Shown: positions 1 through 64,000, counted from the stretch's first letter. The stretch: 64,000 nucleotides of DNA from an uncultured bacterium (GCA_963845185.1 CAWJRG010000010.1:32001-96000); one strand, 5' to 3'. Numbers and translations: made by a program. Notes: generated by a model from the letters alone, not told the origin.

Positions 1-120
1 CCGGGAAGCAGCGCTATAAACGGCAAGATTTTTGTGATTTATAACTAAGCAAGCGTTTATACAGTTTTGTTTTGCGGGGAATAAAGATAAATTTCAAAAT
101 TTTCGGGCGATAAAACTCTG

Positions 121-2247
121 CTATAATATTTTATATTCTTTCATTTTCGCTTTCAGTGTGTTCCTGTTTATGCCGAGCATTGCGGCTGTTTTTGACTTGT
201 TGTAATTCGTCTGTATCAGTATTTCCTCGACAAGTATCTTCTCAAGTTTCCCTACTATATTGGCATACAGGTTCTCGTCGCCTGTCATTTTTACTTCCTC
301 TGTCACCCAGTTTTTCAGGCTAAACTTATCGTCAGCGGAATTCTTGGCGTAGTTTATCACCGAGTCAGGTATCGCGGATTTGTCTATTATGTCGTTCCTC
401 GCAAGTATTACGCTCTTTTCAATTATGTTTTCAAGTTCCCTTATATTGCCCGGCCATGTATAATTCATGAATATATTTTCCGCGTCGCGGTCAATGCCTT
501 TTACGTTTTTCTTGTAAACCTTGTTGAATTTTTTTATGAAATAGTCAGCCAGAAGCAGCAGGTCATCCCGCCTTTCGCGCAAAGGCGGCATGTGGATGTT
601 GATTACATTCAGCCTAAAAAACAAATCAGGCCTGAATTTATTCTCCTCTATCATTTTTTGCAGGTCTTTATTTGTTGCCGTGATTATTCGAATGTCAACC
701 GGCACAATTTCCTCACTGCCCAGCGGCTGGATTTCCTTTTCCTGGATGGCACGCAGTATTTTCGGCTGCAGGTGCATCGGCATATCGCCTATCTCGTCAA
801 GGAATAAAGTTCCTGTGTCCGCTATTTCAAATTTGCCTTTTTTATCGAAAACCGCGCCTGTAAAAGCGCCTTTTTTATATCCAAATAATTCCGACTCAAG
901 CAGGTTCTCGGGGATTGCGGCGCAGTTCACGCTGATAAATTTGTTGTCACGTCTGTCGCTTAAAAAATGTATTACCTTTGCTATGAGCTCCTTGCCTGTG
1001 CCTGTCTCCCCTGTAATCAAAACAGACGCGGGCGTATTTGATATTGTCTTTACCTGTTCTATTACTTTTCTTAATGCTTCGTTTTTCCCGACTATATTCC
1101 TGAAACTGTACTCGTTTTTTAAAGTTTCCTTTAGCTCTATATTTTCAGTTATTAGCTTTCTTGTCTCCTCTTCCTGAAGCTGATGGTTCCTCACCCTGTA
1201 GGCAATCATCGAGGTTAAAAGCGTCATTGTATTTGTGATATCTTCAAAATGTTTTTTACTCTCAAATTTATTTTCAATCGCCAGGACTCCCAGTGCCTGG
1301 TTGTCTATTTTAATCGGCGAGGCTGTGAAAGATATCTGCCCCATGCCCGCCCTGTGTATCTTCATCCTGTTTAAGAATCTGGGCTCGTTGGCTATGTCTT
1401 TTACCGCTATTGTTTTGCCAGACTCGACAGCTCCTCCTATTATACCTTCCCCGATTTTGTATATTCCTTTTTTTATCGCCTCTTCGCTTATTTTATACCC
1501 GCAGTTGATTTTCAATGAACCCGGGTTGTCCTTGTCAAAAAGCACAAGCATGCCCCTTATTATTTCCATTTTGGTTTTTAAAATTTCCATGATTGAATTG
1601 AATATCTTGGGAAGGTCGTTTTCCTTCTCGATTATATCAAAAGCGCTTATAAGTATTTCCTGCGCGCTCACTTTCGACTGCAGGCTCTCCTGTGTCCGTT
1701 CCCTCAATATTATCTGCGCTGCAAGATCCGCCACCATGGTCAAAAGCTCAAGGTGATCCTCGGTAAAAGCGTTTACTGCGTTGCTGTCCACACTTATTAC
1801 TCCGATAAGCCAATTTTCTGTTTTTATGGGCACCGCTAGCTCCGCCTTTAGGTCTTTTCTTATGCTTACGTAAATCGGTTCCTGATTGATGTTGTTTAAA
1901 AGTTTTGGTGTTCCTGTTTTTGCCACCCAGCCTGTCACACCCTCGCCGATTTTCAATTTTGTGCTTTTCGCGGTTTCCTCTTTAAACCCCTTGCATGCGA
2001 GGATATCAAGTACGTTATTGTCCTTGTCTATAAGCATAACGCTTCCTGTAGTGGCATTTGTGAGCTCAACGCATTTTTCAAGTATTATTTCAAACAGTTC
2101 TTTGGCTGTGTGCGGCTTGTTCATTTCAACTGATATATAATGTATAAGCTTGAGCTTGTTGATTTTATTCTGCAGCAACTGACTGTCCTTAATGCCGTTA
2201 TAGGTTTCTGTCTTTATCTGTGATTCTTTTTTTGTCTTTTTTACCAT
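121..2247 (-). CDS. sigma54-dependent enhancer-binding activator, NifA-like architecture (GAF-GAF-AAA+-Fis HTH)
   Basis: Two GAF-like segments, Walker A GETGTGKE, ESELFGYKKGAFTGA, Walker B LFLDEIGD, WPGNIREL and C-terminal HTH NKSKTAAMLGINRNTL; no receiver domain. Confidence 0.93.
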   Translation of the reverse strand: MVKKTKKESQIKTETYNGIKDSQLLQNKINKLKLIHYISVEMNKPHTAKELFEIILEKCVELTNATTGSVMLIDKDNNVLDILACKGFKEETAKSTKLKIGEGVTGWVAKTGTPKLLNNINQEPIYVSIRKDLKAELAVPIKTENWLIGVISVDSNAVNAFTEDHLELLTMVADLAAQIILRERTQESLQSKVSAQEILISAFDIIEKENDLPKIFNSIMEILKTKMEIIRGMLVLFDKDNPGSLKINCGYKISEEAIKKGIYKIGEGIIGGAVESGKTIAVKDIANEPRFLNRMKIHRAGMGQISFTASPIKIDNQALGVLAIENKFESKKHFEDITNTMTLLTSMIAYRVRNHQLQEEETRKLITENIELKETLKNEYSFRNIVGKNEALRKVIEQVKTISNTPASVLITGETGTGKELIAKVIHFLSDRRDNKFISVNCAAIPENLLESELFGYKKGAFTGAVFDKKGKFEIADTGTLFLDEIGDMPMHLQPKILRAIQEKEIQPLGSEEIVPVDIRIITATNKDLQKMIEENKFRPDLFFRLNVINIHMPPLRERRDDLLLLADYFIKKFNKVYKKNVKGIDRDAENIFMNYTWPGNIRELENIIEKSVILARNDIIDKSAIPDSVINYAKNSADDKFSLKNWVTEEVKMTGDENLYANIVGKLEKILVEEILIQTNYNKSKTAAMLGINRNTLKAKMKEYKIL

Positions 2248-2374
2248 ATTTTTCCTTGTATCCAGAGTAATCCACCATAGCCTTGGCGAAGGCTGATAGT
2301 TTTGTCTCTTTTTTAATCAAAAATTTTTACCTATTATAAGGGTTTATTAATAAAATTTCAACACCAAAGTAAAA

Positions 2375-2423
2375 TGATTATTTTTTAACCACCTGTATTA
2401 AAAAATCCGTTAAAAATTAATCA
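2375..2423. promoter_or_regulatory. candidate tandem upstream activator sites (17-bp imperfect palindromes)
   Basis: TGATTA-TTTTT-TAACCA (2375-2391) and CCGTTA-AAAAT-TAATCA (2407-2423), 32 bp apart, about 100-130 bp upstream of the sigma54 promoter. Confidence 0.5.
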
Positions 2424-2485
2424 AAATTCATGGCTGCTGAATACCCCTCCTGTTCTTTACCCTTATTTTTAAGATACATTTTTTA

Positions 2486-2500
2486 TGGCATACCGATTGC
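2486..2500 (+). promoter_or_regulatory. sigma54 (-24/-12) promoter of glnA-amtB-glnK
   Basis: TGGCATACCGATTGC is GG-N10-GC, near consensus TGGCAC-N5-TTGC; adjacent divergent sigma54 activator. Confidence 0.88.
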
Positions 2501-2576
2501 TCTTATTAATTATATATACATTTATTTGACCATGGGTAGTTCTAACTGCCCTAAACTTTAGCAGCGGAGGTGAAAA

Positions 2577-2663
2577 ATGGATATGGCAAGCGAGAAATTG
2601 GGATTTTCTGTAACCCACCCACCATTCATTTCATCGTATTGTTTTACCACATCTTCCCCGTAA
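2577..2663 (+). CDS. putative 28-aa leader ORF (MDMASEKLGFSVTHPPFISSYCFTTSSP)
   Basis: Strong SD GGAGGTG 4 nt before ATG 2577 (second ATG at 2583), stop TAA at 2661-2663, inside the glnA leader. Confidence 0.4.
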   Translation: MDMASEKLGFSVTHPPFISSYCFTTSSP

Positions 2664-2757
2664 TTTTAAGTTTTTGACCTGTTTGATGCATTTTTATTTA
2701 CGGCTTTCAATTATGCCGGACTAAAAATTTTAAAAATTTGCAAAAGGAGGCCATAAA

Positions 2758-4202
2758 ATGGCAGACGAAAAAGAAATCCAGAGAGTGTACAAGCTTATCA
2801 AGGACAACAACATCAAGTTCGTAGATTTAAGATTTATCGACATGCCGGGCATTTGGCAGCATTTCTCGGTTCCGGCCGGGGAGCTTTTCGAAGCGGATGG
2901 AAAGCCATCAAGCATATGGGCCGAAGCAATTGGTTTTGACGGCTCATCAATCAGGGGTTTCCAGAGCATCCACGAATCAGACATGCTGTTGTATCTCGAC
3001 CCGACAACTGCAATAGTCGACCCTGTGCTCGAAGTGCCGACAGTCAGCATTGTATGCGATGTTTTTGACCCGATTTCAAAAAAGCCTTATTCCAGGATCC
3101 GAGGTACATTGCGAAAAAAGCCGAGGAATACCTGAAATCCACAGGCATAGCCGACACGAGCTATTGGGGGCCCGAGCTGGAGTTTTTCATATTTAACGAT
3201 ATCAGGTTTGATTCAACTACAAACGGGACTTTTTACCACATTGATTCTATAGAAGGCAACTGGAACAACGGCCGTGAAGAGAACCCGAACCTTGGCTACA
3301 AAATCAGGAACAAGGAGGGTTACTTCCCTGTCCCACCGCATGATTCCATACAGGACCTGCGAAGCAAGATAGTTTTAAAAATGCTGGCATCCGGCATACC
3401 GGTTGAGGTCCATCACCACGAAGTCGCAACAGCCGGACAGTGCGAAATAGACATGAGGTTTGGCTCACTTACGAAAATGGCCGACAATACCATTCTTTTC
3501 AAGTACATAGTCAAGAATGTTTCCAAGCAGAACAACATGGTCGCTTCCTTCATGCCAAAGCCGCTTTTCGGCGACAATGGATCGGGGATGCATGTGCACC
3601 AGTCGCTCTGGAAAAACGGCACCAACCTTTTCTTTGACAAAAACGGCTATGCCCAGATAAGCGAACTAGCGAAGTATTATATAGGAGGCCTGTTAAAGCA
3701 CGCGAAGAGCCTGCTGGGTTTCTGCGCGCCGACTACTAACTCTTATAAAAGGCTTGTGCCCGGATTCGAAGCGCCGGTCAACCTTGTTTACTCAGCCAGG
3801 AACCGCTCGGCAGCTGTCAGGATTCCGATGTATTCGGAGAACCCAAAGACAAAAAGAATCGAGTTCAGGCCGCCGGATCCTTCCTCAAACCAGTACCTTG
3901 CCTTCTCGGCAATGCTCATGGCAGGCCTCGACGGTATACAGAACAAAATAGATCCTGGCAAGCCGCTCGACAAAAACATTTATGAGCTGTCCAAGGAAGA
4001 AATGAAAACCGTTCCTACAGTTACAAAATCACTTGACGAATCACTTGAGGCCCTTGAAAAAGATAACGCCTATTTGTTACAGGGAAACGTATTTACAAAG
4101 GATCTGATTGACACATGGATTGACTACAAAAAAGAAAAGGAAGTGGATCCTGTAAGATTAAGGCCGCATCCTTACGAGTTCAGCCTATACTTCGATATTT
4201 AA
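2758..4202 (+). pseudogene. glnA: type I glutamine synthetase split by a single-base frameshift near 3095 (true lesion or sequencing error)
   Basis: 5' ORF has VDLRFID and FDGSSIRGF; the -1 frame continues [31 protein letters not shown] and joins the ORF with [38 protein letters not shown] and NIYEL; one extra G gives ~481 aa. Confidence 0.9.
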
Positions 4203-4209
4203 TCTGATT

Positions 4210-4242
4210 ACAGCCGCCGTGTAGAGGCGCGGCGGCTGTTTT
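4210..4242 (+). terminator. GC-rich hairpin with T tract after glnA
   Basis: ACAGCCGCCG...CGGCGGCTGT followed by TTT. Confidence 0.65.
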
Positions 4243-4335
4243 ATCCTTTTTCCTCTGCGGGGGCGGTTTGGTCAACCGCCCCTTTAAATTCCCGCCGGGC
4301 AATCCGGCGGTCAATAAATTCAGGAGGCGGATAAG

Positions 4336-5652
4336 ATGAAAAGGATTTTTTATGTCTTGTTTTTGCTTTTGGTTGTTTCTGTTTTTTCTTTCGCCGACAG
4401 CAATCAGGCCGCGGCAGCCGTGAAAATCGACTCAGGGGACACAGCCTGGGTGCTGGTGGCTGCGGCGCTGGTCATGCTTATGACGCCTGGACTTGCTTTC
4501 TTTTATGGCGGTCTGGTAAGAAGAAAAAATGTTCTCGGCGTTTTAATGCAGTGCATGGCTGCCCTGTGCGTGATAAGCGTTCAGTGGGTTGTCTTCGGCT
4601 ATTCCCTTTCGTTCTCGCCAGGCAACGGGCTCATAGGCTCGCTTGACTGGTCATTCCTTAAAAACGTCGGCTACATGCCTTACGCGGAATACGCACCGAC
4701 AATTCCTCATAACGTATTCATGATTTTCCAGGCAATGTTTGCCATAATCACCCCAGCGCTTATACTGGGCGCTTTTGCCGAAAGGATGAAATTTTCATCC
4801 TATCTCGTTTTTATTTTGCTATGGGCGACTTTTGTTTATGACCCTGTTGCGCACTGGGTTTGGGGCTCGGGCGGCTGGCTGAAAAAGCTCGGCGTGCTTG
4901 ATTTCGCGGGCGGAACAGTCGTGCATATAAACGCCGGAATCGCAGCACTTGTGACAGCGCTCGTCATAGGCAAGAGGAAAAATTACAACCTCACTCCGCC
5001 GCCGCCGCACAACCTGCCTTTTTCCGTACTAGGAGCAGGGCTTTTGTGGTTTGGCTGGTTTGGTTTTAACGCAGGCAGCGCGCTTGCGGCAAACGGCATT
5101 GCCGGCAATGCTTTTATTGTAACAAATACATCTGCCGCAATTGCAGCCATAACCTGGGCCATACTCGACAAAATATTCAACAAAAGGCCGACAATGCTTG
5201 GCGCCATAACAGGCGCTGTTGCAGGCCTTGCTGCTATAACTCCATCAGCAGGTTTTGTAAATGTTTCCAGTTCGCTAATAATAGGCATAGTCGCGAGCTG
5301 CGTGTGCTTTTTCTTTGTAGTCGTTATCAAGGCAAAAGCCGGCTATGACGACACTCTTGATGCGTTCGGCGTCCACGGCATAGGTTGTATCTGGGGCACA
5401 ATGGCTACCGGGCTTTTCACGACAAAACTTATAAATCCCTCTGGCGCTGACGGACTTTTTTACGGCAACCCGCACCAGTTCCTCATCCAGCTTCTTGCAG
5501 TGGGAGTAACGGTTGTTTATTCCTTTGTAGCGACTCTCATTATTTACAAAATCATTGACCTGGTAATGGGCGTCAGGGCCGTGGCCAAGGATGAGGCAAT
5601 AGGGCTAGACCTGTCACAGCATCATGAAAGTGCGTACACATTAATAGAATAA
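4336..5652 (+). CDS. amtB: ammonium transporter
   Basis: GDTAWVL, MTPGLAFFYGG, LDFAGGTVVH, WFGWFGFNAGS, DDTLDAFGVHG; SD GGAGG. Confidence 0.97.
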   Translation: MKRIFYVLFLLLVVSVFSFADSNQAAAAVKIDSGDTAWVLVAAALVMLMTPGLAFFYGGLVRRKNVLGVLMQCMAALCVISVQWVVFGYSLSFSPGNGLIGSLDWSFLKNVGYMPYAEYAPTIPHNVFMIFQAMFAIITPALILGAFAERMKFSSYLVFILLWATFVYDPVAHWVWGSGGWLKKLGVLDFAGGTVVHINAGIAALVTALVIGKRKNYNLTPPPPHNLPFSVLGAGLLWFGWFGFNAGSALAANGIAGNAFIVTNTSAAIAAITWAILDKIFNKRPTMLGAITGAVAGLAAITPSAGFVNVSSSLIIGIVASCVCFFFVVVIKAKAGYDDTLDAFGVHGIGCIWGTMATGLFTTKLINPSGADGLFYGNPHQFLIQLLAVGVTVVYSFVATLIIYKIIDLVMGVRAVAKDEAIGLDLSQHHESAYTLIE

Positions 5653-5708
5653 CTATGGTTTTTTTGTATTAAACTGGTAAAGATAAAACTTAATTTGGAG
5701 GTAAAAAT

Positions 5709-6050
5709 ATGAAGCTGATCATCGCGATAATCCAGCCAAGCAAGCTGGAGGAAGTAAAGCAGGAACTTTATAAAGTCGAAGTAAACCTCATGACGGTAAA
5801 TGAGGTCCTTGGCCACGGCAGGCAAATGGGTATAACCGAGATTTACAGGGGCGTGAAGGAAACAGGCAACCTTTTGCGTAAGATCCGTCTGGAAATAGCT
5901 GTCAATGACAATTTTGTCGAGCCTACAGTAAAAGCCATAATGAAAGGCGCGCAGACAGGCGAAACCGGGAACGGCAAGATATTTATAATGCCGCTTGAAG
6001 AATGTATAAGGATAAGAACAGGAGAAAAAGGAAAGGTAGCTATAGGATAA
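5709..6050 (+). CDS. glnK: P-II nitrogen regulatory protein
   Basis: MKLIIAIIQP, GHGRQ.G, TGETGNGKIF, RIRTGE; follows amtB. Confidence 0.93.
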   Translation: MKLIIAIIQPSKLEEVKQELYKVEVNLMTVNEVLGHGRQMGITEIYRGVKETGNLLRKIRLEIAVNDNFVEPTVKAIMKGAQTGETGNGKIFIMPLEECIRIRTGEKGKVAIG

Positions 6051-6075
6051 ATCACAGTTTAAAATATTACAAAAT

Positions 6076-6118
6076 AAAAAAGCCTTCCGGTAAATACAGT
6101 TTACAGGAAGGCTTTTTT
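6076..6118. terminator. bidirectional intrinsic terminator
   Basis: AAAAAAGCCTTCC...GGAAGGCTTTTTT between convergent genes. Confidence 0.85.
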
Positions 6119-6125
6119 ATTGGTT

Positions 6126-6686
6126 TTAGGCGCGCCAGTTATTTATAAATGTATTATTAGGTGTGATATTATTGATGTTATTTTTTATTCTGTTGTTGTT
6201 CGCGGCAGCCAACGCTTTTAACAAATTAAGGAAGGTGTCGTTTAGCTGTGCGTTGTTCTGCTGTAGATTTTTTATTTGATTAACAACCGTATTATTTTGG
6301 TTTTGTACTGCATTGTTGTTGGCGTTTAATCCGGTATTATTCGGTTTTATTTGCCCTGCTGCCGGCTGTTGTGTTGCCATCCCCTGCTCCAGCGCCGCGA
6401 AAGCTCTTTGTGCTGCTGCAAGATTGCCGTTGCCGAGCGCCTGTCCGAGTTCTTTAAACGCAGTGGCTATCTGGTTATTTTGCGCGTTATTATCATTGTT
6501 TATATTATTTACCTTAAAATTGTTTACATCCTGCTGTACTGCAGCAAAAGCTTTTACCGCATTATTTACATTGCCGTTTTGCAATGCCTGCTTCAGGACA
6601 TTAAAATCCGCCTTCAGTTTCTGTATATTAATGTTCTGTAGTAAAGGCATTATATTATTGTTCCCTGTTATACCCGTTATAGCCAT
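6126..6686 (-). CDS. Asn/Gln-rich hypothetical protein with a duplicated helical motif
   Basis: SD GGAGGTG; motif F..L.QAL.NGN...A..AFAA..Q occurs twice. Confidence 0.75.
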   Translation of the reverse strand: MAITGITGNNNIMPLLQNINIQKLKADFNVLKQALQNGNVNNAVKAFAAVQQDVNNFKVNNINNDNNAQNNQIATAFKELGQALGNGNLAAAQRAFAALEQGMATQQPAAGQIKPNNTGLNANNNAVQNQNNTVVNQIKNLQQNNAQLNDTFLNLLKALAAANNNRIKNNINNITPNNTFINNWRA

Positions 6687-6749
6687 AAAAACACCTCCTG
6701 TTTAATTAAACTTTTAGCGTTAAATAACCGCATCTCTGTTTGTTCTATA

Positions 6750-6826
6750 ATGATATATTCAAAAATCCAAAAAGTCAAGATGTATTAAAAAATTATATTG
6801 ACTTTTAATCAAAAATAAAATATTAT
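6750..6826. promoter_or_regulatory. divergent sigma70-type promoter pair
   Basis: Minus strand TTGACT-17-TATCAT (6778-6750); plus strand TTGACT-17-TATTAT (6798-6826). Confidence 0.55.
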
Positions 6827-6864
6827 TGAGAAAATACATTAACAATCTAAGGAAGGTGCCAAAA

Positions 6865-7608
6865 ATGCCAACGAAAAGAAAATTAAAAAAGTCCGTTTTA
6901 AAGAAGAAAACACCAAGGGAAGCTTCTTCTGTTAAACTTGTAAACAAAAATTATTTAAGGCTCATAATAACTTCATTAATTATATTAATAGTTGTGGCAG
7001 CAGTTGCCGCCACATACTCTGTTATAAGAACAGCGCAGTTAAAAAAGCAGGCGAGCACTTCACAATTTTTAACCGTGCAGGATAAAGAAAAGAATAAAAC
7101 TTACCAGATCCCTATAAATCCCGCCTCAGTTTCAATAGCAGCGTCCCAGTCTCCTGTTACCGTTAATGTAATACCGCAAAATAACAATGTTACAAATCCT
7201 TCCGCTGTGACCACCACCGGAAAAAAATCCTTCAGACAATTGCTTAAGCCTGTTGCCTCCAAAGAAACAATTAACAGGATTGACCTTGATCAGGCAAAAT
7301 ACTTGTATAAAAGCGGCAAAGCACTTTTTATTGACGCAAGGGCGCTGACCGAATATCAAGAAGCTCATATTGCCGGCGCTATCCCTATACCTGCCGGCTC
7401 TGCCGCAGCTGATATACCAAAATTTGCAAATGTCCTTAAAGATAAAGTGCTTGTATCCTACTGTCACGGAGTGGGGTGTCATCTTTCTGATAAAACTGCT
7501 TATGCGCTTTATGACGCCGGCTACAGGAAAGTTTGCATTTTTTTTGGCGGATGGCCGCAGTGGACGCAGGCAAACCTGCCTATAACAAAAAAGGGCGACG
7601 CCAAATAA
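6865..7608 (+). CDS. membrane-anchored rhodanese-domain protein
   Basis: One TM helix, IDAR..EY..AHIAGAI, YCHGVGC active loop, GGWPQW. Confidence 0.85.
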   Translation: MPTKRKLKKSVLKKKTPREASSVKLVNKNYLRLIITSLIILIVVAAVAATYSVIRTAQLKKQASTSQFLTVQDKEKNKTYQIPINPASVSIAASQSPVTVNVIPQNNNVTNPSAVTTTGKKSFRQLLKPVASKETINRIDLDQAKYLYKSGKALFIDARALTEYQEAHIAGAIPIPAGSAAADIPKFANVLKDKVLVSYCHGVGCHLSDKTAYALYDAGYRKVCIFFGGWPQWTQANLPITKKGDAK

Positions 7609-7617
7609 CTTAAAATA

Positions 7618-8094
7618 ATGCAAAATAAAATAATCGCCTTTTTATCTCATCCAATAACACTTTCCGTAATAAAAATTATTATCGGAGGCCTATTTGTAAT
7701 TTCCAGCGTAACAAAAATTACTGATCCGCAAAAATTCGCAGATTCAATAGCTGCTTATCAACTGGTCCCGGAAGTGATAATCCCCCCTTTTTCAATTTTA
7801 ATCCCGTGGCTTCAATTTATATGCGGAATATTTTTGATACTTGACATCTTTGTCCAGAGTTCCGCTTTAATCTTGTGCGGTTTGCTGGCTGTTTACACCC
7901 TTGCTATATCCATTGATTTTATAAGAGGCATACAAATTGACTGCGGTTGCTTTGACCTTTTAGGCTTGGAGGATAAAATAGGTTTGCGCGCAATAATCAG
8001 GGATATATGTTTTCTTGCAATGACTTTCATGCTAGTTCTATTTGATAAAAACGGAATAAATTTTTACGGGCTTATTAAAAAATTCTTTAAATAG
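7618..8094 (+). CDS. MauE/DoxX-family membrane protein
   Basis: K..DP..FA..I..Y, IDCGCF, IIRD motifs; several TM helices. Confidence 0.85.
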   Translation: MQNKIIAFLSHPITLSVIKIIIGGLFVISSVTKITDPQKFADSIAAYQLVPEVIIPPFSILIPWLQFICGIFLILDIFVQSSALILCGLLAVYTLAISIDFIRGIQIDCGCFDLLGLEDKIGLRAIIRDICFLAMTFMLVLFDKNGINFYGLIKKFFK

Positions 8095-8884
8095 CCTTGC
8101 CTCGCTTTTCCAGCAATAAATGTCCATAAATCAATTTTATAAAAATAGTCCTCAAAAAATTCTTGAAACTCCTTGCCTTTTTATCAATATAATTTTCATC
8201 TTTTACCTTCCATTTTTCATTAAGAGCTTTTATATTAATAATCTCAAACTCGTTGCCCATTTTTTCTTTTACTTTGTTTAGCGTCTTACTCCCAAAATGA
8301 TGAATAAAAGAAGCGCCTGTCCTATAACTTTTAAACCCTGCTTTTTTAAGCCTTATATAAAAATCCGTATCCTCACCTATCCCGGTGACAAACCGTTCGT
8401 CAAAAACACCTATTTTTTTAAACCTGTCCTTTTTTATTATCATACACCATCCAAAAAATCCATCTTCCTTGATTTTTTTCATTTTATTAACATATTGCTC
8501 CGCATAACTGTCAAAATCATAATTCAACGCGCCCTCTCTTGTGCCCGGGCTTATTATTCCGGCATTATGGATTAATTCATAAACATCAAGTAATCCTTTC
8601 AGCCAGTCTTTACTTACAATAATATCGTTATTAATAATACAAACATAATCGCTTAAGGCCTTTTTTATGCCTTGATTCCACGCCCTTGCTACACCCATGT
8701 TTTTTTTATTGTAAATAAAGCTTATTTTATTTCTTTTTAAAAATTTGGCCGTTCCATCGCTTGATGCGTTGTCAACAACAAGTATTTTATAATCAATGTT
8801 TAAGGTGTTTTTAGATATGTTTTTTATACATAATTTTGTAAATTTCAATTGGTTGTAAACAGGAATTATAATTGTAATACTCAT
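8087..8884 (-). CDS. glycosyltransferase family 2
   Basis: IIIPVYN, VVDNASSDGT, NND, GEDTD. Confidence 0.92.
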   Translation of the reverse strand: MSITIIIPVYNQLKFTKLCIKNISKNTLNIDYKILVVDNASSDGTAKFLKRNKISFIYNKKNMGVARAWNQGIKKALSDYVCIINNDIIVSKDWLKGLLDVYELIHNAGIISPGTREGALNYDFDSYAEQYVNKMKKIKEDGFFGWCMIIKKDRFKKIGVFDERFVTGIGEDTDFYIRLKKAGFKSYRTGASFIHHFGSKTLNKVKEKMGNEFEIINIKALNEKWKVKDENYIDKKARSFKNFLRTIFIKLIYGHLLLEKRGKAI

Positions 8885-9687
8885 TATTTTATTTTTTTCA
8901 GTTTTTCTAAAATTTCATCATGAATTGCTTTATTGTTTGATATTATTATATTATAAGGTTTTGTCATGGATAGGCTTTTCAGAATTATTTCGTTTCCGTT
9001 CTCATCGCTGATTTCACATCCGCCAAGCTTTGAAATAAGCAAAAAAGGTGCGAAATTTTCCAGAGTGAGTTCGTTCCTATAATCCATAAAAGCCGTTGCT
9101 TTCCCCTTTATTACAAGTATTATTTCTCCTATTGTACTGCCGAGACAACGCACACTTTCAAACTTACCTAAAAAATTGAATAGTCTGTCTTTATGCTTAA
9201 ATTTAGAGTTTTTCACGGCTAAGAAAAGTAGTTTTCCTCTATCCTGTTTTTTTATTATTATTTTATTGAACTTTCCCCCGTTTAAAAAAATCCTCTTTTT
9301 ATTGCTATAAATATAATCACCAGTATAATAATTACCGACAAAAGAATAGACCGGCTTTAATCCGTAATCAAAAATAGCAAGGCCAAACGAGACAAATGGA
9401 ATCCCATTTGCATAATTATCAGAACCGTCTACCGGGTCTATAATTATATAATAAGGTTTATTCCCCATATTTTCATTTATTACTATTCTTTCTTTCGACT
9501 CCTCGGAAATTATAAAAGCCTTAAATTTTATTTTTTGTTTTAATATTGAAATTACATGGTTTTCAGTATGCTTGTCGAAATATTTGGTTGTTTGGCCTTT
9601 GGCATTTTTGCCTATTTCTTGGTTGGAAAGTCCTTTCAAAAGCCGTTTGCAAATTTCCTTAAAAACATTTGTTAGAATTTTTTTCAT
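8884..9687 (-). CDS. inositol monophosphatase-family protein
   Basis: ISEE and IIDPVDGS metal-binding motifs. Confidence 0.8.
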   Translation of the reverse strand: MKKILTNVFKEICKRLLKGLSNQEIGKNAKGQTTKYFDKHTENHVISILKQKIKFKAFIISEESKERIVINENMGNKPYYIIIDPVDGSDNYANGIPFVSFGLAIFDYGLKPVYSFVGNYYTGDYIYSNKKRIFLNGGKFNKIIIKKQDRGKLLFLAVKNSKFKHKDRLFNFLGKFESVRCLGSTIGEIILVIKGKATAFMDYRNELTLENFAPFLLISKLGGCEISDENGNEIILKSLSMTKPYNIIISNNKAIHDEILEKLKKIK

Positions 9688-9699
9688 TTATAAAAATAG

Positions 9700-10134
9700 C
9701 TATTGTTTATAAATTATAACCGAATTAAGGAAACATGCCGCATACCAGTGAGGCGAGTCAGGGAAACCGCCATATATTGTCTGTGAGGCAGTATTACTAA
9801 ATTGAATTGCTGTTGTTGTTGATACCCCATTGGCATAATAGTAGCCGTTATCCGTCACGGTTATATTTGCATTTTCCTTTAATGTGACTGTAAAACTATT
9901 ATTATTATCAAGAGGTACATCAGTACTTCCGGTAGTATTTACTGCTGTTTCCAAAAACTCCTGGCTCCTTGTTACTCCGGTATTTGAAGAAATTGTCGCG
10001 TCGATCCATTCTCCAGAATAATATGGTACTATGCCAGAATTATTCCATACTGTGACCTGAATGTTTTGGCCGCAACCAGAAAATAAAAAAATAAATATCA
10101 ATATTGTTCCGATTAAAAAAAGGCTCTTTTTCAT
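9700..10134 (-). CDS. hypothetical lipoprotein
   Basis: SD GGAGG, MKKS start, lipobox FSGC. Confidence 0.7.
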   Translation of the reverse strand: MKKSLFLIGTILIFIFLFSGCGQNIQVTVWNNSGIVPYYSGEWIDATISSNTGVTRSQEFLETAVNTTGSTDVPLDNNNSFTVTLKENANITVTDNGYYYANGVSTTTAIQFSNTASQTIYGGFPDSPHWYAACFLNSVIIYKQ

Positions 10135-10251
10135 CTTTAGCCTCCTGTATTTTTTAATATCCTTACAAAGATAATATAAACACAATTTTTACTCATTTTC
10201 AAGGAAAATTTGCCTATAATATTTCAAGCCGGAACTTGCCCGGACGTTTAC

Positions 10252-11388
10252 TCACTTATTTGCGGTAGTGGCCAATGTAACATTTGAATAGAATTCAACG
10301 GGCAAAGTGTGGATCATGCCTTCCTGCGGAGGAACTACATAATGCAGAACTCTTTTATATTTTATAATAAGATTATTATTTTCTGATTTAACTAAAAACT
10401 TCATCGTTTTAAAAAAATCAATATTATTAAAAGGCAATATAAATTTTACTTCAGCCTCCGATTTTTCTTTCATCCATATTTCATAGTCAATTATTTTTAA
10501 AAGATAATATTGTTTTTTGGTTTGTAGGTTTTCCATCGAATTGCCGGGATTATAATCAATGGCGCTTAAAGTAATGCTATCATACCTGCGTAACGCATCT
10601 TCTTTGTCGTTAAAATACAAATTTTTTATATTTTTCATTTTAATAAAAATTTCATTGCCCTGCCAATCTTCATTTAAAAGTTCTTTCGAATTTAGCGGTT
10701 GCCATTCAACCGGCTCTATAAAAGGGTCTTCTTCCTTGTATTCGCCTTTAAAGTCCATTATATACCATTTGCCTTTCCCTTCCGTATCAAGTGGCTTTAA
10801 AAAATATTCCACAATATAATGATCCCGCCACATTACAATCATGGCAGGTATCGAGTAATACCTTAAAAGTGTTACCGCTGCCCTGCACTTCTCAAGTAGG
10901 CATGCTGCCTGCCTGTTTAAAACTTCAGCGCCTTGCAAAAATAATTTATGTGGATTTGTCACGGATTTTTCATTTGCTTCCGAATTATTAATATTATCTT
11001 TCACAAAATTGTAAACAAGCCCGGAAACATAATATGCGTTTTTTTTGCGGTATTCAGGAAGGCTTGAAATTATCAGATCCGCCTTTTCTTTAACTGTTTT
11101 ATTAAGATAATCGAAATATGGGGCAGAAAAAATGAATTCTCTTACACTTAAAGGAAATGTTTTTATAATTCTATACCCAAATTTCGGTTTAGAGGCATTT
11201 TTCTTGTTTTCTGCTTTTATTAAAAGATAAATTTTAAAATTATATTTTTGTATATCGCTGATATTAACAGGTGTAAAAGTCGCAGGTATATATATTGGGG
11301 TTGCCTCTGCTGCCAGTGAAACGGCAACAACAAAAACCGCTAAAAAATAAAATATAATTTTTTTTATATTTTGAAATTTATTTTGCAT
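10252..11388 (-). CDS. secreted protein with possible transglutaminase-like Cys-His-Asp domain
   Basis: Signal peptide; AC...C.A..LLR...IPA, H.IVE, W..MD pattern. Confidence 0.55.
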   Translation of the reverse strand: MQNKFQNIKKIIFYFLAVFVVAVSLAAEATPIYIPATFTPVNISDIQKYNFKIYLLIKAENKKNASKPKFGYRIIKTFPLSVREFIFSAPYFDYLNKTVKEKADLIISSLPEYRKKNAYYVSGLVYNFVKDNINNSEANEKSVTNPHKLFLQGAEVLNRQAACLLEKCRAAVTLLRYYSIPAMIVMWRDHYIVEYFLKPLDTEGKGKWYIMDFKGEYKEEDPFIEPVEWQPLNSKELLNEDWQGNEIFIKMKNIKNLYFNDKEDALRRYDSITLSAIDYNPGNSMENLQTKKQYYLLKIIDYEIWMKEKSEAEVKFILPFNNIDFFKTMKFLVKSENNNLIIKYKRVLHYVVPPQEGMIHTLPVEFYSNVTLATTANK

Positions 11389-13297
11389 TTACCTTACTCT
11401 CATTATTAATATAATAGCATATAAAATTAATCTCTCCTGTGTATGGATTTTTATGGTCTTCTCTTATGGCATCCGGGTATTTTTTCCTTATACTTGTTTC
11501 ATATAATATATCCGTAGGTCTTATTATAAAAAGCAAGCCTTTTTTTCCGATATATTCATTTTTATTAATTTCTTTTATATTGTCGCCAAGCATATAAAAA
11601 GTACCTTTCCCATAAGTCAAAAAATTTGTTATGACTTGCTGTTCCGCTGAATAAAAAGAATACATGTTTCTTGCAGGTGACAGGAATATATAATAATTAT
11701 CTATATGTGCATTTATACTTTGCGATATTTCATTAGCCTCCGGTGAAAAAGATATATATGTGGAGCTTGCTGTCCCATAAAGGAAAAAATATCTATATAT
11801 ATTTAATACCGCTGCCATTATTACTATTGCAGCAAGTACTATTGATAAATAAAAGTTATTTTTGTTTAATTTTTGCAGCATATTTTTTATATTGATTAAA
11901 GCCACTGCTATCAATATATATATGGCAGGTATTATCGCTATGGTTCTGTATGCCTGTGGCGCTTCTATCGACACTGTCATTATGCCTGGCAGTAGCATTA
12001 CTAAAAACCAGAATAAATAAAGGTAGTATTGTGTATTGAAAAGTGCTATTAAAAATCCTGCTATAAGCAGCACTCCACTCACATTGTCTAGCATTGGCGA
12101 TTTTGAAAGATTATGCCTGCCATTGTAGTCACCTTCATAATTAAACATTAAAAAGTGCTTTTCGACGTTACTTATAACCGGAGCTATGCTCTTTGATTTC
12201 GCAATATCGTTTGTAATGCTTACATCTCTTGCTCTTTGTGTAAATTCCAGGTAATTATTTTTCGCATAGTTTAAAAGCGGTATAACGATTATAAACGCCA
12301 AAGTCGCCATAAATAAAAAATTTCTAAGATAAATTTTAATAAATACATTTTTATCTTTAAACATAAGGTAAATAGAATATAAAATTACAATAAAAGGTAT
12401 AAAGTAAGCAGCGCTAAAAGTATAAAGACTTATACCCATGGCAATACCGGCCATTGCAGCGTTTGCTATTTTGTTTTCCTGTGTCATCTTTAAATAAAAA
12501 TAAAAGAAAATAATTTCAATAAATATGGTCTGCATTCCGAGAAAGGCTACTCTTGAAAAATTTATGTGCCATTCTGATGTCGCCATCATTAAAGATGCGG
12601 CAAAAGCTATTCTGTAATCCTTAAAAATGTACCTCAATAAGAAATAAAAAGCTACGATGCTGAAAGAACCGAGTAGTATTGATACAAGTCTTAATGAAAA
12701 AATATTGATGCCGAATATCTTTGATAAAAAAGCTGCAAAATAAAAATATAGTGCCGGCATTTGTGTCAGTCTCGGAATAAATACAGGCAGATTGTCAGAT
12801 CCCATTAAAGTAATTAATTCATTGCCGTTTTGAGCTTCATCAAACCATACCCCAGGTGGTATATCATTAATTCTGTAAATGCGCATAATAAAGGCCAATA
12901 TAAAGAGTATTATAACACCTAAGATTTCATGGTTAACATAAAATTCCTTCTTGATAATGTTTTCCTTTTTATTTACAAAAAATGAAATTATATAAAAAAC
13001 CATAGCCGATAAAACAAGTATGATTGCATAGCTTAAATAGTTGAGGTTATTTAAAGAAAATACATATTGCGCAGCAGATATAGAAGCTAGTGTTATGACA
13101 AATCCTATGATATAAAATAAATCTCTTTTTTCAATCTTTAGGTCATTCTCTATATAAAAAAATAAAGGCAACAGTATAAGATAGATTAAAAAATCATTGT
13201 AATTAACACGCTCTTTAAAAAATATTATGGCAGTCACAATTATGATAATAGATATATAAAAAGCCAAAAAATATTTTTTACTAATTTTTAGCATCAT
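11378..13297 (-). CDS. GT-C (ArnT/PMT-like, family 39) membrane glycosyltransferase
   Basis: PPGVWFDE motif, many TM helices, WHINFSR. Confidence 0.85.
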   Translation of the reverse strand: MMLKISKKYFLAFYISIIIIVTAIIFFKERVNYNDFLIYLILLPLFFYIENDLKIEKRDLFYIIGFVITLASISAAQYVFSLNNLNYLSYAIILVLSAMVFYIISFFVNKKENIIKKEFYVNHEILGVIILFILAFIMRIYRINDIPPGVWFDEAQNGNELITLMGSDNLPVFIPRLTQMPALYFYFAAFLSKIFGINIFSLRLVSILLGSFSIVAFYFLLRYIFKDYRIAFAASLMMATSEWHINFSRVAFLGMQTIFIEIIFFYFYLKMTQENKIANAAMAGIAMGISLYTFSAAYFIPFIVILYSIYLMFKDKNVFIKIYLRNFLFMATLAFIIVIPLLNYAKNNYLEFTQRARDVSITNDIAKSKSIAPVISNVEKHFLMFNYEGDYNGRHNLSKSPMLDNVSGVLLIAGFLIALFNTQYYLYLFWFLVMLLPGIMTVSIEAPQAYRTIAIIPAIYILIAVALINIKNMLQKLNKNNFYLSIVLAAIVIMAAVLNIYRYFFLYGTASSTYISFSPEANEISQSINAHIDNYYIFLSPARNMYSFYSAEQQVITNFLTYGKGTFYMLGDNIKEINKNEYIGKKGLLFIIRPTDILYETSIRKKYPDAIREDHKNPYTGEINFICYYINNESKVNAK

Positions 13298-13311
13298 TTA
13301 CCTCTTATTTT

Positions 13312-16300
13312 TTAAAAAAGGACTGTCTGCTCAGTCTGTGGCAACCCTTTTGCGAAGCCATTGTCCTGTATAAATTTTGAAACATTTTTATTTATTTTTG
13401 TCCTTTTAACCATATCTTCCATTGAGGAAAACTTGGCTTTGCATCTTTCTTTTATAACAGCATCAGCAACTTTTAATCCAAGCTCCGGTATTATGGTTAA
13501 TGGCATTAAGATTTTACCTTCTTTTACCTTAAATATGTTCGCTTCTGATTCATATATATCTATATTTGACAATTCACCGCCCCTTTCTTTCATTTCCATC
13601 ACTACTTCCATTACTTCAAGAGCGGCAGCTTCTTTTGGTTCAAGATTTTTTTTCATTTTAAGTTCTTTAATTGAAATATACAATTTGTCTATGTCGCTGA
13701 AAGCAAATTCATATTTAAAATCCGTCACATTCCTGTTAAAAAAATCCGCATAGAAATAAAGAGGGTGGTACATTTTAAAATATGCTATTTTAAAAGACAG
13801 TATCGCATAAGCTACAGCATGCGCTTTTGGAAACATATATTTTATTTTTTCACATGATTCTATATACCATTCCGGCACTTTGTTTTTCCTCATTTCGTCC
13901 TTTTCCTCCGCAGATAACCCTTTGCCTCTTCTTACTTTCTCCATTATATTAAAGGCTTTTTCTTTCGATAGACATTTATTGATCAAAAAATTCATTATAT
14001 CGTCCCTTACCGATATGACCTCTTTAAGAGTTGCTTTCTTTGCCTTTATCAATTCTTCGGCGTTGTTTCTCCACACATCCGTACCGTGGGATAGACCTGC
14101 TATGTATATAAGTTCGCTGAAAGTTTTTGGTTTTGTCGCCGCAAGCATTCCTCTTACGAATTTTGTACCATATTCAGGTATGCCGAGTGTCCCCACCGGA
14201 TAATCATATTTCTTTTCGTTTACCCCAAGAACTTTAATGTCACTAAAAAGCTTCATGGTTTTTTTATCATCCAGAGGAATATCTTCAACATTGATTTTTA
14301 ATACTTCACATAATCTTTTTAAACTTGTTGGACCTTTATGCCCAAGTGCATCAATTTTCACAAGAGCATCGTGCATAAAGTCATATTCAAAATGGGTCAC
14401 TATCACATCTTTTTCCTTTGAATCTGCTGGATATTGCACCGGGGTAAAATCATATATTTCCCTATTCTCTGGGATTAGTATTATCCCGCCAGGATGTTGC
14501 CCTGTAGTCCTTTTTATGCCCATGCAACCGCGCGCTAGTCTCTCAATTTCAGCTTTCTTCGCAGTCCTGCCTTTTTTCTCCATATATTTATTAACAAAAT
14601 CCCTTTTAGCTGCTTTCAATTTTATGGTATTGATTGTTCCGCATCTGTATACTTTTCCTTTTCCCCAAAACTCTTCCACAAAATCGTGAATTCTGTCCTG
14701 GTATTCGTCTGAAAAATTAAGGTCTATATCCGGTATTTTATCACCCTTAAACCCCAGGAATGTTTCAAATGGTATGTTAAAACCTTCCTTGCTCATTTTT
14801 TCTCCGCATATGGGACAATTTTTATCTTTCAAATCAACACCTATAAAGCCCTCCTGTGTCAACTCAAAATGTTTGCATTGCTTGCATATGTAATGTGGTT
14901 CCAGCGGGTTTACCTCGGAAATACCGCATAAAAATGCCACCAGTGACGAGCCGACCGACCCCCGAGACCCGACTATATACCCATCCTGTAGTGATTTATC
15001 CACCATTTTTTTTGCGATCAGATAAAGCACGGAAAAATTATGTTTGATAATAGCGTCCAGCTCCCTTTTTATCCTCTCTTCAACCTGATCCGGAATTTTT
15101 TGTCCGTATATCTTCCGCGCATTCTCCCATGTTATTCCTACAATCTGGTCATCCGAATCCGCGATATAGGGAGGCGCAAATTCTTCAGGTATGGGATTTA
15201 TCCCCGCATCAATCATTTTCTCTATTCGTTCGGGATTCTTAATCACGACTTCGTAAGAATTGTCTTCGCCCAGATATTTGAATTCCTCGAGCATTTCGTT
15301 GGTAGTCCTTAAATAAAGATTTGCGCTTTCTTGGCCTTCTATCTCGTCAAACCCTTGCGATAAAAGCAATACTTCCCTGTAGATTTTATGTTCTTCCGAC
15401 AGGTAATGTACATCTCCTGTAGCTACAACAGGCTTGTTATATTTTTTCCCGTATTCAAATATTTTTATGTTTATTGCTTTTATCCCCTCAGTTGATTCAA
15501 CTTTCCCTTCTCTTACAAGGAATTTATTATTATCAATAGGTTGGATCTCAAGATAATCGTAAAAATCTATTATCTCCCTTATTTTCTCTTCCCCCTTATT
15601 ATTTAATATAGCCTGGTACAATTCCCCGAGGTAACAGGCGGTTCCAAGTATCAAACCATCCCTGTGTTTTATGAGTTCAAATCTCGGTATGCGCGGTTTT
15701 TTATAAAAGTAATTCAAGTGTGCAAGAGATACGAGCTTATATAAATTCTTCAAGCCTTGTTTATTTTTTACAAGTAAAATAATATGGTTTGGTTTGTTTG
15801 TCTTGTCCGCTCTTATGTCGTCTACAATATAGCCCTCAAGCCCCAAAATTAGTTTTATTCCTTGTTTTTGTGCAATCTTATACGCTTGCGGATAAACATG
15901 AACAACACCATGGTCGGTAATTGCGGCTGCTTTATGCCCCCACCGCGCCGCGGTTTTAATATAATCTTCCACATCCATTACCGCATCCATAGCGCTCATT
16001 TTCGTATGTGCATGAAGTTCTATCCTTTTCACCTGTGAAATATCTTGTTTTTGTTCCTTTGTTATCTTTTGTATTTGTCTTAATCTGCCGGTTATTTCTT
16101 CTTCTCTTTCGTCATATTTGACTTCAACAACGGCGCGTGCATATGAAATATTTTTAATTTCGTTTATAAGCGCGTCGTCTTCGTCCAAAAAAGTAAAACA
16201 TTTTAGTGTGTCTATTTCATTAGTGATATACAATGTCATAATCACATAGCTGTTTCCGCCCGAACCTTCCTTAGTTACTTTCCTTTTATATTCCTCGTCA

Positions 16301-16959
16301 AGAAAAACCCTGCCCTCAATAACATATTTACCCTGCTCTATTATATTTTCTATCGGAGTCACATTTTCTTCTTTAATATTCGGCTTTAATATTTTACTTT
16401 CTTGGTTTGTTTTAATTGAAACTATTTTTGTCTGACTCGGTCGCAAATAAGAATAATTAATTTCCATGGCTTCTTTTAATACTTTGATATCCGGATCGAA
16501 TTTAAAAAAAGCCCTTATTTTTTTGAATATTTCTTTTGATATTTTCTCATCTAAAAGATTTTTGTAAATAAAATCGTTATTGCATGCTATAAACACTGTA
16601 TTTTCATACGCTTTTACTTTGGTATTTTCAAGCCATATTTTAGCATTCGTATCTTCATTTAAAAAAAGGCCCCAGTAATTATTTATCAATTTTTCCCGTG
16701 GTATATCGTCGGAAAATTCTGTAGTTATTTTTGTTTGTTTGCCAGTTTCAATGTCCAAATAATTTCTTAATTTGTCCAAAATTTCGGTTGAAATAATATC
16801 TTTCAAAACTACATTTACTGTGATTTTATCTTCGGCTTCAGAAAACTCGACAGTCTTTATTTCAATTGTCTCTGCTGAATCATCCAGTCCGATTTCATGT
16901 ATGATATTCTTGATAATTTCCCGTGTTTTATCTTTTCCAATATTTAAGATATATGTCAT
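13312..16959 (-). CDS. polC: DNA polymerase III alpha, PolC type, without the DEDDh exonuclease insertion
   Basis: RIELHAHTKMSAMD PHP, GSRGSVGSS, Zn finger CKQC...CPIC, IPFETFLGFKGDKIPDIDLNF, KRTTGQHPGG, KIKYMFPKAHA. Confidence 0.95.
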   Translation of the reverse strand: MTYILNIGKDKTREIIKNIIHEIGLDDSAETIEIKTVEFSEAEDKITVNVVLKDIISTEILDKLRNYLDIETGKQTKITTEFSDDIPREKLINNYWGLFLNEDTNAKIWLENTKVKAYENTVFIACNNDFIYKNLLDEKISKEIFKKIRAFFKFDPDIKVLKEAMEINYSYLRPSQTKIVSIKTNQESKILKPNIKEENVTPIENIIEQGKYVIEGRVFLDEEYKRKVTKEGSGGNSYVIMTLYITNEIDTLKCFTFLDEDDALINEIKNISYARAVVEVKYDEREEEITGRLRQIQKITKEQKQDISQVKRIELHAHTKMSAMDAVMDVEDYIKTAARWGHKAAAITDHGVVHVYPQAYKIAQKQGIKLILGLEGYIVDDIRADKTNKPNHIILLVKNKQGLKNLYKLVSLAHLNYFYKKPRIPRFELIKHRDGLILGTACYLGELYQAILNNKGEEKIREIIDFYDYLEIQPIDNNKFLVREGKVESTEGIKAINIKIFEYGKKYNKPVVATGDVHYLSEEHKIYREVLLLSQGFDEIEGQESANLYLRTTNEMLEEFKYLGEDNSYEVVIKNPERIEKMIDAGINPIPEEFAPPYIADSDDQIVGITWENARKIYGQKIPDQVEERIKRELDAIIKHNFSVLYLIAKKMVDKSLQDGYIVGSRGSVGSSLVAFLCGISEVNPLEPHYICKQCKHFELTQEGFIGVDLKDKNCPICGEKMSKEGFNIPFETFLGFKGDKIPDIDLNFSDEYQDRIHDFVEEFWGKGKVYRCGTINTIKLKAAKRDFVNKYMEKKGRTAKKAEIERLARGCMGIKRTTGQHPGGIILIPENREIYDFTPVQYPADSKEKDVIVTHFEYDFMHDALVKIDALGHKGPTSLKRLCEVLKINVEDIPLDDKKTMKLFSDIKVLGVNEKKYDYPVGTLGIPEYGTKFVRGMLAATKPKTFSELIYIAGLSHGTDVWRNNAEELIKAKKATLKEVISVRDDIMNFLINKCLSKEKAFNIMEKVRRGKGLSAEEKDEMRKNKVPEWYIESCEKIKYMFPKAHAVAYAILSFKIAYFKMYHPLYFYADFFNRNVTDFKYEFAFSDIDKLYISIKELKMKKNLEPKEAAALEVMEVVMEMKERGGELSNIDIYESEANIFKVKEGKILMPLTIIPELGLKVADAVIKERCKAKFSSMEDMVKRTKINKNVSKFIQDNGFAKGLPQTEQTVLF

Positions 16960-17000
16960 TTGCCTTCCTTGTGATACTTTATGTTAACTCTGTATATTTT

Positions 17001-18869
17001 TTACTTGTTAAAAAGATTTTGTAGTTTTTTTACAGCAGAATTTTTTCCCTGGCTTTCTATTTGTTTATTTATGGCGGATTCAGCGTTGGTAATGTCGTTT
17101 TGTGTACCGTTGACTTTACCGTTATCCGCGCTTAGCTGTTTTTGAATATCGCCCTTGTCCCCGTCAACATCTTTCAAAAGGCCTTTACTTTCGTCTTTAA
17201 TCTGGCTTCCTATTTCCTTGCTTATTTTGTCTTTTGCATCCGAAACTTTTTTGCCGTAAATTCTGTTTAAACTGCTTTTTATTCTGTCCGCAATATCGCT
17301 GTCAAAGCTCATGCTGAGTCCTGTGTTCTTCTGCACAACATGAAACCCGATTTTCATTTTATCAATGCCGCTGACAGCCTGGTACACAACATCGCTTGAA
17401 TCCTGCTTGTCAAATTGCACGCCTGACAATAGAATGTTGCCGTTTATTGATATTATCTTTTCCATATTCTTTATTTCAGCGGATGTATCCATATTTGCGT
17501 TTTTTAACTTGATATTGCCGTAATCCACCTTGTCAAGCCCCGCAGTTGAAGCTGGCATTTTTGTTGTACTCATAGTTATTGTATCGTTAATCTCGTCAAT
17601 ATGGTTTATATCCCCTTTCATTATCATTCCCATGCCGGATTTTTCAGCATAAAGGTTAAAAGTTATCGGTCTCCCGATAACAGCCTGTTCTGTTGTAATA
17701 TCGTCGATTTCACCTTTTACAAGATACTGGCTCGCGTCTGCCTTTTCTGTGGAAATTACTACTTTTTTAATCCAGAAAGTCGGGTATGCGCTGCTAACAA
17801 AAACTATATCCCTGCCGTGTATTCTCTTCTTCTCAATAATTTTTTCTTTTTTGCCCTTTTTCTGGCTTTTGGGGATGTATTTGTTTATAAGGTTCAGTAA
17901 ATCCATTATTTTGGTAATCCTGTCGTACCATATGGGGCCTATCAGTGATTTTTCAATGCTTGATGCGTTTAATATCTTTACGTTAAAATTTCCCAAGACA
18001 TTCTGCACGTCCTTTTCTTTTGCCTTTTCTATATCATTTGACAGTCCTTTAGAATAATCGTAAAAATCCTGCGCATCATTTTTTTCAGTTTCCAGGTCCT
18101 TTTTTAAAGATTCCACCTCTGTCTTCATTTTGCCCAGTTCCTGCAGTTTTGCCTGGGCCGCAGGTATATCGCTTGCGCTGTTGACCTTTACTCCTTTGAT
18201 GTCCCCAATTTCCGACTCTAAATTTTTTGTCGTGGCGTCAATGTTGATATTTTTCATGTCAGAAGACGTTTTATCCTTTTTATCCTTTAATTTCTGTTCT
18301 GAATCCTTTATAAGCTTGTAGGATTCCAGGTTTTCCTTCTTTATGTAACTTTTATAGTCTATATTTTTGAGTTTATCTCCAAGCTCATTGCTTTTTGATA
18401 CAGGCATTTTTTGCACATCGGTTTTGGCCTTATTATCAATAGCGTCTTTCATTTTATCAGTCGGTGCATTTTTGTCCTCCTGCTGTTTTTCAATCTTTTG
18501 AACCTTCCCGGGCGGAAGAAATCCTGATATTTTCCTGTCTGTTCCAATGGCAAGGTTTATTACATTTATATTGTCGAAAATAAATTTTCTTTTTAACATA
18601 GGCGTAAAAATATATTTTATTTCTATTTTTTGAGCCTGCCATAAGTTCTTAAATTCATGGTTTTTATCCGCAACTGTCAGATTTTCAATCAAAATCTGAG
18701 ATTTTAAGACTTGTATATCCACCTTCTCAATCTCTACTTTTGACTTGAACATATTTTCTCCCGCGGCCACAAGCCCCATCTTAACAAGCATATTAAGGAA
18801 GAATACGTTAAATACTATTATTAAAGCAAGTGCTATTGCCGTTGCAGCAACGCCGTGTTTTCTTATCAT
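17001..18869 (-). CDS. TIGR03545-family protein
   Basis: N-terminal TM, AsmA-like start, long coiled coil, GRDIVF..YPTFWIK; paired with TIGR03546-like gene. Confidence 0.75.
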   Translation of the reverse strand: MIRKHGVAATAIALALIIVFNVFFLNMLVKMGLVAAGENMFKSKVEIEKVDIQVLKSQILIENLTVADKNHEFKNLWQAQKIEIKYIFTPMLKRKFIFDNINVINLAIGTDRKISGFLPPGKVQKIEKQQEDKNAPTDKMKDAIDNKAKTDVQKMPVSKSNELGDKLKNIDYKSYIKKENLESYKLIKDSEQKLKDKKDKTSSDMKNINIDATTKNLESEIGDIKGVKVNSASDIPAAQAKLQELGKMKTEVESLKKDLETEKNDAQDFYDYSKGLSNDIEKAKEKDVQNVLGNFNVKILNASSIEKSLIGPIWYDRITKIMDLLNLINKYIPKSQKKGKKEKIIEKKRIHGRDIVFVSSAYPTFWIKKVVISTEKADASQYLVKGEIDDITTEQAVIGRPITFNLYAEKSGMGMIMKGDINHIDEINDTITMSTTKMPASTAGLDKVDYGNIKLKNANMDTSAEIKNMEKIISINGNILLSGVQFDKQDSSDVVYQAVSGIDKMKIGFHVVQKNTGLSMSFDSDIADRIKSSLNRIYGKKVSDAKDKISKEIGSQIKDESKGLLKDVDGDKGDIQKQLSADNGKVNGTQNDITNAESAINKQIESQGKNSAVKKLQNLFNK

Positions 18870-19369
18870 TATTTTTTACCTCTTTTCTCTATAAATTGCC
18901 CTACTGAAAGTATCTGCATAATTTTCAGTTTTTGGAGTTTCTCCTGCCAGTTTTTCCTGTAAAAAACAATGAAACTTCTTGTTCCCATCCAGGCCAAAGG
19001 CGTAATTATGACCCCGATGAGAAAGTCGCCTATTACAACAGTATTGTTAAATCTTGTATATGGTATTATCGGCAGTGCCGATAGCCACTTCCACAAAGGG
19101 ACTAAAAAATCCGCTGTAAGCACGCCGTATCCCAGCTTGTCGCCGACAGGGTCAATGAGGAATGCCAGCAATTTAAAAAATACTGTTGAAAGCGCAAACA
19201 TCCCAGAGTTTACATTCAAAAGCACAATTAAAAGAAAAACAAAAACAAAATTAAATGGCGCTATCGCGAAAAACCCCGCAAAAATACCAAGCACAACTCC
19301 AAGGCAGATTTCTTCCGGTTTCTTGTTTGAATTTAAGATACTCAAAATGTTTGAAATAATTTGAAACAT
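18869..19369 (-). CDS. TIGR03546-family membrane protein
   Basis: LNSN..P.EI.LG, LNVN, TRFNNTVVIG. Confidence 0.8.
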   Translation of the reverse strand: MFQIISNILSILNSNKKPEEICLGVVLGIFAGFFAIAPFNFVFVFLLIVLLNVNSGMFALSTVFFKLLAFLIDPVGDKLGYGVLTADFLVPLWKWLSALPIIPYTRFNNTVVIGDFLIGVIITPLAWMGTRSFIVFYRKNWQEKLQKLKIMQILSVGQFIEKRGKK

Positions 19370-19511
19370 TTTCCATCCTCCTTAAAATAGTATTTCTGCA
19401 TATACCTACTTAAACCTTCGGAATCATTGATTAAAGATCTTCGATAATCTTAAAAATCAGGAATTACAGTGCAATCTCCGGTTTAATAATTATAATTTCC
19501 CGAGGCACTTA

Positions 19512-20378
19512 TTAAATTTTAAATATTTTTTTTATTTCCTTTTTCAGATTTTTTTTCATTTCCTTTTGCATGCTGGCATATCTCAATATTGCAAGCACAT
19601 AGCTGTATTTATTTCCCGTGTCGCATCGCAAACCGTTGAATTCATACGCAAGCAGTCCCTCCTGTTTCATCAATATTTTCAGTGCATCCGTAAGTTGTAT
19701 TTCGCCCCTGGCGCCGGGTTTTGTTTTGCGTATGTATTTAAAAATGTTCGAAGGCAAAATATACCTGCCGACGATTCCCAGGTTGGAAAAAGCTTTTTTT
19801 ATCTGCGGCTTTTCAATCATGTCTTTTACCTCATATAAGTTCTTGCTTATTGGCAGCGGTTTTATTATGCCGTAATCGCTTATTTTTTTCTTTTCAATCC
19901 TTTCAACGGCTATAACCGCTTTTTTGTATGTTTCAGAAATTTTACTCATTTGCCCCATTACCGGTTTTTTTGAAAATATAAGATCGTCAGGCAGAAAAAC
20001 CGCAAACCCCTCATTGCCCACAAAATCTTCTGCATAAAGTATGGCATCGCCGAGTCCCCTTGCTTCCTTTTGCCTTACAGAGTATATTTTAAAATTTTCA
20101 GGCACTCTTTTTAGCTGCGCCAGCAAATCTGTTTTTTTGTTTTTTCTTAAATAGTATTCAAGATAAAAATTTTTGTCAAAATAATCCTCAATACTGTATT
20201 TTTCCTTTGATGTAATGAATAATATACTTCTTATTCCCGAATTAAGAGCTTCCTCAACTATAAATTGTATGGCAGGCAGATCTATAATAGGGAGCATTTC
20301 TTTTGGTATTGCCTTTGTGTATGGCAGAAATCTTGTACCCAACCCTGCAACCGGTATAATTGCTTTGCGTATTTTCAT
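19512..20378 (-). CDS. galU: UTP-glucose-1-phosphate uridylyltransferase
   Basis: KAIIPVAGLGTRFLP.TKAIPKEMLPI, VRQKEARGLG, GEIQLTDA. Confidence 0.96.
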   Translation of the reverse strand: MKIRKAIIPVAGLGTRFLPYTKAIPKEMLPIIDLPAIQFIVEEALNSGIRSILFITSKEKYSIEDYFDKNFYLEYYLRKNKKTDLLAQLKRVPENFKIYSVRQKEARGLGDAILYAEDFVGNEGFAVFLPDDLIFSKKPVMGQMSKISETYKKAVIAVERIEKKKISDYGIIKPLPISKNLYEVKDMIEKPQIKKAFSNLGIVGRYILPSNIFKYIRKTKPGARGEIQLTDALKILMKQEGLLAYEFNGLRCDTGNKYSYVLAILRYASMQKEMKKNLKKEIKKIFKI

Positions 20379-22132
20379 TATTCTTTTTCCTCCTTATCCC
20401 TGTTCAGCAATAATTCATTAACCCTGCTGGCTATAAAAGCTCTTATTTCTGACGGCTTGTTCATTTTCATCGCCTTTTCAGCTAACTCTATGGAGTCCTG
20501 AAATTTTATGCTTCTTATGATTCTCTTTATCGTCAAAGTTGTTGCTGCATTTGTGGATAATTCATCAATACCCATGCCCATTAAAAGCACGGCAATATAG
20601 GGCTCTCCTGCCATTTCGCCACATACAGATACCGGTATTTTATTTTTGTGACCGTTATCTATTGTCATTTTTATTAACTTCAGCACAGCCGGGTTAAGCC
20701 CATCGTAAAGATTTGCCACTGAATTGTTTCCACGGTCAACAGCCATTGTGTATTGTATCAGGTCATTTGTGCCCAGGCTGAAAAAATCAACCTTTTTAGC
20801 AAGCTCCTCGCTCATCAACGCGGCTGCCGGCACTTCTATCATTATACCTGTACTTATATTATTATCAAAAGGTATTCTTTTATGCTTCAATTCTTCCTTT
20901 ACTTCCTCAATAATTTTTTTTGCTTCATCTATTTCATTCATTACCGAAACCATTGGAAACATTATTTTTATCACGCCAAAAGCAGATGCGCGTAATATCG
21001 CCCTGAGCTGCAGCTTGAAAATATTAACATTTGAAAGTGACAGCCTTATTGACCTCATACCTAAAAACGGGTTTTGCTCAGGAGGTAGTTTAAAATACGG
21101 CAAAAATTTATCCCCGCCTATATCAAGAGTCCTTATTGTTACAGGTTTTGGGTTCATTTTTTCAACAACAATTTTATATAAATTAAACTGTTCGTCTTCG
21201 CTTGGAAGGTTCATCCTGTTCATATATATAAATTCCGTTCTAAACAATCCTATACCATCGGTATTATTTTCTTTTGCGACACCGACTTCTTCGGAAAAAT
21301 CTATATTTGCGCTTAAAATAACCGAATGCTTATCGACAGTAATCGTTTCTAATTTTTTCAGCCTTTTTAATGTCTTTATTTTTACAAGTTGTTTTTTCTG
21401 TTCATCTCGGTATGTGGCGAGCGCTTTTTGATTTGGATTTACAATGACTATCCCTTTTCCCCCGTCGACTATAAGCAAATCTCCCGTTTTAACGTTATGT
21501 GTTATATCCCTTATGCCGACAACTGCCGGTATTTCTAGCGATCTTGCAACTATTGCAGTGTGCGATGTAGCTCCGCCAAGCTCAGTAATAAAACCAAGTA
21601 TTTTATTTTTATCCATTTCAGCTGTATCTGCAGGCGATAAATCCAGGGCTACTACTATGTATTTATCATCAGGGGTTTCTTGCGCTTCGGGAATCTTTTC
21701 CGATAGGTTATTTACTACTTTTTCAACCAGTCCGGCTATGTCCCTGCTTCTTTCCTTCAGGTAACTGTCGGAAATTCTGTTAAAAAATTCCGAGTAATCT
21801 TTCAGTACCAGCGTAAGCGCATATTCCGCATTTACCATTTGGCTTTCTATTATTTCTTCCGTTTTGCCGGCAAACATCGGATCTTCCAGGAGCAGAAGAT
21901 AGGCGTTAAAAATATCCGCCTCGCTGTTGCCGATGTCGTATATTATTTTTTCTTTTATCGATAATATCTCCATTTTTGTCTTTTCAACCGCTTTTTTAAG
22001 TCTGTCTATTTCTTCTTCTACTTTAGTGGCAGGTATCTGTTCCTTTTGTATGTTTGCCATCCTTTTATTTATAACATACGCAGGGCCTATTACAATACCT
22101 TGCGAAGCTGCTGTGCCTTTGAACATTTTCAA
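20378..22132 (-). CDS. ptsI: PTS enzyme I
   Basis: GGATSHTAIVARS, GLFRTEF, RTLDIGGDK, GTNDLIQY, CGEMAG. Confidence 0.96.
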   Translation of the reverse strand: MKMFKGTAASQGIVIGPAYVINKRMANIQKEQIPATKVEEEIDRLKKAVEKTKMEILSIKEKIIYDIGNSEADIFNAYLLLLEDPMFAGKTEEIIESQMVNAEYALTLVLKDYSEFFNRISDSYLKERSRDIAGLVEKVVNNLSEKIPEAQETPDDKYIVVALDLSPADTAEMDKNKILGFITELGGATSHTAIVARSLEIPAVVGIRDITHNVKTGDLLIVDGGKGIVIVNPNQKALATYRDEQKKQLVKIKTLKRLKKLETITVDKHSVILSANIDFSEEVGVAKENNTDGIGLFRTEFIYMNRMNLPSEDEQFNLYKIVVEKMNPKPVTIRTLDIGGDKFLPYFKLPPEQNPFLGMRSIRLSLSNVNIFKLQLRAILRASAFGVIKIMFPMVSVMNEIDEAKKIIEEVKEELKHKRIPFDNNISTGIMIEVPAAALMSEELAKKVDFFSLGTNDLIQYTMAVDRGNNSVANLYDGLNPAVLKLIKMTIDNGHKNKIPVSVCGEMAGEPYIAVLLMGMGIDELSTNAATTLTIKRIIRSIKFQDSIELAEKAMKMNKPSEIRAFIASRVNELLLNRDKEEKE

Positions 22133-22398
22133 TCCTCCCCGAATTTATTTTCGACCAATTTCACAAGCTTTGCCATTGCTTCTTTGGAGTCCGGCCCGGT
22201 TGTTGTTATTTCAATTTCCTTTCCGGCCTCAGCCCCTAGTCCCAGTACACTCATGATGCTTTTACCGTCAACTTCGACATCATTGCATTTTACTTTAACA
22301 TCGCTTGTGAATTTCTCCGCCTCTATTACAAACATAGATACAGCCCTCACGTGAAAACCCACTTTGTTTGATATTTTTACTTTTCTCTTGTATTCCAT
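22129..22398 (-). CDS. ptsH: phosphocarrier protein HPr
   Basis: GFHVR (His15 equivalent), DGKSIM (Ser46 equivalent). Confidence 0.92.
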   Translation of the reverse strand: MEYKRKVKISNKVGFHVRAVSMFVIEAEKFTSDVKVKCNDVEVDGKSIMSVLGLGAEAGKEIEITTTGPDSKEAMAKLVKLVENKFGED

Positions 22399-22406
22399 AT
22401 TCTCTC

Positions 22407-23189
22407 CTACATTATTCTGACATAAACTATTATAACTGACAGTACGATGACGGAAATAAATACATGGGTAATAACCGTCTTTCTCCTTAAAGCTTCTGTA
22501 GAAAGTATAAACGCTATTACAAGAGGCAGCGCGTCCAAAAACTTGTTTGTCAACAGGTTGTCCTGTTTAACGCAAAAAAAACCTCCCATTATCCCGCCAA
22601 GCATGCACATTCCGATAAGCTTTACGCTTTTCATTATTTCCTGAAATTGTATTTTTTGTATACGTACAAATAAATCTCCATGGTTATAGTATGCCTTAAA
22701 AAGCAAATAATATTTTATCAGCATTCTTGGCAGGTTATATATTGCAAGGGAAACAATTACGCTGCCTATCAGCGACTTCAGGCTGTAGTTTGTAAGGAAA
22801 ATAACGCCTGCGCCCATCAATAAAGCAAAAGGTTTTAATCCGTACCAGAAAAGCGAATCACCTATTGCGGCAAGTGGCCCCATAATTCCCATTTTTGTAT
22901 TTTCTATTTCTTCGTTTTTCTTTTCGTCATCGTCACTTATGTCTCTCTCGAGTTTTGCTATTACGCCCACTGCGGCGGAAGAAAAAAATATATGCGTGTT
23001 AAAAAAACCTATGTGCCTGTTTATCGCGCCAAGCAGTCCGTATTTATTTTTATGGTATATGCGCTTAAGCAGGTTATATATGGCGAATAAGAAGCCTATA
23101 TTTTGAAGCCTTTCAAAGTTCCATGCGGTATGAAGAAAATTAAGCTTGAATCCGCTCCATAAAAGCGAAAATATGTTTATTTTCTTCAT
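22407..23189 (-). CDS. PTS mannose/fructose/sorbose family IID
   Basis: WNFERLQNIGF, FFNTH, MGPLAAIGDSLFW. Confidence 0.92.
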   Translation of the reverse strand: MKKINIFSLLWSGFKLNFLHTAWNFERLQNIGFLFAIYNLLKRIYHKNKYGLLGAINRHIGFFNTHIFFSSAAVGVIAKLERDISDDDEKKNEEIENTKMGIMGPLAAIGDSLFWYGLKPFALLMGAGVIFLTNYSLKSLIGSVIVSLAIYNLPRMLIKYYLLFKAYYNHGDLFVRIQKIQFQEIMKSVKLIGMCMLGGIMGGFFCVKQDNLLTNKFLDALPLVIAFILSTEALRRKTVITHVFISVIVLSVIIVYVRIM

Positions 23190-23971
23190 AAGGAAGCCTC
23201 ATTTTTCTCCCAGACCGAATTATAAACCATGAAAACCCCTGCTGCAAAAAGAGCCAGCAGAAAAAAAACGATATTCACTTTGTAAAAAGAAAAAACTATG
23301 TATGAGACAAACAATGTTATCCCGTGAATGACGGCGCCTTGTTTTGTCCGGAACATATCAAAAATAACCGCAAACCCCAAAACAGGCATTATCCACCATG
23401 ATATTTTAAGCGCTTCGGTAATCTCACCAGGCAGGGTTTTGTATACCCTCAGTATCAGCGGCACAGCCGATGTTAAAATAAAAAAATAAAGTAAAAAATC
23501 CCTTGCAAGTTTGGCTGTTACGGCGAAAAAATTCACTACAAGAATATAAATACCATTTCCTTCCCTGATTTTACTTTCAAACCGGTGAAGAATGCTGATA
23601 TTTAACTTCCTGTTCCATATATCCATTTGCCCAACAAAAAAACCTATTGCCACGCCTCCAATAAGGCAAAACATCATCAATGAACTTGGTACAATGAGGT
23701 TAGGCGCTGTGCTTCTAATTATAATTATCAAAGCAGTGGTTATAAACGCTATGGCAGAGGACGACGGCGGCACATATGCGCCGAAAGGAGGGGTGTTTGC
23801 CCATATTAGCTGTATCAGGCACCCTATCATGATGCCCATCTGCATGTCTCCCAGCAGGTATCCCGAAACCGCGCCGGTAATTATCGGTTGTGCAATTAAA
23901 AACATGCCTATAGAAAAATTGTCGAGTTCAAAAAGCGCTCCTATCAATGCCGCCAGAGCTAATTTTCCCAT
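23186..23971 (-). CDS. PTS mannose family IIC
   Basis: QPI..G...G..LGD...G, GAYVPP; operon position. Confidence 0.88.
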   Translation of the reverse strand: MGKLALAALIGALFELDNFSIGMFLIAQPIITGAVSGYLLGDMQMGIMIGCLIQLIWANTPPFGAYVPPSSSAIAFITTALIIIIRSTAPNLIVPSSLMMFCLIGGVAIGFFVGQMDIWNRKLNISILHRFESKIREGNGIYILVVNFFAVTAKLARDFLLYFFILTSAVPLILRVYKTLPGEITEALKISWWIMPVLGFAVIFDMFRTKQGAVIHGITLFVSYIVFSFYKVNIVFFLLALFAAGVFMVYNSVWEKNEASL

Positions 23972-23974
23972 TTC

Positions 23975-24478
23975 TTATTTTCCTTTTCCTTTATGATGTA
24001 TTTCTTCTATAGCCTTAAATATGTCTTTTTTCGCCTCGGTTGGTACCATCCTGACCTCAAGTCCTACGCCCATTTTCTTTAATTCGTTAAATGCGGCTAT
24101 ATCTTGCTCATCCACAAAAATAGCGTCAAAAAGCTGGACCTTGCTGGGTGAAAAATGCATTCCTCCTATATTGATTTCGGAGAGTTTTCCGCCCGCCTGG
24201 ACTAATTTTACGGCATCCTCAGGCGAGTTCAGCAGGATTATCGTTTCCATTTCGTCAAATTCCCTTTTTTTTATTTTCCCGGCTGCTTCCATAACAGTTA
24301 AAATGGAGAGTTTTATATCAGGAGGTGTTGCCATCCTGAATAAAAATTTTTGCATATCATTGTTAACGGCCTCGTCGTTGACAACCGCAATATGGTTTGC
24401 CTTTAGCGTCTGGACCCACCCGACTACAACCTGGCCGTGAATCAGCCTGTCATCTATCCTGGTAAGCAAAATAGGCAT
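23975..24478 (-). CDS. PTS mannose family IIB
   Basis: RIDDRLIHGQVVVGW, INIGGM. Confidence 0.95.
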   Translation of the reverse strand: MPILLTRIDDRLIHGQVVVGWVQTLKANHIAVVNDEAVNNDMQKFLFRMATPPDIKLSILTVMEAAGKIKKREFDEMETIILLNSPEDAVKLVQAGGKLSEINIGGMHFSPSKVQLFDAIFVDEQDIAAFNELKKMGVGLEVRMVPTEAKKDIFKAIEEIHHKGKGK

Positions 24479-24481
24479 TTT

Positions 24482-24886
24482 TCAAACCTTCTTATTAAAC
24501 AAACTTTTTGCATCCACAATTGTTTTGTCACGCTTTTCCATAAGCATCTTAACAAGTTCGTCGATGTTTTTCGATGCGTGCATCACAGCTTCTATAACAA
24601 GGGGTAAATTAAACCCCGTGATAATCCTGACTTTTTCGTCTTTACCGAACAATAGCAATGCGGCGTTTGACGGCGTGCCGCCGAACATATCGGCCATTAT
24701 TAGGACGCCGTCGCCTTTGTTTGTTTCTTCGACAAGCTTTCTTAATCTGGCTGTAAAATCTTCCATTTTATCCTGCCCGGACAAAGACAGATAGGTCAGA
24801 TTTTCTCTTTCCCCTATAATAATTGAAACAGTTTCTTTTAAAGCCTGCGCTATATTAAAATGCCCTATTAAAATTATGCCTACCAT
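24482..24886 (-). CDS. PTS mannose family IIA
   Basis: IILIGH, DMFGGTPSN, GFNLP. Confidence 0.93.
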   Translation of the reverse strand: MVGIILIGHFNIAQALKETVSIIIGERENLTYLSLSGQDKMEDFTARLRKLVEETNKGDGVLIMADMFGGTPSNAALLLFGKDEKVRIITGFNLPLVIEAVMHASKNIDELVKMLMEKRDKTIVDAKSLFNKKV

Positions 24887-24940
24887 ATGTAAATCTCCGT
24901 GAGAACATGCGCAAAAACCGTGTAATTGCGCGTAAGGATG

Positions 24941-26212
24941 TCAGATAATAACTATTTTCATAACCATTTTTGCGAGTATTTTGGGGTCATGCCTTATAAA
25001 ATCCCCTTCTGAGAATAGCTTGCCTGCGATCAGCGAAACGCCGAGCTTGTTGATTTCTTCCTTGTCGATTTTTACAAGGTAAGCCTTTTCTTTTGCGTAT
25101 CTTTTTAACAATTCTTCCTTTGGTACTCCGTTATTTGCTATACAATAGTCGATTATTTTCCCCCCGGTATGCTTGAATATCGCCTTTATATGGTCCGAAA
25201 CCCTGTAGTTATCCGTCTCGCCGTTCTGGGTCATTATATTGCTTATATAAATTTTTAATGTTTTGGTATTCATAAGTGCTTCTTTGATGCCCGGTACAAG
25301 CAGGTTTGGTATTACGCTCGTATACAGGCTGCCCGGCCCTATTACTACTATATCCGCGTGTTTTATGGCGTCTATTGCCGGCTGGTATGGTTTACAATTG
25401 CTGGGCTCAATATAAACCCTGTCAATAATGCCGCCGGCCTTTGTTATTTTGGATTCTCCCTTGACCATCTTCCCGTTTGTTAACTTTGCTTTTAATGTTA
25501 CGTTGTCCAGCGATACTGGCAGCACCTCCCCGAATATCGCCAGTACTTTTGAAGATTCCTTTACCGCGCGTGAAAAATCGCCGACTACATTTGATAATGC
25601 CGTAATAAAAATATTGCCGAAGTTATGTCCCGCCAGGTCTTTGCCCTTCTGAAACCTGTATTGAAAAAGTTTACCAAGCAGGGTTTCCTCGTCAGACAGG
25701 GCAACAATGCAGTTTCTTATATCGCCTGGCGGCAATACCTGGTAATCCTTGCGCAGGCGCCCTGAGGAACCGCCGTCGTCGGCCACGGTAACAATTGCCG
25801 ATAAGTTGCTGGTGTATTCCTTCATGCCCTTTAAAACATTCGGCATTCCGGTTCCGCCGCCGATTGCCGCAATCCGCGGGCCCCTTTTCATTTTTGCCCT
25901 TTTATGTGCTATATTTATGAATTCTTCTTCCTTGTTCGGCATTACAACCGTCAGGATTGAATAATAAATTCTCCTTATCGCGAGTATTATTCCGGCAAAT
26001 CCCAGCAGCATAAACGCAATATCCGCGAACTTAAGCCGTTGAAGCCTTAATATATACTTGTCTATATTTATTGCCTCTATCCTGACATTCTTGAATATAT
26101 TGCCTAGCAGGCCGCTTAAGCCCGCTATCAGCACAAGCACGCTTAAAACAAAAAGGAAGATCCACCTTTTTATCCTTATCCCCGGATAGAGCCATTTATT
26201 GATTTGGAACAT
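24941..26212 (-). CDS. yvcK: YvcK/CofD-like (GlmR) protein with N-terminal membrane segment
   Basis: IGGGTG, VTVADDGGSSGRLR, PPGDIRNC, GPGSLYTS, RHD. Confidence 0.93.
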   Translation of the reverse strand: MFQINKWLYPGIRIKRWIFLFVLSVLVLIAGLSGLLGNIFKNVRIEAINIDKYILRLQRLKFADIAFMLLGFAGIILAIRRIYYSILTVVMPNKEEEFINIAHKRAKMKRGPRIAAIGGGTGMPNVLKGMKEYTSNLSAIVTVADDGGSSGRLRKDYQVLPPGDIRNCIVALSDEETLLGKLFQYRFQKGKDLAGHNFGNIFITALSNVVGDFSRAVKESSKVLAIFGEVLPVSLDNVTLKAKLTNGKMVKGESKITKAGGIIDRVYIEPSNCKPYQPAIDAIKHADIVVIGPGSLYTSVIPNLLVPGIKEALMNTKTLKIYISNIMTQNGETDNYRVSDHIKAIFKHTGGKIIDYCIANNGVPKEELLKRYAKEKAYLVKIDKEEINKLGVSLIAGKLFSEGDFIRHDPKILAKMVMKIVII

Positions 26213-27152
26213 CTTCTTTATCCTTTTTCATCCATTTTATTATTCTTTTATTTAATTCTTTTGCCGTGTTATATCCGCCTGACTTCAGCCGCTGGTTCAT
26301 TGCTGCCACCTCTATTATTACGCTCAGGTTGCGGCCAGGCATTACCGGCAGTAATATTTTTGGTATTTCAATTCCGAGTATGTTCTCATATAAATCATTT
26401 AACCCCAGCCTTTCATAATCCTTGTTCCTGTCCCATTCTTCAAGCCGCAGCACAAGCTCAACCTGTTGTGTTTCCCTTATGGCGCCGACCCCGAATAAAT
26501 TTTTTATGTCTATTATCCCTATGCCTCTTATTTCCATGTGGTGCTGTACAATATTTACGCCTTTTCCTTCGAGCTGCTCATCGCTCGATCGCGTCACTTC
26601 CACCAGGTCATCGGCAACAAGCCTGTGTCCCCTTTTGATAAGTTCAAGCGCTATTTCGCTTTTGCCTATGCCGCTTTTTCCCATTATTAAAACGCCTATC
26701 CCGTAAACGTCCACAAAAGTTCCGTGAAGCACGGACTGCGGCGCAAGTTTTTTTTCAAGGTATATCATCGCCTGGCTTATAAGTTTGGTTGTAAAAATCG
26801 AGGAGGAAAATACCGGGGTTTTATATTTTGTTGCCATCTTCAGGAAATTCTGTGGCGGCTTCAGGTCCCTCAATATCAGCGCGCAGCAGATATTTTTTTT
26901 AAAAATCTCTTCCATTACTTTATTTGCCTTTTCAGGACCGACTTTTTTTATGAAGGTAAACTCGGTCTTGCCGAATACCTGTATCCTTTCAAATGGAAAA
27001 TAGTCGAAAAATCCCGCAAGCGCGAGCCCGGGTCTGTTAATGTCGGAAACTATTATTTTTTTTCCCTGCAGGTAATTTTCGCCGGCAAGAATCTTTAAAT
27101 GGACCTTTTTCTTGTTGTCATTATAAAACTCTTTGACGGAAATATCTTTCAT
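26196..27152 (-). CDS. hprK: HPr kinase/phosphorylase
   Basis: INRPGLALAG, HGTFVDVYG, GKSGIGKSE, VADD, EIRGIGII, PGRN. Confidence 0.97.
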   Translation of the reverse strand: MKDISVKEFYNDNKKKVHLKILAGENYLQGKKIIVSDINRPGLALAGFFDYFPFERIQVFGKTEFTFIKKVGPEKANKVMEEIFKKNICCALILRDLKPPQNFLKMATKYKTPVFSSSIFTTKLISQAMIYLEKKLAPQSVLHGTFVDVYGIGVLIMGKSGIGKSEIALELIKRGHRLVADDLVEVTRSSDEQLEGKGVNIVQHHMEIRGIGIIDIKNLFGVGAIRETQQVELVLRLEEWDRNKDYERLGLNDLYENILGIEIPKILLPVMPGRNLSVIIEVAAMNQRLKSGGYNTAKELNKRIIKWMKKDKEDVPNQ

Positions 27153-27237
27153 TAAATAGCCATGCCTCCAGTCCGGAATACAAGCGGCCCCGCATCAGTA
27201 AAATTTGCAGGGCAATGATCGTGCAACAAGGGCATTG

Positions 27238-27705
27238 TCATTGTTTCGTTTTTTCTTCTTCTTCTATTATCTGGTTTATATCTTCCTTGGACTGTGCGCT
27301 CATTATTTTTTTTCTGTAATATTTGTTTTTAAGGAAATTTGAGACTCTGGCAAGGGCCTTTAGCATCACACCGGCCGCCCCTTCCGGCGCCAGCAGCATA
27401 AAAAATATGAATACGGGTTCTCCGTCAAGCGCTTCAAAGTCAACCCCGTTCTTTGAGACTCCAAATGCGCCTGTTAAATCCTTAACGCCTTTTGTCTTGC
27501 TGTGCGGTATGGCTATCCCCTGCCCCACACCAGTGCTTCCGAGCTCTTCCCTTTCCATTAGTGAATCAATTGTAACAGTTTTGTCAAGAATTGCTCCTTT
27601 TTTATCAAGCATGTCGACCATTTCCTTTATTATATCCTCTTTTGTTTTTGATTTTATATTCAGTTCTATGCAGTCCTTGTCGAGAAAATCCAGAATTCTC
27701 ATCAT
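27238..27705 (-). CDS. ptsN: PTS EIIA (Ntr/Fru type)
   Basis: REELGSTGVGQGIAIPH, DFEALDGEPV; between hpf and hprK. Confidence 0.9.
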   Translation of the reverse strand: MMRILDFLDKDCIELNIKSKTKEDIIKEMVDMLDKKGAILDKTVTIDSLMEREELGSTGVGQGIAIPHSKTKGVKDLTGAFGVSKNGVDFEALDGEPVFIFFMLLAPEGAAGVMLKALARVSNFLKNKYYRKKIMSAQSKEDINQIIEEEEKTKQ

Positions 27706-27718
27706 GTTTTCACCTCGT

Positions 27719-28267
27719 TTAATATTTTGAGATCGTAAGGCCGTATTTATTGTCTTTTCTTTTTCTTATAAGGCATATTTTATTGAAATCAACGTTGTAA
27801 AAAAGCAGTATTTTCTCCTTTGAAATTTCGATTTCAGCCATTGCTTCCTCTGTATTCATGGGTTTTGCAGCTTCTATATCCTCCTCGACAATTTCGCTGT
27901 GTTTTTCCCCTTTGTAATCGCTTATCGAGGACAGGTTTTCAAATGCTATGTCCGCCTTTTTATTTTTCCCTTTTTCCGCATTCATTATTTTATCTTTAGT
28001 CTTTTTAATCTGGCTCATAAGCTTGTCTTCAAGCATGTCAATTGAAGAATACATATCCTTTGTTTCCACCTTAGCGCTGAATTTATGCCATTTGGACATG
28101 AGATTCGCTTCGGCAATATGCCGGTATTTTTCCACGGTTATTATGACATGCAATTCCCCATTTTCCTTGAAATCAAAGTAATTTTCTATCTTTTTCAGCC
28201 TTTTATTTGCATAATCCTTTATGCCTTCGGTTAAATCAACATGCCTGCCTGTTATATAAAATTCCAT
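27719..28267 (-). CDS. hpf: ribosome hibernation promoting factor (long HPF/RaiA)
   Basis: ITGRHVDLT, DMYSSID, C-terminal KPMNTEEA...RKDNKYGL; SD AGGAGG before ATG 28267. Confidence 0.92.
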   Translation of the reverse strand: MEFYITGRHVDLTEGIKDYANKRLKKIENYFDFKENGELHVIITVEKYRHIAEANLMSKWHKFSAKVETKDMYSSIDMLEDKLMSQIKKTKDKIMNAEKGKNKKADIAFENLSSISDYKGEKHSEIVEEDIEAAKPMNTEEAMAEIEISKEKILLFYNVDFNKICLIRKRKDNKYGLTISKY

Positions 28268-28282
28268 TATCTTTATTCCTCC

Positions 28283-28382
28283 TAAGCAAGAGTTTATTTT
28301 GCAAACCCGTGGGTGTAGCAAAATATTACTCTTGCTTACACCCGTTCCAGTCCGAAGCCGTAAGGCTGAGGACAAGCGGTGT
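28283..28382 (-). ncRNA. structured leader element, copy A (upstream of hpf)
   Basis: ACCGCUUGUC-hairpin-GGACUGGAACGGGU then AAGCAAGAG-UAA-UAUUUUGC...GCAAAAUA-AA-CUCUUGCUU abutting AGGAGG; sigma70 promoter TTGACA-17-TAATTT at 28500-28472. Confidence 0.65.
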
Positions 28383-28643
28383 CTATGGTGTCAGTGCCTT
28401 TTATCTTGTGGTTTTAAGCGTAAATATCAATAAAAACAATATATTCTTAATGTTCTTAATCAATATTCTTAAAATTAACACATAATATTTATTATGTCAA
28501 TTATTTTAAACCTGAAGATTATGTGCCTAAAAATATTCTTTATTTTTTTTTACATTAAAACTCCGTAATTTACAGAGAAACTCCATAGTAATCCGGTTTC
28601 AGACAAAATTATGCTGCAGTCTTACTGGAGCCCCACGGGCAAA

Positions 28644-30273
28644 CAGACTGTGTCATAAGTCTCCGTCCACAGCTGATTGCCGTAGGTAAATTAAAAAATC
28701 TACAAAATATCCTGTTTTATACAAAAAACCTGCGTGGCCCGATGTTTCTTGCTATCCAAGCTGCGCAATCAACTCCCTGACACCTACAATGCTTATCATT
28801 CGAGCCATATTGAAACAACTTGTGAACAACGCCATCTCAGCTCTTGCTCCTTCAAGCCCTCGCAGCAGAAACCCGCTTACTCCAAGATTTCTTTTAATAT
28901 GTCCGAACGGCAACTCTGCTTTCTCTTTTCTCAACTTGAAAATATCCTGCGATTCTTTTGTTTTATATTTTTCTTCAAGCAATATTTTTAGTTCTTCGTT
29001 TTTTAGCCTCTTTATCATTCTGCCCTTCGGAGACCGGGTGCATACTCCAAAGTTTTTACATTCTATACAAGCCTTTTCTTCAGTAGACCTATATACTTCA
29101 AGATTCTTTTTTTTATCAAAACTATGCCATGTCAATATCTGTCCTTCGGGACAAGTGTAGGTATCTTTCTCTGAATCGTATTGGAATTTATCTTTCCCAA
29201 ACGGCCCGATGTCTTTTTTCTCTACCTGTTCCTGAGAAGGTACTATTACATTTATGTCTTTGTCGTGTATCTTTTTCATTTCTTCTATGCTGGCATATCC
29301 GGCATCCCCACACGCATTTTTGCATTTGTTTTCAACTGTTTTCGCCGCTTCTTCAATCTGACTCCCGAATTGCTTGCGGTCATTGCTTTCGTTTACTACG
29401 TCGCTATGCACTATCAGTCCGTGTCTTTCATCTACCACTATCTGCCCGTTATATCCCGCATGCGTTCCCTGACGCCCTTTTACTTTCACGCATTCCTTGT
29501 CTGTCGTATTTATCGACTTTTTCCCCTCGTTCCTTATTTCTTCCATTACCTCTTTTATCTTTGCTTTTAATTTCTCTTTGCCTCTTAATTTTTCCTTCAT
29601 CTTTACCAGTGATTCAGCGCCGCTTTCTTCCTCGTCTATCTTTTCGCTCTCCTTTATTATCGCTTCTATGTTTTCTTCTATCTTCTTTATCCTTTTTTCA
29701 CACCGCTCCATTGTCCATGTGTTATTTATCGACGCGTTCGCCCTTATCTTGCTCCCGTCTACAAATAGCGTGTTTCCTTCTATCAATCCCAGTTTCATAC
29801 ACATCTTTGCGCTTTGTTTCATCACGTTTTTCAACATTTCCCGGTTGTCTTTTCGAAACCTTGCTATTGTTTTATGATCCGGCTTCAATCCTCCCAGCAG
29901 CCACATAAAAGACACATTATGATGCGTCGCTCTTTCCAGTTTTCTCGAACTTCGTGTCCCGTATGAATATCCGTATACCAGCAATTTTATCATAGCCTCA
30001 GGGTCGTATTCCGAATTTCCCATTTGCGTTTCATCTATTACTATCCCAAGTTCTTCCATTTTCAACGCCTTTACGAACGCGTCGTACGCCCTTACAGGAT
30101 CATCTTCCCCTACATATTCTTCTATGCTCTGCGGAAACATTGTCAACTGACTTCGGTCTCCATATCGGTATGCCATTTTTGTCTCCTTTTCTGATGTGTT
30201 TTCTGGAGACATTATACCATTTTTTATCTGTCAAATATCGTTTCAGACTACAAAAACATTATGACACAGTCTG
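28644..30273 (-). mobile_element. IS1182-family insertion sequence, copy 1 (1630 bp)
   Basis: 15-bp terminal inverted repeats CAGACTGTGTCATAA / TTATGACACAGTCTG; near-identical copy at 40401-42030. Confidence 0.93.
28752..30176 (-). CDS. IS1182-family DDE transposase
   Basis: YDP..M.KLLVYGYS.G.RSSRKLE, PDHKTIARFR, VDGSKIRAN, GYNGQ, DAGY, YTCPEG, ELPFGHIK; SD AAGGAG before MAYRY. Confidence 0.95.
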   Translation of the reverse strand: MAYRYGDRSQLTMFPQSIEEYVGEDDPVRAYDAFVKALKMEELGIVIDETQMGNSEYDPEAMIKLLVYGYSYGTRSSRKLERATHHNVSFMWLLGGLKPDHKTIARFRKDNREMLKNVMKQSAKMCMKLGLIEGNTLFVDGSKIRANASINNTWTMERCEKRIKKIEENIEAIIKESEKIDEEESGAESLVKMKEKLRGKEKLKAKIKEVMEEIRNEGKKSINTTDKECVKVKGRQGTHAGYNGQIVVDERHGLIVHSDVVNESNDRKQFGSQIEEAAKTVENKCKNACGDAGYASIEEMKKIHDKDINVIVPSQEQVEKKDIGPFGKDKFQYDSEKDTYTCPEGQILTWHSFDKKKNLEVYRSTEEKACIECKNFGVCTRSPKGRMIKRLKNEELKILLEEKYKTKESQDIFKLRKEKAELPFGHIKRNLGVSGFLLRGLEGARAEMALFTSCFNMARMISIVGVRELIAQLG

Positions 30274-30448
30274 TTTGCCCGTGGTACCAGTTAACAACAC
30301 ACGGCTCGACATCGTCTCGCCGTGAAGTACTAACTAAATACACTGTTGCTCTCGAATACATATAATATGCGACGTCCACCGAAGCAGAACGCATTCAACC
30401 ATGTGCATAGCACGTGGTGTTCTGCGCAGGTGGATAAAATATGAATTT

Positions 30449-31306
30449 TTATATTTGTATATTCAGGAATTTCCTTGCCGCTATGCCGATAAAAAAAGCT
30501 ATAAAACTTACCCCAAGGCATATAAAAATCATTTCCAGGAATATGTGCTTAAATCTTGACTCCTGCACCACCGAAACAAAGAACGAGAAGAAAATTATCA
30601 CGAGCAACACGCCAATCAGCATGAATCCCAGCGCAAAATAGCAATTATTAACCAAAAAATATGGCACTACAAGTATAAGCACCACTATAAGGTAGATAAT
30701 CCCGGTATAAAACGCGGCTTTAAACGGACTCCTGCCCGTATCCTTGCCCTCGGATTTCTGCGACAAATACTCGGCTGCTGACATTGAACACGCTCCGGCA
30801 ATGCCTGTAATAAACCCTGCTGCGCCTATTACTTTTGTATGCTGCAGGGCGAACGTGAATCCAGCCAGCGCCCCTGTGAGTTCTACTATGGCGTCGTTTA
30901 TGCCGAGGACCATAGAGCTTATATATGCCAGCTTTTCCTCTTCAATCATGGCGAGCATGGCGGTTTCATGCCTGTCTTCGTCCTTGATTACCGCGTCGAT
31001 ATTCTTAATAGTACCCTTTAATTTCGAGTAAACGTCCTGCGCGTCTGCTTCGCCGTTTTCCATAAGTTTTGCGGCAAATGTTATGCCGAAAATCCTTCCT
31101 GTCAAAGACAGCAGGAAAATTTTTATCCGGTCAGGCTTCACGTCAACCCCTGAATATTTTCTAAAAAACAGGTAGTGCCTCATCTCGTCGCCTGCGATTT
31201 TTTCAAGGACTTTCCTGTTCTTATCCTTGACTGTCCTTGCAAGATTCATGTAAACGTGATGTTCGGTTATTTCATTTTTCTGGCATTTTAAAACTATATT
31301 GTCCAT
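30449..31306 (-). CDS. rubrerythrin-like domain plus VIT1/CCC1 transporter
   Basis: E..H motifs (DEMRH, DEDRH), VLGINDAIVELTGALAG, SMSAAEYLS. Confidence 0.88.
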   Translation of the reverse strand: MDNIVLKCQKNEITEHHVYMNLARTVKDKNRKVLEKIAGDEMRHYLFFRKYSGVDVKPDRIKIFLLSLTGRIFGITFAAKLMENGEADAQDVYSKLKGTIKNIDAVIKDEDRHETAMLAMIEEEKLAYISSMVLGINDAIVELTGALAGFTFALQHTKVIGAAGFITGIAGACSMSAAEYLSQKSEGKDTGRSPFKAAFYTGIIYLIVVLILVVPYFLVNNCYFALGFMLIGVLLVIIFFSFFVSVVQESRFKHIFLEMIFICLGVSFIAFFIGIAARKFLNIQI

Positions 31307-31324
31307 GGATGGTCCTTTCCAAAG

Positions 31325-32371
31325 TTATGGTATATATACCCTTACATAATCAACGTACATTACCTGGGGGAACGAAGTGGTGGCATCCGGGCTGCCGGGC
31401 CAGTTGCCTCCTGCGGCAACATTCAGCAAAAAGAAAAAAGAATTGTTATATTTCCATGCACCGCTTGCTTCCTGGCTGGATTTTACGGTTTCGTAAAGGT
31501 TGCCGTCCACATAAAACTGGATCTCTCCAGCCTGCCACAATACGCCAAAAACATGGTAATCGTTATGAAACAACTGGCCTCCCGGAAGCGTATATGTATT
31601 TGACCAGTCTGTTCCGTCATGCAAAGAGCCGTGGTTTATTGGCTGGTCAGCGGTATTGCCTATATTTTCCATTATATCTATTTCCCCGCAGGCTGGCCAC
31701 CCGGCACTGTTAATGTCTGTTCCAAGCATCCAGAAAGCCGGCCATATTCCCTGCCCAAAAGGCAGGCGTATGCGGGCAACCATGTAACCGTACTGGAAAC
31801 TCTGCAGCCCCAGTGTCTGCAGCCTCGCGGAAGTATACCTTCCCACTGTGCTGTAGTTGGGGTTTCCGGGCATAGTGTCAATTACAGTAATGGCCAGTGC
31901 CCTTCCGTCAATCGCATTCGAGTCCGATACAATCTGCGCGTTTGTCGTGCTGTTTGTGTAATTCTCGAGCTCATTGTTTCCCCATCCGCCGTCCCCTGTT
32001 TGTGGAGCCCAGTTTGACGCGCTCGGATAACTTCCGACCGGGCCGTTAAATTCATCGCTCCAGTACAGGCTGTAACCTGGCGGGACACCGGGCGGCGTGA
32101 ACGTCGCGGTCAATGTTGCCTGTGCATTAGCTGTCTGCTGGGCGTTAGCTGTCAACTGTGCCTGCGCTGTTGCTGTCGCCTGCGCTGACGGCCCGGCTGT
32201 CTGAAGAAAAACAACAGTTAATGTTGCCTGCGCCTGGGCTGTTGCTGTCATATTGGGCGTAGGTGTCTGTGTCGCTATAGGTGTGGCAGGTGAGAATTTT
32301 TTCGAACAAGTGGCAGCTATAAAAAATGCGATAAGAATAAAAACAGGGATTAAAATTTTTTTCATATACAC
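31325..32371 (-). CDS. lipoprotein with glycoside hydrolase family 16 domain
   Basis: Lipobox AATC, Thr/Ala/Gln linker, WSDEFNG, GIWPAFW, catalytic EIDIME, VDYVRVY. Confidence 0.93.
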   Translation of the reverse strand: MYMKKILIPVFILIAFFIAATCSKKFSPATPIATQTPTPNMTATAQAQATLTVVFLQTAGPSAQATATAQAQLTANAQQTANAQATLTATFTPPGVPPGYSLYWSDEFNGPVGSYPSASNWAPQTGDGGWGNNELENYTNSTTNAQIVSDSNAIDGRALAITVIDTMPGNPNYSTVGRYTSARLQTLGLQSFQYGYMVARIRLPFGQGIWPAFWMLGTDINSAGWPACGEIDIMENIGNTADQPINHGSLHDGTDWSNTYTLPGGQLFHNDYHVFGVLWQAGEIQFYVDGNLYETVKSSQEASGAWKYNNSFFFLLNVAAGGNWPGSPDATTSFPQVMYVDYVRVYIP

Positions 32372-32403
32372 CTCTCGAATCCGTAAATTTATTACTGTAT
32401 ATT

Positions 32404-32432
32404 AGTATATCCCCTGTATATAACCTTGTCAA
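32404..32432 (-). promoter_or_regulatory. sigma70 promoter of the GH16 gene
   Basis: TTGACA-17-TATACT. Confidence 0.7.
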
Positions 32433-32640
32433 TGATGTGTTAAGTTTAAAAAATATACAACAGGCTGGCTGGCAGCCACGGGCGGCATAAGCAACCGGTT
32501 TCATTTTGGGAAAGCCTTCATTTTCAGGCAGATAATAAAACAGAAAAATCAAAAATAAACGATATTTTATGATATAATTGCAGCAAATAGATAAAACATT
32601 TTTTGCTGGCATTCCACGCATTGAATACCGAGGTGAAAAA

Positions 32641-32886
32641 ATGGCATTTGAAATAGGCCACACGGTTGACCTGAATAATGATTTTTATAAAAAATATTTT
32701 GATGATGATGAAGTAATCGGCATAAGCGTAAGGCGTTGGAAAGAATTATTTGAAAAGTATGGAGTAATAGTAAAAGACGCTGTTTATAATGACCATTTAA
32801 AAGAAGATATTGTAAAAATACATTTCGCGCAATATCCGACTACTGATTATACATTTCCGGTGAAGTATTTAAGAAAAGTGGAATAA
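32641..32886 (+). CDS. hypothetical protein (81 aa)
   Basis: SD GAGGTG before ATG 32641. Confidence 0.65.
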   Translation: MAFEIGHTVDLNNDFYKKYFDDDEVIGISVRRWKELFEKYGVIVKDAVYNDHLKEDIVKIHFAQYPTTDYTFPVKYLRKVE

Positions 32887-32932
32887 ATACAACTGACTTG
32901 AGTTGTAACGGACAGTTTAGGGTGGCTTACGG

Positions 32933-33610
32933 TTACCAGACAAAAGGAATAATTCTGAAACGTACTTTCCTGCAATATTCCGTGTATCCCAGCAAATCTC
33001 TTTTTAGAAGCTTTTCCTCGTCAAAAAGCCTCCATACAAGTGCAGGCAGCATAAAGATAATGACCAGCAACCCGCACCACGAACCAAGCGCAATCGGCAT
33101 GCCGATAAGATACATAAGCGAACCGGCGTACATCGGATGCCGTATCACAGCATATGGCCCGGTTGATATTAGTTTTTGATCAGGCGCCACTTCAATAATG
33201 CCAAGTGCGTATGTATTTTCCTTCAATGCAAAAAATACGGCAAGCCAGCCGAGCGAGACAAGCAAGTCCCCTGCGATTGACAGATAGTCAGGCACAAATG
33301 ACCAGTGAAAGCGGTGATCAAGTGCAGGCACAACCAGCAACGCTGCAAACCCTATTGATATGATGGACATTGCAATTTTTTCGCCCAACCCTTTTTCCAG
33401 AGCGGGCCCTGCCGACATGCGCCGTTCCAGGAGTTTTGGGTCTTCCAGCAAAAGATACACGATTATAGCCAGCCCTGCCCCGCCGAACACAGCCAAAAAA
33501 TCCCACGCCTGCCAGTAAATAAGCGTCCATGCCGGAAGCAATATCAGCGCTCCCATGCCGGAAATAACCGCCAGCAGGCTTGCTAATGCCTTTAATTTTA
33601 AGTTTTTCAT
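32933..33610 (-). CDS. isoprenylcysteine carboxyl methyltransferase-family membrane protein
   Basis: ISTGPYAVIRHPMY, EE..L, R.IPFVW. Confidence 0.9.
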   Translation of the reverse strand: MKNLKLKALASLLAVISGMGALILLPAWTLIYWQAWDFLAVFGGAGLAIIVYLLLEDPKLLERRMSAGPALEKGLGEKIAMSIISIGFAALLVVPALDHRFHWSFVPDYLSIAGDLLVSLGWLAVFFALKENTYALGIIEVAPDQKLISTGPYAVIRHPMYAGSLMYLIGMPIALGSWCGLLVIIFMLPALVWRLFDEEKLLKRDLLGYTEYCRKVRFRIIPFVW

Positions 33611-33721
33611 AATAGGATCTCCTTTGGATCCGGCAGCCCTGCTGTAGCCAAGGCAGCCGCCGGGTAGTTTATTTCATTAAACCCGCGGTTGATAAAGGCC
33701 ATTGATAATTTCTTTCGGTTA

Positions 33722-33750
33722 ATTATATCCCCTGTTTACAGCCTTGTCAA
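33722..33750 (-). promoter_or_regulatory. sigma70 promoter, perfect consensus
   Basis: TTGACA-17-TATAAT. Confidence 0.8.
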
Positions 33751-33799
33751 TGTGGCCGCACTTACCAACAATTCAAAATTGAAAATTTATTTATTAATC

Positions 33800-35224
33800 T
33801 TACTGCGACGACCAAACGTCGCTTAGCACATTCGATCCTGAGTCCTGCCCGCCTATTACCCACATCATATTGTTATATACCACGCTGGTATGTCCGGATC
33901 TCGCGGAAAAACCAGGGTTTGCCGTCGCCTTCGTCCATGTTATGCCGTCGCTTGAATACCATATGTCATTATAATAATAGGTCCAGTTAGTCCCGCCTAT
34001 CACCCACATTTTATTATCATATACCAAGCTGGTATGCCCGCCCCTTACACTGAAAGCCGCTGCCGCTGTCGCCTGCGTCCAGTTTGCTCCGTCACTTGAA
34101 TACCATACGTCATTGTAATAAGCGCTTCCTGCCCCTGCTATTACCCACATTAAATTGTTATATGCCAGGCAGGTATGTTCCACTCTTGCGTTAAATGGTG
34201 CTGCCGTTGTCGCCTGCGCCCAGTTTGCTCCGTCACTTGAATACCAGACATCATTCAGGTAGCCATTACCGCTGCCGTTCCATCCATACCCTCCTATTAC
34301 CCACATTAAATTATTATATACCGCGCCGGAATGGCCAAACCTTGCGCTGAATACTGTTGTGCCTGTTGCCTGCGTCCACGAAGCTCCGTCACCCGAATAC
34401 CATATGTCGTTTTGCCAGTTAGCGCCTTCGGCTCCGGCTATGACCCATACCAGGTTGTTGTAAACCACTCCGGCAAACCCTGATCTTGCGTTGAAAGCTG
34501 CCGTGCCTGTCACCTGCGTCCATGTGACTCCATCGCCTGAATTCCATACGTCTTTTTTCACGCTGGTTCCGTCATACCCTGATATTACCCACATAAGGTT
34601 ATTAAATACTACGCTTGCAAACGAATCCCTCGCGCCGAATGCTGTTGCGCCTGTTGCCTGCGCCCATATGGAACCCGTCACAATGGTGTTTGTAATAGTC
34701 GGAGTTACTGTTGGTGTAACTGTTATTCTGTCTGTCGCTGAATCTGTAACTGTAGCCGTCCAGTACACAGTGTCTGTTGCAGTTACTATCTGGGTTGCCG
34801 TATATGTATCCGGAATTATTTCTGTTTCCGTTATTGTGGGCGAGTCCTCATTTGTCGGTGTTGAAGTCGGCGTGATTGTCTCTGTATCTAAAGGCGTTTC
34901 TGTCACCGTGTCTTCCGGTGTATTTATTGCCGTATCTACCGGCGTATTTGTTTCAGTGGGAATTTCCGTGTTTGTTCCTGTTTCCATTACAGCCAATGTT
35001 GGTGTTGCTGATAAATAAGAAATTGTAATCGTGGGCGTAATTGAATTTGTATCCGTGGTTGTAACTGCCGGTATTGCTGTTTTGGTAAAAGTTGGCTGTA
35101 TTGTGCTGGTTGGCTGCACTGGTGAAACAGGCCCCATCGGGCTTGATTTCCTTTTCGAGCATGCGTAAAATAATGTCAGGATAATTAAAAGTGCTGTTAA
35201 AATTTTTTTCATTGGAGTCTCCAT
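33800..35224 (-). CDS. lipoprotein with Thr-rich linker and Kelch-type beta-propeller
   Basis: Lipobox FYAC, T/P-rich stalk, six repeats of F.AR.GH...VYNNLMWVIGG...NDVW.S.DG..W. Confidence 0.88.
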   Translation of the reverse strand: METPMKKILTALLIILTLFYACSKRKSSPMGPVSPVQPTSTIQPTFTKTAIPAVTTTDTNSITPTITISYLSATPTLAVMETGTNTEIPTETNTPVDTAINTPEDTVTETPLDTETITPTSTPTNEDSPTITETEIIPDTYTATQIVTATDTVYWTATVTDSATDRITVTPTVTPTITNTIVTGSIWAQATGATAFGARDSFASVVFNNLMWVISGYDGTSVKKDVWNSGDGVTWTQVTGTAAFNARSGFAGVVYNNLVWVIAGAEGANWQNDIWYSGDGASWTQATGTTVFSARFGHSGAVYNNLMWVIGGYGWNGSGNGYLNDVWYSSDGANWAQATTAAPFNARVEHTCLAYNNLMWVIAGAGSAYYNDVWYSSDGANWTQATAAAAFSVRGGHTSLVYDNKMWVIGGTNWTYYYNDIWYSSDGITWTKATANPGFSARSGHTSVVYNNMMWVIGGQDSGSNVLSDVWSSQ

Positions 35225-35433
35225 CGATAGCGTTTATTTTATTGATTTGATATTGTAAGGGCAATTCACGGTTTGCTCTTGTTTTCAATTGCTAATTTAT
35301 TATATCTTTTCATAAATAATTGTTTTTCTCATTACTATAACCGTGCTCAGTGGCCTTATAGTGCTTTTTTTAACCGCTACCACGCATTTTGTGTTCCCTA
35401 TTGCATTTTATATAAAAGTAAATTTGCATGGTA

Positions 35434-35694
35434 TTATGAAATATTTCGGCCGAATTCCACTTTCGCCCTTAATGAATCTGCTTCCTCTTTTATTTGTTTC
35501 TTAATGCGCTTAACAATACTTTCCAGTCTCGGCCCCGTAGGCACTGTTCCCGTAAGTTCCGTATGTGCCTCTACGGCTTTTCCCAGTCGATTGTCATAAG
35601 CATCATCCTCATCTGTCTTTGCTGTTACAGGCATTGCTACTGCTGCTGCCTCTGCCTGGAACTTTGCCTTTATCATTGTCTTTGCTTTTTTCAT
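35434..35694 (-). CDS. hypothetical protein (86 aa)
   Basis: SD AGAGG, natural composition, co-oriented with rpoZ cluster. Confidence 0.6.
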   Translation of the reverse strand: MKKAKTMIKAKFQAEAAAVAMPVTAKTDEDDAYDNRLGKAVEAHTELTGTVPTGPRLESIVKRIKKQIKEEADSLRAKVEFGRNIS

Positions 35695-35770
35695 TGTTAA
35701 CCTCTTTTTTCTCCCCGCGTTGGCCGCGGGAGAAAGTTTTTAGGAGCCGTGATTCCCTGCCCTGTTTTGA

Positions 35771-35890
35771 TTATTTTTTATTATCTAACTTTGCGGGTTT
35801 TATTGAAGACTTCCTCCGCGCAAGCCTTCTTTTCTTCTGGTTGTTCTTCACTATTGCTCTCATTTTTCGTTTTGAAATCATGCTGCCCAT
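35771..35890 (-). CDS. 39-aa basic peptide, possibly bS22/AURKAIP1-like
   Basis: Own translation MGSMISKRKMRAIVKNNQKKRRLARRKSSIKPAKLDNKK; SD AGGCGGTG. Confidence 0.5.
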   Translation of the reverse strand: MGSMISKRKMRAIVKNNQKKRRLARRKSSIKPAKLDNKK

Positions 35891-35933
35891 AATATCACCG
35901 CCTTTTATTTTTACGCTCTTTAAATTTTTATTG

Positions 35934-36023
35934 TTATTTACCCCTCATTAATTGTTTTCTATGCTGTTTCCTGCGTTTTTTAAATTCTATTTTTTCTTTT
36001 TTCCATTCATTTTTATTTTTCAT
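35934..36023 (-). CDS. 29-aa Lys/Arg-rich peptide
   Basis: Own translation MKNKNEWKKEKIEFKKRRKQHRKQLMRGK; SD GAGGT. Confidence 0.4.
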   Translation of the reverse strand: MKNKNEWKKEKIEFKKRRKQHRKQLMRGK

Positions 36024-36082
36024 TTTTTACCTCGTTTTCCCTTTGGTTTTTTGCTTCACGTAAACGTTTCAATGCCGGAATA

Positions 36083-36310
36083 TCAGTCTGCTACGTTTAT
36101 TTTTTTAATGTCAAACTCCGGGTATTTAAGCTTGCCTTCCAAAAATTCTTTTGCGGCAAGATTGGTTGGCTTCAGTTTCCTGTCTTCGTCCTCGGTTTCT
36201 TCCGGGTTTTCCCTTATGTATTTTGCCCTGCTCGAGACCGCCAGCACGGCTGCGTATTTGTTCGGAATTTTTTTCTCGATATCGCTTCTTGTAAATTCAC
36301 TTTTTTTCAT
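36083..36310 (-). CDS. rpoZ: RNA polymerase omega subunit
   Basis: IPNKYAAVLAVSSRAK...KPTNLAAKEFLEGKL. Confidence 0.88.
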   Translation of the reverse strand: MKKSEFTRSDIEKKIPNKYAAVLAVSSRAKYIRENPEETEDEDRKLKPTNLAAKEFLEGKLKYPEFDIKKINVAD

Positions 36311-36403
36311 TTACTTGCCTCCAGTATTGTGTTGTTATTTTATTTTTTACGCGCCGCAATGTCTTCAGGGCACGCAGCTCCGTTTCGCAATTTTATGTTC
36401 CGG

Positions 36404-36580
36404 CTATTCGGCTGTAAGTTTTTTATGCTCCGGCGCTTTAGCTTTAATTATGTATCCGGTTCTTTTATAATTGCATTTGGGGCATACATATTTAGTCGGA
36501 TAAAAAACCGTCATAATGCTTCCGCAATTCGGGCACGTTGCCTTGTCAAAAAAATTATTAAACTTATTGAATTTATTCAT
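36404..36580 (-). CDS. small zinc-ribbon protein (58 aa)
   Basis: SD AAGGAGG; CPNC...CPKC. Confidence 0.65.
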   Translation of the reverse strand: MNKFNKFNNFFDKATCPNCGSIMTVFYPTKYVCPKCNYKRTGYIIKAKAPEHKKLTAE

Positions 36581-37049
36581 TTCTTCCTCCTTTTTTATGC
36601 TAACATACGCCTTTGCTATCCTGCTTTCCTCTGATTTTTTACCTGCTGTAAATAGAATTCGGGCATGCAATCAAAAATAATGGCTCTACGGGGAGGTATA
36701 GGAATCCTTTTAGGGAGGATACAAATCCTTAACGCACAATTTGTCCGAATTCCGCGTCTACACCGGCTTACATCCGCTTGCCCGATTCTTGTTCCCTTGT
36801 CTTACAGTCCAGCCGGTCATTTTAGCACAAAATCTGCCGCTTTTTTCTTTTTCAGAATAACCGGAATTATGATATTAATTTTACACCACAAACAGCATTT
36901 ATGATACATCTTTATTCCCCTTTTAATGGATTATTATCGGCATAGATAACAGGAAGTTAAAACGGATGGGCAATATGGCGTGGAATTATGGAATTTACTT
37001 TACAAAAATACAGCGCATTTTGTTGGCTCTTATTAATTGATAATTTGTT

Positions 37050-37871
37050 TCAATTCCCTTGAATTTCCTTAATTTCTTTATATGCCTGCTTGAGCCCGAG
37101 TTTCCCGGCCTTGTTTAAATCTTCAACCGCTCCTTTCTTGTCGCCCAGGTTCGCCTTGACTTCTCCGCGTGTGCAATAAGCCATTGCAAACTTCAGTCTA
37201 AGTTCTATTGCCTTGTCACAGTCCTTGATTGCACCGGCATAGTCGCCTAATTTATTCTTGATGTCCCCGCGGTTGTTATAATACATCGCTTTCTGGGAAT
37301 CAAGTTCTATTGCCTTGTTAAAATCTTCGAGCGCGCCTTCATAGTTTTTTAAATCATATCTGGCGGTCCCGCGGTTGGAATAAGCGTCCACATCATTCGG
37401 GTCAAACTCCAGCGCCTTGCTGTAATCCTTGATTGCGCCCGCATCGTCATTTAAGCCGTTTTTAGCGCTGCCCCGGCCCAGGTAAGCGTCCGCGTCCTTG
37501 GGGCTGATGGATATTGCTTTATTATAATCCGCAATTGCGCCTTTGTAGTTGCCCAGGCCCTTTTTGGCGAGCGCGCGGTTAATAAAAGCATTCTCATTAT
37601 ACGGGTCAAACTCCAGCGTCTTGTTATAATCCCTGATTGCCCCTGCATGGTCTCCTGATTTGTCTTTTGCAACCCCGCGGTTGTAATAAATCCTGGCGGA
37701 CCTCGGGTTAAGCTCTATTGCCTTGTTGTAATCCCTGATTGCGCCCTTATAATCGCCTGATTTATACTTGGCATTTCCTGCATCAAAATACTTTTTTGTT
37801 TCATTATTATCGGAATGGGCCAAAATACTAAAACAAAACATAAAGATTATTACAGGTAAAAGTTTTTTCAT
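37050..37871 (-). CDS. secreted TPR-repeat protein
   Basis: Signal peptide, about seven AY.NRG..K..LG...GAI.DY.KAIE repeats. Confidence 0.92.
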   Translation of the reverse strand: MKKLLPVIIFMFCFSILAHSDNNETKKYFDAGNAKYKSGDYKGAIRDYNKAIELNPRSARIYYNRGVAKDKSGDHAGAIRDYNKTLEFDPYNENAFINRALAKKGLGNYKGAIADYNKAISISPKDADAYLGRGSAKNGLNDDAGAIKDYSKALEFDPNDVDAYSNRGTARYDLKNYEGALEDFNKAIELDSQKAMYYNNRGDIKNKLGDYAGAIKDCDKAIELRLKFAMAYCTRGEVKANLGDKKGAVEDLNKAGKLGLKQAYKEIKEIQGN

Positions 37872-37949
37872 TACTAACTCCGTTTTTATCTGGCACTCAG
37901 CATTTGGCATTCAGAGTTTCCAAATCCCGAATGCTGAATCTTACCGGCA

Positions 37950-39251
37950 TCACGCAAAGATATAATACAGGATAAAAGCCGCCGCAAGGATATAGATGAG
38001 AAGTGGGACTTCTTTGTATTTGCCTGTTATTAATTTTACTACCGGATATGTAATGACGCCGAAAGCAATTCCGTGGGCAATATTGAATGTCAATGGCGTT
38101 ATGATGAGTGTCATGCACGCCGGCAATGTCTCGGATAGATCCTCCAAATTTAATTTTAAAATATTTTTCAGCATTAAAAACCCAATCATTATAAGGGCAG
38201 GTGCCGCTACCGGGTAAAGCGTGTAATACTTTGACAGGCTTACGCCGGTGCCGACGGACTTTATCAGCGGGTACAGGAACATCGCTGCCAGGAAAAGAAG
38301 GCCGGTTACTGCGTTCGAAAGCCCGGACTTGCCTCTGGTTGACACGCCTCCGGCATTGCTTTCTATGTAGCCGGAAATATTCGACGTGCCCAGGCACGCG
38401 CCAATTGGCGTCCCTATGGCTTCGATAATCAGTACTTTTAATGCACCGGGGTTTTTTGCGTTTACTGCAGAGCCGAGCGTGTCGAAAATATTCATGTAAA
38501 GCAGTATGACCAGGCCAAAAGCAAAATTTAGCAGGTTTAAATGGGTAAAATCAAACTGCATGAACACGGGTTTTATGGATGGCGGCGCGCTTACAATGCC
38601 TGTGAATTTTGCCACGCCTGCAATAGACGCAACCACAAGGGCAATAAGGGTGCCGATTACAATTGATCCTTTAATGTTTCTTAAAAACAGGGCTATTATC
38701 GCCACAAGCCCGGCCAGGGACACAAGCACCTCAGGCGATTTCAAGTCGCCAAGCTGTACAATGGTTAAGGAGTCCGGAACGATTATACCCGACCATTTCA
38801 ATCCCAGCATCGTAATAAAAATCCCTGTACCTGCTACCATGGCGTATCTCAGGGATAAAGGCACGGATTTTGCAACGTAATCCCTGAGTTTAAACGCGGT
38901 CAGGCCGAGAAAAACCAGGCCCTCTATCATGACAAGTGTAATGGCGTGCTGCCATTTCCAGTTCATGGATACGACTATGGTAAATACAAAAATAAGATTC
39001 TCTCCCATAAGCGGCGCGGCTGTTATGGGGAAATTCGCGATAAGCCCCATTAAAATGCACATAAGGCCCGCACCAATGCAGGTTGCGGTCATCACGGCGG
39101 AAAAACTCATGCCTGCCTGCCTTAAGACTGCCGGTTCCATGAAAATAATGTAGGACATTGCCAGGAAAGTGTAGGCGCCTGCGGTGATTTCGTTTTTGAC
39201 TGACGTGTTTTTCTCGTTGAGCCTGAAAAAATCAATAAGGAATTTATTCAT
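37950..39251 (-). CDS. NCS2/AzgA-type purine permease
   Basis: EITAG..TFLAMSYI, AP.MGEN, YIES.AG, PAL...G, IA.GI.FG. Confidence 0.92.
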   Translation of the reverse strand: MNKFLIDFFRLNEKNTSVKNEITAGAYTFLAMSYIIFMEPAVLRQAGMSFSAVMTATCIGAGLMCILMGLIANFPITAAPLMGENLIFVFTIVVSMNWKWQHAITLVMIEGLVFLGLTAFKLRDYVAKSVPLSLRYAMVAGTGIFITMLGLKWSGIIVPDSLTIVQLGDLKSPEVLVSLAGLVAIIALFLRNIKGSIVIGTLIALVVASIAGVAKFTGIVSAPPSIKPVFMQFDFTHLNLLNFAFGLVILLYMNIFDTLGSAVNAKNPGALKVLIIEAIGTPIGACLGTSNISGYIESNAGGVSTRGKSGLSNAVTGLLFLAAMFLYPLIKSVGTGVSLSKYYTLYPVAAPALIMIGFLMLKNILKLNLEDLSETLPACMTLIITPLTFNIAHGIAFGVITYPVVKLITGKYKEVPLLIYILAAAFILYYIFA

Positions 39252-39264
39252 GATATACCTCCCT

Positions 39265-39366
39265 TAGATTTCGTTTACTTTGTCAAGCCGTCAACAGGCG
39301 ATGACAAAGTATTACGAAATCTTGTACCCGCTCCAGTCCGGACCGCAAGGTCCGGACAAGCGGTGC
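39265..39366 (-). ncRNA. structured leader element, copy B (upstream of NCS2 permease)
   Basis: ACCGCUUGUCCGGACC-UUGC-GGUCCGGACUGGAGCGGGU then AGAUUUCG-UAA-UACUUUGUCA...UGACAAAGUA-AA-CGAAAUCU abutting AAGGGAGG. Confidence 0.7.
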
Positions 39367-39620
39367 TTAACATCATGTTTTATTATTTATACTCCATGCT
39401 TTGCATGGACTTGTCGGAGTAATGATTTTGCTTCGCTGTTAACGCTCTCAAAATCAAACTCTGCCAAGCTGCTCAGGTACAAAGGTCCCCAGGCCGAGAG
39501 TAAATAGTAAGATGGACTAGTTCCCATGAGTTATTTAATTTGAAATTGCCCCGAAGTACTGCTGTTTAACCGCGTCACTAAAATAGCAATCTAAAATGGA
39601 TTTCTACTTAATGCTGTTAA

Positions 39621-40367
39621 TTAGTGGTAATAAACCGTAAGTTTAGGATTTGTCGAGACTGAATAATTGTGATAGAAAGTTGCCCAGTTGGTTCCATATA
39701 ATTCGTTCTGTGCAACCAAAATAATACCAGAGTTCGTGAAAGAATTTGTTATCCACGAATTGACCATCGAGGCATTTAATGTAAAGGTTATTGTGTCTCC
39801 GCTGGCCAGGGCCGGGCCGGCATATACGGTATCGCTTTCAGGCGATGAAAAACTAAAATCCCCTCCGGGTGTCGACCATGTGCCGGAACTGTTATTTGTC
39901 CATGAAGCAGACCCTGCTTGGTAGGCAAGGCAAATCGTGCCTTCAGCCCATCCGTTTGTCAGCGGATAAGCGGTTATTGTTGCACCATTCCCGACTATCT
40001 GGTAAACGGTCAAGGTTAAATATGCCCTGGTCACAGTCACGTTTGTCGGGACAATTGCCGATAAATCAAATCCCATCAGCGTCCTCATCGACTGGTAGCC
40101 GGTAATGTTATCAACACCCATATAAATATACTGGCATCCGCCGGTAGTAAGGCTTGGGTCACCTGAAGAAATATATTCTGCGAGGTTGCCTGCATATGTA
40201 CTGTAAGGGGATATCCCGTCCTGAAAAAAAAGCACAGTATCGCCTGGGGCGCCTGCAGGTCCCGTAGAGCCTGCATTTCCGGTAGAATTGTTTGAGTTGA
40301 CACAGGAAATCATACATGCGGCAGAAACTGCTGAAAGGAGCAACAAGACTAAAAGATTTTTTTTCAT
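39621..40367 (-). CDS. lipoprotein with short collagen-like stretch and DNRLRE-like domain
   Basis: Lipobox, GSTGPAGAPG, FQDG..P...Y.G, RTLMGFDLS.I, W.E, W.TPGGD, PKLTV.Y. Confidence 0.75.
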   Translation of the reverse strand: MKKNLLVLLLLSAVSAACMISCVNSNNSTGNAGSTGPAGAPGDTVLFFQDGISPYSTYAGNLAEYISSGDPSLTTGGCQYIYMGVDNITGYQSMRTLMGFDLSAIVPTNVTVTRAYLTLTVYQIVGNGATITAYPLTNGWAEGTICLAYQAGSASWTNNSSGTWSTPGGDFSFSSPESDTVYAGPALASGDTITFTLNASMVNSWITNSFTNSGIILVAQNELYGTNWATFYHNYSVSTNPKLTVYYH

Positions 40368-40400
40368 ATCGGCCTCCTCATCATAATAATCCCCGGCTAA

Positions 40401-42030
40401 CAGACTGTGTCATAAGTCTCCGTCCACAGCTGATTGCCGTAGGTAAATTAAAAAATCTACAAAATATCCTGTTTTATACAAAAAACCTGCGTGGCCCGAT
40501 GTTTCTTGCTATCCAAGCTGCGCAATCAACTCCCTGACACCTACAATGCTTATCATTCGAGCCATATTGAAACAACTTGTGAACAACGCCATCTCAGCTC
40601 TTGCTCCTTCAAGCCCTCGCAGCAGAAACCCGCTTACTCCAAGATTTCTTTTAATATGTCCGAACGGCAACTCTGCTTTCTCTTTTCTCAACTTGAAAAT
40701 ATCCTGCGATTCTTTTGTTTTATATTTTTCTTCAAGCAATATTTTTAGTTCTTCGTTTTTTAGCCTCTTTATCATTCTGCCCTTCGGAGACCGGGTGCAT
40801 ACTCCAAAGTTTTTACATTCTATACAAGCCTTTTCTTCAGTAGACCTATATACTTCAAGATTCTTTTTTTTATCAAAACTATGCCATGTCAATATCTGTC
40901 CTTCGGGACAAGTGTAGGTATCTTTCTCTGAATCGTATTGGAATTTATTTTTCCCAAACGGCCCGATGTCTTTTTTCTCTACCTGTTCCTGAGAAGGTAC
41001 TATTACATTTATGTCTTTGTCGTGTATCTTTTTCATTTCTTCTATGCTGGCATATCCGGCATCCCCACACGCATTTTTGCATTTGTTTTCAACTGTTTTC
41101 GCCGCTTCTTCAATCTGACTCCCGAATTGCTTGCGGTCATTGCTTTCGTTTACTACGTCGCTATGCACTATCAGTCCGTGTCTTTCATCTACCACTATCT
41201 GCCCGTTATATCCCGCATGCGTTCCCTGACGCCCTTTTACTTTCACGCATTCCTTGTCTGTCGTATTTATCGACTTTTTCCCCTCGTTCCTTATTTCTTC
41301 CATTACCTCTTTTATCTTTGCTTTTAATTTCTCTTTGCCTCTTAATTTTTCCTTCATCTTTACCAGTGATTCAGCGCCGCTTTCTTCCTCGTCTATCTTT
41401 TCGCTCTCCTTTATTATCGCTTCTATGTTTTCTTCTATCTTCTTTATCCTTTTTTCACACCGCTCCATTGTCCATGTGTTATTTATCGACGCGTTCGCCC
41501 TTATCTTGCTCCCGTCTACAAATAGCGTGTTTCCTTCTATCAATCCCAGTTTCATACACATCTTTGCGCTTTGTTTCATCACGTTTTTCAACATTTCCCG
41601 GTTGTCTTTTCGAAACCTTGCTATTGTTTTATGATCCGGCTTCAATCCTCCCAGCAGCCACATAAAAGACACATTATGATGCGTCGCTCTTTCCAGTTTT
41701 CTCGAACTTCGTGTCCCGTATGAATATCCGTATACCAGCAATTTTATCATAGCCTCAGGGTCGTATTCCGAATTTCCCATTTGCGTTTCATCTATTACTA
41801 TCCCAAGTTCTTCCATTTTCAACGCCTTTACGAACGCGTCGTACGCCCTTACAGGATCATCTTCCCCTACATATTCTTCTATGCTCTGCGGAAACATTGT
41901 CAACTGACTTCGGTCTCCATATCGGTATGCCATTTTTGTCTCCTTTTCTGATGTGTTTTCTGGAGACATTATACCATTTTTTATCTGTCAAATATCGTTT
42001 CAGACTACAAAAACATTATGACACAGTCTG
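40401..42030 (-). mobile_element. IS1182-family insertion sequence, copy 2
   Basis: Same terminal inverted repeats; flanked by 3-bp direct repeat TAA; transposase ORF 40509-41933 differs from copy 1 at one visible residue (D/N). Confidence 0.93.
40509..41933 (-). CDS. IS1182-family DDE transposase
   Basis: Identical to the copy-1 protein except GKNKF versus GKDKF. Confidence 0.95.
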   Translation of the reverse strand: MAYRYGDRSQLTMFPQSIEEYVGEDDPVRAYDAFVKALKMEELGIVIDETQMGNSEYDPEAMIKLLVYGYSYGTRSSRKLERATHHNVSFMWLLGGLKPDHKTIARFRKDNREMLKNVMKQSAKMCMKLGLIEGNTLFVDGSKIRANASINNTWTMERCEKRIKKIEENIEAIIKESEKIDEEESGAESLVKMKEKLRGKEKLKAKIKEVMEEIRNEGKKSINTTDKECVKVKGRQGTHAGYNGQIVVDERHGLIVHSDVVNESNDRKQFGSQIEEAAKTVENKCKNACGDAGYASIEEMKKIHDKDINVIVPSQEQVEKKDIGPFGKNKFQYDSEKDTYTCPEGQILTWHSFDKKKNLEVYRSTEEKACIECKNFGVCTRSPKGRMIKRLKNEELKILLEEKYKTKESQDIFKLRKEKAELPFGHIKRNLGVSGFLLRGLEGARAEMALFTSCFNMARMISIVGVRELIAQLG

Positions 42031-42161
42031 TAAAGCCGTGGTATACATATATTATATTATTTAAAAATTTATAAATCAATAGGTTTTTTGCCTTTTTATG
42101 CGGCAAACCCTATAAAACCTATTTACTAACATATCGTTTGTTTTGTCAAACCGTCGCAAAT

Positions 42162-42518
42162 TCACAGCGTTTTTATCCATTTCTTGATTTCTTTAATATC
42201 GTGTGAAGCAAAATAATTTGCTCCGCGGTTGGCTGCCACATCCGAAGCGAACCTGTCTATATATTGTTTTTGTTCCCAAACCGCCAGGCAATATTTACTT
42301 CCGCAGGTATTTGCTATTAATTCGGCAAGTTCATACTTGTCAAAAACCGGTATAATGCCTTTTTTTTGCCGTATGTCCAATATTGCCGTGTCCATATGTT
42401 TTTCATCCAGCACTTTTTTTACGAACAAAATATAGGATTTAAATAATTCTTTTTCATATTCAACGTTGCATTTGAATAATACATATCCCTTGCATACTCT
42501 GTAAGTTACATTTTCCAC
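42162..42518 (-). CDS. hypothetical protein, possibly SpoIIAA/STAS-like
   Basis: GTG start with SD GAGGGG; ILDIR...F...VA.NRG...A..W pattern. Confidence 0.6.
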   Translation of the reverse strand: MENVTYRVCKGYVLFKCNVEYEKELFKSYILFVKKVLDEKHMDTAILDIRQKKGIIPVFDKYELAELIANTCGSKYCLAVWEQKQYIDRFASDVAANRGANYFASHDIKEIKKWIKTL

Positions 42519-42649
42519 AACCCCTCACCTTTCTTCATTTTCCATTCTCTATTTGGCATTCATTGCCCATTCTGTATCCGGAATTCGGAATTCGTTATTC
42601 AAAAAATTAAATCTGGAATACTGAGTTTCAAATCCAGAATCCTAAAGAA

Positions 42650-42814
42650 CTATATCCCGTATTTCTTTTTAATGTCTTTTTCCGCTTCGAGCCAGTCTGA
42701 CAGGGCATCGCCGGGCTTTTTATTTGCGATTCTTTTCTTGAAATTTTCCCCTGCGAGCTTGCGGATTTCTTCCTGAAATGCCTCTAAGTTCGGTTTCTTT
42801 TTTTCTTGTGCCAT
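42650..42814 (-). CDS. DUF2934-like small protein (54 aa, not in ORF track)
   Basis: Own translation MAQEKKKPNLEAFQEEIRKLAGENFKKRIANKKPGDALSDWLEAEKDIKKKYGI; paralog of 43227-43403. Confidence 0.8.
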   Translation of the reverse strand: MAQEKKKPNLEAFQEEIRKLAGENFKKRIANKKPGDALSDWLEAEKDIKKKYGI

Positions 42815-42832
42815 TATTCTTCGACCATCCTT

Positions 42833-43213
42833 TCAATGAGAGTTTTTTTTAAATATTTCCTCGACTTTCTCGATAAGCTTTTCAGGCGAAAACGGCTTTA
42901 TTACGTACAAGTCTGCTCCTGATTTAATTCCTATTTCAATGTCCATTGCCATGCCCTTTACGGTCAGTAGTATTACTGGTATTGCAGAAGTAGCTTTGTT
43001 CTTTTTCAGCTGTCTGCAGGCTTCGATGCCATCCATTTCCGGCATCATCACGTCCAGGATGACCATATCAGGTTTTGTCTTTTCCACCTCTGATATTGCC
43101 TGCCTGCCGTTTGCCGCTGTATAAATCTGATACTTGTCCGATAGAATATCCGATAACGTCGAAAGAATGATTGGCTCGTCGTCGGCAATTACGATTTTCT
43201 TTTTATCCGCCAT
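42833..43213 (-). CDS. single-domain response regulator receiver
   Basis: IADDE, LDVMMPEMDG, T, KPF. Confidence 0.93.
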   Translation of the reverse strand: MADKKKIVIADDEPIILSTLSDILSDKYQIYTAANGRQAISEVEKTKPDMVILDVMMPEMDGIEACRQLKKNKATSAIPVILLTVKGMAMDIEIGIKSGADLYVIKPFSPEKLIEKVEEIFKKNSH

Positions 43214-43226
43214 TTTTATTTTCTCC

Positions 43227-43403
43227 TTATAAGCTGTATTTCCTTTTTATTTCTTTCTCTGCTTCGAGCCAGTCGGATAAAGCGTCACCCGGTTCGTTGC
43301 CGACAGTTCTTCTGTCATAAATTTTCTGTGCGCGTTTGCGGATTTCGTCCCAGAGTGGTTCAAGAGACGGTTTCTGTTGCGGTTCCTTTGCTTCTTTTAC
43401 CAT
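43227..43403 (-). CDS. DUF2934-like small protein
   Basis: EIRKRAQKIY..R...PGDALSDWLEAE. Confidence 0.8.
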   Translation of the reverse strand: MVKEAKEPQQKPSLEPLWDEIRKRAQKIYDRRTVGNEPGDALSDWLEAEKEIKRKYSL

Positions 43404-43529
43404 TGGCATTCTCCATTTATCCTTACCTTGTACCGGTCTCTTCGCGCCGGTACAGAACAATAAGCTTGGACGATAATAATTTATGTTTTTCTCTCCATAT
43501 TTGCAATCAGTGAGCTTAAGAACCTCCCT

Positions 43530-43690
43530 TGATATCGTTTGTTTTGTCGAGCCGTCATTATGGCAGTCGAATAGTCCGGTGGACTATTTGACGGGTAGTT
43601 TCCATAAGCTATCATATAAAAGCTACCCAGCAAAACATTACAATATCATGTATCTCAAGTCCGAAGCCACCAGGCTGAAGACAAGCGGTA
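43530..43690 (-). ncRNA. structured leader element, copy C (expanded, partly degenerate)
   Basis: ACCGCUUGUCUUCAGCC-UGGU-GGCUUCGGACUUGAG, then UGAUAUUG-UAA-UGUUUUG...CAAAACA-AA-CGAUAUCA then AGGGAGG; extra hairpins in the loop. Confidence 0.6.
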
Positions 43691-43699
43691 TTTATATAT

Positions 43700-43728
43700 A
43701 ATATACATTAAAAGTGAAATTTTTTCAA
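43700..43728 (-). promoter_or_regulatory. sigma70 promoter firing into element copy C
   Basis: TTGAAA-17-TATATT; predicted start a few nt before ACCGCUUGUC. Confidence 0.6.
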
Positions 43729-43809
43729 GTTTTTTTTGTTACACCTTAGGATATACAATAAATTCCCCTATTTTTCTTTATTAAACGGGGTTGAAACCAA
43801 TAGACAGGG

Positions 43810-44802
43810 CTATTTCTTGATTGTAATTATGTGGGCTGCGATAAATAATAAAATCCCTATAAAAAGGAATATATAATAATTTTGTTCGTAATTTTCTATG
43901 GATTTTGTTTTTGTATCGTTTTTTGTCATATTGCTTATGTCTGCCTTAATGTTTTGGAAGGCGTTCGGGTCAATCGCGCTGTAATATTTCCCGCCTGTTA
44001 TTCCCGCTATTTGCTTCAGTTCGGAGTCGTCCATTTTTGTGATAACCACCTGCCCGTTGTATGTTTTATAATACACCCTCCCAAATGCATCCTGACCGTC
44101 CGGCATGGGACCGCCCTGTTCTGTGCCTGCGCCGACCGCGTAAATAGGTATGCCTTCTTTCTGCGCCAGTCGTGCCGCGTCTATCGGCGATATGCCGGAT
44201 AGATTTTCGCCGTCTGTAATAAGAAGCAATACCCGTGATTTCGCGCCTTTATCTATGAGGCGCTGCACGCCTTCTTTTATCGCGTCGCCTATAGCTGTCC
44301 CCTCCTTTGGAAGCATGCCCGGATAAATATTATCAAGTATTAAATCAACTGTTTCGTAATCCAGCGTGAGCGGGCACTGCACAAAAGTGTCTTGCTCAAA
44401 CGCGATTATCCCTATCCTGTCCCCGTCTAAAAGGTTTAAAAAACCCTTAAGCCCCTGCCTGACAATTTCCATCCTGTTTGGCTTCAGGTCCACAGCGAAC
44501 ATGCTCTCGGAAGTGTCGAGGAGCACCATTATATCAATGCCTTTGACTTGCTCGTCGCTCTTTATTGGCGCGCCGTATGGCCTGGCCAGCGCAATGACAA
44601 AAAAAATAAAAGCGACAAAGTAGCATAAATATTTGATTATTGCCCTTGTCCACGAAACGGAAAAAAGAAGTTTTCCCTTTGTCTTGGCGTCCATGAACCT
44701 GTCGTAATTGGCAAGGATTTTATATGCCTTGTAAAAAAAGTACGCGAACAAAGGTACGACAGCTATGAGTAACTTTAATAAATTTTCATTCCCGAAATTC
44801 AC
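43810..44802 (-). CDS. vWA-domain membrane protein (BatB-like)
   Basis: ALARP, MIDAS DTSESM, CPLT.D, ITDGE. Confidence 0.9.
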   Translation of the reverse strand: MNFGNENLLKLLIAVVPLFAYFFYKAYKILANYDRFMDAKTKGKLLFSVSWTRAIIKYLCYFVAFIFFVIALARPYGAPIKSDEQVKGIDIMVLLDTSESMFAVDLKPNRMEIVRQGLKGFLNLLDGDRIGIIAFEQDTFVQCPLTLDYETVDLILDNIYPGMLPKEGTAIGDAIKEGVQRLIDKGAKSRVLLLITDGENLSGISPIDAARLAQKEGIPIYAVGAGTEQGGPMPDGQDAFGRVYYKTYNGQVVITKMDDSELKQIAGITGGKYYSAIDPNAFQNIKADISNMTKNDTKTKSIENYEQNYYIFLFIGILLFIAAHIITIKK

Positions 44803-45806
44803 GCAATCACCCTCGTATACTTAAAAACCTCCAGAAGTAACGCCAGCGCAAGCAGGATGAAACCCAGCCATAAAAAATATTCAAAATTGTCGATGTATTT
44901 GTTGTATGTCTTTACTTTTATGTCCTGCTTCTGGAGTTTCCCGATGGCGTAGTAAATATCGGCCAAAGCCTTTTCATTAGTAGCCCTGAAGTATTGCCCG
45001 CCTGTTATATCCGCAATTGCTTTTAAGGTCTTTTCATCCGGTTCTTCCCATCTCAGGGGCATGCCGAACTGGTTCACAAGCTGGCCGCGCCTTCCAAAAT
45101 TATCGGTTCCTATCATGGGCGCGCCTCCTTTTTGCCCTATGCCTATGGTGTATATCTTGATATTCTTGTACCCTGCGACTCTCGCCGCTTCCAAAGGCGC
45201 TATCCCCCTGTTATTCACGCCGTCCGTAGCCAAAATTATAACTTTTGAGCCTTTTGAATTTTCCAGACGGTTGACAGAAGTAATTATCGCGTCACCCATT
45301 GCCGTTCCGTCAATGCTTACCGTATGTAAATCCAGCTGGCTTATAAAACTCTTTACTATTTCATAATCCGCCGTCAAAGGGCACTGCGTAAAACTGCTTC
45401 CGGCAAATACTACAAGCCCTACCCTGTCTGTTTTAAGCCCTTCCACGAATTTTTCCGCCACTGCTTTCGCCGCTTCTACCCTGCTTGGCTTCAGGTCCTG
45501 CGCCTGCATGCTTCCTGAAAAGTCGAGCGCCAGTATAATATCAATGCCTTTTATGTTTTCCAGCGACTCTTTTTGTATTTGCTGCGGCCTCAAAACCGCG
45601 GTTATCAGCAGTATCAGGCCAATAATTTTAAGGGCATCAGGCAGGAAAATAAGGAAATTTCCAGCTCTGCTTTTTAATTTATTCAGGGAAATCATGTTTG
45701 AAAAAGCCAGCTTTTTAAACTTGAAATCCCTCAACACCGTAAATACCAGATAGGCAACAACAGCGATTACAAGGTAAGGCAGAAGTTTCTCATTGGCGAA
45801 TCTCAT
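44799..45806 (-). CDS. vWA-domain membrane protein (BatA-like)
   Basis: GIDIILALDFSGSM, DRVGLVVF, GTAMGDAI, TDG.NN.G, TGGQYFRA. Confidence 0.92.
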   Translation of the reverse strand: MRFANEKLLPYLVIAVVAYLVFTVLRDFKFKKLAFSNMISLNKLKSRAGNFLIFLPDALKIIGLILLITAVLRPQQIQKESLENIKGIDIILALDFSGSMQAQDLKPSRVEAAKAVAEKFVEGLKTDRVGLVVFAGSSFTQCPLTADYEIVKSFISQLDLHTVSIDGTAMGDAIITSVNRLENSKGSKVIILATDGVNNRGIAPLEAARVAGYKNIKIYTIGIGQKGGAPMIGTDNFGRRGQLVNQFGMPLRWEEPDEKTLKAIADITGGQYFRATNEKALADIYYAIGKLQKQDIKVKTYNKYIDNFEYFLWLGFILLALALLLEVFKYTRVIA

Positions 45807-46690
45807 CTTTCAGACCTCCGCCTTTCCCTCATCTTAAAAAAGGTTATAAGGTTATTGATGAAAGGCTCCCCGCAGTTCAATGTTATTGCGTCGATTCCCA
45901 TGGACTTGAATGTTTTGAAAAGGCTGTCGTCTGCCCTTTTTGAATCCTTTTTGAATTTTTCCATTGATTTTTTGTCCGACGTGTCAACCCAGGAAGTGGT
46001 ATTTGTTTCCGGGTCGTAAAATGGGAAGTAACCCATGTCTGGGATTTCCGCATCGCGCCTGTCGCGAAGCACGACCGCGATGACGTCGTTGTGGTATTTC
46101 AATACCTTGAGAGCATTCTGGAAATTTTTGCTGTCGTAAAAATCCGATATCACGAATACCGTGCTGCGTTTTTTCAATATATGGCTCAGGTAAACCAGGG
46201 CATTGCCTATGTCGGTTTTATTGTCCTTTTGTTTGTGATAAAGCACTTCCCTTATTATCCTTAAAACGTGCTTTTTGCCTTTTTTGGCGGCAACGTATTT
46301 TTCTACGCCTGTCGAAAACCCCAGAAATCCAACCCGGTCGTTGTTCATATGTGCGGCAAATCCGAGCGCTGCCACGAATTCGAACATGAGTTCCCTTTTC
46401 AAATATTCGCTCGACCCAAAATCGAGCGAGCCGCTCATGTCAGCCGCGAACATAACCTGCAATTCGCGCTCCTCGATAAATGTTTTTACGTAGGGTATAT
46501 TAGTGCGTGCGGTAACGTTCCAGTCAATGGTCCTCACGTCGTCGCCCTCTGCGTACTCCCGCACCTCGGTAAATTCGATGCCGCGCCCCTTAAAAGAAGA
46601 CAAATATTCTCCCTGGAGCACGGTGTCCACAAGGTGCCGCGTGGTTATTTCGATTCTTTTGATTTTTTTCAGGATGTCTTTTGATATCAT
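45803..46690 (-). CDS. DUF58 family protein
   Basis: FKGRGIEF.EVREY..GDDVRTIDWNVTAR, EERE, ISDF. Confidence 0.95.
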   Translation of the reverse strand: MISKDILKKIKRIEITTRHLVDTVLQGEYLSSFKGRGIEFTEVREYAEGDDVRTIDWNVTARTNIPYVKTFIEERELQVMFAADMSGSLDFGSSEYLKRELMFEFVAALGFAAHMNNDRVGFLGFSTGVEKYVAAKKGKKHVLRIIREVLYHKQKDNKTDIGNALVYLSHILKKRSTVFVISDFYDSKNFQNALKVLKYHNDVIAVVLRDRRDAEIPDMGYFPFYDPETNTTSWVDTSDKKSMEKFKKDSKRADDSLFKTFKSMGIDAITLNCGEPFINNLITFFKMRERRRSER

Positions 46691-46800
46691 GGTTTTGTTT
46701 TATGCAGCCGCCTGACTGCCCCGTAAAGCAAAACAAAAATCGTATTGGGTATTATTAGGCAACTCCCGCGGCTGGACTTATTTCCTTTCATCCCGCCGGA

Positions 46801-47784
46801 TCACGGGACTTTTACCTTGTTGACAATCTGCTTTATGACATCGTCGGTTGTTATTTCCTCTGCCTCTGCCTCGTAAGACAGGATTATCCTGTGCCTTAAG
46901 ACGTCGAATATGACTTCCTTTACGTCGTCCGGCGACGCGTAGCCGTTGCCGTTGATGAAAGCATTTGCCTTGGCGGCAAGGATGAGGTTTATCGACGCCC
47001 TCGGCGAGCACCCGTATTCTATTATGTGTCCGAGATCCAGCCTGTAGTCCTGCGGTTTTCTTGTTGCAAACACTATGTCAATCACGTATTGTTTTATTTC
47101 CTTGTCCACGTATATCGAATCTACTATTTTTCTCATGTCAAGGATGTCTTTTGGTTTCAGGATTACGTCGACCGGTATTTCCTCGCCTGTGGTCATCCTG
47201 TTTACTATTTCCAGTTCCTCGACTTTGTCAGGATAATCAATTACTGTCTTCATTAAAAACCTGTCCACCTGCGCCTCGGGCAGTGCATACGTGCCTTCGG
47301 TCTCTATGGGGTTTTGTGTGGCTAGCACTATAAACGGCTCTTCGAGCTTGAATGTTTTTTCTGCTATGGTCACCTGCTTTTCCTGCATGGCTTCCAGCAG
47401 GGCAGACTGCACCTTTGCCGGTGCCCTGTTTATCTCGTCGGCAAGTATTATATTTGCGAATATTGGCCCGAGCGATATGCTGAAATCGCCTGTCCTCGCG
47501 TTGTAGATCCTTGTGCCTGTCAGGTCTGCGGGCAATAAGTCGGGCGTAAATTGTATGCGCGAAAATTTAGCCTGTATTGTCTGCGCAAGGGTTTTCACGC
47601 CCAGGGTTTTTGCAAGCCCGGGCACGCCTTCCAGCAAAACATGCCCCCTGCACAGCAGTCCCATTACAAGCGCGCGAAGCATGCCTTTCTGCCCTACTAT
47701 TACTTTTTCCACTTCATTAAAAACTTCGCTTAGCTTTTCTGATTTTTCTTTGTCTTTCTCCGACAGTTTTACGTTCTTGCTCAT
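46801..47784 (-). CDS. moxR: MoxR-family AAA+ ATPase
   Basis: EGVPGLAKT, RIQFTPDLLP.D, DEINRAPAKVQSALLEAMQE, ATQNPIE.EGTY.LPEAQ.DRF. Confidence 0.96.
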   Translation of the reverse strand: MSKNVKLSEKDKEKSEKLSEVFNEVEKVIVGQKGMLRALVMGLLCRGHVLLEGVPGLAKTLGVKTLAQTIQAKFSRIQFTPDLLPADLTGTRIYNARTGDFSISLGPIFANIILADEINRAPAKVQSALLEAMQEKQVTIAEKTFKLEEPFIVLATQNPIETEGTYALPEAQVDRFLMKTVIDYPDKVEELEIVNRMTTGEEIPVDVILKPKDILDMRKIVDSIYVDKEIKQYVIDIVFATRKPQDYRLDLGHIIEYGCSPRASINLILAAKANAFINGNGYASPDDVKEVIFDVLRHRIILSYEAEAEEITTDDVIKQIVNKVKVP

Positions 47785-47899
47785 TTTTTACCTCCGCCAG
47801 TCATAGTATATAAATTGAATTATTTTCCGTTTTATTTTTCACATTTGCGTTATTGTTTAAAAATGCGGTGTGTAGAAACATTGCTTTTATGCCTATATT

Positions 47900-48634
47900 T
47901 TAGTTTTCTATAACTACTATCATCCCCTGCTTGGCATACTTTGAAAGTTCCATGATTTCGATGTTTTTAAGCCTTATGCAGCCTGTCGTCGCGTCGTGCC
48001 CAAGCGCTTTTTCGTCGTTTGTGCCGTGTATGCCTATGGACGATCCTGGCGCGCCGCAGTTTTTTCTGTCTTTTTTTGCTTTTTCGTAATTTTTTTTGTC
48101 GTCTGCGTTTGGGTAATTTATCCTCATAAATACAGGGCCGTAGGCATTCATGCCAAGGTCGTCTTTTGTGCCCCATTTTTTATGCCCGTCAACTGCGCGC
48201 ATCAGGACCTTGTTCATTTTTTCAAGGCTTGCTTTTCCCTCAACATATTCCTTGTAAAGCATGTCGTAAAGCTTCTTTTTTGTTGCGTATTTTTTCGATT
48301 TTTTATCAGCGCTGTTGAGCTCGTCTTTCATGTTTTTCAGGTTCTCCGGCTCTTCGTACTGCCATATCTGCGTTATTTTATAAACTCCCTCGGGCGTCCT
48401 GTTGTCGTTTTCGCATATCTTTTTCCCGTTTTCCATCCCTGTCGCTATCTTGCATTCCATTATATCATCCAAATCGCCGTTAATAAGGTAAAGCTTTTTT
48501 TCACCTTTTTTTATATAGATAATATATTTGTCTTTATTGTTCTCAAAGTATTTTTTCAAAAAAGAAAAATTTTTCGCGTTTATAACCGCAGTCAAAAAAA
48601 CAGCGCAAAGTATCACGCCAAAGATTCTTTTCAT
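47900..48634 (-). CDS. L,D-transpeptidase (YkuD family)
   Basis: D.RTPEG.Y, INYPN, IGIHGT...TTGCIRL. Confidence 0.88.
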   Translation of the reverse strand: MKRIFGVILCAVFLTAVINAKNFSFLKKYFENNKDKYIIYIKKGEKKLYLINGDLDDIMECKIATGMENGKKICENDNRTPEGVYKITQIWQYEEPENLKNMKDELNSADKKSKKYATKKKLYDMLYKEYVEGKASLEKMNKVLMRAVDGHKKWGTKDDLGMNAYGPVFMRINYPNADDKKNYEKAKKDRKNCGAPGSSIGIHGTNDEKALGHDATTGCIRLKNIEIMELSKYAKQGMIVVIEN

Positions 48635-48635
48635 T

Positions 48636-49664
48636 TTAATCAAGCACCTCGATTTTCAAATCAGGCCTTTTGATGATTTCAAATTTCACGCCTGCTTCCC
48701 TGAATAAATCCTCGTACGTTTTGTCGGGATAGTAGCTGCTTGTGACAAACCTCTTTATCTTCGCGTTGACTGCCATCTTTGCGCATATTATACAAGGTGA
48801 ATGTGTGCAATAAATAGTCGCGCCATCGGTGCTGGTCCCGTGCAAAGCTGCCTGTATTATGGCGTTTTGCTCCGCATGTACCGCCCTGCATATTTCATGC
48901 CTTGTACCCGAAGCTATTCCTTCCTGATCGCGCAGGCAGCCCAGATCAATGCAGTCTTTTACGCCTGACGCAGCCCCGTTGTACCCCGAACTTATCAAAT
49001 GGTTGTTTTTCACTATTACAGCTCCCACGTGGTGTCTAAGGCACGTAGACCTTTCTGCAACCAAACATGCCATTTTCATAAAATATTCATCCCAGCTCGG
49101 CCTTGTGTATGGTTTATAATTTAATTCCTTCAATATTGCCTCGATTTTTCCGAAAAGCTCCACGGGCGTGCCGTTGTTTTCTATTTTATAATCTGCCTTT
49201 TCAAGGCAATTTGCGAGTTGTTGCGCCTTGTCGTCTGCAGAATTTTCTTTTTCTTCCTTTTTCTTGAATTCCTCAAGTGTTTCGCCGTCGCCTGGCCTTC
49301 CTCTTTTTTTCGCGCGCTCAAAACGTGTTTTTATGTCTGCCGTAACTCCTATCAGCTTAAAACTTTTCAGGTTCGCGCGCAGTTCCTCGATTTCATAAGG
49401 GTTCCTGATGCTGTCAATCGCGGCCTGGGGCGAATTTTTTATTTTGGTGACCGTCCTTTTAGCCAGCACCTGCGGGCCCTCCTTTTCCCTAAGTTCGTTG
49501 CCTATTGCTATCAGGTTGTCGCGCGTTGGGTCCAGCCCTCTTTTTTTCGCCTCGCCTCTTATGATGTCGGAAAGCGAAAAAGCGATAAATTTCTGCTTTT
49601 CAACAAGGTATTTTATTGCCTCGCCTTTTCCTGATGCGTTTGGTCCTGTGAATCCTAAAAACAT
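48636..49664 (-). CDS. P-loop kinase-like domain fused to dCMP deaminase
   Basis: N-terminal [16 protein letters not shown]-terminal [31 protein letters not shown]. Confidence 0.92.
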
Positions 49665-49676
49665 GTTTAGTCTCCT

Positions 49677-49776
49677 TAGATATCGTTTGTTTTGTCAAGC
49701 TTACTGACGCAGACAAAACATTACGCGATCTTATACCCGCTCGAGTCTGAGGCCATCAGGCCGAAGACAAGCGGTA
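49677..49776 (-). ncRNA. structured leader element, copy D (upstream of dCMP deaminase fusion)
   Basis: UACCGCUUGUCUUCGGCC-UGAU-GGCCUCAGACUCGAGCGGGUA then AGAUCGCG-UAA-UGUUUUGUC...GACAAAACA-AA-CGAUAUCU abutting AAGGAG. Confidence 0.7.
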
Positions 49777-49787
49777 TTAGTAAAAAT

Positions 49788-50603
49788 TTATTTTTTTAAT
49801 ACTTTATTTATTATCGTCAGCCCGCCGAAAATCACGGTTGCGGTCACCACTATTGTGGCTCCTGACGCAAGATTAAAAGCATATGAAAAAATAAATCCTG
49901 TTATTGTAGAAATTATACTTATTATAACCGATAAAACAAGCAATTTTTTAAAATCATTTGTTAACAAAAGCGCCGAGGAAACCGGTATTATAAGGAATGC
50001 AACCGCAAGTATTATGCCCACTATCTTAATGGACGCCACTATTGTCACGGAAATAAGCGTCAACAGCATAAAATATATGAAATCCGTGTTAATCCCCGCT
50101 ATTCTTGCGCCTTCCTCGTCAAAAGAAAAAAACAAAAGTTCCTTGAAAAAGACATAAATTGTCGCGAGCACTACAACGCTTATGATAATTATCGTTATGA
50201 CATCACTTTCGCTCACCGCCAGTATGTCGCCGAACAAATAGCCGAATATGTCGGCGTTGTAGTTTTTGTTAAATCCGACAAATATAACTCCAAGCGCCAT
50301 GGTAAACGCGAAAAATATTCCTATAAGTGCGTCTTCTGATGTCCTTGTGGCTTTTTTCGATATGCCGATAAGCATCGCGACGATCCAAGCGAAAACAATG
50401 GCGGCTAACGAAGTATTCATGCCGAGCAAAAGTCCCAGGGCAATACCGCCGAATGCGGAATGCGCTATGCCGTCGCCTATAAATGACATTTTCTTCAGTA
50501 CAACGTAAACGCCTATAACGGCAAGCAGGGACCCGGAAACTATGCCTGCAACAAGCGCTCTCTGCACAAAACCGTAGTGAAATATATCAATCATGTAAAA
50601 CAC
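49788..50603 (-). CDS. znuB: Zn/Mn ABC transporter permease
   Basis: GVYVVLKKMSFIGDGIAHSAFGG, YLFGDIL, SFDEE.A...G. Confidence 0.9.
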   Translation of the reverse strand: MFYMIDIFHYGFVQRALVAGIVSGSLLAVIGVYVVLKKMSFIGDGIAHSAFGGIALGLLLGMNTSLAAIVFAWIVAMLIGISKKATRTSEDALIGIFFAFTMALGVIFVGFNKNYNADIFGYLFGDILAVSESDVITIIIISVVVLATIYVFFKELLFFSFDEEGARIAGINTDFIYFMLLTLISVTIVASIKIVGIILAVAFLIIPVSSALLLTNDFKKLLVLSVIISIISTITGFIFSYAFNLASGATIVVTATVIFGGLTIINKVLKK

Positions 50604-50632
50604 CTGTCTTGCTTTTAAAATCCAAAATATTT

Positions 50633-51418
50633 TTACTCATGACTGTGCTCCTCAAAGCCATGGCTCCTTTTAATGTCAAAAACATACTTTGGGTCAATCC
50701 CGCATACCTCGCATGTTTTCGCGTCCGACAGCACCCCCTCAGGTTCGCCGTGCACATGTATTTTTCTGTTAACGCATGACACCTTGTTTATCTCCCTTGC
50801 AATCATGTTTATGTCGTGTGAAACAATTATGATGGTAAGGTTCAGGCCGATTTTTAAATCATTGAGCAGCTTGTAAAAAGCTTCCTGGTTTTTGAAATCC
50901 ACGCCTGTCGTGGGCTCGTCAAGTATCAAAAGTTCCGGGTTGTTGACAAGGCTGCGTGCGATGAAAACCCTTTGTTTCTGCCCTCCCGAAAGCGCGCCTA
51001 TATGTGTAGCAGCGTAACTGGCCATATCTGTCTTTTCAAGGGCTTCCATTGCTTTTTGTCTGTGCTCTTTTGTCGTCTTTTTGCCGGGACCCATTGAGGC
51101 GTAAAGCCCCATCATCACGGTATCAATCACGCTGACCGGAAAACTCGTGTTAATAAATGTCTCCTGCCTAACATAACCTATCTTATGCCTGTCTTCTTTG
51201 GAAAAATTCCACGGCGTTTTCCCGAAAACAAGTACCTCTCCTTTTGTCGGTTTTAACACTCCGGCTATTAATTTCAGCAGGGTTGTTTTCCCGCCGCCGT
51301 TCGGGCCTATTATCCCGAGAAAATCATTTTTCTCTATCTCGAAATTTACATCCTCTATTACGTCCTTGCCGTTGTATCCGGCAGAGACATTCCTGAATAT
51401 TATTATTTTTTCGTTCAC
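50633..51418 (-). CDS. znuC: Zn/Mn ABC transporter ATPase
   Basis: GPNGGGKTT, LSGGQKQR, LDEPT, His/Cys-rich tail. Confidence 0.9.
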   Translation of the reverse strand: MNEKIIIFRNVSAGYNGKDVIEDVNFEIEKNDFLGIIGPNGGGKTTLLKLIAGVLKPTKGEVLVFGKTPWNFSKEDRHKIGYVRQETFINTSFPVSVIDTVMMGLYASMGPGKKTTKEHRQKAMEALEKTDMASYAATHIGALSGGQKQRVFIARSLVNNPELLILDEPTTGVDFKNQEAFYKLLNDLKIGLNLTIIIVSHDINMIAREINKVSCVNRKIHVHGEPEGVLSDAKTCEVCGIDPKYVFDIKRSHGFEEHSHE

Positions 51419-52281
51419 TTCATAGCTTCCTTCATGGCATCCAGATTTTTTTTCATAAATTCAACATAGGTTTCGTCCGTATTCCCGACCGGATCCAGTA
51501 CCAGGACCGACACACCCGCTTCTTTCGCGATTATATCCGCTGCTTTTCTCGGCAGCTGCGGCTCGGCAAAAATTGTCTTTATTTTGTATTTTTTTATCTG
51601 GCTTATTATATTTTCCAGCTCCTTGGGCGTCGGTTCCTTGCCCGGCGTTTCCTCGATAACGCCCACTTCTTTTAACCCGTATCTTTTTTCAAAATATGCC
51701 CATGCCGGATGGAAAGAAACAATATTTTTAATACCAAATTTCGACACTTCTCCCCTTATGTATTTATCAAGCGCGTCAAGCTGCATGTCCAAAAGTGCGT
51801 ATCTCGCGTAAAACGGGTCCTGTTTAAACGCTGGCACAGCAATTGCATCGTATATTTTTGCCGCTATATCTTTTACAAGGATAGGGTCGAGCCATATATG
51901 GGGATTTCCTGCCTCATGGTGCTTTTCATGTTCCTCTCCCTGTTCCTGCATAAGCTTGACGCCGTCAGTGCAGCGTATGATTTTAAGTTTTTTGTTCCCG
52001 GCAGCCCGGAGCATTTTCTCGTCCCAGAACTCCATACCTGCGCCTACCTCGATAAAAATATCCGCGTCTGCCAGTTCCTTTACCTGTGAAGGCTTTGGCT
52101 CGAATGTATGCTCGCTGGCGCCTGGCGGCACCATTACTGTTATATCCGCTTTATCGCCCGTTATCGCTTTTGTTATATTGTAAAGCGGTATTATGCTTAC
52201 GACAATTTTCAGCTTTTTTTCCGCTGCAAAAATATTGCATGCTATGTACGCTACCGCCAATAACAGAATTAACTTTTTCAT
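51415..52281 (-). CDS. znuA: Zn/Mn ABC substrate-binding protein
   Basis: PGASEHTFEP, His-rich loop, NPHIWLDP, HPAW.YF. Confidence 0.9.
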   Translation of the reverse strand: MKKLILLLAVAYIACNIFAAEKKLKIVVSIIPLYNITKAITGDKADITVMVPPGASEHTFEPKPSQVKELADADIFIEVGAGMEFWDEKMLRAAGNKKLKIIRCTDGVKLMQEQGEEHEKHHEAGNPHIWLDPILVKDIAAKIYDAIAVPAFKQDPFYARYALLDMQLDALDKYIRGEVSKFGIKNIVSFHPAWAYFEKRYGLKEVGVIEETPGKEPTPKELENIISQIKKYKIKTIFAEPQLPRKAADIIAKEAGVSVLVLDPVGNTDETYVEFMKKNLDAMKEAMK

Positions 52282-52284
52282 CGT

Positions 52285-53151
52285 TCACCGCCTTGATTTT
52301 AACGCGTATTTTAAAACAATACTGCCTATGGGCAAGCCGAGGTCATCGGCAATTACTTCACATTTAACTTTCAGCAGGAAAAATATCGGCCTTTTTTCCT
52401 CACGTAAAAGCTCGTAATTTCCCTGCCCTTTGCTTATTATTACGTCTGCGTTTTTATAAAACTCCAGGAACTGCCTGGTTCCTTTTCCCGGCATAATCCC
52501 GGGCATGTCAGAGCCTGACGATATTATTGCAGCACATTTGTTCAAGCCCGAAAAATTCGCGTCTGCCAGCATTGCATCGTTGATTATCGGCTTTTCTTTG
52601 ACGGCATATACGATACTGCATTTGTTATGGGCTTTTATTTCCTCGATTAAAACCCTGTCAAAAACTGTCTCGCCAGCGTTGTCGCTAAGGTATAAAATAC
52701 TTTTTGCTTTTTTAATTTCGCGCTTGAATTCAACAGCGTCAAACACCCCTGATTTCGCAAAAAAAGCCTCATTAAGCTCTTTTCTAATATCAAAATGCCC
52801 GTTCACGCCGAAATCAATTATATTGCCTGCAATCGCTGCCCTGACTGCAGCCAGCAGCCTGTCTTTTGACTTTTCAACCCTCATTTTTACATCCGGATAA
52901 AGCTTTAGGGCAAGTGCGTTGTACTCTTTTTTCAGGTTTTTATACGGGTCTTTCTGTCCGGATATTTTTTTTACTATGTCCTGCACCCTCTTGCCCATGA
53001 CAGGCGGCGGCACATCCATGTCGTGTGCTATCATGCTGCGCGCAACTTCAACAAGAATTCTCTTATGCAAATCCTTTTTCTTTGTCGCTATCCTGCCTGC
53101 TTTCAGCGCTTGCGCTATAAAACACGGCATGCAGTCAACAGCTGTTTTCAT
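52285..53151 (-). CDS. DUF89/ARMT1-like damage-control phosphatase
   Basis: C.PC, AIAGNIIDF, DNAGE..FD, PIINDA, SKGQGNYE, KC. Confidence 0.92.
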   Translation of the reverse strand: MKTAVDCMPCFIAQALKAGRIATKKKDLHKRILVEVARSMIAHDMDVPPPVMGKRVQDIVKKISGQKDPYKNLKKEYNALALKLYPDVKMRVEKSKDRLLAAVRAAIAGNIIDFGVNGHFDIRKELNEAFFAKSGVFDAVEFKREIKKAKSILYLSDNAGETVFDRVLIEEIKAHNKCSIVYAVKEKPIINDAMLADANFSGLNKCAAIISSGSDMPGIMPGKGTRQFLEFYKNADVIISKGQGNYELLREEKRPIFFLLKVKCEVIADDLGLPIGSIVLKYALKSRR

Positions 53152-54077
53152 AATTGTTTACCAATGAATTTATAAAATTCCTTATCCCCAAAAACTTCTT
53201 TGATGATTTTTCCGTCATCAAGTAAATTTTTTAAATATTTTTCAATTTCTTTATCAGAAATATTTAATGCCTGCCCAAAATCTTCCGCTGTCATTGGCCT
53301 GCGCTGTAAAGCATCAAGCATCGCGTCCTCAATATTATCAATTGTCTTCAGTTGACCTCCCTTATAACTTCCTATTACTTCGGCTTTTGGTCCGAGCAAA
53401 GCCCTGAGTGTTTCCAGTTTTGCGCTGTCCACAGGTTCCGCGGCCTCTTCCGCACGCGAGCGCACAACCGTATTTAGCTGAATCTTTTTTATTTGCGGAA
53501 TGCCGTCAATTACTTTTTTTATTTCAAGCATTTCCTTTTCATTGTCGTTAAATCCCTTTACCACCATTATTTCAAGCCAGATTTCCCCTTTATATTCCGC
53601 CGCGAATTCTTTCAGGCCCTTTATTACTTTTTCAGCCGTTATGCTTTTATGCGGCCTGTTTATCCTGATAAAAGTTTCTTTTGTCACCGCGTCAAGCGAA
53701 GGCAACACCATATCCGCGCCCATCAAATCCTTTCTCACTTTCTTGTCATAAAGCAACACCCCGTTTGTAATAACCGCTATTTTTTTATTCGTGATTTTCC
53801 TTATTTCAGCTATTACCTCGCCAAGATTCAGTGCAAGTGTCGGCTCGCCCGAGCCTGATATCGTCACATAGTCAGTATTACCGCCCTTGTTGAAAAACTC
53901 TTTTATTTCAGCGATTACATCCGCAGTCTTGACAAACAACGTGCGCTCACTGACAAGCTTAAAACTTTTCCCAAGTTCGCAGTACACGCAGTTTAAATTG
54001 CAGGACTTGCCAGCAAGTAAATCTATTCCCAGTGACAAACCAAGCCTGCGTGACGGAACCGGTCCGAAAATATACAT
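53148..54077 (-). CDS. radical SAM protein
   Basis: FGPVPSRRLG.SLG, CNLNCVYC, SGSGEPTL. Confidence 0.93.
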   Translation of the reverse strand: MYIFGPVPSRRLGLSLGIDLLAGKSCNLNCVYCELGKSFKLVSERTLFVKTADVIAEIKEFFNKGGNTDYVTISGSGEPTLALNLGEVIAEIRKITNKKIAVITNGVLLYDKKVRKDLMGADMVLPSLDAVTKETFIRINRPHKSITAEKVIKGLKEFAAEYKGEIWLEIMVVKGFNDNEKEMLEIKKVIDGIPQIKKIQLNTVVRSRAEEAAEPVDSAKLETLRALLGPKAEVIGSYKGGQLKTIDNIEDAMLDALQRRPMTAEDFGQALNISDKEIEKYLKNLLDDGKIIKEVFGDKEFYKFIGKQL

Positions 54078-54144
54078 TCTATTTTTCTCCTTATATTAAG
54101 GTCGGCAATAAATTATAAACGATTGACATTTGATTTGGAATTTC

Positions 54145-54453
54145 TTATTTTTTATATTTGACTTTCTCTTTTACCGTTTTTACGCTTCTTTCCATGGAAG
54201 TTATTATATCCTTCCTGTCGTCGATTTTAATCGTTGTTATAACCCTTTTCACGTCATCGGCAAACATAGCTTCATGCATTTGTCTGGAAACGTCAAAAAG
54301 CATTGCTACATCGGCTTCCACGACCGTACACATTGGGCATACTTCGTATTTTAACCCCATATTATCAAGGATTTTTATGGCACTTGCCTGGTATTTGCTT
54401 ACACCTGCTGTTTTCGTGCCCAAAGGCAACATGTTGATTTCCATAAGAGCCAT
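54145..54453 (-). CDS. MTH1187-family thiamine-binding protein
   Basis: P.G....VS.Y, PM.T.VE, RV.T.IKIDDR.D; SD AAGGAGG. Confidence 0.88.
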   Translation of the reverse strand: MALMEINMLPLGTKTAGVSKYQASAIKILDNMGLKYEVCPMCTVVEADVAMLFDVSRQMHEAMFADDVKRVITTIKIDDRKDIITSMERSVKTVKEKVKYKK

Positions 54454-54454
54454 T

Positions 54455-54625
54455 TTATTCCTCCTTTCCCACCGCATTTTCAATACCGGGTATTTTGCCC
54501 TTAAAGCAAACCGGTATTGACGGGCATCCTTTTCTGTCAAAGGTTTTGCAGTATTTGTATGTAACCTCTCCGCCCAGCACCGGGCAGCGTATGCTCAATT
54601 CATCGTATTTCGAATACGAATCCAT
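54455..54625 (-). CDS. 56-aa four-cysteine protein (not in ORF track)
   Basis: Own translation MDSYSKYDELSIRCPVLGGEVTYKYCKTFDRKGCPSIPVCFKGKIPGIENAVGKEE; SD AGGCGG; stop abuts the next gene. Confidence 0.65.
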   Translation of the reverse strand: MDSYSKYDELSIRCPVLGGEVTYKYCKTFDRKGCPSIPVCFKGKIPGIENAVGKEE

Positions 54626-54832
54626 TATATTACCGCCTTTTTATGTAAATTTATGATAAATTATATAGGTATATTAAAAAATTGTCAAATAATGAAATTT
54701 TTATCAGAGGCACTTTCATTCAACCACGGGATTGCTGTAGTTGAATGAAAGTAGACTAAAATCAAACATCCAACCTTATTGAGAGGTTTTAAAGCCCTCT
54801 CCTTAAAAAACGACGAAGTTGGGAGGACTACA

Positions 54833-54853
54833 GTACCACGGCTTTAGCAGTGG
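54833..54853. repeat. REP-like palindrome, unoccupied version of the IS target
   Basis: GTACCACGGCTTTAGCAGTGG; reverse complement matches the reconstructed target of IS copy 2. Confidence 0.6.
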
Positions 54854-54868
54854 ATATCCATAATTAGC

Positions 54869-54896
54869 TTGAAAATTTTCGTCTTTACTTTATAAT
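54869..54896 (+). promoter_or_regulatory. sigma70 promoter of serS
   Basis: TTGAAA-16-TATAAT. Confidence 0.55.
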
Positions 54897-54943
54897 AAAC
54901 ACTCACGAGATTAAAATCATAAACACATCATTTAGGAGAAAAT

Positions 54944-56221
54944 ATGCACGATATCAAGGTATTGAGGGAAACTCCCGATAAAATTAAAGAAGGCATTTCC
55001 AAAAAAGGTGTAAACACCAAAATAGTGGACGAGGCCCTCGAAATAGATGGAAAAAGGCGCGTAGTACTTCAGGAAGTGGAGAAACTAAAAGCAGAAAACA
55101 ACAAGGTTTCGGGCGACATAGCAAAAATGAAAAGAGAAGGCAAAGATACAGCCGGCATAATTGCTTCAATGAAAAAAGTGACGGATAAAATAAAAGAACT
55201 GGATGAGGAACTGGCAAAAATAGAGGAAGAGTTTAATAAAAAGATGGTCTGGATACCGAATATTCCCCATAGTGACGTCCCTGTTGGAAAAGACGAGACA
55301 TCAAACGTAATAGTCTCTCAATGGGGTGAAAAAGCCAATTTCGGCTTTAAACCCAAACCACACTGGGAAATAGCCGAATACCTCGATATTCTCGACTCCG
55401 CGCGCGCGGCAAAAATAACAGGTGCCAGATTCACTCTCTATAAGGGAGCAGGCGCTTTGCTTGAACGCGCGCTTATCAATTTTATGCTCGATGTCCATAC
55501 AAGGGAGCACAATTATACCGAAATAATTCCCCCGATACTCGTCAACAGGGATTCCATGCTCGGCACTGCACAGCTTCCTAAGCTTGAGCCTGATATGTTC
55601 AAAGTCGTAGAGCCTGATTATTTTTTAATTCCGACTGCCGAGGTTCCGGTCACAAGCATACACAAGGATGAAATATTAAAGGAAAAAGACCTGCCAGTAT
55701 ATTACACGGCCTATACCCCGTGTTTCAGGAAGGAAGCAGGCTCTTACGGCAAGGATATGAAAGGCATAGTAAGGATGCACCAGTTTAATAAAGTCGAACT
55801 GGTAAAACTCGTACATCCCGATGCTTCTTATAACGAACTGGAGAAACTTCTCAAGGATGCATGTGTTATCCCGCAAAGGCTCGGCCTCCATTATAGGGTT
55901 GCGGCTCTTTCAACAGGCGACCTGAGCTTTGCGTCCGCAAAAACTTATGATATAGAAATATGGCATCCGGGCGGTGAAAGGTACTGGGAGGTGTCCTCCT
56001 GCTCCAACTTTGAGGATTTCCAGGCGCGGCGCTTAAAAATCAGGTTTAAGGACAGGGAAAACAAGGTGAGGTTTGTGCATACTTTAAATGGCTCAGGCCT
56101 TGCGACTTCACGACTGCTTCCCGCAATACTTGAAGTATATCAGACCGAAAATATGGAAGTTATTATCCCTGAAGTTCTCAGGCCTTACATGGCCGGAATT
56201 GACAAAATCAAGAAAAAATAG
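54944..56221 (+). CDS. serS: seryl-tRNA synthetase
   Basis: N-terminal coiled coil, IPN.PH..VP.G, LIPTAEVP, CFRKEAGS.G, HQF.KVE, EVSSCSN..DFQARR, HTLNGSGLA. Confidence 0.98.
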   Translation: MHDIKVLRETPDKIKEGISKKGVNTKIVDEALEIDGKRRVVLQEVEKLKAENNKVSGDIAKMKREGKDTAGIIASMKKVTDKIKELDEELAKIEEEFNKKMVWIPNIPHSDVPVGKDETSNVIVSQWGEKANFGFKPKPHWEIAEYLDILDSARAAKITGARFTLYKGAGALLERALINFMLDVHTREHNYTEIIPPILVNRDSMLGTAQLPKLEPDMFKVVEPDYFLIPTAEVPVTSIHKDEILKEKDLPVYYTAYTPCFRKEAGSYGKDMKGIVRMHQFNKVELVKLVHPDASYNELEKLLKDACVIPQRLGLHYRVAALSTGDLSFASAKTYDIEIWHPGGERYWEVSSCSNFEDFQARRLKIRFKDRENKVRFVHTLNGSGLATSRLLPAILEVYQTENMEVIIPEVLRPYMAGIDKIKKK

Positions 56222-56270
56222 TATTATTCCATCTCAGGTTATTGGACTAAAATATAAGCAGGAGGTTCCA

Positions 56271-56498
56271 ATGGAAGAAAATAAGCCGGTAGAAAACCAG
56301 CCAAAAGCCGCTGCAGGCAAAAACAAAAACGGCCTTTATGTCATAGGCATTGCCATAGCTATTCTTGTGCTGGGATACTACATACTTACAAAGGTAAACG
56401 CAGACGCGTCAAACTGGGCAGGGGCCGTGTCGCCTATCCTTATAATAGGCGGGTATATACTTGTCGCTGTCGGCATCCTGATAGGCTGGGACGAATAA
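56271..56498 (+). CDS. small two-TM membrane protein (DUF3098-like)
   Basis: SD GGAGG; N...IGI....LGY...SPILIIGGY. Confidence 0.7.
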   Translation: MEENKPVENQPKAAAGKNKNGLYVIGIAIAILVLGYYILTKVNADASNWAGAVSPILIIGGYILVAVGILIGWDE

Positions 56499-56581
56499 AG
56501 CATTTCTGATTTCAAATTTCAGATTGCAGATTTTAAACTTTAAATCTAAAATTTAAAAATATGAATTTTGAAATTATTTAA

Positions 56582-56668
56582 GGAGGGCTAGTCCTAATTG
56601 GTAAGGCGTCTGACTTGAAATCAGATGGGCGCAAGCCCTTGGGGGTTCGAGTCCCTCGCCCTCCGCCA
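56582..56668 (+). tRNA. tRNA-Ser(TGA)
   Basis: Acceptor GGAGGGC/GCCCTCC, anticodon arm TCTGA-CTTGAAA-TCAGA, long variable arm, GGTTCGAGTCC, G73, encoded CCA. Confidence 0.93.
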
Positions 56669-56831
56669 AGATTACCAATAATACCGTTGATGTAAAATTT
56701 GTTCATTGTGATCCGATAGCGGAAAGGACTCGAAGCGAGTGAGCGCCGAGCGATTAGCGAGGAATAGCCGATTAGGCGTCAGCGAACGAGGGGGTCGACG
56801 AGCGAAACGCTGGAGCGTTTCGTAAGGTGAC

Positions 56832-56852
56832 CGAGTCCCTCGCCCTCCGCCA
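56832..56852 (+). repeat. exact direct repeat of the last 21 nt of tRNA-Ser(TGA)
   Basis: CGAGTCCCTCGCCCTCCGCCA equals 56648-56668; a 13-nt third copy lies at 57409-57421. Confidence 0.9.
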
Positions 56853-57021
56853 TGATTTTCAGCTTCGCTGAAAATCCGAGAACCGAGAATAGATAATTGA
56901 AAATAGAACAAGGTAGCAACGGCTTAATCTAATTATAAATAAATGCACACAGTCGATTCTCAATTTTCAATTTTCAGATTTTATTATCCCATAGTATAGT
57001 TTTTTAACATATTTTCCTCGC

Positions 57022-57230
57022 GGAGAGATGGCCGAGTGGACGATGGCAGCTGCCTGCCAAGCAGTTGATCCGGATAACTGGTTCGAGGGCTTCGGCCTGC
57101 GGCCGAAGACAAGGCTCACGCCGAGCGATTAGCGAGGAAAAGCAAAGCGTATAATCATTGCCGCTTTGCGCAAGTGAGCCGAGGCGAGACTACGCAGCAC
57201 GCTTCCAGCGGGCGGAGTAGTCGAATCCCC
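57022..57230 (+). pseudogene. interrupted tRNA-Ser-like copy with GCC anticodon and ~130-nt insert in the T-loop
   Basis: 5' ~48 nt match tRNA-Ser(GCT) except anticodon GCC; T arm split (GAGGGCTTCG...TCGAATCCC); 3' acceptor strand missing. Confidence 0.8.
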
Positions 57231-57295
57231 ATCGCCAAGGGCGATGAAATGCAACTTTGAAATAATAAAGAGCGTTATAATATTTATCTTCCTGC

Positions 57296-57387
57296 GGAGA
57301 GATGGCCGAGTGGACGATGGCAGCTGCCTGCTAAGCAGTTGATCTGGGCAACCGGGTCCGAGGGTTCGAATCCCTCTCTCTCCGCCA
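57296..57387 (+). tRNA. tRNA-Ser(GCT)
   Basis: GGAGAGA/TCTCTCC acceptor, loop CTGCTAA, long variable arm, GGTTCGAATCC, G-CCA. Confidence 0.95.
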
Positions 57388-57427
57388 TTTTATTATATAA
57401 AAATGGATTCGCCCTCCGCCACAATAA

Positions 57428-58795
57428 TTACCTCTTTGTCATCTCCGCCATCAATTCCACATGATAAGTTTGCGCGAACTGGTCAAGCGGGATAATTTCA
57501 TTTAATTTATATACCCCTTTCAACGATGAAAGATCCCTGGCATAGCTTGCTGGATTGCAGGATATATATATAAGTTTTCCTGCCGGTTTTTTACTGAGCG
57601 CGTTTACTACTCTTTGGTTCATGCCCGAACGCGGCGGATCAACAACGACAGCGTCGAATTTTTCGTCTTCCAGTAATTTTTCAGCCGCGTCCTCAACCCT
57701 TGAGTTTACTATTGATATATTTCTTATATTATTATGTTTGGCTATATCGTACAGGATTGCCGTACTTGTCTTTTCCGCCTCTACTATAGTTACTTCCCTG
57801 AATTTGCCTGCAGACGGCAGGGTCAGCGCGCCAACCCCTCCGTACAGGTCAAGTACCGACGATCCGCTTCCTGCTTTTTTGAAAACAAACGCAACCATTT
57901 TCTCCAGCATGCCCGCGTTCACCTGGAAAAAAGTCTGCGCCTCTAGCTTGAAATTAACGCCTGCCGCGCTTTCGATAAGATACGGTTTGCCAAAAATCAC
58001 CTTTTCCCTTTCTCCGTAAACATTGCTTGTGTCTTCAAGGTTAAAATTTGCAACTATGCCGTATATACCATCGCACTGCGCCTTTATCCTTTCCGCAGCC
58101 GTTTCAATAAATGATTTCACTTCTTTTCCTGCAACAACAAAAGTTACAAGCGCTTTCCCTTGAGTATTTACCCGCATCGTAACATGCCGCAGATAACCCC
58201 TGCGCTTATCCTGATTGTATATAGTAAGTCCTTTTGTATTTTCGTTCAAAACTTTACGGGTTATCTCGGCTATTTCGTTTATGCGCGGGTGCATGAGCAG
58301 GCATTTGTCAACGCCTGCTATTTCATGGCTACGCGCCTTAAAAAAACCGAGTTCCACTCCTCTTTGTGTCAGGACAGGCCTGTACTCTGCCCGGTTCCGG
58401 TAATTCAAAGGGATTTCGTACGATACAGGCGCAAGTATCGGGGGGTTTTTTATGCCGCCTGTTTTTTCTATCATTTCACGCATTATCCGTACTTTATGTT
58501 CGAGCTGGTATTTGTAAGGCATATTCATCCAGTCACACCCGCCGCAGATTCCAAAATATGGGCATGCCGGTTTTGAATAATACGGTGATTGTTTGATGAT
58601 GCTTTTTACCCGTGCCTTTGCTATGTCGTTTTTAGACTCTATTACCACGGCATTGACAATACTGCCCAGCAACACATAAGGTATATAAATGGAATACCCT
58701 TCAAAGTATGCTATTCCATCCCCGCCGTAAGCCAGCGAGGAAATCTCAAGTTCCAGTTCTTCTCCTATTTCAAGTTTATTTATATTGCGTTTCAC
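57428..58795 (-). CDS. rlmD: 23S rRNA m5U1939 methyltransferase
   Basis: TRAM domain, CPYFGICGGC, YRNR, FFQVN, DLYGGVG, VDPPRSG, YISCNP, HVE. Confidence 0.93.
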   Translation of the reverse strand: MKRNINKLEIGEELELEISSLAYGGDGIAYFEGYSIYIPYVLLGSIVNAVVIESKNDIAKARVKSIIKQSPYYSKPACPYFGICGGCDWMNMPYKYQLEHKVRIMREMIEKTGGIKNPPILAPVSYEIPLNYRNRAEYRPVLTQRGVELGFFKARSHEIAGVDKCLLMHPRINEIAEITRKVLNENTKGLTIYNQDKRRGYLRHVTMRVNTQGKALVTFVVAGKEVKSFIETAAERIKAQCDGIYGIVANFNLEDTSNVYGEREKVIFGKPYLIESAAGVNFKLEAQTFFQVNAGMLEKMVAFVFKKAGSGSSVLDLYGGVGALTLPSAGKFREVTIVEAEKTSTAILYDIAKHNNIRNISIVNSRVEDAAEKLLEDEKFDAVVVDPPRSGMNQRVVNALSKKPAGKLIYISCNPASYARDLSSLKGVYKLNEIIPLDQFAQTYHVELMAEMTKR

Positions 58796-60168
58796 GCCGG
58801 TTCCCCTGATTTTTCTTTGCGCCTTCCCGTGAGTGAAGTAAAAATTCCAACGATACAGAGCATGGCAAAAACCGTCAATGATATCTTTATGCTGGTCATG
58901 AACTGTGGATAAACCTCATGCGTGACATTTATTTTGCCGACAAGCGTTGACAGCACGAACATGGTTATTCCCATGCTGAGCATCTGTCCAAAAAGCCTCA
59001 CAGTACCTATCGTAGATGAGGCAACGCCGTAGTATTTCCGATCGACCGACCCCATTATGGCGCTTGTATTAGGCGATATGAATACAGCCAGCCCGAATCC
59101 CAGGAAAGCCAGCACCGCAATTATGGCCCAAAGCTTGGTTTCAGCCGTAACAAAAAGCATTATAATAAGAGATGCAGCTGTTAAAGCCATGCCAATGGAT
59201 GCCACCATACGCGCGTCTTTTTTATCAGATATTCTCCCGGCTATTGGTGAAAAAAACGCCATGAAAACCGGTTGGCTAAGCAGTATCATACCTGCCTGCC
59301 TCGGCTCCATTCCTTTTATGTACTGTAAATATAATGAAGCGAGGAACCCTACTGCGAAAGTCGCACTGTAATTTATCAACGACGACAGGCTTGAAAAAGC
59401 AAATATCTTGTTTTTCAAAAGCAGGTTGACATCAAAAACCGGCTGTTTTATGCATCCCTCCAAAATAAGGAAAGCAATAAATGAAGCCAGCCCGGCTAGC
59501 ATAATAAATATCCCGAACCTCTCGTGCATCTTTGTAGATCCGAACATCAATAATCCTATGGATACCGCATAAAGCGCTGAGCCAAGCAAATCAAACTTCT
59601 CGCCTTTTGCCTCGTGCCACTCACCCCTAAGAAAGATAAACGTGAGAATTATGATTACTATTCCCAGTACGACGTTCAGCCAAAAAATACTTCTCCATCC
59701 CCATGCCTGCGTCATTATGCCTCCAAGAAACGGGCCCAAAGACAGGCCAGTGTAAACAGACGCTGAGTTTATCCCTATTGCTTTTCCCCTTTCCTCAGGC
59801 GGGAATGCGGACGTAAGTATTGCCAGTGAAGTCCCGAATATCATTGACCCGCTGAGTCCCTGGAACAGGCGGAAAGCTATAAGCTCATGCCCCGTATGCG
59901 CGGCAGCACAGAGGAATGAGGAAACGGTAAAGAGTATCATGCCTGTTATAAATATAAGCTTCCTGCCGTATATATCCGAAAGCCTGCCGAATGGAACCAG
60001 GAAAACGGCAGCAGCAAGTATGTACGCTGTCGCCACCCATCCAAGCATTACCACGTCCATAGACATCTCCCTGCCTATGCTAGGCAATGCCAGGTTTGTT
60101 GACGAGGAAATAAAAGGCGTCAGAAATGCTGATAAACCGAATGTTAAAAGCAGCATTTTTTTGTTCAT
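58792..60168 (-). CDS. MFS transporter (DHA2/EmrB-like)
   Basis: N.ALPSI, GRLSDIYGRK, ERGKAIG, GWRSIF. Confidence 0.92.
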   Translation of the reverse strand: MNKKMLLLTFGLSAFLTPFISSSTNLALPSIGREMSMDVVMLGWVATAYILAAAVFLVPFGRLSDIYGRKLIFITGMILFTVSSFLCAAAHTGHELIAFRLFQGLSGSMIFGTSLAILTSAFPPEERGKAIGINSASVYTGLSLGPFLGGIMTQAWGWRSIFWLNVVLGIVIIILTFIFLRGEWHEAKGEKFDLLGSALYAVSIGLLMFGSTKMHERFGIFIMLAGLASFIAFLILEGCIKQPVFDVNLLLKNKIFAFSSLSSLINYSATFAVGFLASLYLQYIKGMEPRQAGMILLSQPVFMAFFSPIAGRISDKKDARMVASIGMALTAASLIIMLFVTAETKLWAIIAVLAFLGFGLAVFISPNTSAIMGSVDRKYYGVASSTIGTVRLFGQMLSMGITMFVLSTLVGKINVTHEVYPQFMTSIKISLTVFAMLCIVGIFTSLTGRRKEKSGEPA

Positions 60169-60239
60169 GTTTTTTCCTTTTAAAAGTATTGGTTATCTAA
60201 TATTTCCATCATTGCCTGTAAAAAAATTTCAATTAATTA

Positions 60240-61160
60240 TTAATGCCAGTTTGGATAAGTATCATCTGCTGATGGATCATTTGTAATTTTTACCGGGTCT
60301 GTGCCGTCGGCATTCATTACATAAATCTGAAAATTTCCGTTGCGATTGCTGCTAAATGCTATTTTTTTTCCGTCAGGAGACCATGAAGGGCTGTAGTCAT
60401 CTGCCGGATTCTTTGTGAGATTTACCGGATTTGTGCCGTCAGCATTCATTACATAGATTTCATAATTGCCATCACAATTGCTTGTGAATGCTATTTTGCT
60501 GCCGTCCGGAGAAAATGAAGGAAATACATCATTTGTTGTATTGTCTGTAAGATTTACTTGGCCTGATCCGTCAGCATTCATTAAATAGATTTCATAATTG
60601 CCATTGCGATTGCTGCTAAATGCTATTTTGCTGCCGTCCGAAGACCACGAAGGTCCGTAGTTGAATTTTTTGAGTGTTTTTGTTAGCCTTTTAAGGTTTC
60701 TTCCATCTGTATCCATAACATATATTTCAGAATTGCCGTCACGGTCGCTTGTAAATGCTATTTTGCTTCCGTCAGGGGAAAAACAAGGAAATCCGTCATC
60801 AGTTGTATTGTTTGTAAGATTTGCTTGATTTGTCCCATTAACATTCATAACGTAAATTTCCCGATTGCCGTCACGATCACTCATGAATGCAATTTTGCTT
60901 CCGTCAGGAGAAAATGTCGGGTGTGTGTTCGCTGATGAATTCTTTGTTAGTCTTACCACATTCGTACCGTTAATATTCATAACATAAATTTCATTATTGC
61001 CGTTTAGATTGCTCGTGAATGCAATTTTGTTAATTTGTACATGTGCAATTGATGTTTTTATTTTATTACAACAGCAAAAAGAAAAAATAATAATAGTTAG
61101 AGCAGCGATTCCTGTTAAAATTGTTTTTTGCAGATTTGTTACCGGCATTTTAATCGCCAA
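60240..61160 (-). CDS. TolB-like PD40-repeat beta-propeller, probable lipoprotein
   Basis: Six repeats PSWSPDGSKIAF.S.R.GN.EIYVMN.DG. Confidence 0.88.
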   Translation of the reverse strand: MAIKMPVTNLQKTILTGIAALTIIIFSFCCCNKIKTSIAHVQINKIAFTSNLNGNNEIYVMNINGTNVVRLTKNSSANTHPTFSPDGSKIAFMSDRDGNREIYVMNVNGTNQANLTNNTTDDGFPCFSPDGSKIAFTSDRDGNSEIYVMDTDGRNLKRLTKTLKKFNYGPSWSSDGSKIAFSSNRNGNYEIYLMNADGSGQVNLTDNTTNDVFPSFSPDGSKIAFTSNCDGNYEIYVMNADGTNPVNLTKNPADDYSPSWSPDGKKIAFSSNRNGNFQIYVMNADGTDPVKITNDPSADDTYPNWH

Positions 61161-61172
61161 TTTGATTAGTCC

Positions 61173-62096
61173 TTAATGCCAATTGGGATATGCGTCATGT
61201 GCTGCCGGATTTTTTGTAAGATTTACCGGATTTGTTCCATCGGCATTCATAACATAGATCTGATAATTGCCATCTCGCTTGCTCATGAACGCTATTTTGC
61301 TGCCATCAGGAGACCATGAAGGATATGTATCAGCTGCCGGATTCTTGGTAAGATTTACCGGATTTGTTCCATCGGCATTTATCACATAGATTTCATCATT
61401 TCCGTCCCGATTGCTTGTGAAAGCTATTTTAATTCCATCAGGAGAGCATGAAGGCGCAAAGTCAAATGCCGGGTTATCTGTTAACCTCACCGGCTGATTT
61501 ATGCCGTCAACATTCATTGAGTATATCTCTTGATTGCCGTCACGGCCGCTGCTAAATGCCATTTTTTTCCCATCGGGGAACCATGAAGGATTGCAGTTAT
61601 TTGCAGGATTGTATGAAATATTTATTTGATTTGTGCCATCTGTATTCATTATATAAATTTCAAAATTGAACTTATTATCACGGGTACTTTCAAATGCTAT
61701 CTTGCTGCCGTCCGGAGACCACGAAGGAAATGTGTCATCTGCCGGATTGTCGGTAAGGCGTACTGTATTTGTTCCGTCAAAATTCATGACATATATGTCA
61801 GTATTGCCGTCGCGATTGCTTGCAAATGCTATTTTGCTCCCGTCAGGAGAAATTGAAGGATACGTATCAGAATAAGTAGCAGGCGTGTGTTTTGTAAGAT
61901 TTACCTGATTTGTACCATCAGCATTCATGACAAATATGTCGGCATTGCCGTCACGGTTGCTTGTAAATGCTATTTTATTGATTTGTACATTTGATACTGG
62001 TTTTTTTATTTTATTACAACTATAAAAAAAAGGTGGGATAATGGTAAACAAAAAAATTCCTATGAGAGTTGTTCTTGGTAATTTCGATTTCAGCAT
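61173..62096 (-). CDS. TolB-like PD40-repeat beta-propeller, tandem paralog
   Basis: Same repeats; shares CNKIK...VQINKIAFTSN and YPNWH ends with its neighbour. Confidence 0.88.
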   Translation of the reverse strand: MLKSKLPRTTLIGIFLFTIIPPFFYSCNKIKKPVSNVQINKIAFTSNRDGNADIFVMNADGTNQVNLTKHTPATYSDTYPSISPDGSKIAFASNRDGNTDIYVMNFDGTNTVRLTDNPADDTFPSWSPDGSKIAFESTRDNKFNFEIYIMNTDGTNQINISYNPANNCNPSWFPDGKKMAFSSGRDGNQEIYSMNVDGINQPVRLTDNPAFDFAPSCSPDGIKIAFTSNRDGNDEIYVINADGTNPVNLTKNPAADTYPSWSPDGSKIAFMSKRDGNYQIYVMNADGTNPVNLTKNPAAHDAYPNWH

Positions 62097-62323
62097 TTTA
62101 GCCCCGAAAAGTCACAAATATCAGATCATATAATGCTTGTCACAAACTCTGCAATACTTGAATGTAAATTTTATGTTTCTTGTTTGAAAGCTTTGAAACA
62201 GAAATATTCCAGAGAAACGATATCAATAACTGAAATTGAGTTTGATATATGGCTGTTGTTGAGAAAATCAAGTCAAAAAAGTAATTGAATGATATTCTGA
62301 TAAATTAAAACCTAATTTGCCGC

Positions 62324-62596
62324 TTATTCAGGAGTACAATTATCCCTTGTTATGGTTCCACTCGGGCATCCGGATGCGTAACATCCTCCATCACAATAAT
62401 AAGCGTGCCCTGAAGTGCAGCATACGCTAACATCTGGGCACCATAGCGGATAAGCTGAGTTCGTGCAATGCTGCGTTGCCGTGGTCTTTGTACAACCCGT
62501 TAAACTGCCCAGAGCAATCAAAGCAAAAAGGCTTAATACTGCTGTAGTTGTTCGTATAATTCTTTTTAAACTATCTTTCATGTTTGTTTTTCTCAT
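62324..62596 (-). CDS. small cysteine-rich lipoprotein
   Basis: Lipobox LTGC followed by eight more Cys in ~55 aa. Confidence 0.75.
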   Translation of the reverse strand: MRKTNMKDSLKRIIRTTTAVLSLFALIALGSLTGCTKTTATQHCTNSAYPLWCPDVSVCCTSGHAYYCDGGCYASGCPSGTITRDNCTPE

Positions 62597-62994
62597 TTTT
62601 TCACCTGATCTTTAATGATTTTATGAATTGTCTAATTTTCACCAATTCAAATTTTTTCGATTTTATCAGCAAAACGTTTCGGAGTTAAATATTACTTCCA
62701 GTAGTTTGCCTTGAATTTATAATTATATTTTCACCTCCTTCTTTCTTGCAGATTTTAGATTCTCTTTGCGCTCTGCCTGATGACTCTTTCAATCTCGTTT
62801 GACCCGTCACAACCCACGCCTGACTGCGATACTCTTATGATACCAAGTAACCCTATACTGCAAGGTAGTTTTTAAAATTTCTTTAAACTTTCTCCAAAAG
62901 ATCCATAATAAATCGTTATCTGATTTAATTATGTATATATTGTAAATGATATTCTAGCATTTGTCAAGTATTTTATTAATTATTTTAAATCTAC

Positions 62995-63585
62995 CTAAAA
63001 TACTATAATTAGCTTTGTAAGTAAGCCAGTAGTAAATAATTTTATTTTTTCTCTTTTTTCTTCCGCCATTTTTTTTAGCTTTATCATGCTTCTTTCCATG
63101 TCTGGTCCAAAATATGAATCCAGCCCAAAAGAAATAAGTTTTGAAATGGGGTTCATGCCAACGTTTCCCGAAACTTTCCAGACCATCAGGGTTCCCAGAT
63201 CAGACGGTTTTAGTTCTATAATACCATCAAGCTGAAAAGTGCTGTCCTGGATTTTGGCGGAGTATTTTATCATTTTGTTTTTTTCGCTTTCTATTATATT
63301 CATTATGCCGCCGCCCATTGATTTCGCCTGCCAAATGGATTTTGCACCTTTGCCGTCCTTGCTCCCGCTGTTTTTATATTTTAAGGTTGAATCTTTTTCC
63401 GTAGTCCATGCCGACCACTTTTCCCAGTTATCCAGGTTATTGACATATTGGAATATTATCCCTGATTTGGCATTTATAAAAAGGCTCCTCTGCACAGACC
63501 AGTCAGACGGTATGGCAAAAGAAAGTAAAACAACAACCGCAAGTATTGCAAGAAAGGCTATGACAAAATCCATTGGTTTGTTCAT
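62995..63585 (-). CDS. SRPBCC/polyketide cyclase-family protein
   Basis: TM anchor, VQRS..I.A, W..WS.W, G.GA...W, G.D.E. Confidence 0.85.
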   Translation of the reverse strand: MNKPMDFVIAFLAILAVVVLLSFAIPSDWSVQRSLFINAKSGIIFQYVNNLDNWEKWSAWTTEKDSTLKYKNSGSKDGKGAKSIWQAKSMGGGIMNIIESEKNKMIKYSAKIQDSTFQLDGIIELKPSDLGTLMVWKVSGNVGMNPISKLISFGLDSYFGPDMERSMIKLKKMAEEKREKIKLFTTGLLTKLIIVF

Positions 63586-63649
63586 TTTTATACCCTCATT
63601 TTTTATTTTAATTGCTCACAATGTAAGTATACTGAAAAAAATCCCAAAA

Positions 63650-64000
63650 TCAAGTTTTTTTGCTTTTAATCTTCCTACCCTTGCTCTTTTCCCATAATTC
63701 CAGCATTTCTTTCTCTCTAATATCCTTATACAAATATTTTTCTATTTTCTTGAACCTTTTTATAAATTTGTCGCTTGTTTTTTGCAAAGCATTCTCCGGG
63801 TTTATCCTGCAAAAGTAAGCAAGGGAAACAAGCGCAAAGAATAAATCCCCTATTTCCTCCTGGATATGCATTTTTTTGCCATGCTTCAGCGCATCTTTGA
63901 CTTCACATAGCTCTTCCCCGACTTTTCTCAATATCTGCGCCTCTGTCCTCCATTTAAATCCTGTGCTCTGCGCCTTGCTTACAAGCCGCCTTGCGCGCAA
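63650..64000 (-). CDS. mazG: MazG nucleotide pyrophosphohydrolase, 3' part (gene starts beyond the window)
   Basis: KA...GF.W, K..EE..E, EEIGDLFFALV, PE.AL....KF..RF, LWE..K. Confidence 0.88.
   Translation of the reverse strand: MRARRLVSKAQSTGFKWRTEAQILRKVGEELCEVKDALKHGKKMHIQEEIGDLFFALVSLAYFCRINPENALQKTSDKFIKRFKKIEKYLYKDIREKEMLELWEKSKGRKIKSKKT

Follow-up and report, generated by a model that had tools for sequence, protein, structure and literature searches.

The genome from which this stretch of DNA derives (3.5 Mb) carries at least 146 copies (146 covariance-model matches among 150 candidates scored) of an RNA module of about 100 nt that comprises two structured domains and, in about two thirds of its complete copies, is fused to a Shine-Dalgarno (SD) sequence and co-oriented with the gene that follows. 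We consider it probable that this is a real structured RNA module with two uses, as a portable leader fused to an SD and as a stand-alone RNA, and that it is not a riboswitch. It constitutes an undescribed RNA family that is restricted to a single order (candidate division FCPU426). Four of the copies (A to D) lie in the window, by which we mean the whole 64,000-nt stretch analysed here. Their boundaries, given from the first pair of helix P1 in domain 1 to the last lower-stem pair of domain 2, and their neighbours are as follows.

28284-28382, minus strand: copy A module (domain 1 about 28337-28382, domain 2 28284-28335)
28278-28283, minus strand: SD AGGAGG adjoining copy A
27719-28267, minus strand: hpf ORF, ATG at 28265-28267 (Pfam Ribosomal_S30AE plus C-terminal domain)
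about 28460-28510, minus strand: putative hpf promoter (TTGACA ... TGtTAATTT), a consensus-level reading with approximate coordinates
39266-39366, minus strand: copy B module (109.5 bits, covariance model)
39258-39265, minus strand: SD AAGGGAGG adjoining copy B
37950-39251, minus strand: purine permease ORF after copy B (Pfam Xan_ur_permease)
39412-39466, plus strand: inverted domain-2-only hairpin upstream of copy B (model positions 46-100, opposite strand)
43530-43691, minus strand: copy C module, 3' side of domain 1 eroded (61.9 bits, covariance model)
43566-43628, minus strand: insertion of 63 nt with two hairpins, located apically in copy C's domain 2
43523-43529, minus strand: SD-like AGGGAGG after copy C
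43227-43460, minus strand: DUF2934 ORF downstream of copy C (Pfam), starting about 63 nt beyond the site of a 5-codon ORF
42833-43213, minus strand: receiver gene downstream of copy C (Pfam)
49678-49777, minus strand: copy D module (104.8 bits, covariance model)
49672-49677, minus strand: SD AAGGAG adjoining copy D
48636-49664, minus strand: AAA/dCMP-deaminase ORF after copy D (Pfam AAA/dCMP deaminase)

A sequence-only reading of the window had placed four copies on the minus strand, each ending at an SD, and the covariance model confirms all of them at 62-110 bits (107.3 bits for copy A), with E-values from 7e-12 to 6e-23. The four are real, but they are a small part of the genome's complement, and the window itself holds a fifth element, the inverted domain-2-only hairpin (34.5 bits, E 1.7e-5). 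Pfam also bears out the identities proposed for the downstream genes, namely hpf, a purine permease, the DUF2934/receiver pair and dCMP deaminase. For copy C, the eroded domain 1 had been recognised correctly; the copy also contains the 63-nt insertion, an optional element that recurs in other copies, and its SD leads not to DUF2934 but merely to a 5-codon ORF at SD spacing, with no long ORF there. Copy D is intercistronic: an ABC-3 permease gene (49788-50603) ends 10 nt before it begins. The putative hpf promoter lies outside the module, about 80-95 nt upstream of copy A.

Covariation among paralogs, and likewise in other genomes, supports the two-domain fold. Domain 1 is a hairpin with helices P1 (RY-ACC / GGU-R-Y) and P2 (GUCC / GGAC), which lie on either side of an asymmetric loop that hardly varies, N-C-U-Y / U-K-G-A-N-C-G; the hairpin had been described before, but P1 extends 2 nt further 5' of ACC than was thought, with both strands covarying. 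Domain 2 is a long two-part stem with an invariant AA/A internal loop within G-U-A-A ... A-A-C. The covarying stems quoted earlier for this domain are correct, with two mismatches in the lower stem of copy D and one G-U in copy C, and the claim that its internal loop does not vary also held, as the GUAA / AAC letters are unchanged across 48 copies. Among 48 paralogs, 93.8% of cells are paired, against 30-44% with partners slid, and both sides have changed in 20 of the 28 pairs, values that were reached in none of 500 shuffles. An independent sample of 30 copies, drawn entirely from genomes and records other than this genome, gave 94.8% paired versus 33-48% slid and both sides changed in 22 of 28 pairs (0/500 shuffles as high). 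In addition, loop positions 10 and 40 covary in a non-canonical manner: of the 93 rows with U10, 87 have a purine at position 40, all 15 rows with C10 have a pyrimidine there, and C10-G40 is absent. Autonomous folds are predicted to be very stable (z from -4.3 to -9.4; MFE -42.2 kcal/mol and z -4.25 for copy A, z = -8.24 for copy B). In the MFE fold of copy B the SD is predicted to pair with its own coding region, which counts against the leader proposed below.

The strand on which this fold matters bears on the alternative that the module is a selfish mobile DNA repeat (MITE-, PATE- or REPIN-like), in which DNA hairpins matter, the SD site reflects a target preference, and there is no RNA function. 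In copies from elsewhere, G-U pairs outnumber A-C mismatches by 31:5 on the sense strand, which, like the non-canonical loop covariation, speaks against such a repeat. This genome's own copies, however, show the opposite wobble signature (38 G-U versus 70 A-C), and their antisense strand is predicted to fold slightly better (54 versus 32 copies, p 0.0003), as it is by predicted MFE in the copies from elsewhere (lower on the antisense strand in 23 versus 6); the observations on this genome's copies favour the mobile repeat, and all three weigh against the RNA reading.

The position and orientation of the module in this genome are not random. Among the 134 copies complete at both ends, 87 lead, at a stem-to-SD distance of 0-5 nt, into an SD and an ORF no shorter than 40 aa. 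In 85 of these 87 leader copies the SD lies 0-3 nt past the stem, and in 77 the start codon follows the SD at a spacing of 6-10 nt (3-12 nt overall). By crude gene calls, 95 sense but only 6 antisense copies lie between co-directional genes and 7 copies lie in convergent-gene gaps, and on either strand of each contig a copy is oriented like the gene that follows it. Leaders are found either behind a gene's own promoter or as the entire spacer between two operon genes, and the upstream gene's stop falls no more than 30 nt before the copy in 29 of 102 copies. No conserved promoter at a fixed distance from the module was found, and no terminator was seen between module and gene. The earlier suggestion of a structured repeat that is dispersed through the genome and furnishes, or lies against, SD sites finds support in both copy number and SD positions.

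A module of this kind might simply be a passive structural leader, an insulator or stabiliser that keeps the SD open or blocks or directs RNases, with no factor or signal. Its very stable autonomous fold, its use both behind promoters and within operons, and an SD placed directly 3' of the last helix would all suit such a role, and the SD is predicted from thermodynamics to be unpaired with a probability of 0.58, compared with 0.49 in 300 control genes (p 0.003). This gain in accessibility over controls is modest, which counts against our own proposal as well as against the passive leader. A passive leader also needs neither invariant loops nor a non-canonical pair, yet the order keeps these while every helix changes, and it gives no role to stand-alone or tandem copies that lack an SD or gene. 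We regard it as unlikely.

Comparison with relatives reveals both recent gain and a second form of the module. As the sequence-only reading had proposed, the covariance model was run on this genome and its relatives, and downstream genes and orientation were tabulated; relatives have 1-17 scored matches each, against at least 146 here. The module is absent from the orthologous loci of same-order relatives at hpf (0/22), atpB (0/21) and glpK (0/16), and was thus gained at these loci in a lineage-specific manner. In L118, a closer metagenome relative whose hpf is 86% identical, the module is present before hpf; domain 2 and the SD are nearly unchanged and the putative promoter region is kept, whereas the 5'-UTR spacer has diverged. 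This comparison indicates constraint on the module at the orthologous hpf site. In a sister family, the module takes stand-alone, small-RNA-like forms: multicopy promoter-to-terminator units, single or in tandem, including a syntenic radC / units / TPR locus common to 4 genomes. For example, a -10-like box abuts the 5' end of copies in G014, G023 and G019, with an A-run and a GC hairpin downstream. These promoters and terminators are putative, being read at the level of consensus. In several of the relatives' 'terminators' it is the other strand that bears the long T-run, and these may terminate convergent genes. For the sister-family copies an apical loop with an exposed UCCUC tract is predicted, and such a CU-rich loop is absent from this genome's own copies. 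Tandem forms exist here as well, in doublets and in a 7-unit array behind an extended -10-like box.

The genes that follow the module argue against a further alternative, a riboswitch in which domain 1, as the aptamer, would bind a small molecule or ion, either nucleotide-related or global, and domain 2 together with the SD would form the expression platform. The sequence-only reading had offered, as one of two possibilities, a riboswitch or protein-binding leader tying nucleotide status to ribosome hibernation. A conserved asymmetric loop between covarying helices does resemble an aptamer, and of the four genes in the window, three are connected with nucleotide metabolism or with ribosome hibernation. 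The more than 85 genes that follow SD-fused copies, however, have no common functional theme. A Pfam scan of 37 downstream proteins returned unrelated families, including ATP synthase a, GlpK, GatC, HtrA, ABC ATPases, a receiver, GpmA, a radical-SAM enzyme, ferredoxin and others. A nucleotide riboswitch is not supported because the downstream genes are functionally unrelated, and the nucleotide theme of the window arises because it samples 4 of more than 100 leaders. In addition, thermodynamic prediction gives an open SD and no alternative pairing by which it would be masked, and no choice between terminator and antiterminator is apparent; 22 relatives' hpf orthologues do without the module; and up to 7 tandem units and stand-alone units without a regulated gene fit poorly with a ligand switch. 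For these reasons we hold a riboswitch to be very improbable. Because the module precedes about 100 unrelated genes and relatives carry it as putative free-standing small-RNA genes, it is better seen as a general-purpose leader than as a nucleotide-sensing switch.

The explosion of copies in one genome, and the gains before hpf, atpB and glpK in this lineage only, return us to the mobile DNA repeat, which would also account for subfamilies of near-identical copies, for tandem arrays, for the 63-nt insertions nested within copies and for domain-2-only modules that are inverted. The last two features, together with the near identity of tandem units, resemble DNA-level repeat dynamics, and this counts against an explanation at the level of RNA. 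The known classes of such repeats nevertheless fit poorly. A MITE with terminal inverted repeats (TIRs) was rejected: the 5' end (RY-ACC-N-CUUGUC) and the 3' end (AAAC plus a lower-stem strand) do not form an inverted repeat, and each finds its pairing partner inside its own domain. Covariation with the 3' strand of P1 also marks the 2 nt before ACC as part of the structure and not a target duplication. An IS200/IS605 PATE or REPIN was rejected as well, as there is no Y1 (HUH) transposase gene to mobilise the module: the 99.4%-complete genome has no match to the Y1 transposase (PF01797; controls positive in 6/14) or to TnpB (PF07282; controls positive in 8/14). The earlier reading had taken many copies in random orientation or between convergent genes as the mark of a MITE or REP; copies are many, but the 95:6 orientation and the mere 7 copies between convergent genes speak against random or 3'-end placement, and hence against a REP-type repeat. 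The fixed offset of 0-3 nt to the SD and the promoter-to-terminator units at a syntenic locus of relatives are likewise hard to reconcile with mobile DNA. All told, we judge a purely selfish repeat quite unlikely.

Database and literature searches pointed to no known family. With Rfam 15, the whole window matched 2 tRNAs only, and a permissive search with copies A and B gave, as its best result, a partial 21-bit domain 1 match to sX5 (gathering score 50), with no riboswitch family among the matches. At 17 loci with stand-alone copies in relatives, only terminator-like noise was found, so the absence from Rfam claimed at the outset holds for all of these. Purine, ZTP, ykkC, c-di-GMP, c-di-AMP, T-box and raiA were considered and gave no match at the Rfam gathering score, and the literature searched contained no description of the module.

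Abundant, structured intergenic repeats are not unprecedented. BOX of pneumococcus, ERIC/IRU of enterobacteria, Correia/CREE of Neisseria and bcr1 of the Bacillus cereus group are co-transcribed and can alter mRNA stability or processing; they are MITE-like (TIRs or a boxA-B-C layout), occur in both orientations and lie mostly 3' of genes or anywhere in intergenic regions. The bcr1 repeat has been drawn with two independent stem-loops (PMC3184786). The module resembles these four in being abundant, structured and intergenic, and differs from them in being welded to the SD at an offset of 0-3 nt with a 95:6 orientation. Closest in layout is Neisseria REP2 (CREN), which is described as dispersed 120-180-bp intergenic repeats without TIRs that are predicted to form two internal stem-loops at the level of RNA, lie immediately upstream of ORFs and include the RBS, with Borrelia plasmid IR-A/IR-B elements similar to it and with origin and spread left unexplained (PMC3184786). 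REP2 is further described there as having its own promoter and an ATG inside, about 26 copies and a co-regulated gene set (PMC3184786). Like REP2 so described, the module lacks TIRs, has two stem-loops, bears the RBS at its 3' end and stands immediately upstream of ORFs. Unlike it, however, the module has an external promoter at variable distance, or none in intercistronic copies; its ATG lies outside, at a spacing of 3-12 nt; and at least 146 copies before unrelated genes, together with stand-alone forms in relatives, set it apart from REP2 as so described. PATEs and REPINs are gene-less, strand-specific hairpin repeats without TIRs or target duplications; the module resembles them, with no TIRs and no apparent target duplication, but there is no Y1_Tnp or TnpB gene in this genome and its orientation follows the downstream gene. 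Multicopy sibling sRNAs such as LhrC of Listeria and Cuckoo/CcsR are near-identical units, some in tandem, with anti-SD seeds. The sister family is similar, with several near-identical promoter-to-terminator units per genome and the UCCUC loop, whereas the module also serves as an SD-fused cis leader, a use not known for those sRNAs, and this genome's copies are without the CU-rich loop.

How might such a module act? In the explanation that we propose, the module would fold autonomously and leave the adjoining SD exposed, while its invariant loops would offer a docking site for one shared trans-acting factor, most likely a protein. Docking could then place many genes under shared control of translation initiation or mRNA fate, and free-standing and tandem copies may compete for this hypothetical factor. 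That the module is a portable cis-acting RNA leader under a common factor, with free copies competing, has in our estimate an even chance of being right; the common-factor mechanism specifically is a more doubtful matter. From sequence-level patterns we infer transcription of the module, factor binding, an effect on expression and the route of spread. The logic would be reminiscent of Csr/Rsm (CsrA with its CsrB/RsmY/RsmZ sponges), in which a unit near many SDs is likewise matched by multimerised free copies. At the sequence level, SD-fused copies, the 7-unit array, doublets and the relatives' units do make up a sponge-and-target layout. The likeness is an analogy of logic only: unlike Csr/Rsm sites, the module is a 100-nt two-domain fold with no GGA hairpin, and no GGA-type CsrA motif occurs among its invariant unpaired letters (CUY / UKGANCG, AA / A), GGA being confined to the SD.

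As to how the module spread, an RNA-mediated route is conceivable. Of the 24 genomes in the order, only this one has a group II intron in six copies; their RT regions have identical scores, and the intron homes to SD-ATG junctions. A link between this intron and the spread of the module is a lead only. Perhaps spread was aimed at translation-initiation regions, and the module serves as an SD handle by which a single binder holds some 100 mRNAs, with free sRNAs and arrays as decoys. We think so far-reaching a scheme unlikely; if true, it would represent a global post-transcriptional network of a previously unknown kind.

The module, a two-domain RNA element of about 100 nt in which a hairpin (domain 1, with helices P1 and P2) precedes a long stem (domain 2), is present on the minus strand of the window in the four places where the sequence-only reading had located copies A to D. 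The stems quoted for these copies pair as claimed, and the G-U-A-A and A-A-C letters of the internal loop are invariant in 48 aligned copies, from which a covariance model (CM) was built.

Features in the window (coordinates, strand, description; scores of copies are with the 48-copy CM)
28283-28382, minus, copy A, 107.3 bits
28752-30212, minus, transposase ORF, 486 aa, first copy (Pfam DUF772 + DDE_Tnp_1_6 / DDE_Tnp_1)
39265-39366, minus, copy B, 109.5 bits
39412-39466, plus, inverted hairpin, domain 2 only, a CM match and the fifth element of the window
40509-41969, minus, transposase ORF, 486 aa, second copy (Pfam DUF772 + DDE_Tnp_1_6 / DDE_Tnp_1)
43530-43690, minus, copy C, 61.9 bits
43566-43628, minus, optional two-hairpin insertion of 63 nt in the apical part of domain 2 of copy C
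49677-49776, minus, copy D, 104.8 bits
56582-56665, plus, long-arm tRNA gene, 50.1 bits
57296-57384, plus, long-arm tRNA gene, 57.6 bits

Pfam searches also upheld the names given to the downstream genes, namely hpf, a Xan_ur permease, a DUF2934 plus receiver locus, and a fusion of AAA and dCMP-deaminase domains. Copy C is eroded in domain 1, and its Shine-Dalgarno sequence (SD) is followed by an ORF of only five codons; copy D starts 10 nt past the stop codon of an ABC-3 permease gene. The insertion in copy C, which is also present in about ten other copies, consists of the hairpins GGGUAGC...CUACCC and GUCAAAUAGUCC...GGACUAUUYGAC, and could be an accessory RNA domain or else a nested small repeat. 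The inverted domain-2 hairpin is followed by a GTCCATGC-AAAG-GCATGGAG hairpin, and similar composites occur at several sites on contigs C10 and C9 of the source genome (G000), indicating that nesting and inversion of its modules are possible. The two transposase copies have near-identical Pfam scores; the same insertion sequence is present on other contigs of the genome, and one of the two ORFs is the immediate upstream neighbour of the hpf promoter region.

The fold is supported by extensive covariation. For the 48 paralogs of G000, RNAalifold predicted 28 pairs, 20 of which have changed on both sides; 93.8% of alignment cells are paired, compared with 30-44% when partners are slid by one to three columns, and none of 500 shuffles reached the observed values. 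P1 begins two bases 5' of ACC, and its first two positions covary with the pair of bases that follows GGGU (G-C 24, A-U 15; U-A 27, C-G 15). Because paralogs of a subfamily are not independent, the count was made again for 30 copies outside G000, taken from genomes and metagenome records, in an alignment that was fitted to the model and so leans towards the structure: 94.8% of cells are paired (33-48% when slid), 22 of the 28 pairs have changed on both sides, and again 0 of 500 shuffles reached these values. A non-canonical covariation is seen in the domain-1 loop as well: position 40 is a purine in 87 of the 93 distinct rows that have U10 and a pyrimidine in 15 of the 15 that have C10, with C10-G40 absent. 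Single-sequence folds gave z-scores of -4.3 to -9.4.

Wobble pairs bear on the question of strand. In the sense strand of copies outside G000, G-U pairs are far commoner than A-C mismatches (31:5), as expected under selection on a sense RNA, whereas the ratio is reversed in the copies of G000 itself (38:70). The antisense strand of the latter is predicted to be slightly more stable (54 versus 32 copies; Wilcoxon p 0.0003), and it has the lower MFE in the other genomes too (23 versus 6). The expanded copies of G000 lack the wobble signature of an RNA, which we regard as a real caveat. That the module is purely a selfish DNA repeat strikes us as quite improbable.

What had been described as a four-copy motif is in fact far more abundant, as G000 holds 146 CM matches, a lower bound because only 150 candidates were scored. 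An nhmmer profile gave 193 matches (189 once merged) in this 3.50-Mb, 11-contig genome, which has doublets and a head-to-tail array of seven near-identical units. The novelty suggested by the sequence-only reading held against Rfam 15, in which neither leader-type nor stand-alone copies matched a family at gathering thresholds and permissive scans of both yielded no consistent match. Domain 1 of copy A (window 28337-28385, minus) matched part of sX5, a small RNA of Xanthomonadaceae (RF02224), with 21 bits against a gathering threshold of 50; since the match is not repeated in copy B or in relatives, we treat it as probably due to chance. No description of the module appeared among the papers listed on Goldbacteria, FCPU426, Neisseria REP2, and intergenic repeats or multicopy small RNAs, and we read it as an undescribed structured RNA.

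The proposal of a dispersed structured repeat that supplies SD sites is borne out across these copies, of which there are at least 146. Both ends are present in 134. Downstream of 87 of these come an SD and an ORF of 40 aa or more; in 85 of the 87 the SD starts 0-3 nt past the last pair, and in 77 the spacing from SD to start codon is 6-10 nt. Another 11 of the 134 run directly into the next unit, 3 precede an ORF but lack an SD, and in 16 an SD-like tract comes with no ORF of at least 40 aa at the right spacing. About nine of these 16 bear the insertion, had their end misplaced by the anchor, and visibly have an SD plus ATG further on. The remaining 17 were classed as other; among them, on contigs C1, C5 and C9, are two sub-families, about six copies that end in a GTTTTCAATTTTCAAT-like sequence without an SD and three more that lead into a repeated AGGGATGGAGCGTATTAAGAAATTTCTATGGCATG start region. 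Within 80 nt downstream, none of the 134 has a hairpin and T-run that would pass as a terminator by strict criteria.

Orientation, as judged from crude gene predictions that took ORFs of 100 aa or more, is strongly biased: between co-directional genes 95 copies are sense and 6 antisense. Divergent genes flank 16 copies and convergent genes 7, and 13 are located inside called ORFs. No promoter occurs at a fixed distance upstream, -10/-35-like boxes are seen 6-40 nt upstream of some copies, and 29 of 102 copies start within 30 nt of the stop codon of the preceding gene. The predicted openness of the SD is 0.58 at module copies versus 0.49 in 300 control genes (p 0.003). A passive insulator role appears unlikely to us. 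The 37 downstream proteins scanned share no theme. Their diversity and the existence of tandem and gene-less copies exclude, for practical purposes, the reading as a nucleotide riboswitch.

With the CM, the module was detected in 10 of 23 genomes of the same order (1-17 scored matches each) and in none of 17 from other orders of the phylum; G000 is the sole member of its family in this comparison set. A structure-anchored pattern scan of about 185,000 species genomes returned 28 loci, 22 of them in five of these same-order relatives, several of which are titled 'candidate division FCPU426 bacterium'. The six singletons elsewhere (Actinomycetes, Gammaproteobacteria, Acidobacteriaceae, Desulfomonilaceae, Bacilli and Azotimanducaceae) are attributed to chance because their CM scores are 10.3 bits or less.

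The relatives differ in how they carry the module. SD-fused copies like those of G000 occur in G001 (family f2), and domain-2-only hairpins stand in tandem in G003 and G021. In three genomes of the sister family f10 (G014, G023 and G019), a -10-like box abuts the 5' end of nearly all copies examined, and an A-run plus GC-rich hairpin follows domain 2; these promoters and terminators are consensus-level readings, and several hairpins have a better T-run on the opposite strand. Tandem units occur in G014 too. One f10 locus is syntenic in four genomes (L023 in G014, L024 in G020, L025 in G023, L026 in G019), where a divergent radC is followed by one or two units, an A-run and terminator, and a convergent TPR gene, with a long perfect hairpin 5' of the units in three of the four. 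Neither of the two radC genes of G000 has a module beside it. Stand-alone copies of the sister family (L102:199-340, L106:370-517, and most in G014 and G023) expose an unpaired UCCUC, an anti-SD-like tract, in the apical loop of domain 2, which copies of G000 lack. We read the module as having two uses, as a portable SD-fused leader, greatly expanded in the G000 lineage, and as a free, small-RNA-like unit in the sister family.

Comparison of orthologous loci indicates a lineage-specific gain. With CM filters off, no module was found near hpf (0/22), atpB (0/21) or glpK (0/16) in the same order, a few of these loci having short upstream flanks; the G000 loci each score above 100 bits. Most hpf loci of relatives show a short leader together with a box, TTGACA...TG-n-TAtttt, that resembles a promoter; the gene end in front of this box appears to resemble the C-terminus of RpoN. 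Of 17 hpf loci from metagenomes, one carries the module, in the same place: L118, which is the closest of them (protein 86% identical). Between L118 and G000 the promoter is kept, and most of the spacer of about 80 nt has diverged. Three positions, all in the apical loop, distinguish domain 2 and the SD of the two loci, and P2 takes the form of a different pairing variant that is also found among G000 paralogs. The pattern is compatible with purifying selection as well as with homogenisation between copies.

As to how the module spread, Y1 (IS200/IS605, RAYT) transposase and TnpB genes are both absent from G000, with positive controls matched, and a PATE or REPIN origin is accordingly rejected. 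The ends are not inverted copies of each other, and the idea that the flanking RY is a target-site duplication was dropped because it pairs with P1. The genome also harbors six group II intron copies with identical reverse-transcriptase scores (RVT_1, 142.1 bits each).

Group II introns in G000 (contig:coordinates, description)
C9:699195-702884, intron locus L166, RVT_1
C9:810136-813825, intron locus L168, RVT_1
C9:843977-847666, intron locus L169, RVT_1
C10:383780-384469, RT match, RVT_1
C10:832145-832834, RT match, RVT_1
C11:62007-62696, RT match, RVT_1

In the three of these six loci that were scanned, RF02005 and RF00029 exceed their gathering scores. All six introns directly follow '...GGAGGCGGWTTATGA', that is, SD-start-codon regions, and are inserted between the SD/start codon and the signal-peptide-like remainder of a gene. 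In one case a module copy precedes the initiation region in which the intron sits; around the three scanned loci, 1.5 kb of flank contains no module. The 5' flanks of the introns agree over only about 16 nt, giving no sign of long exon co-conversion. A link of the introns with the module was not upheld by these results and is at most a lead. RVT_1 had no match in 22 of the 23 same-order genomes, with the caveat that fragmentation of MAGs may conceal such repeats.

The mechanism that we tentatively favour is that one common factor would recognise the invariant loops of the module, with free copies acting as competitors for it. Docking on the ribosome by pairing was rejected, as the invariant stretches have no complementarity of 7 nt or more to the genome's own 16S rRNA, in a test that is weak because very few windows are N-free. 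The closest described likeness is Neisseria REP2 (PMC3184786). The module departs from it by including neither a promoter nor the ATG, by its copy number, and by its occurrence in stand-alone forms.

Compact, strongly covarying and missing from Rfam, the module could readily be put forward as a new RNA family and, despite its uncultured host, be studied in vitro. Sister lineages also offer a rare chance to compare one structured RNA in two settings, that of a free small-RNA gene and that of a cis leader, a comparison that bears on the origin of cis-regulatory RNAs and on the spread of repeats such as REP2. Should it act as a common handle on the initiation of translation, the module would give a bacterium a new means of bringing a large and arbitrary set of genes under a single control, and the synthetic 5'-UTR insulators of engineering would have a counterpart in nature.
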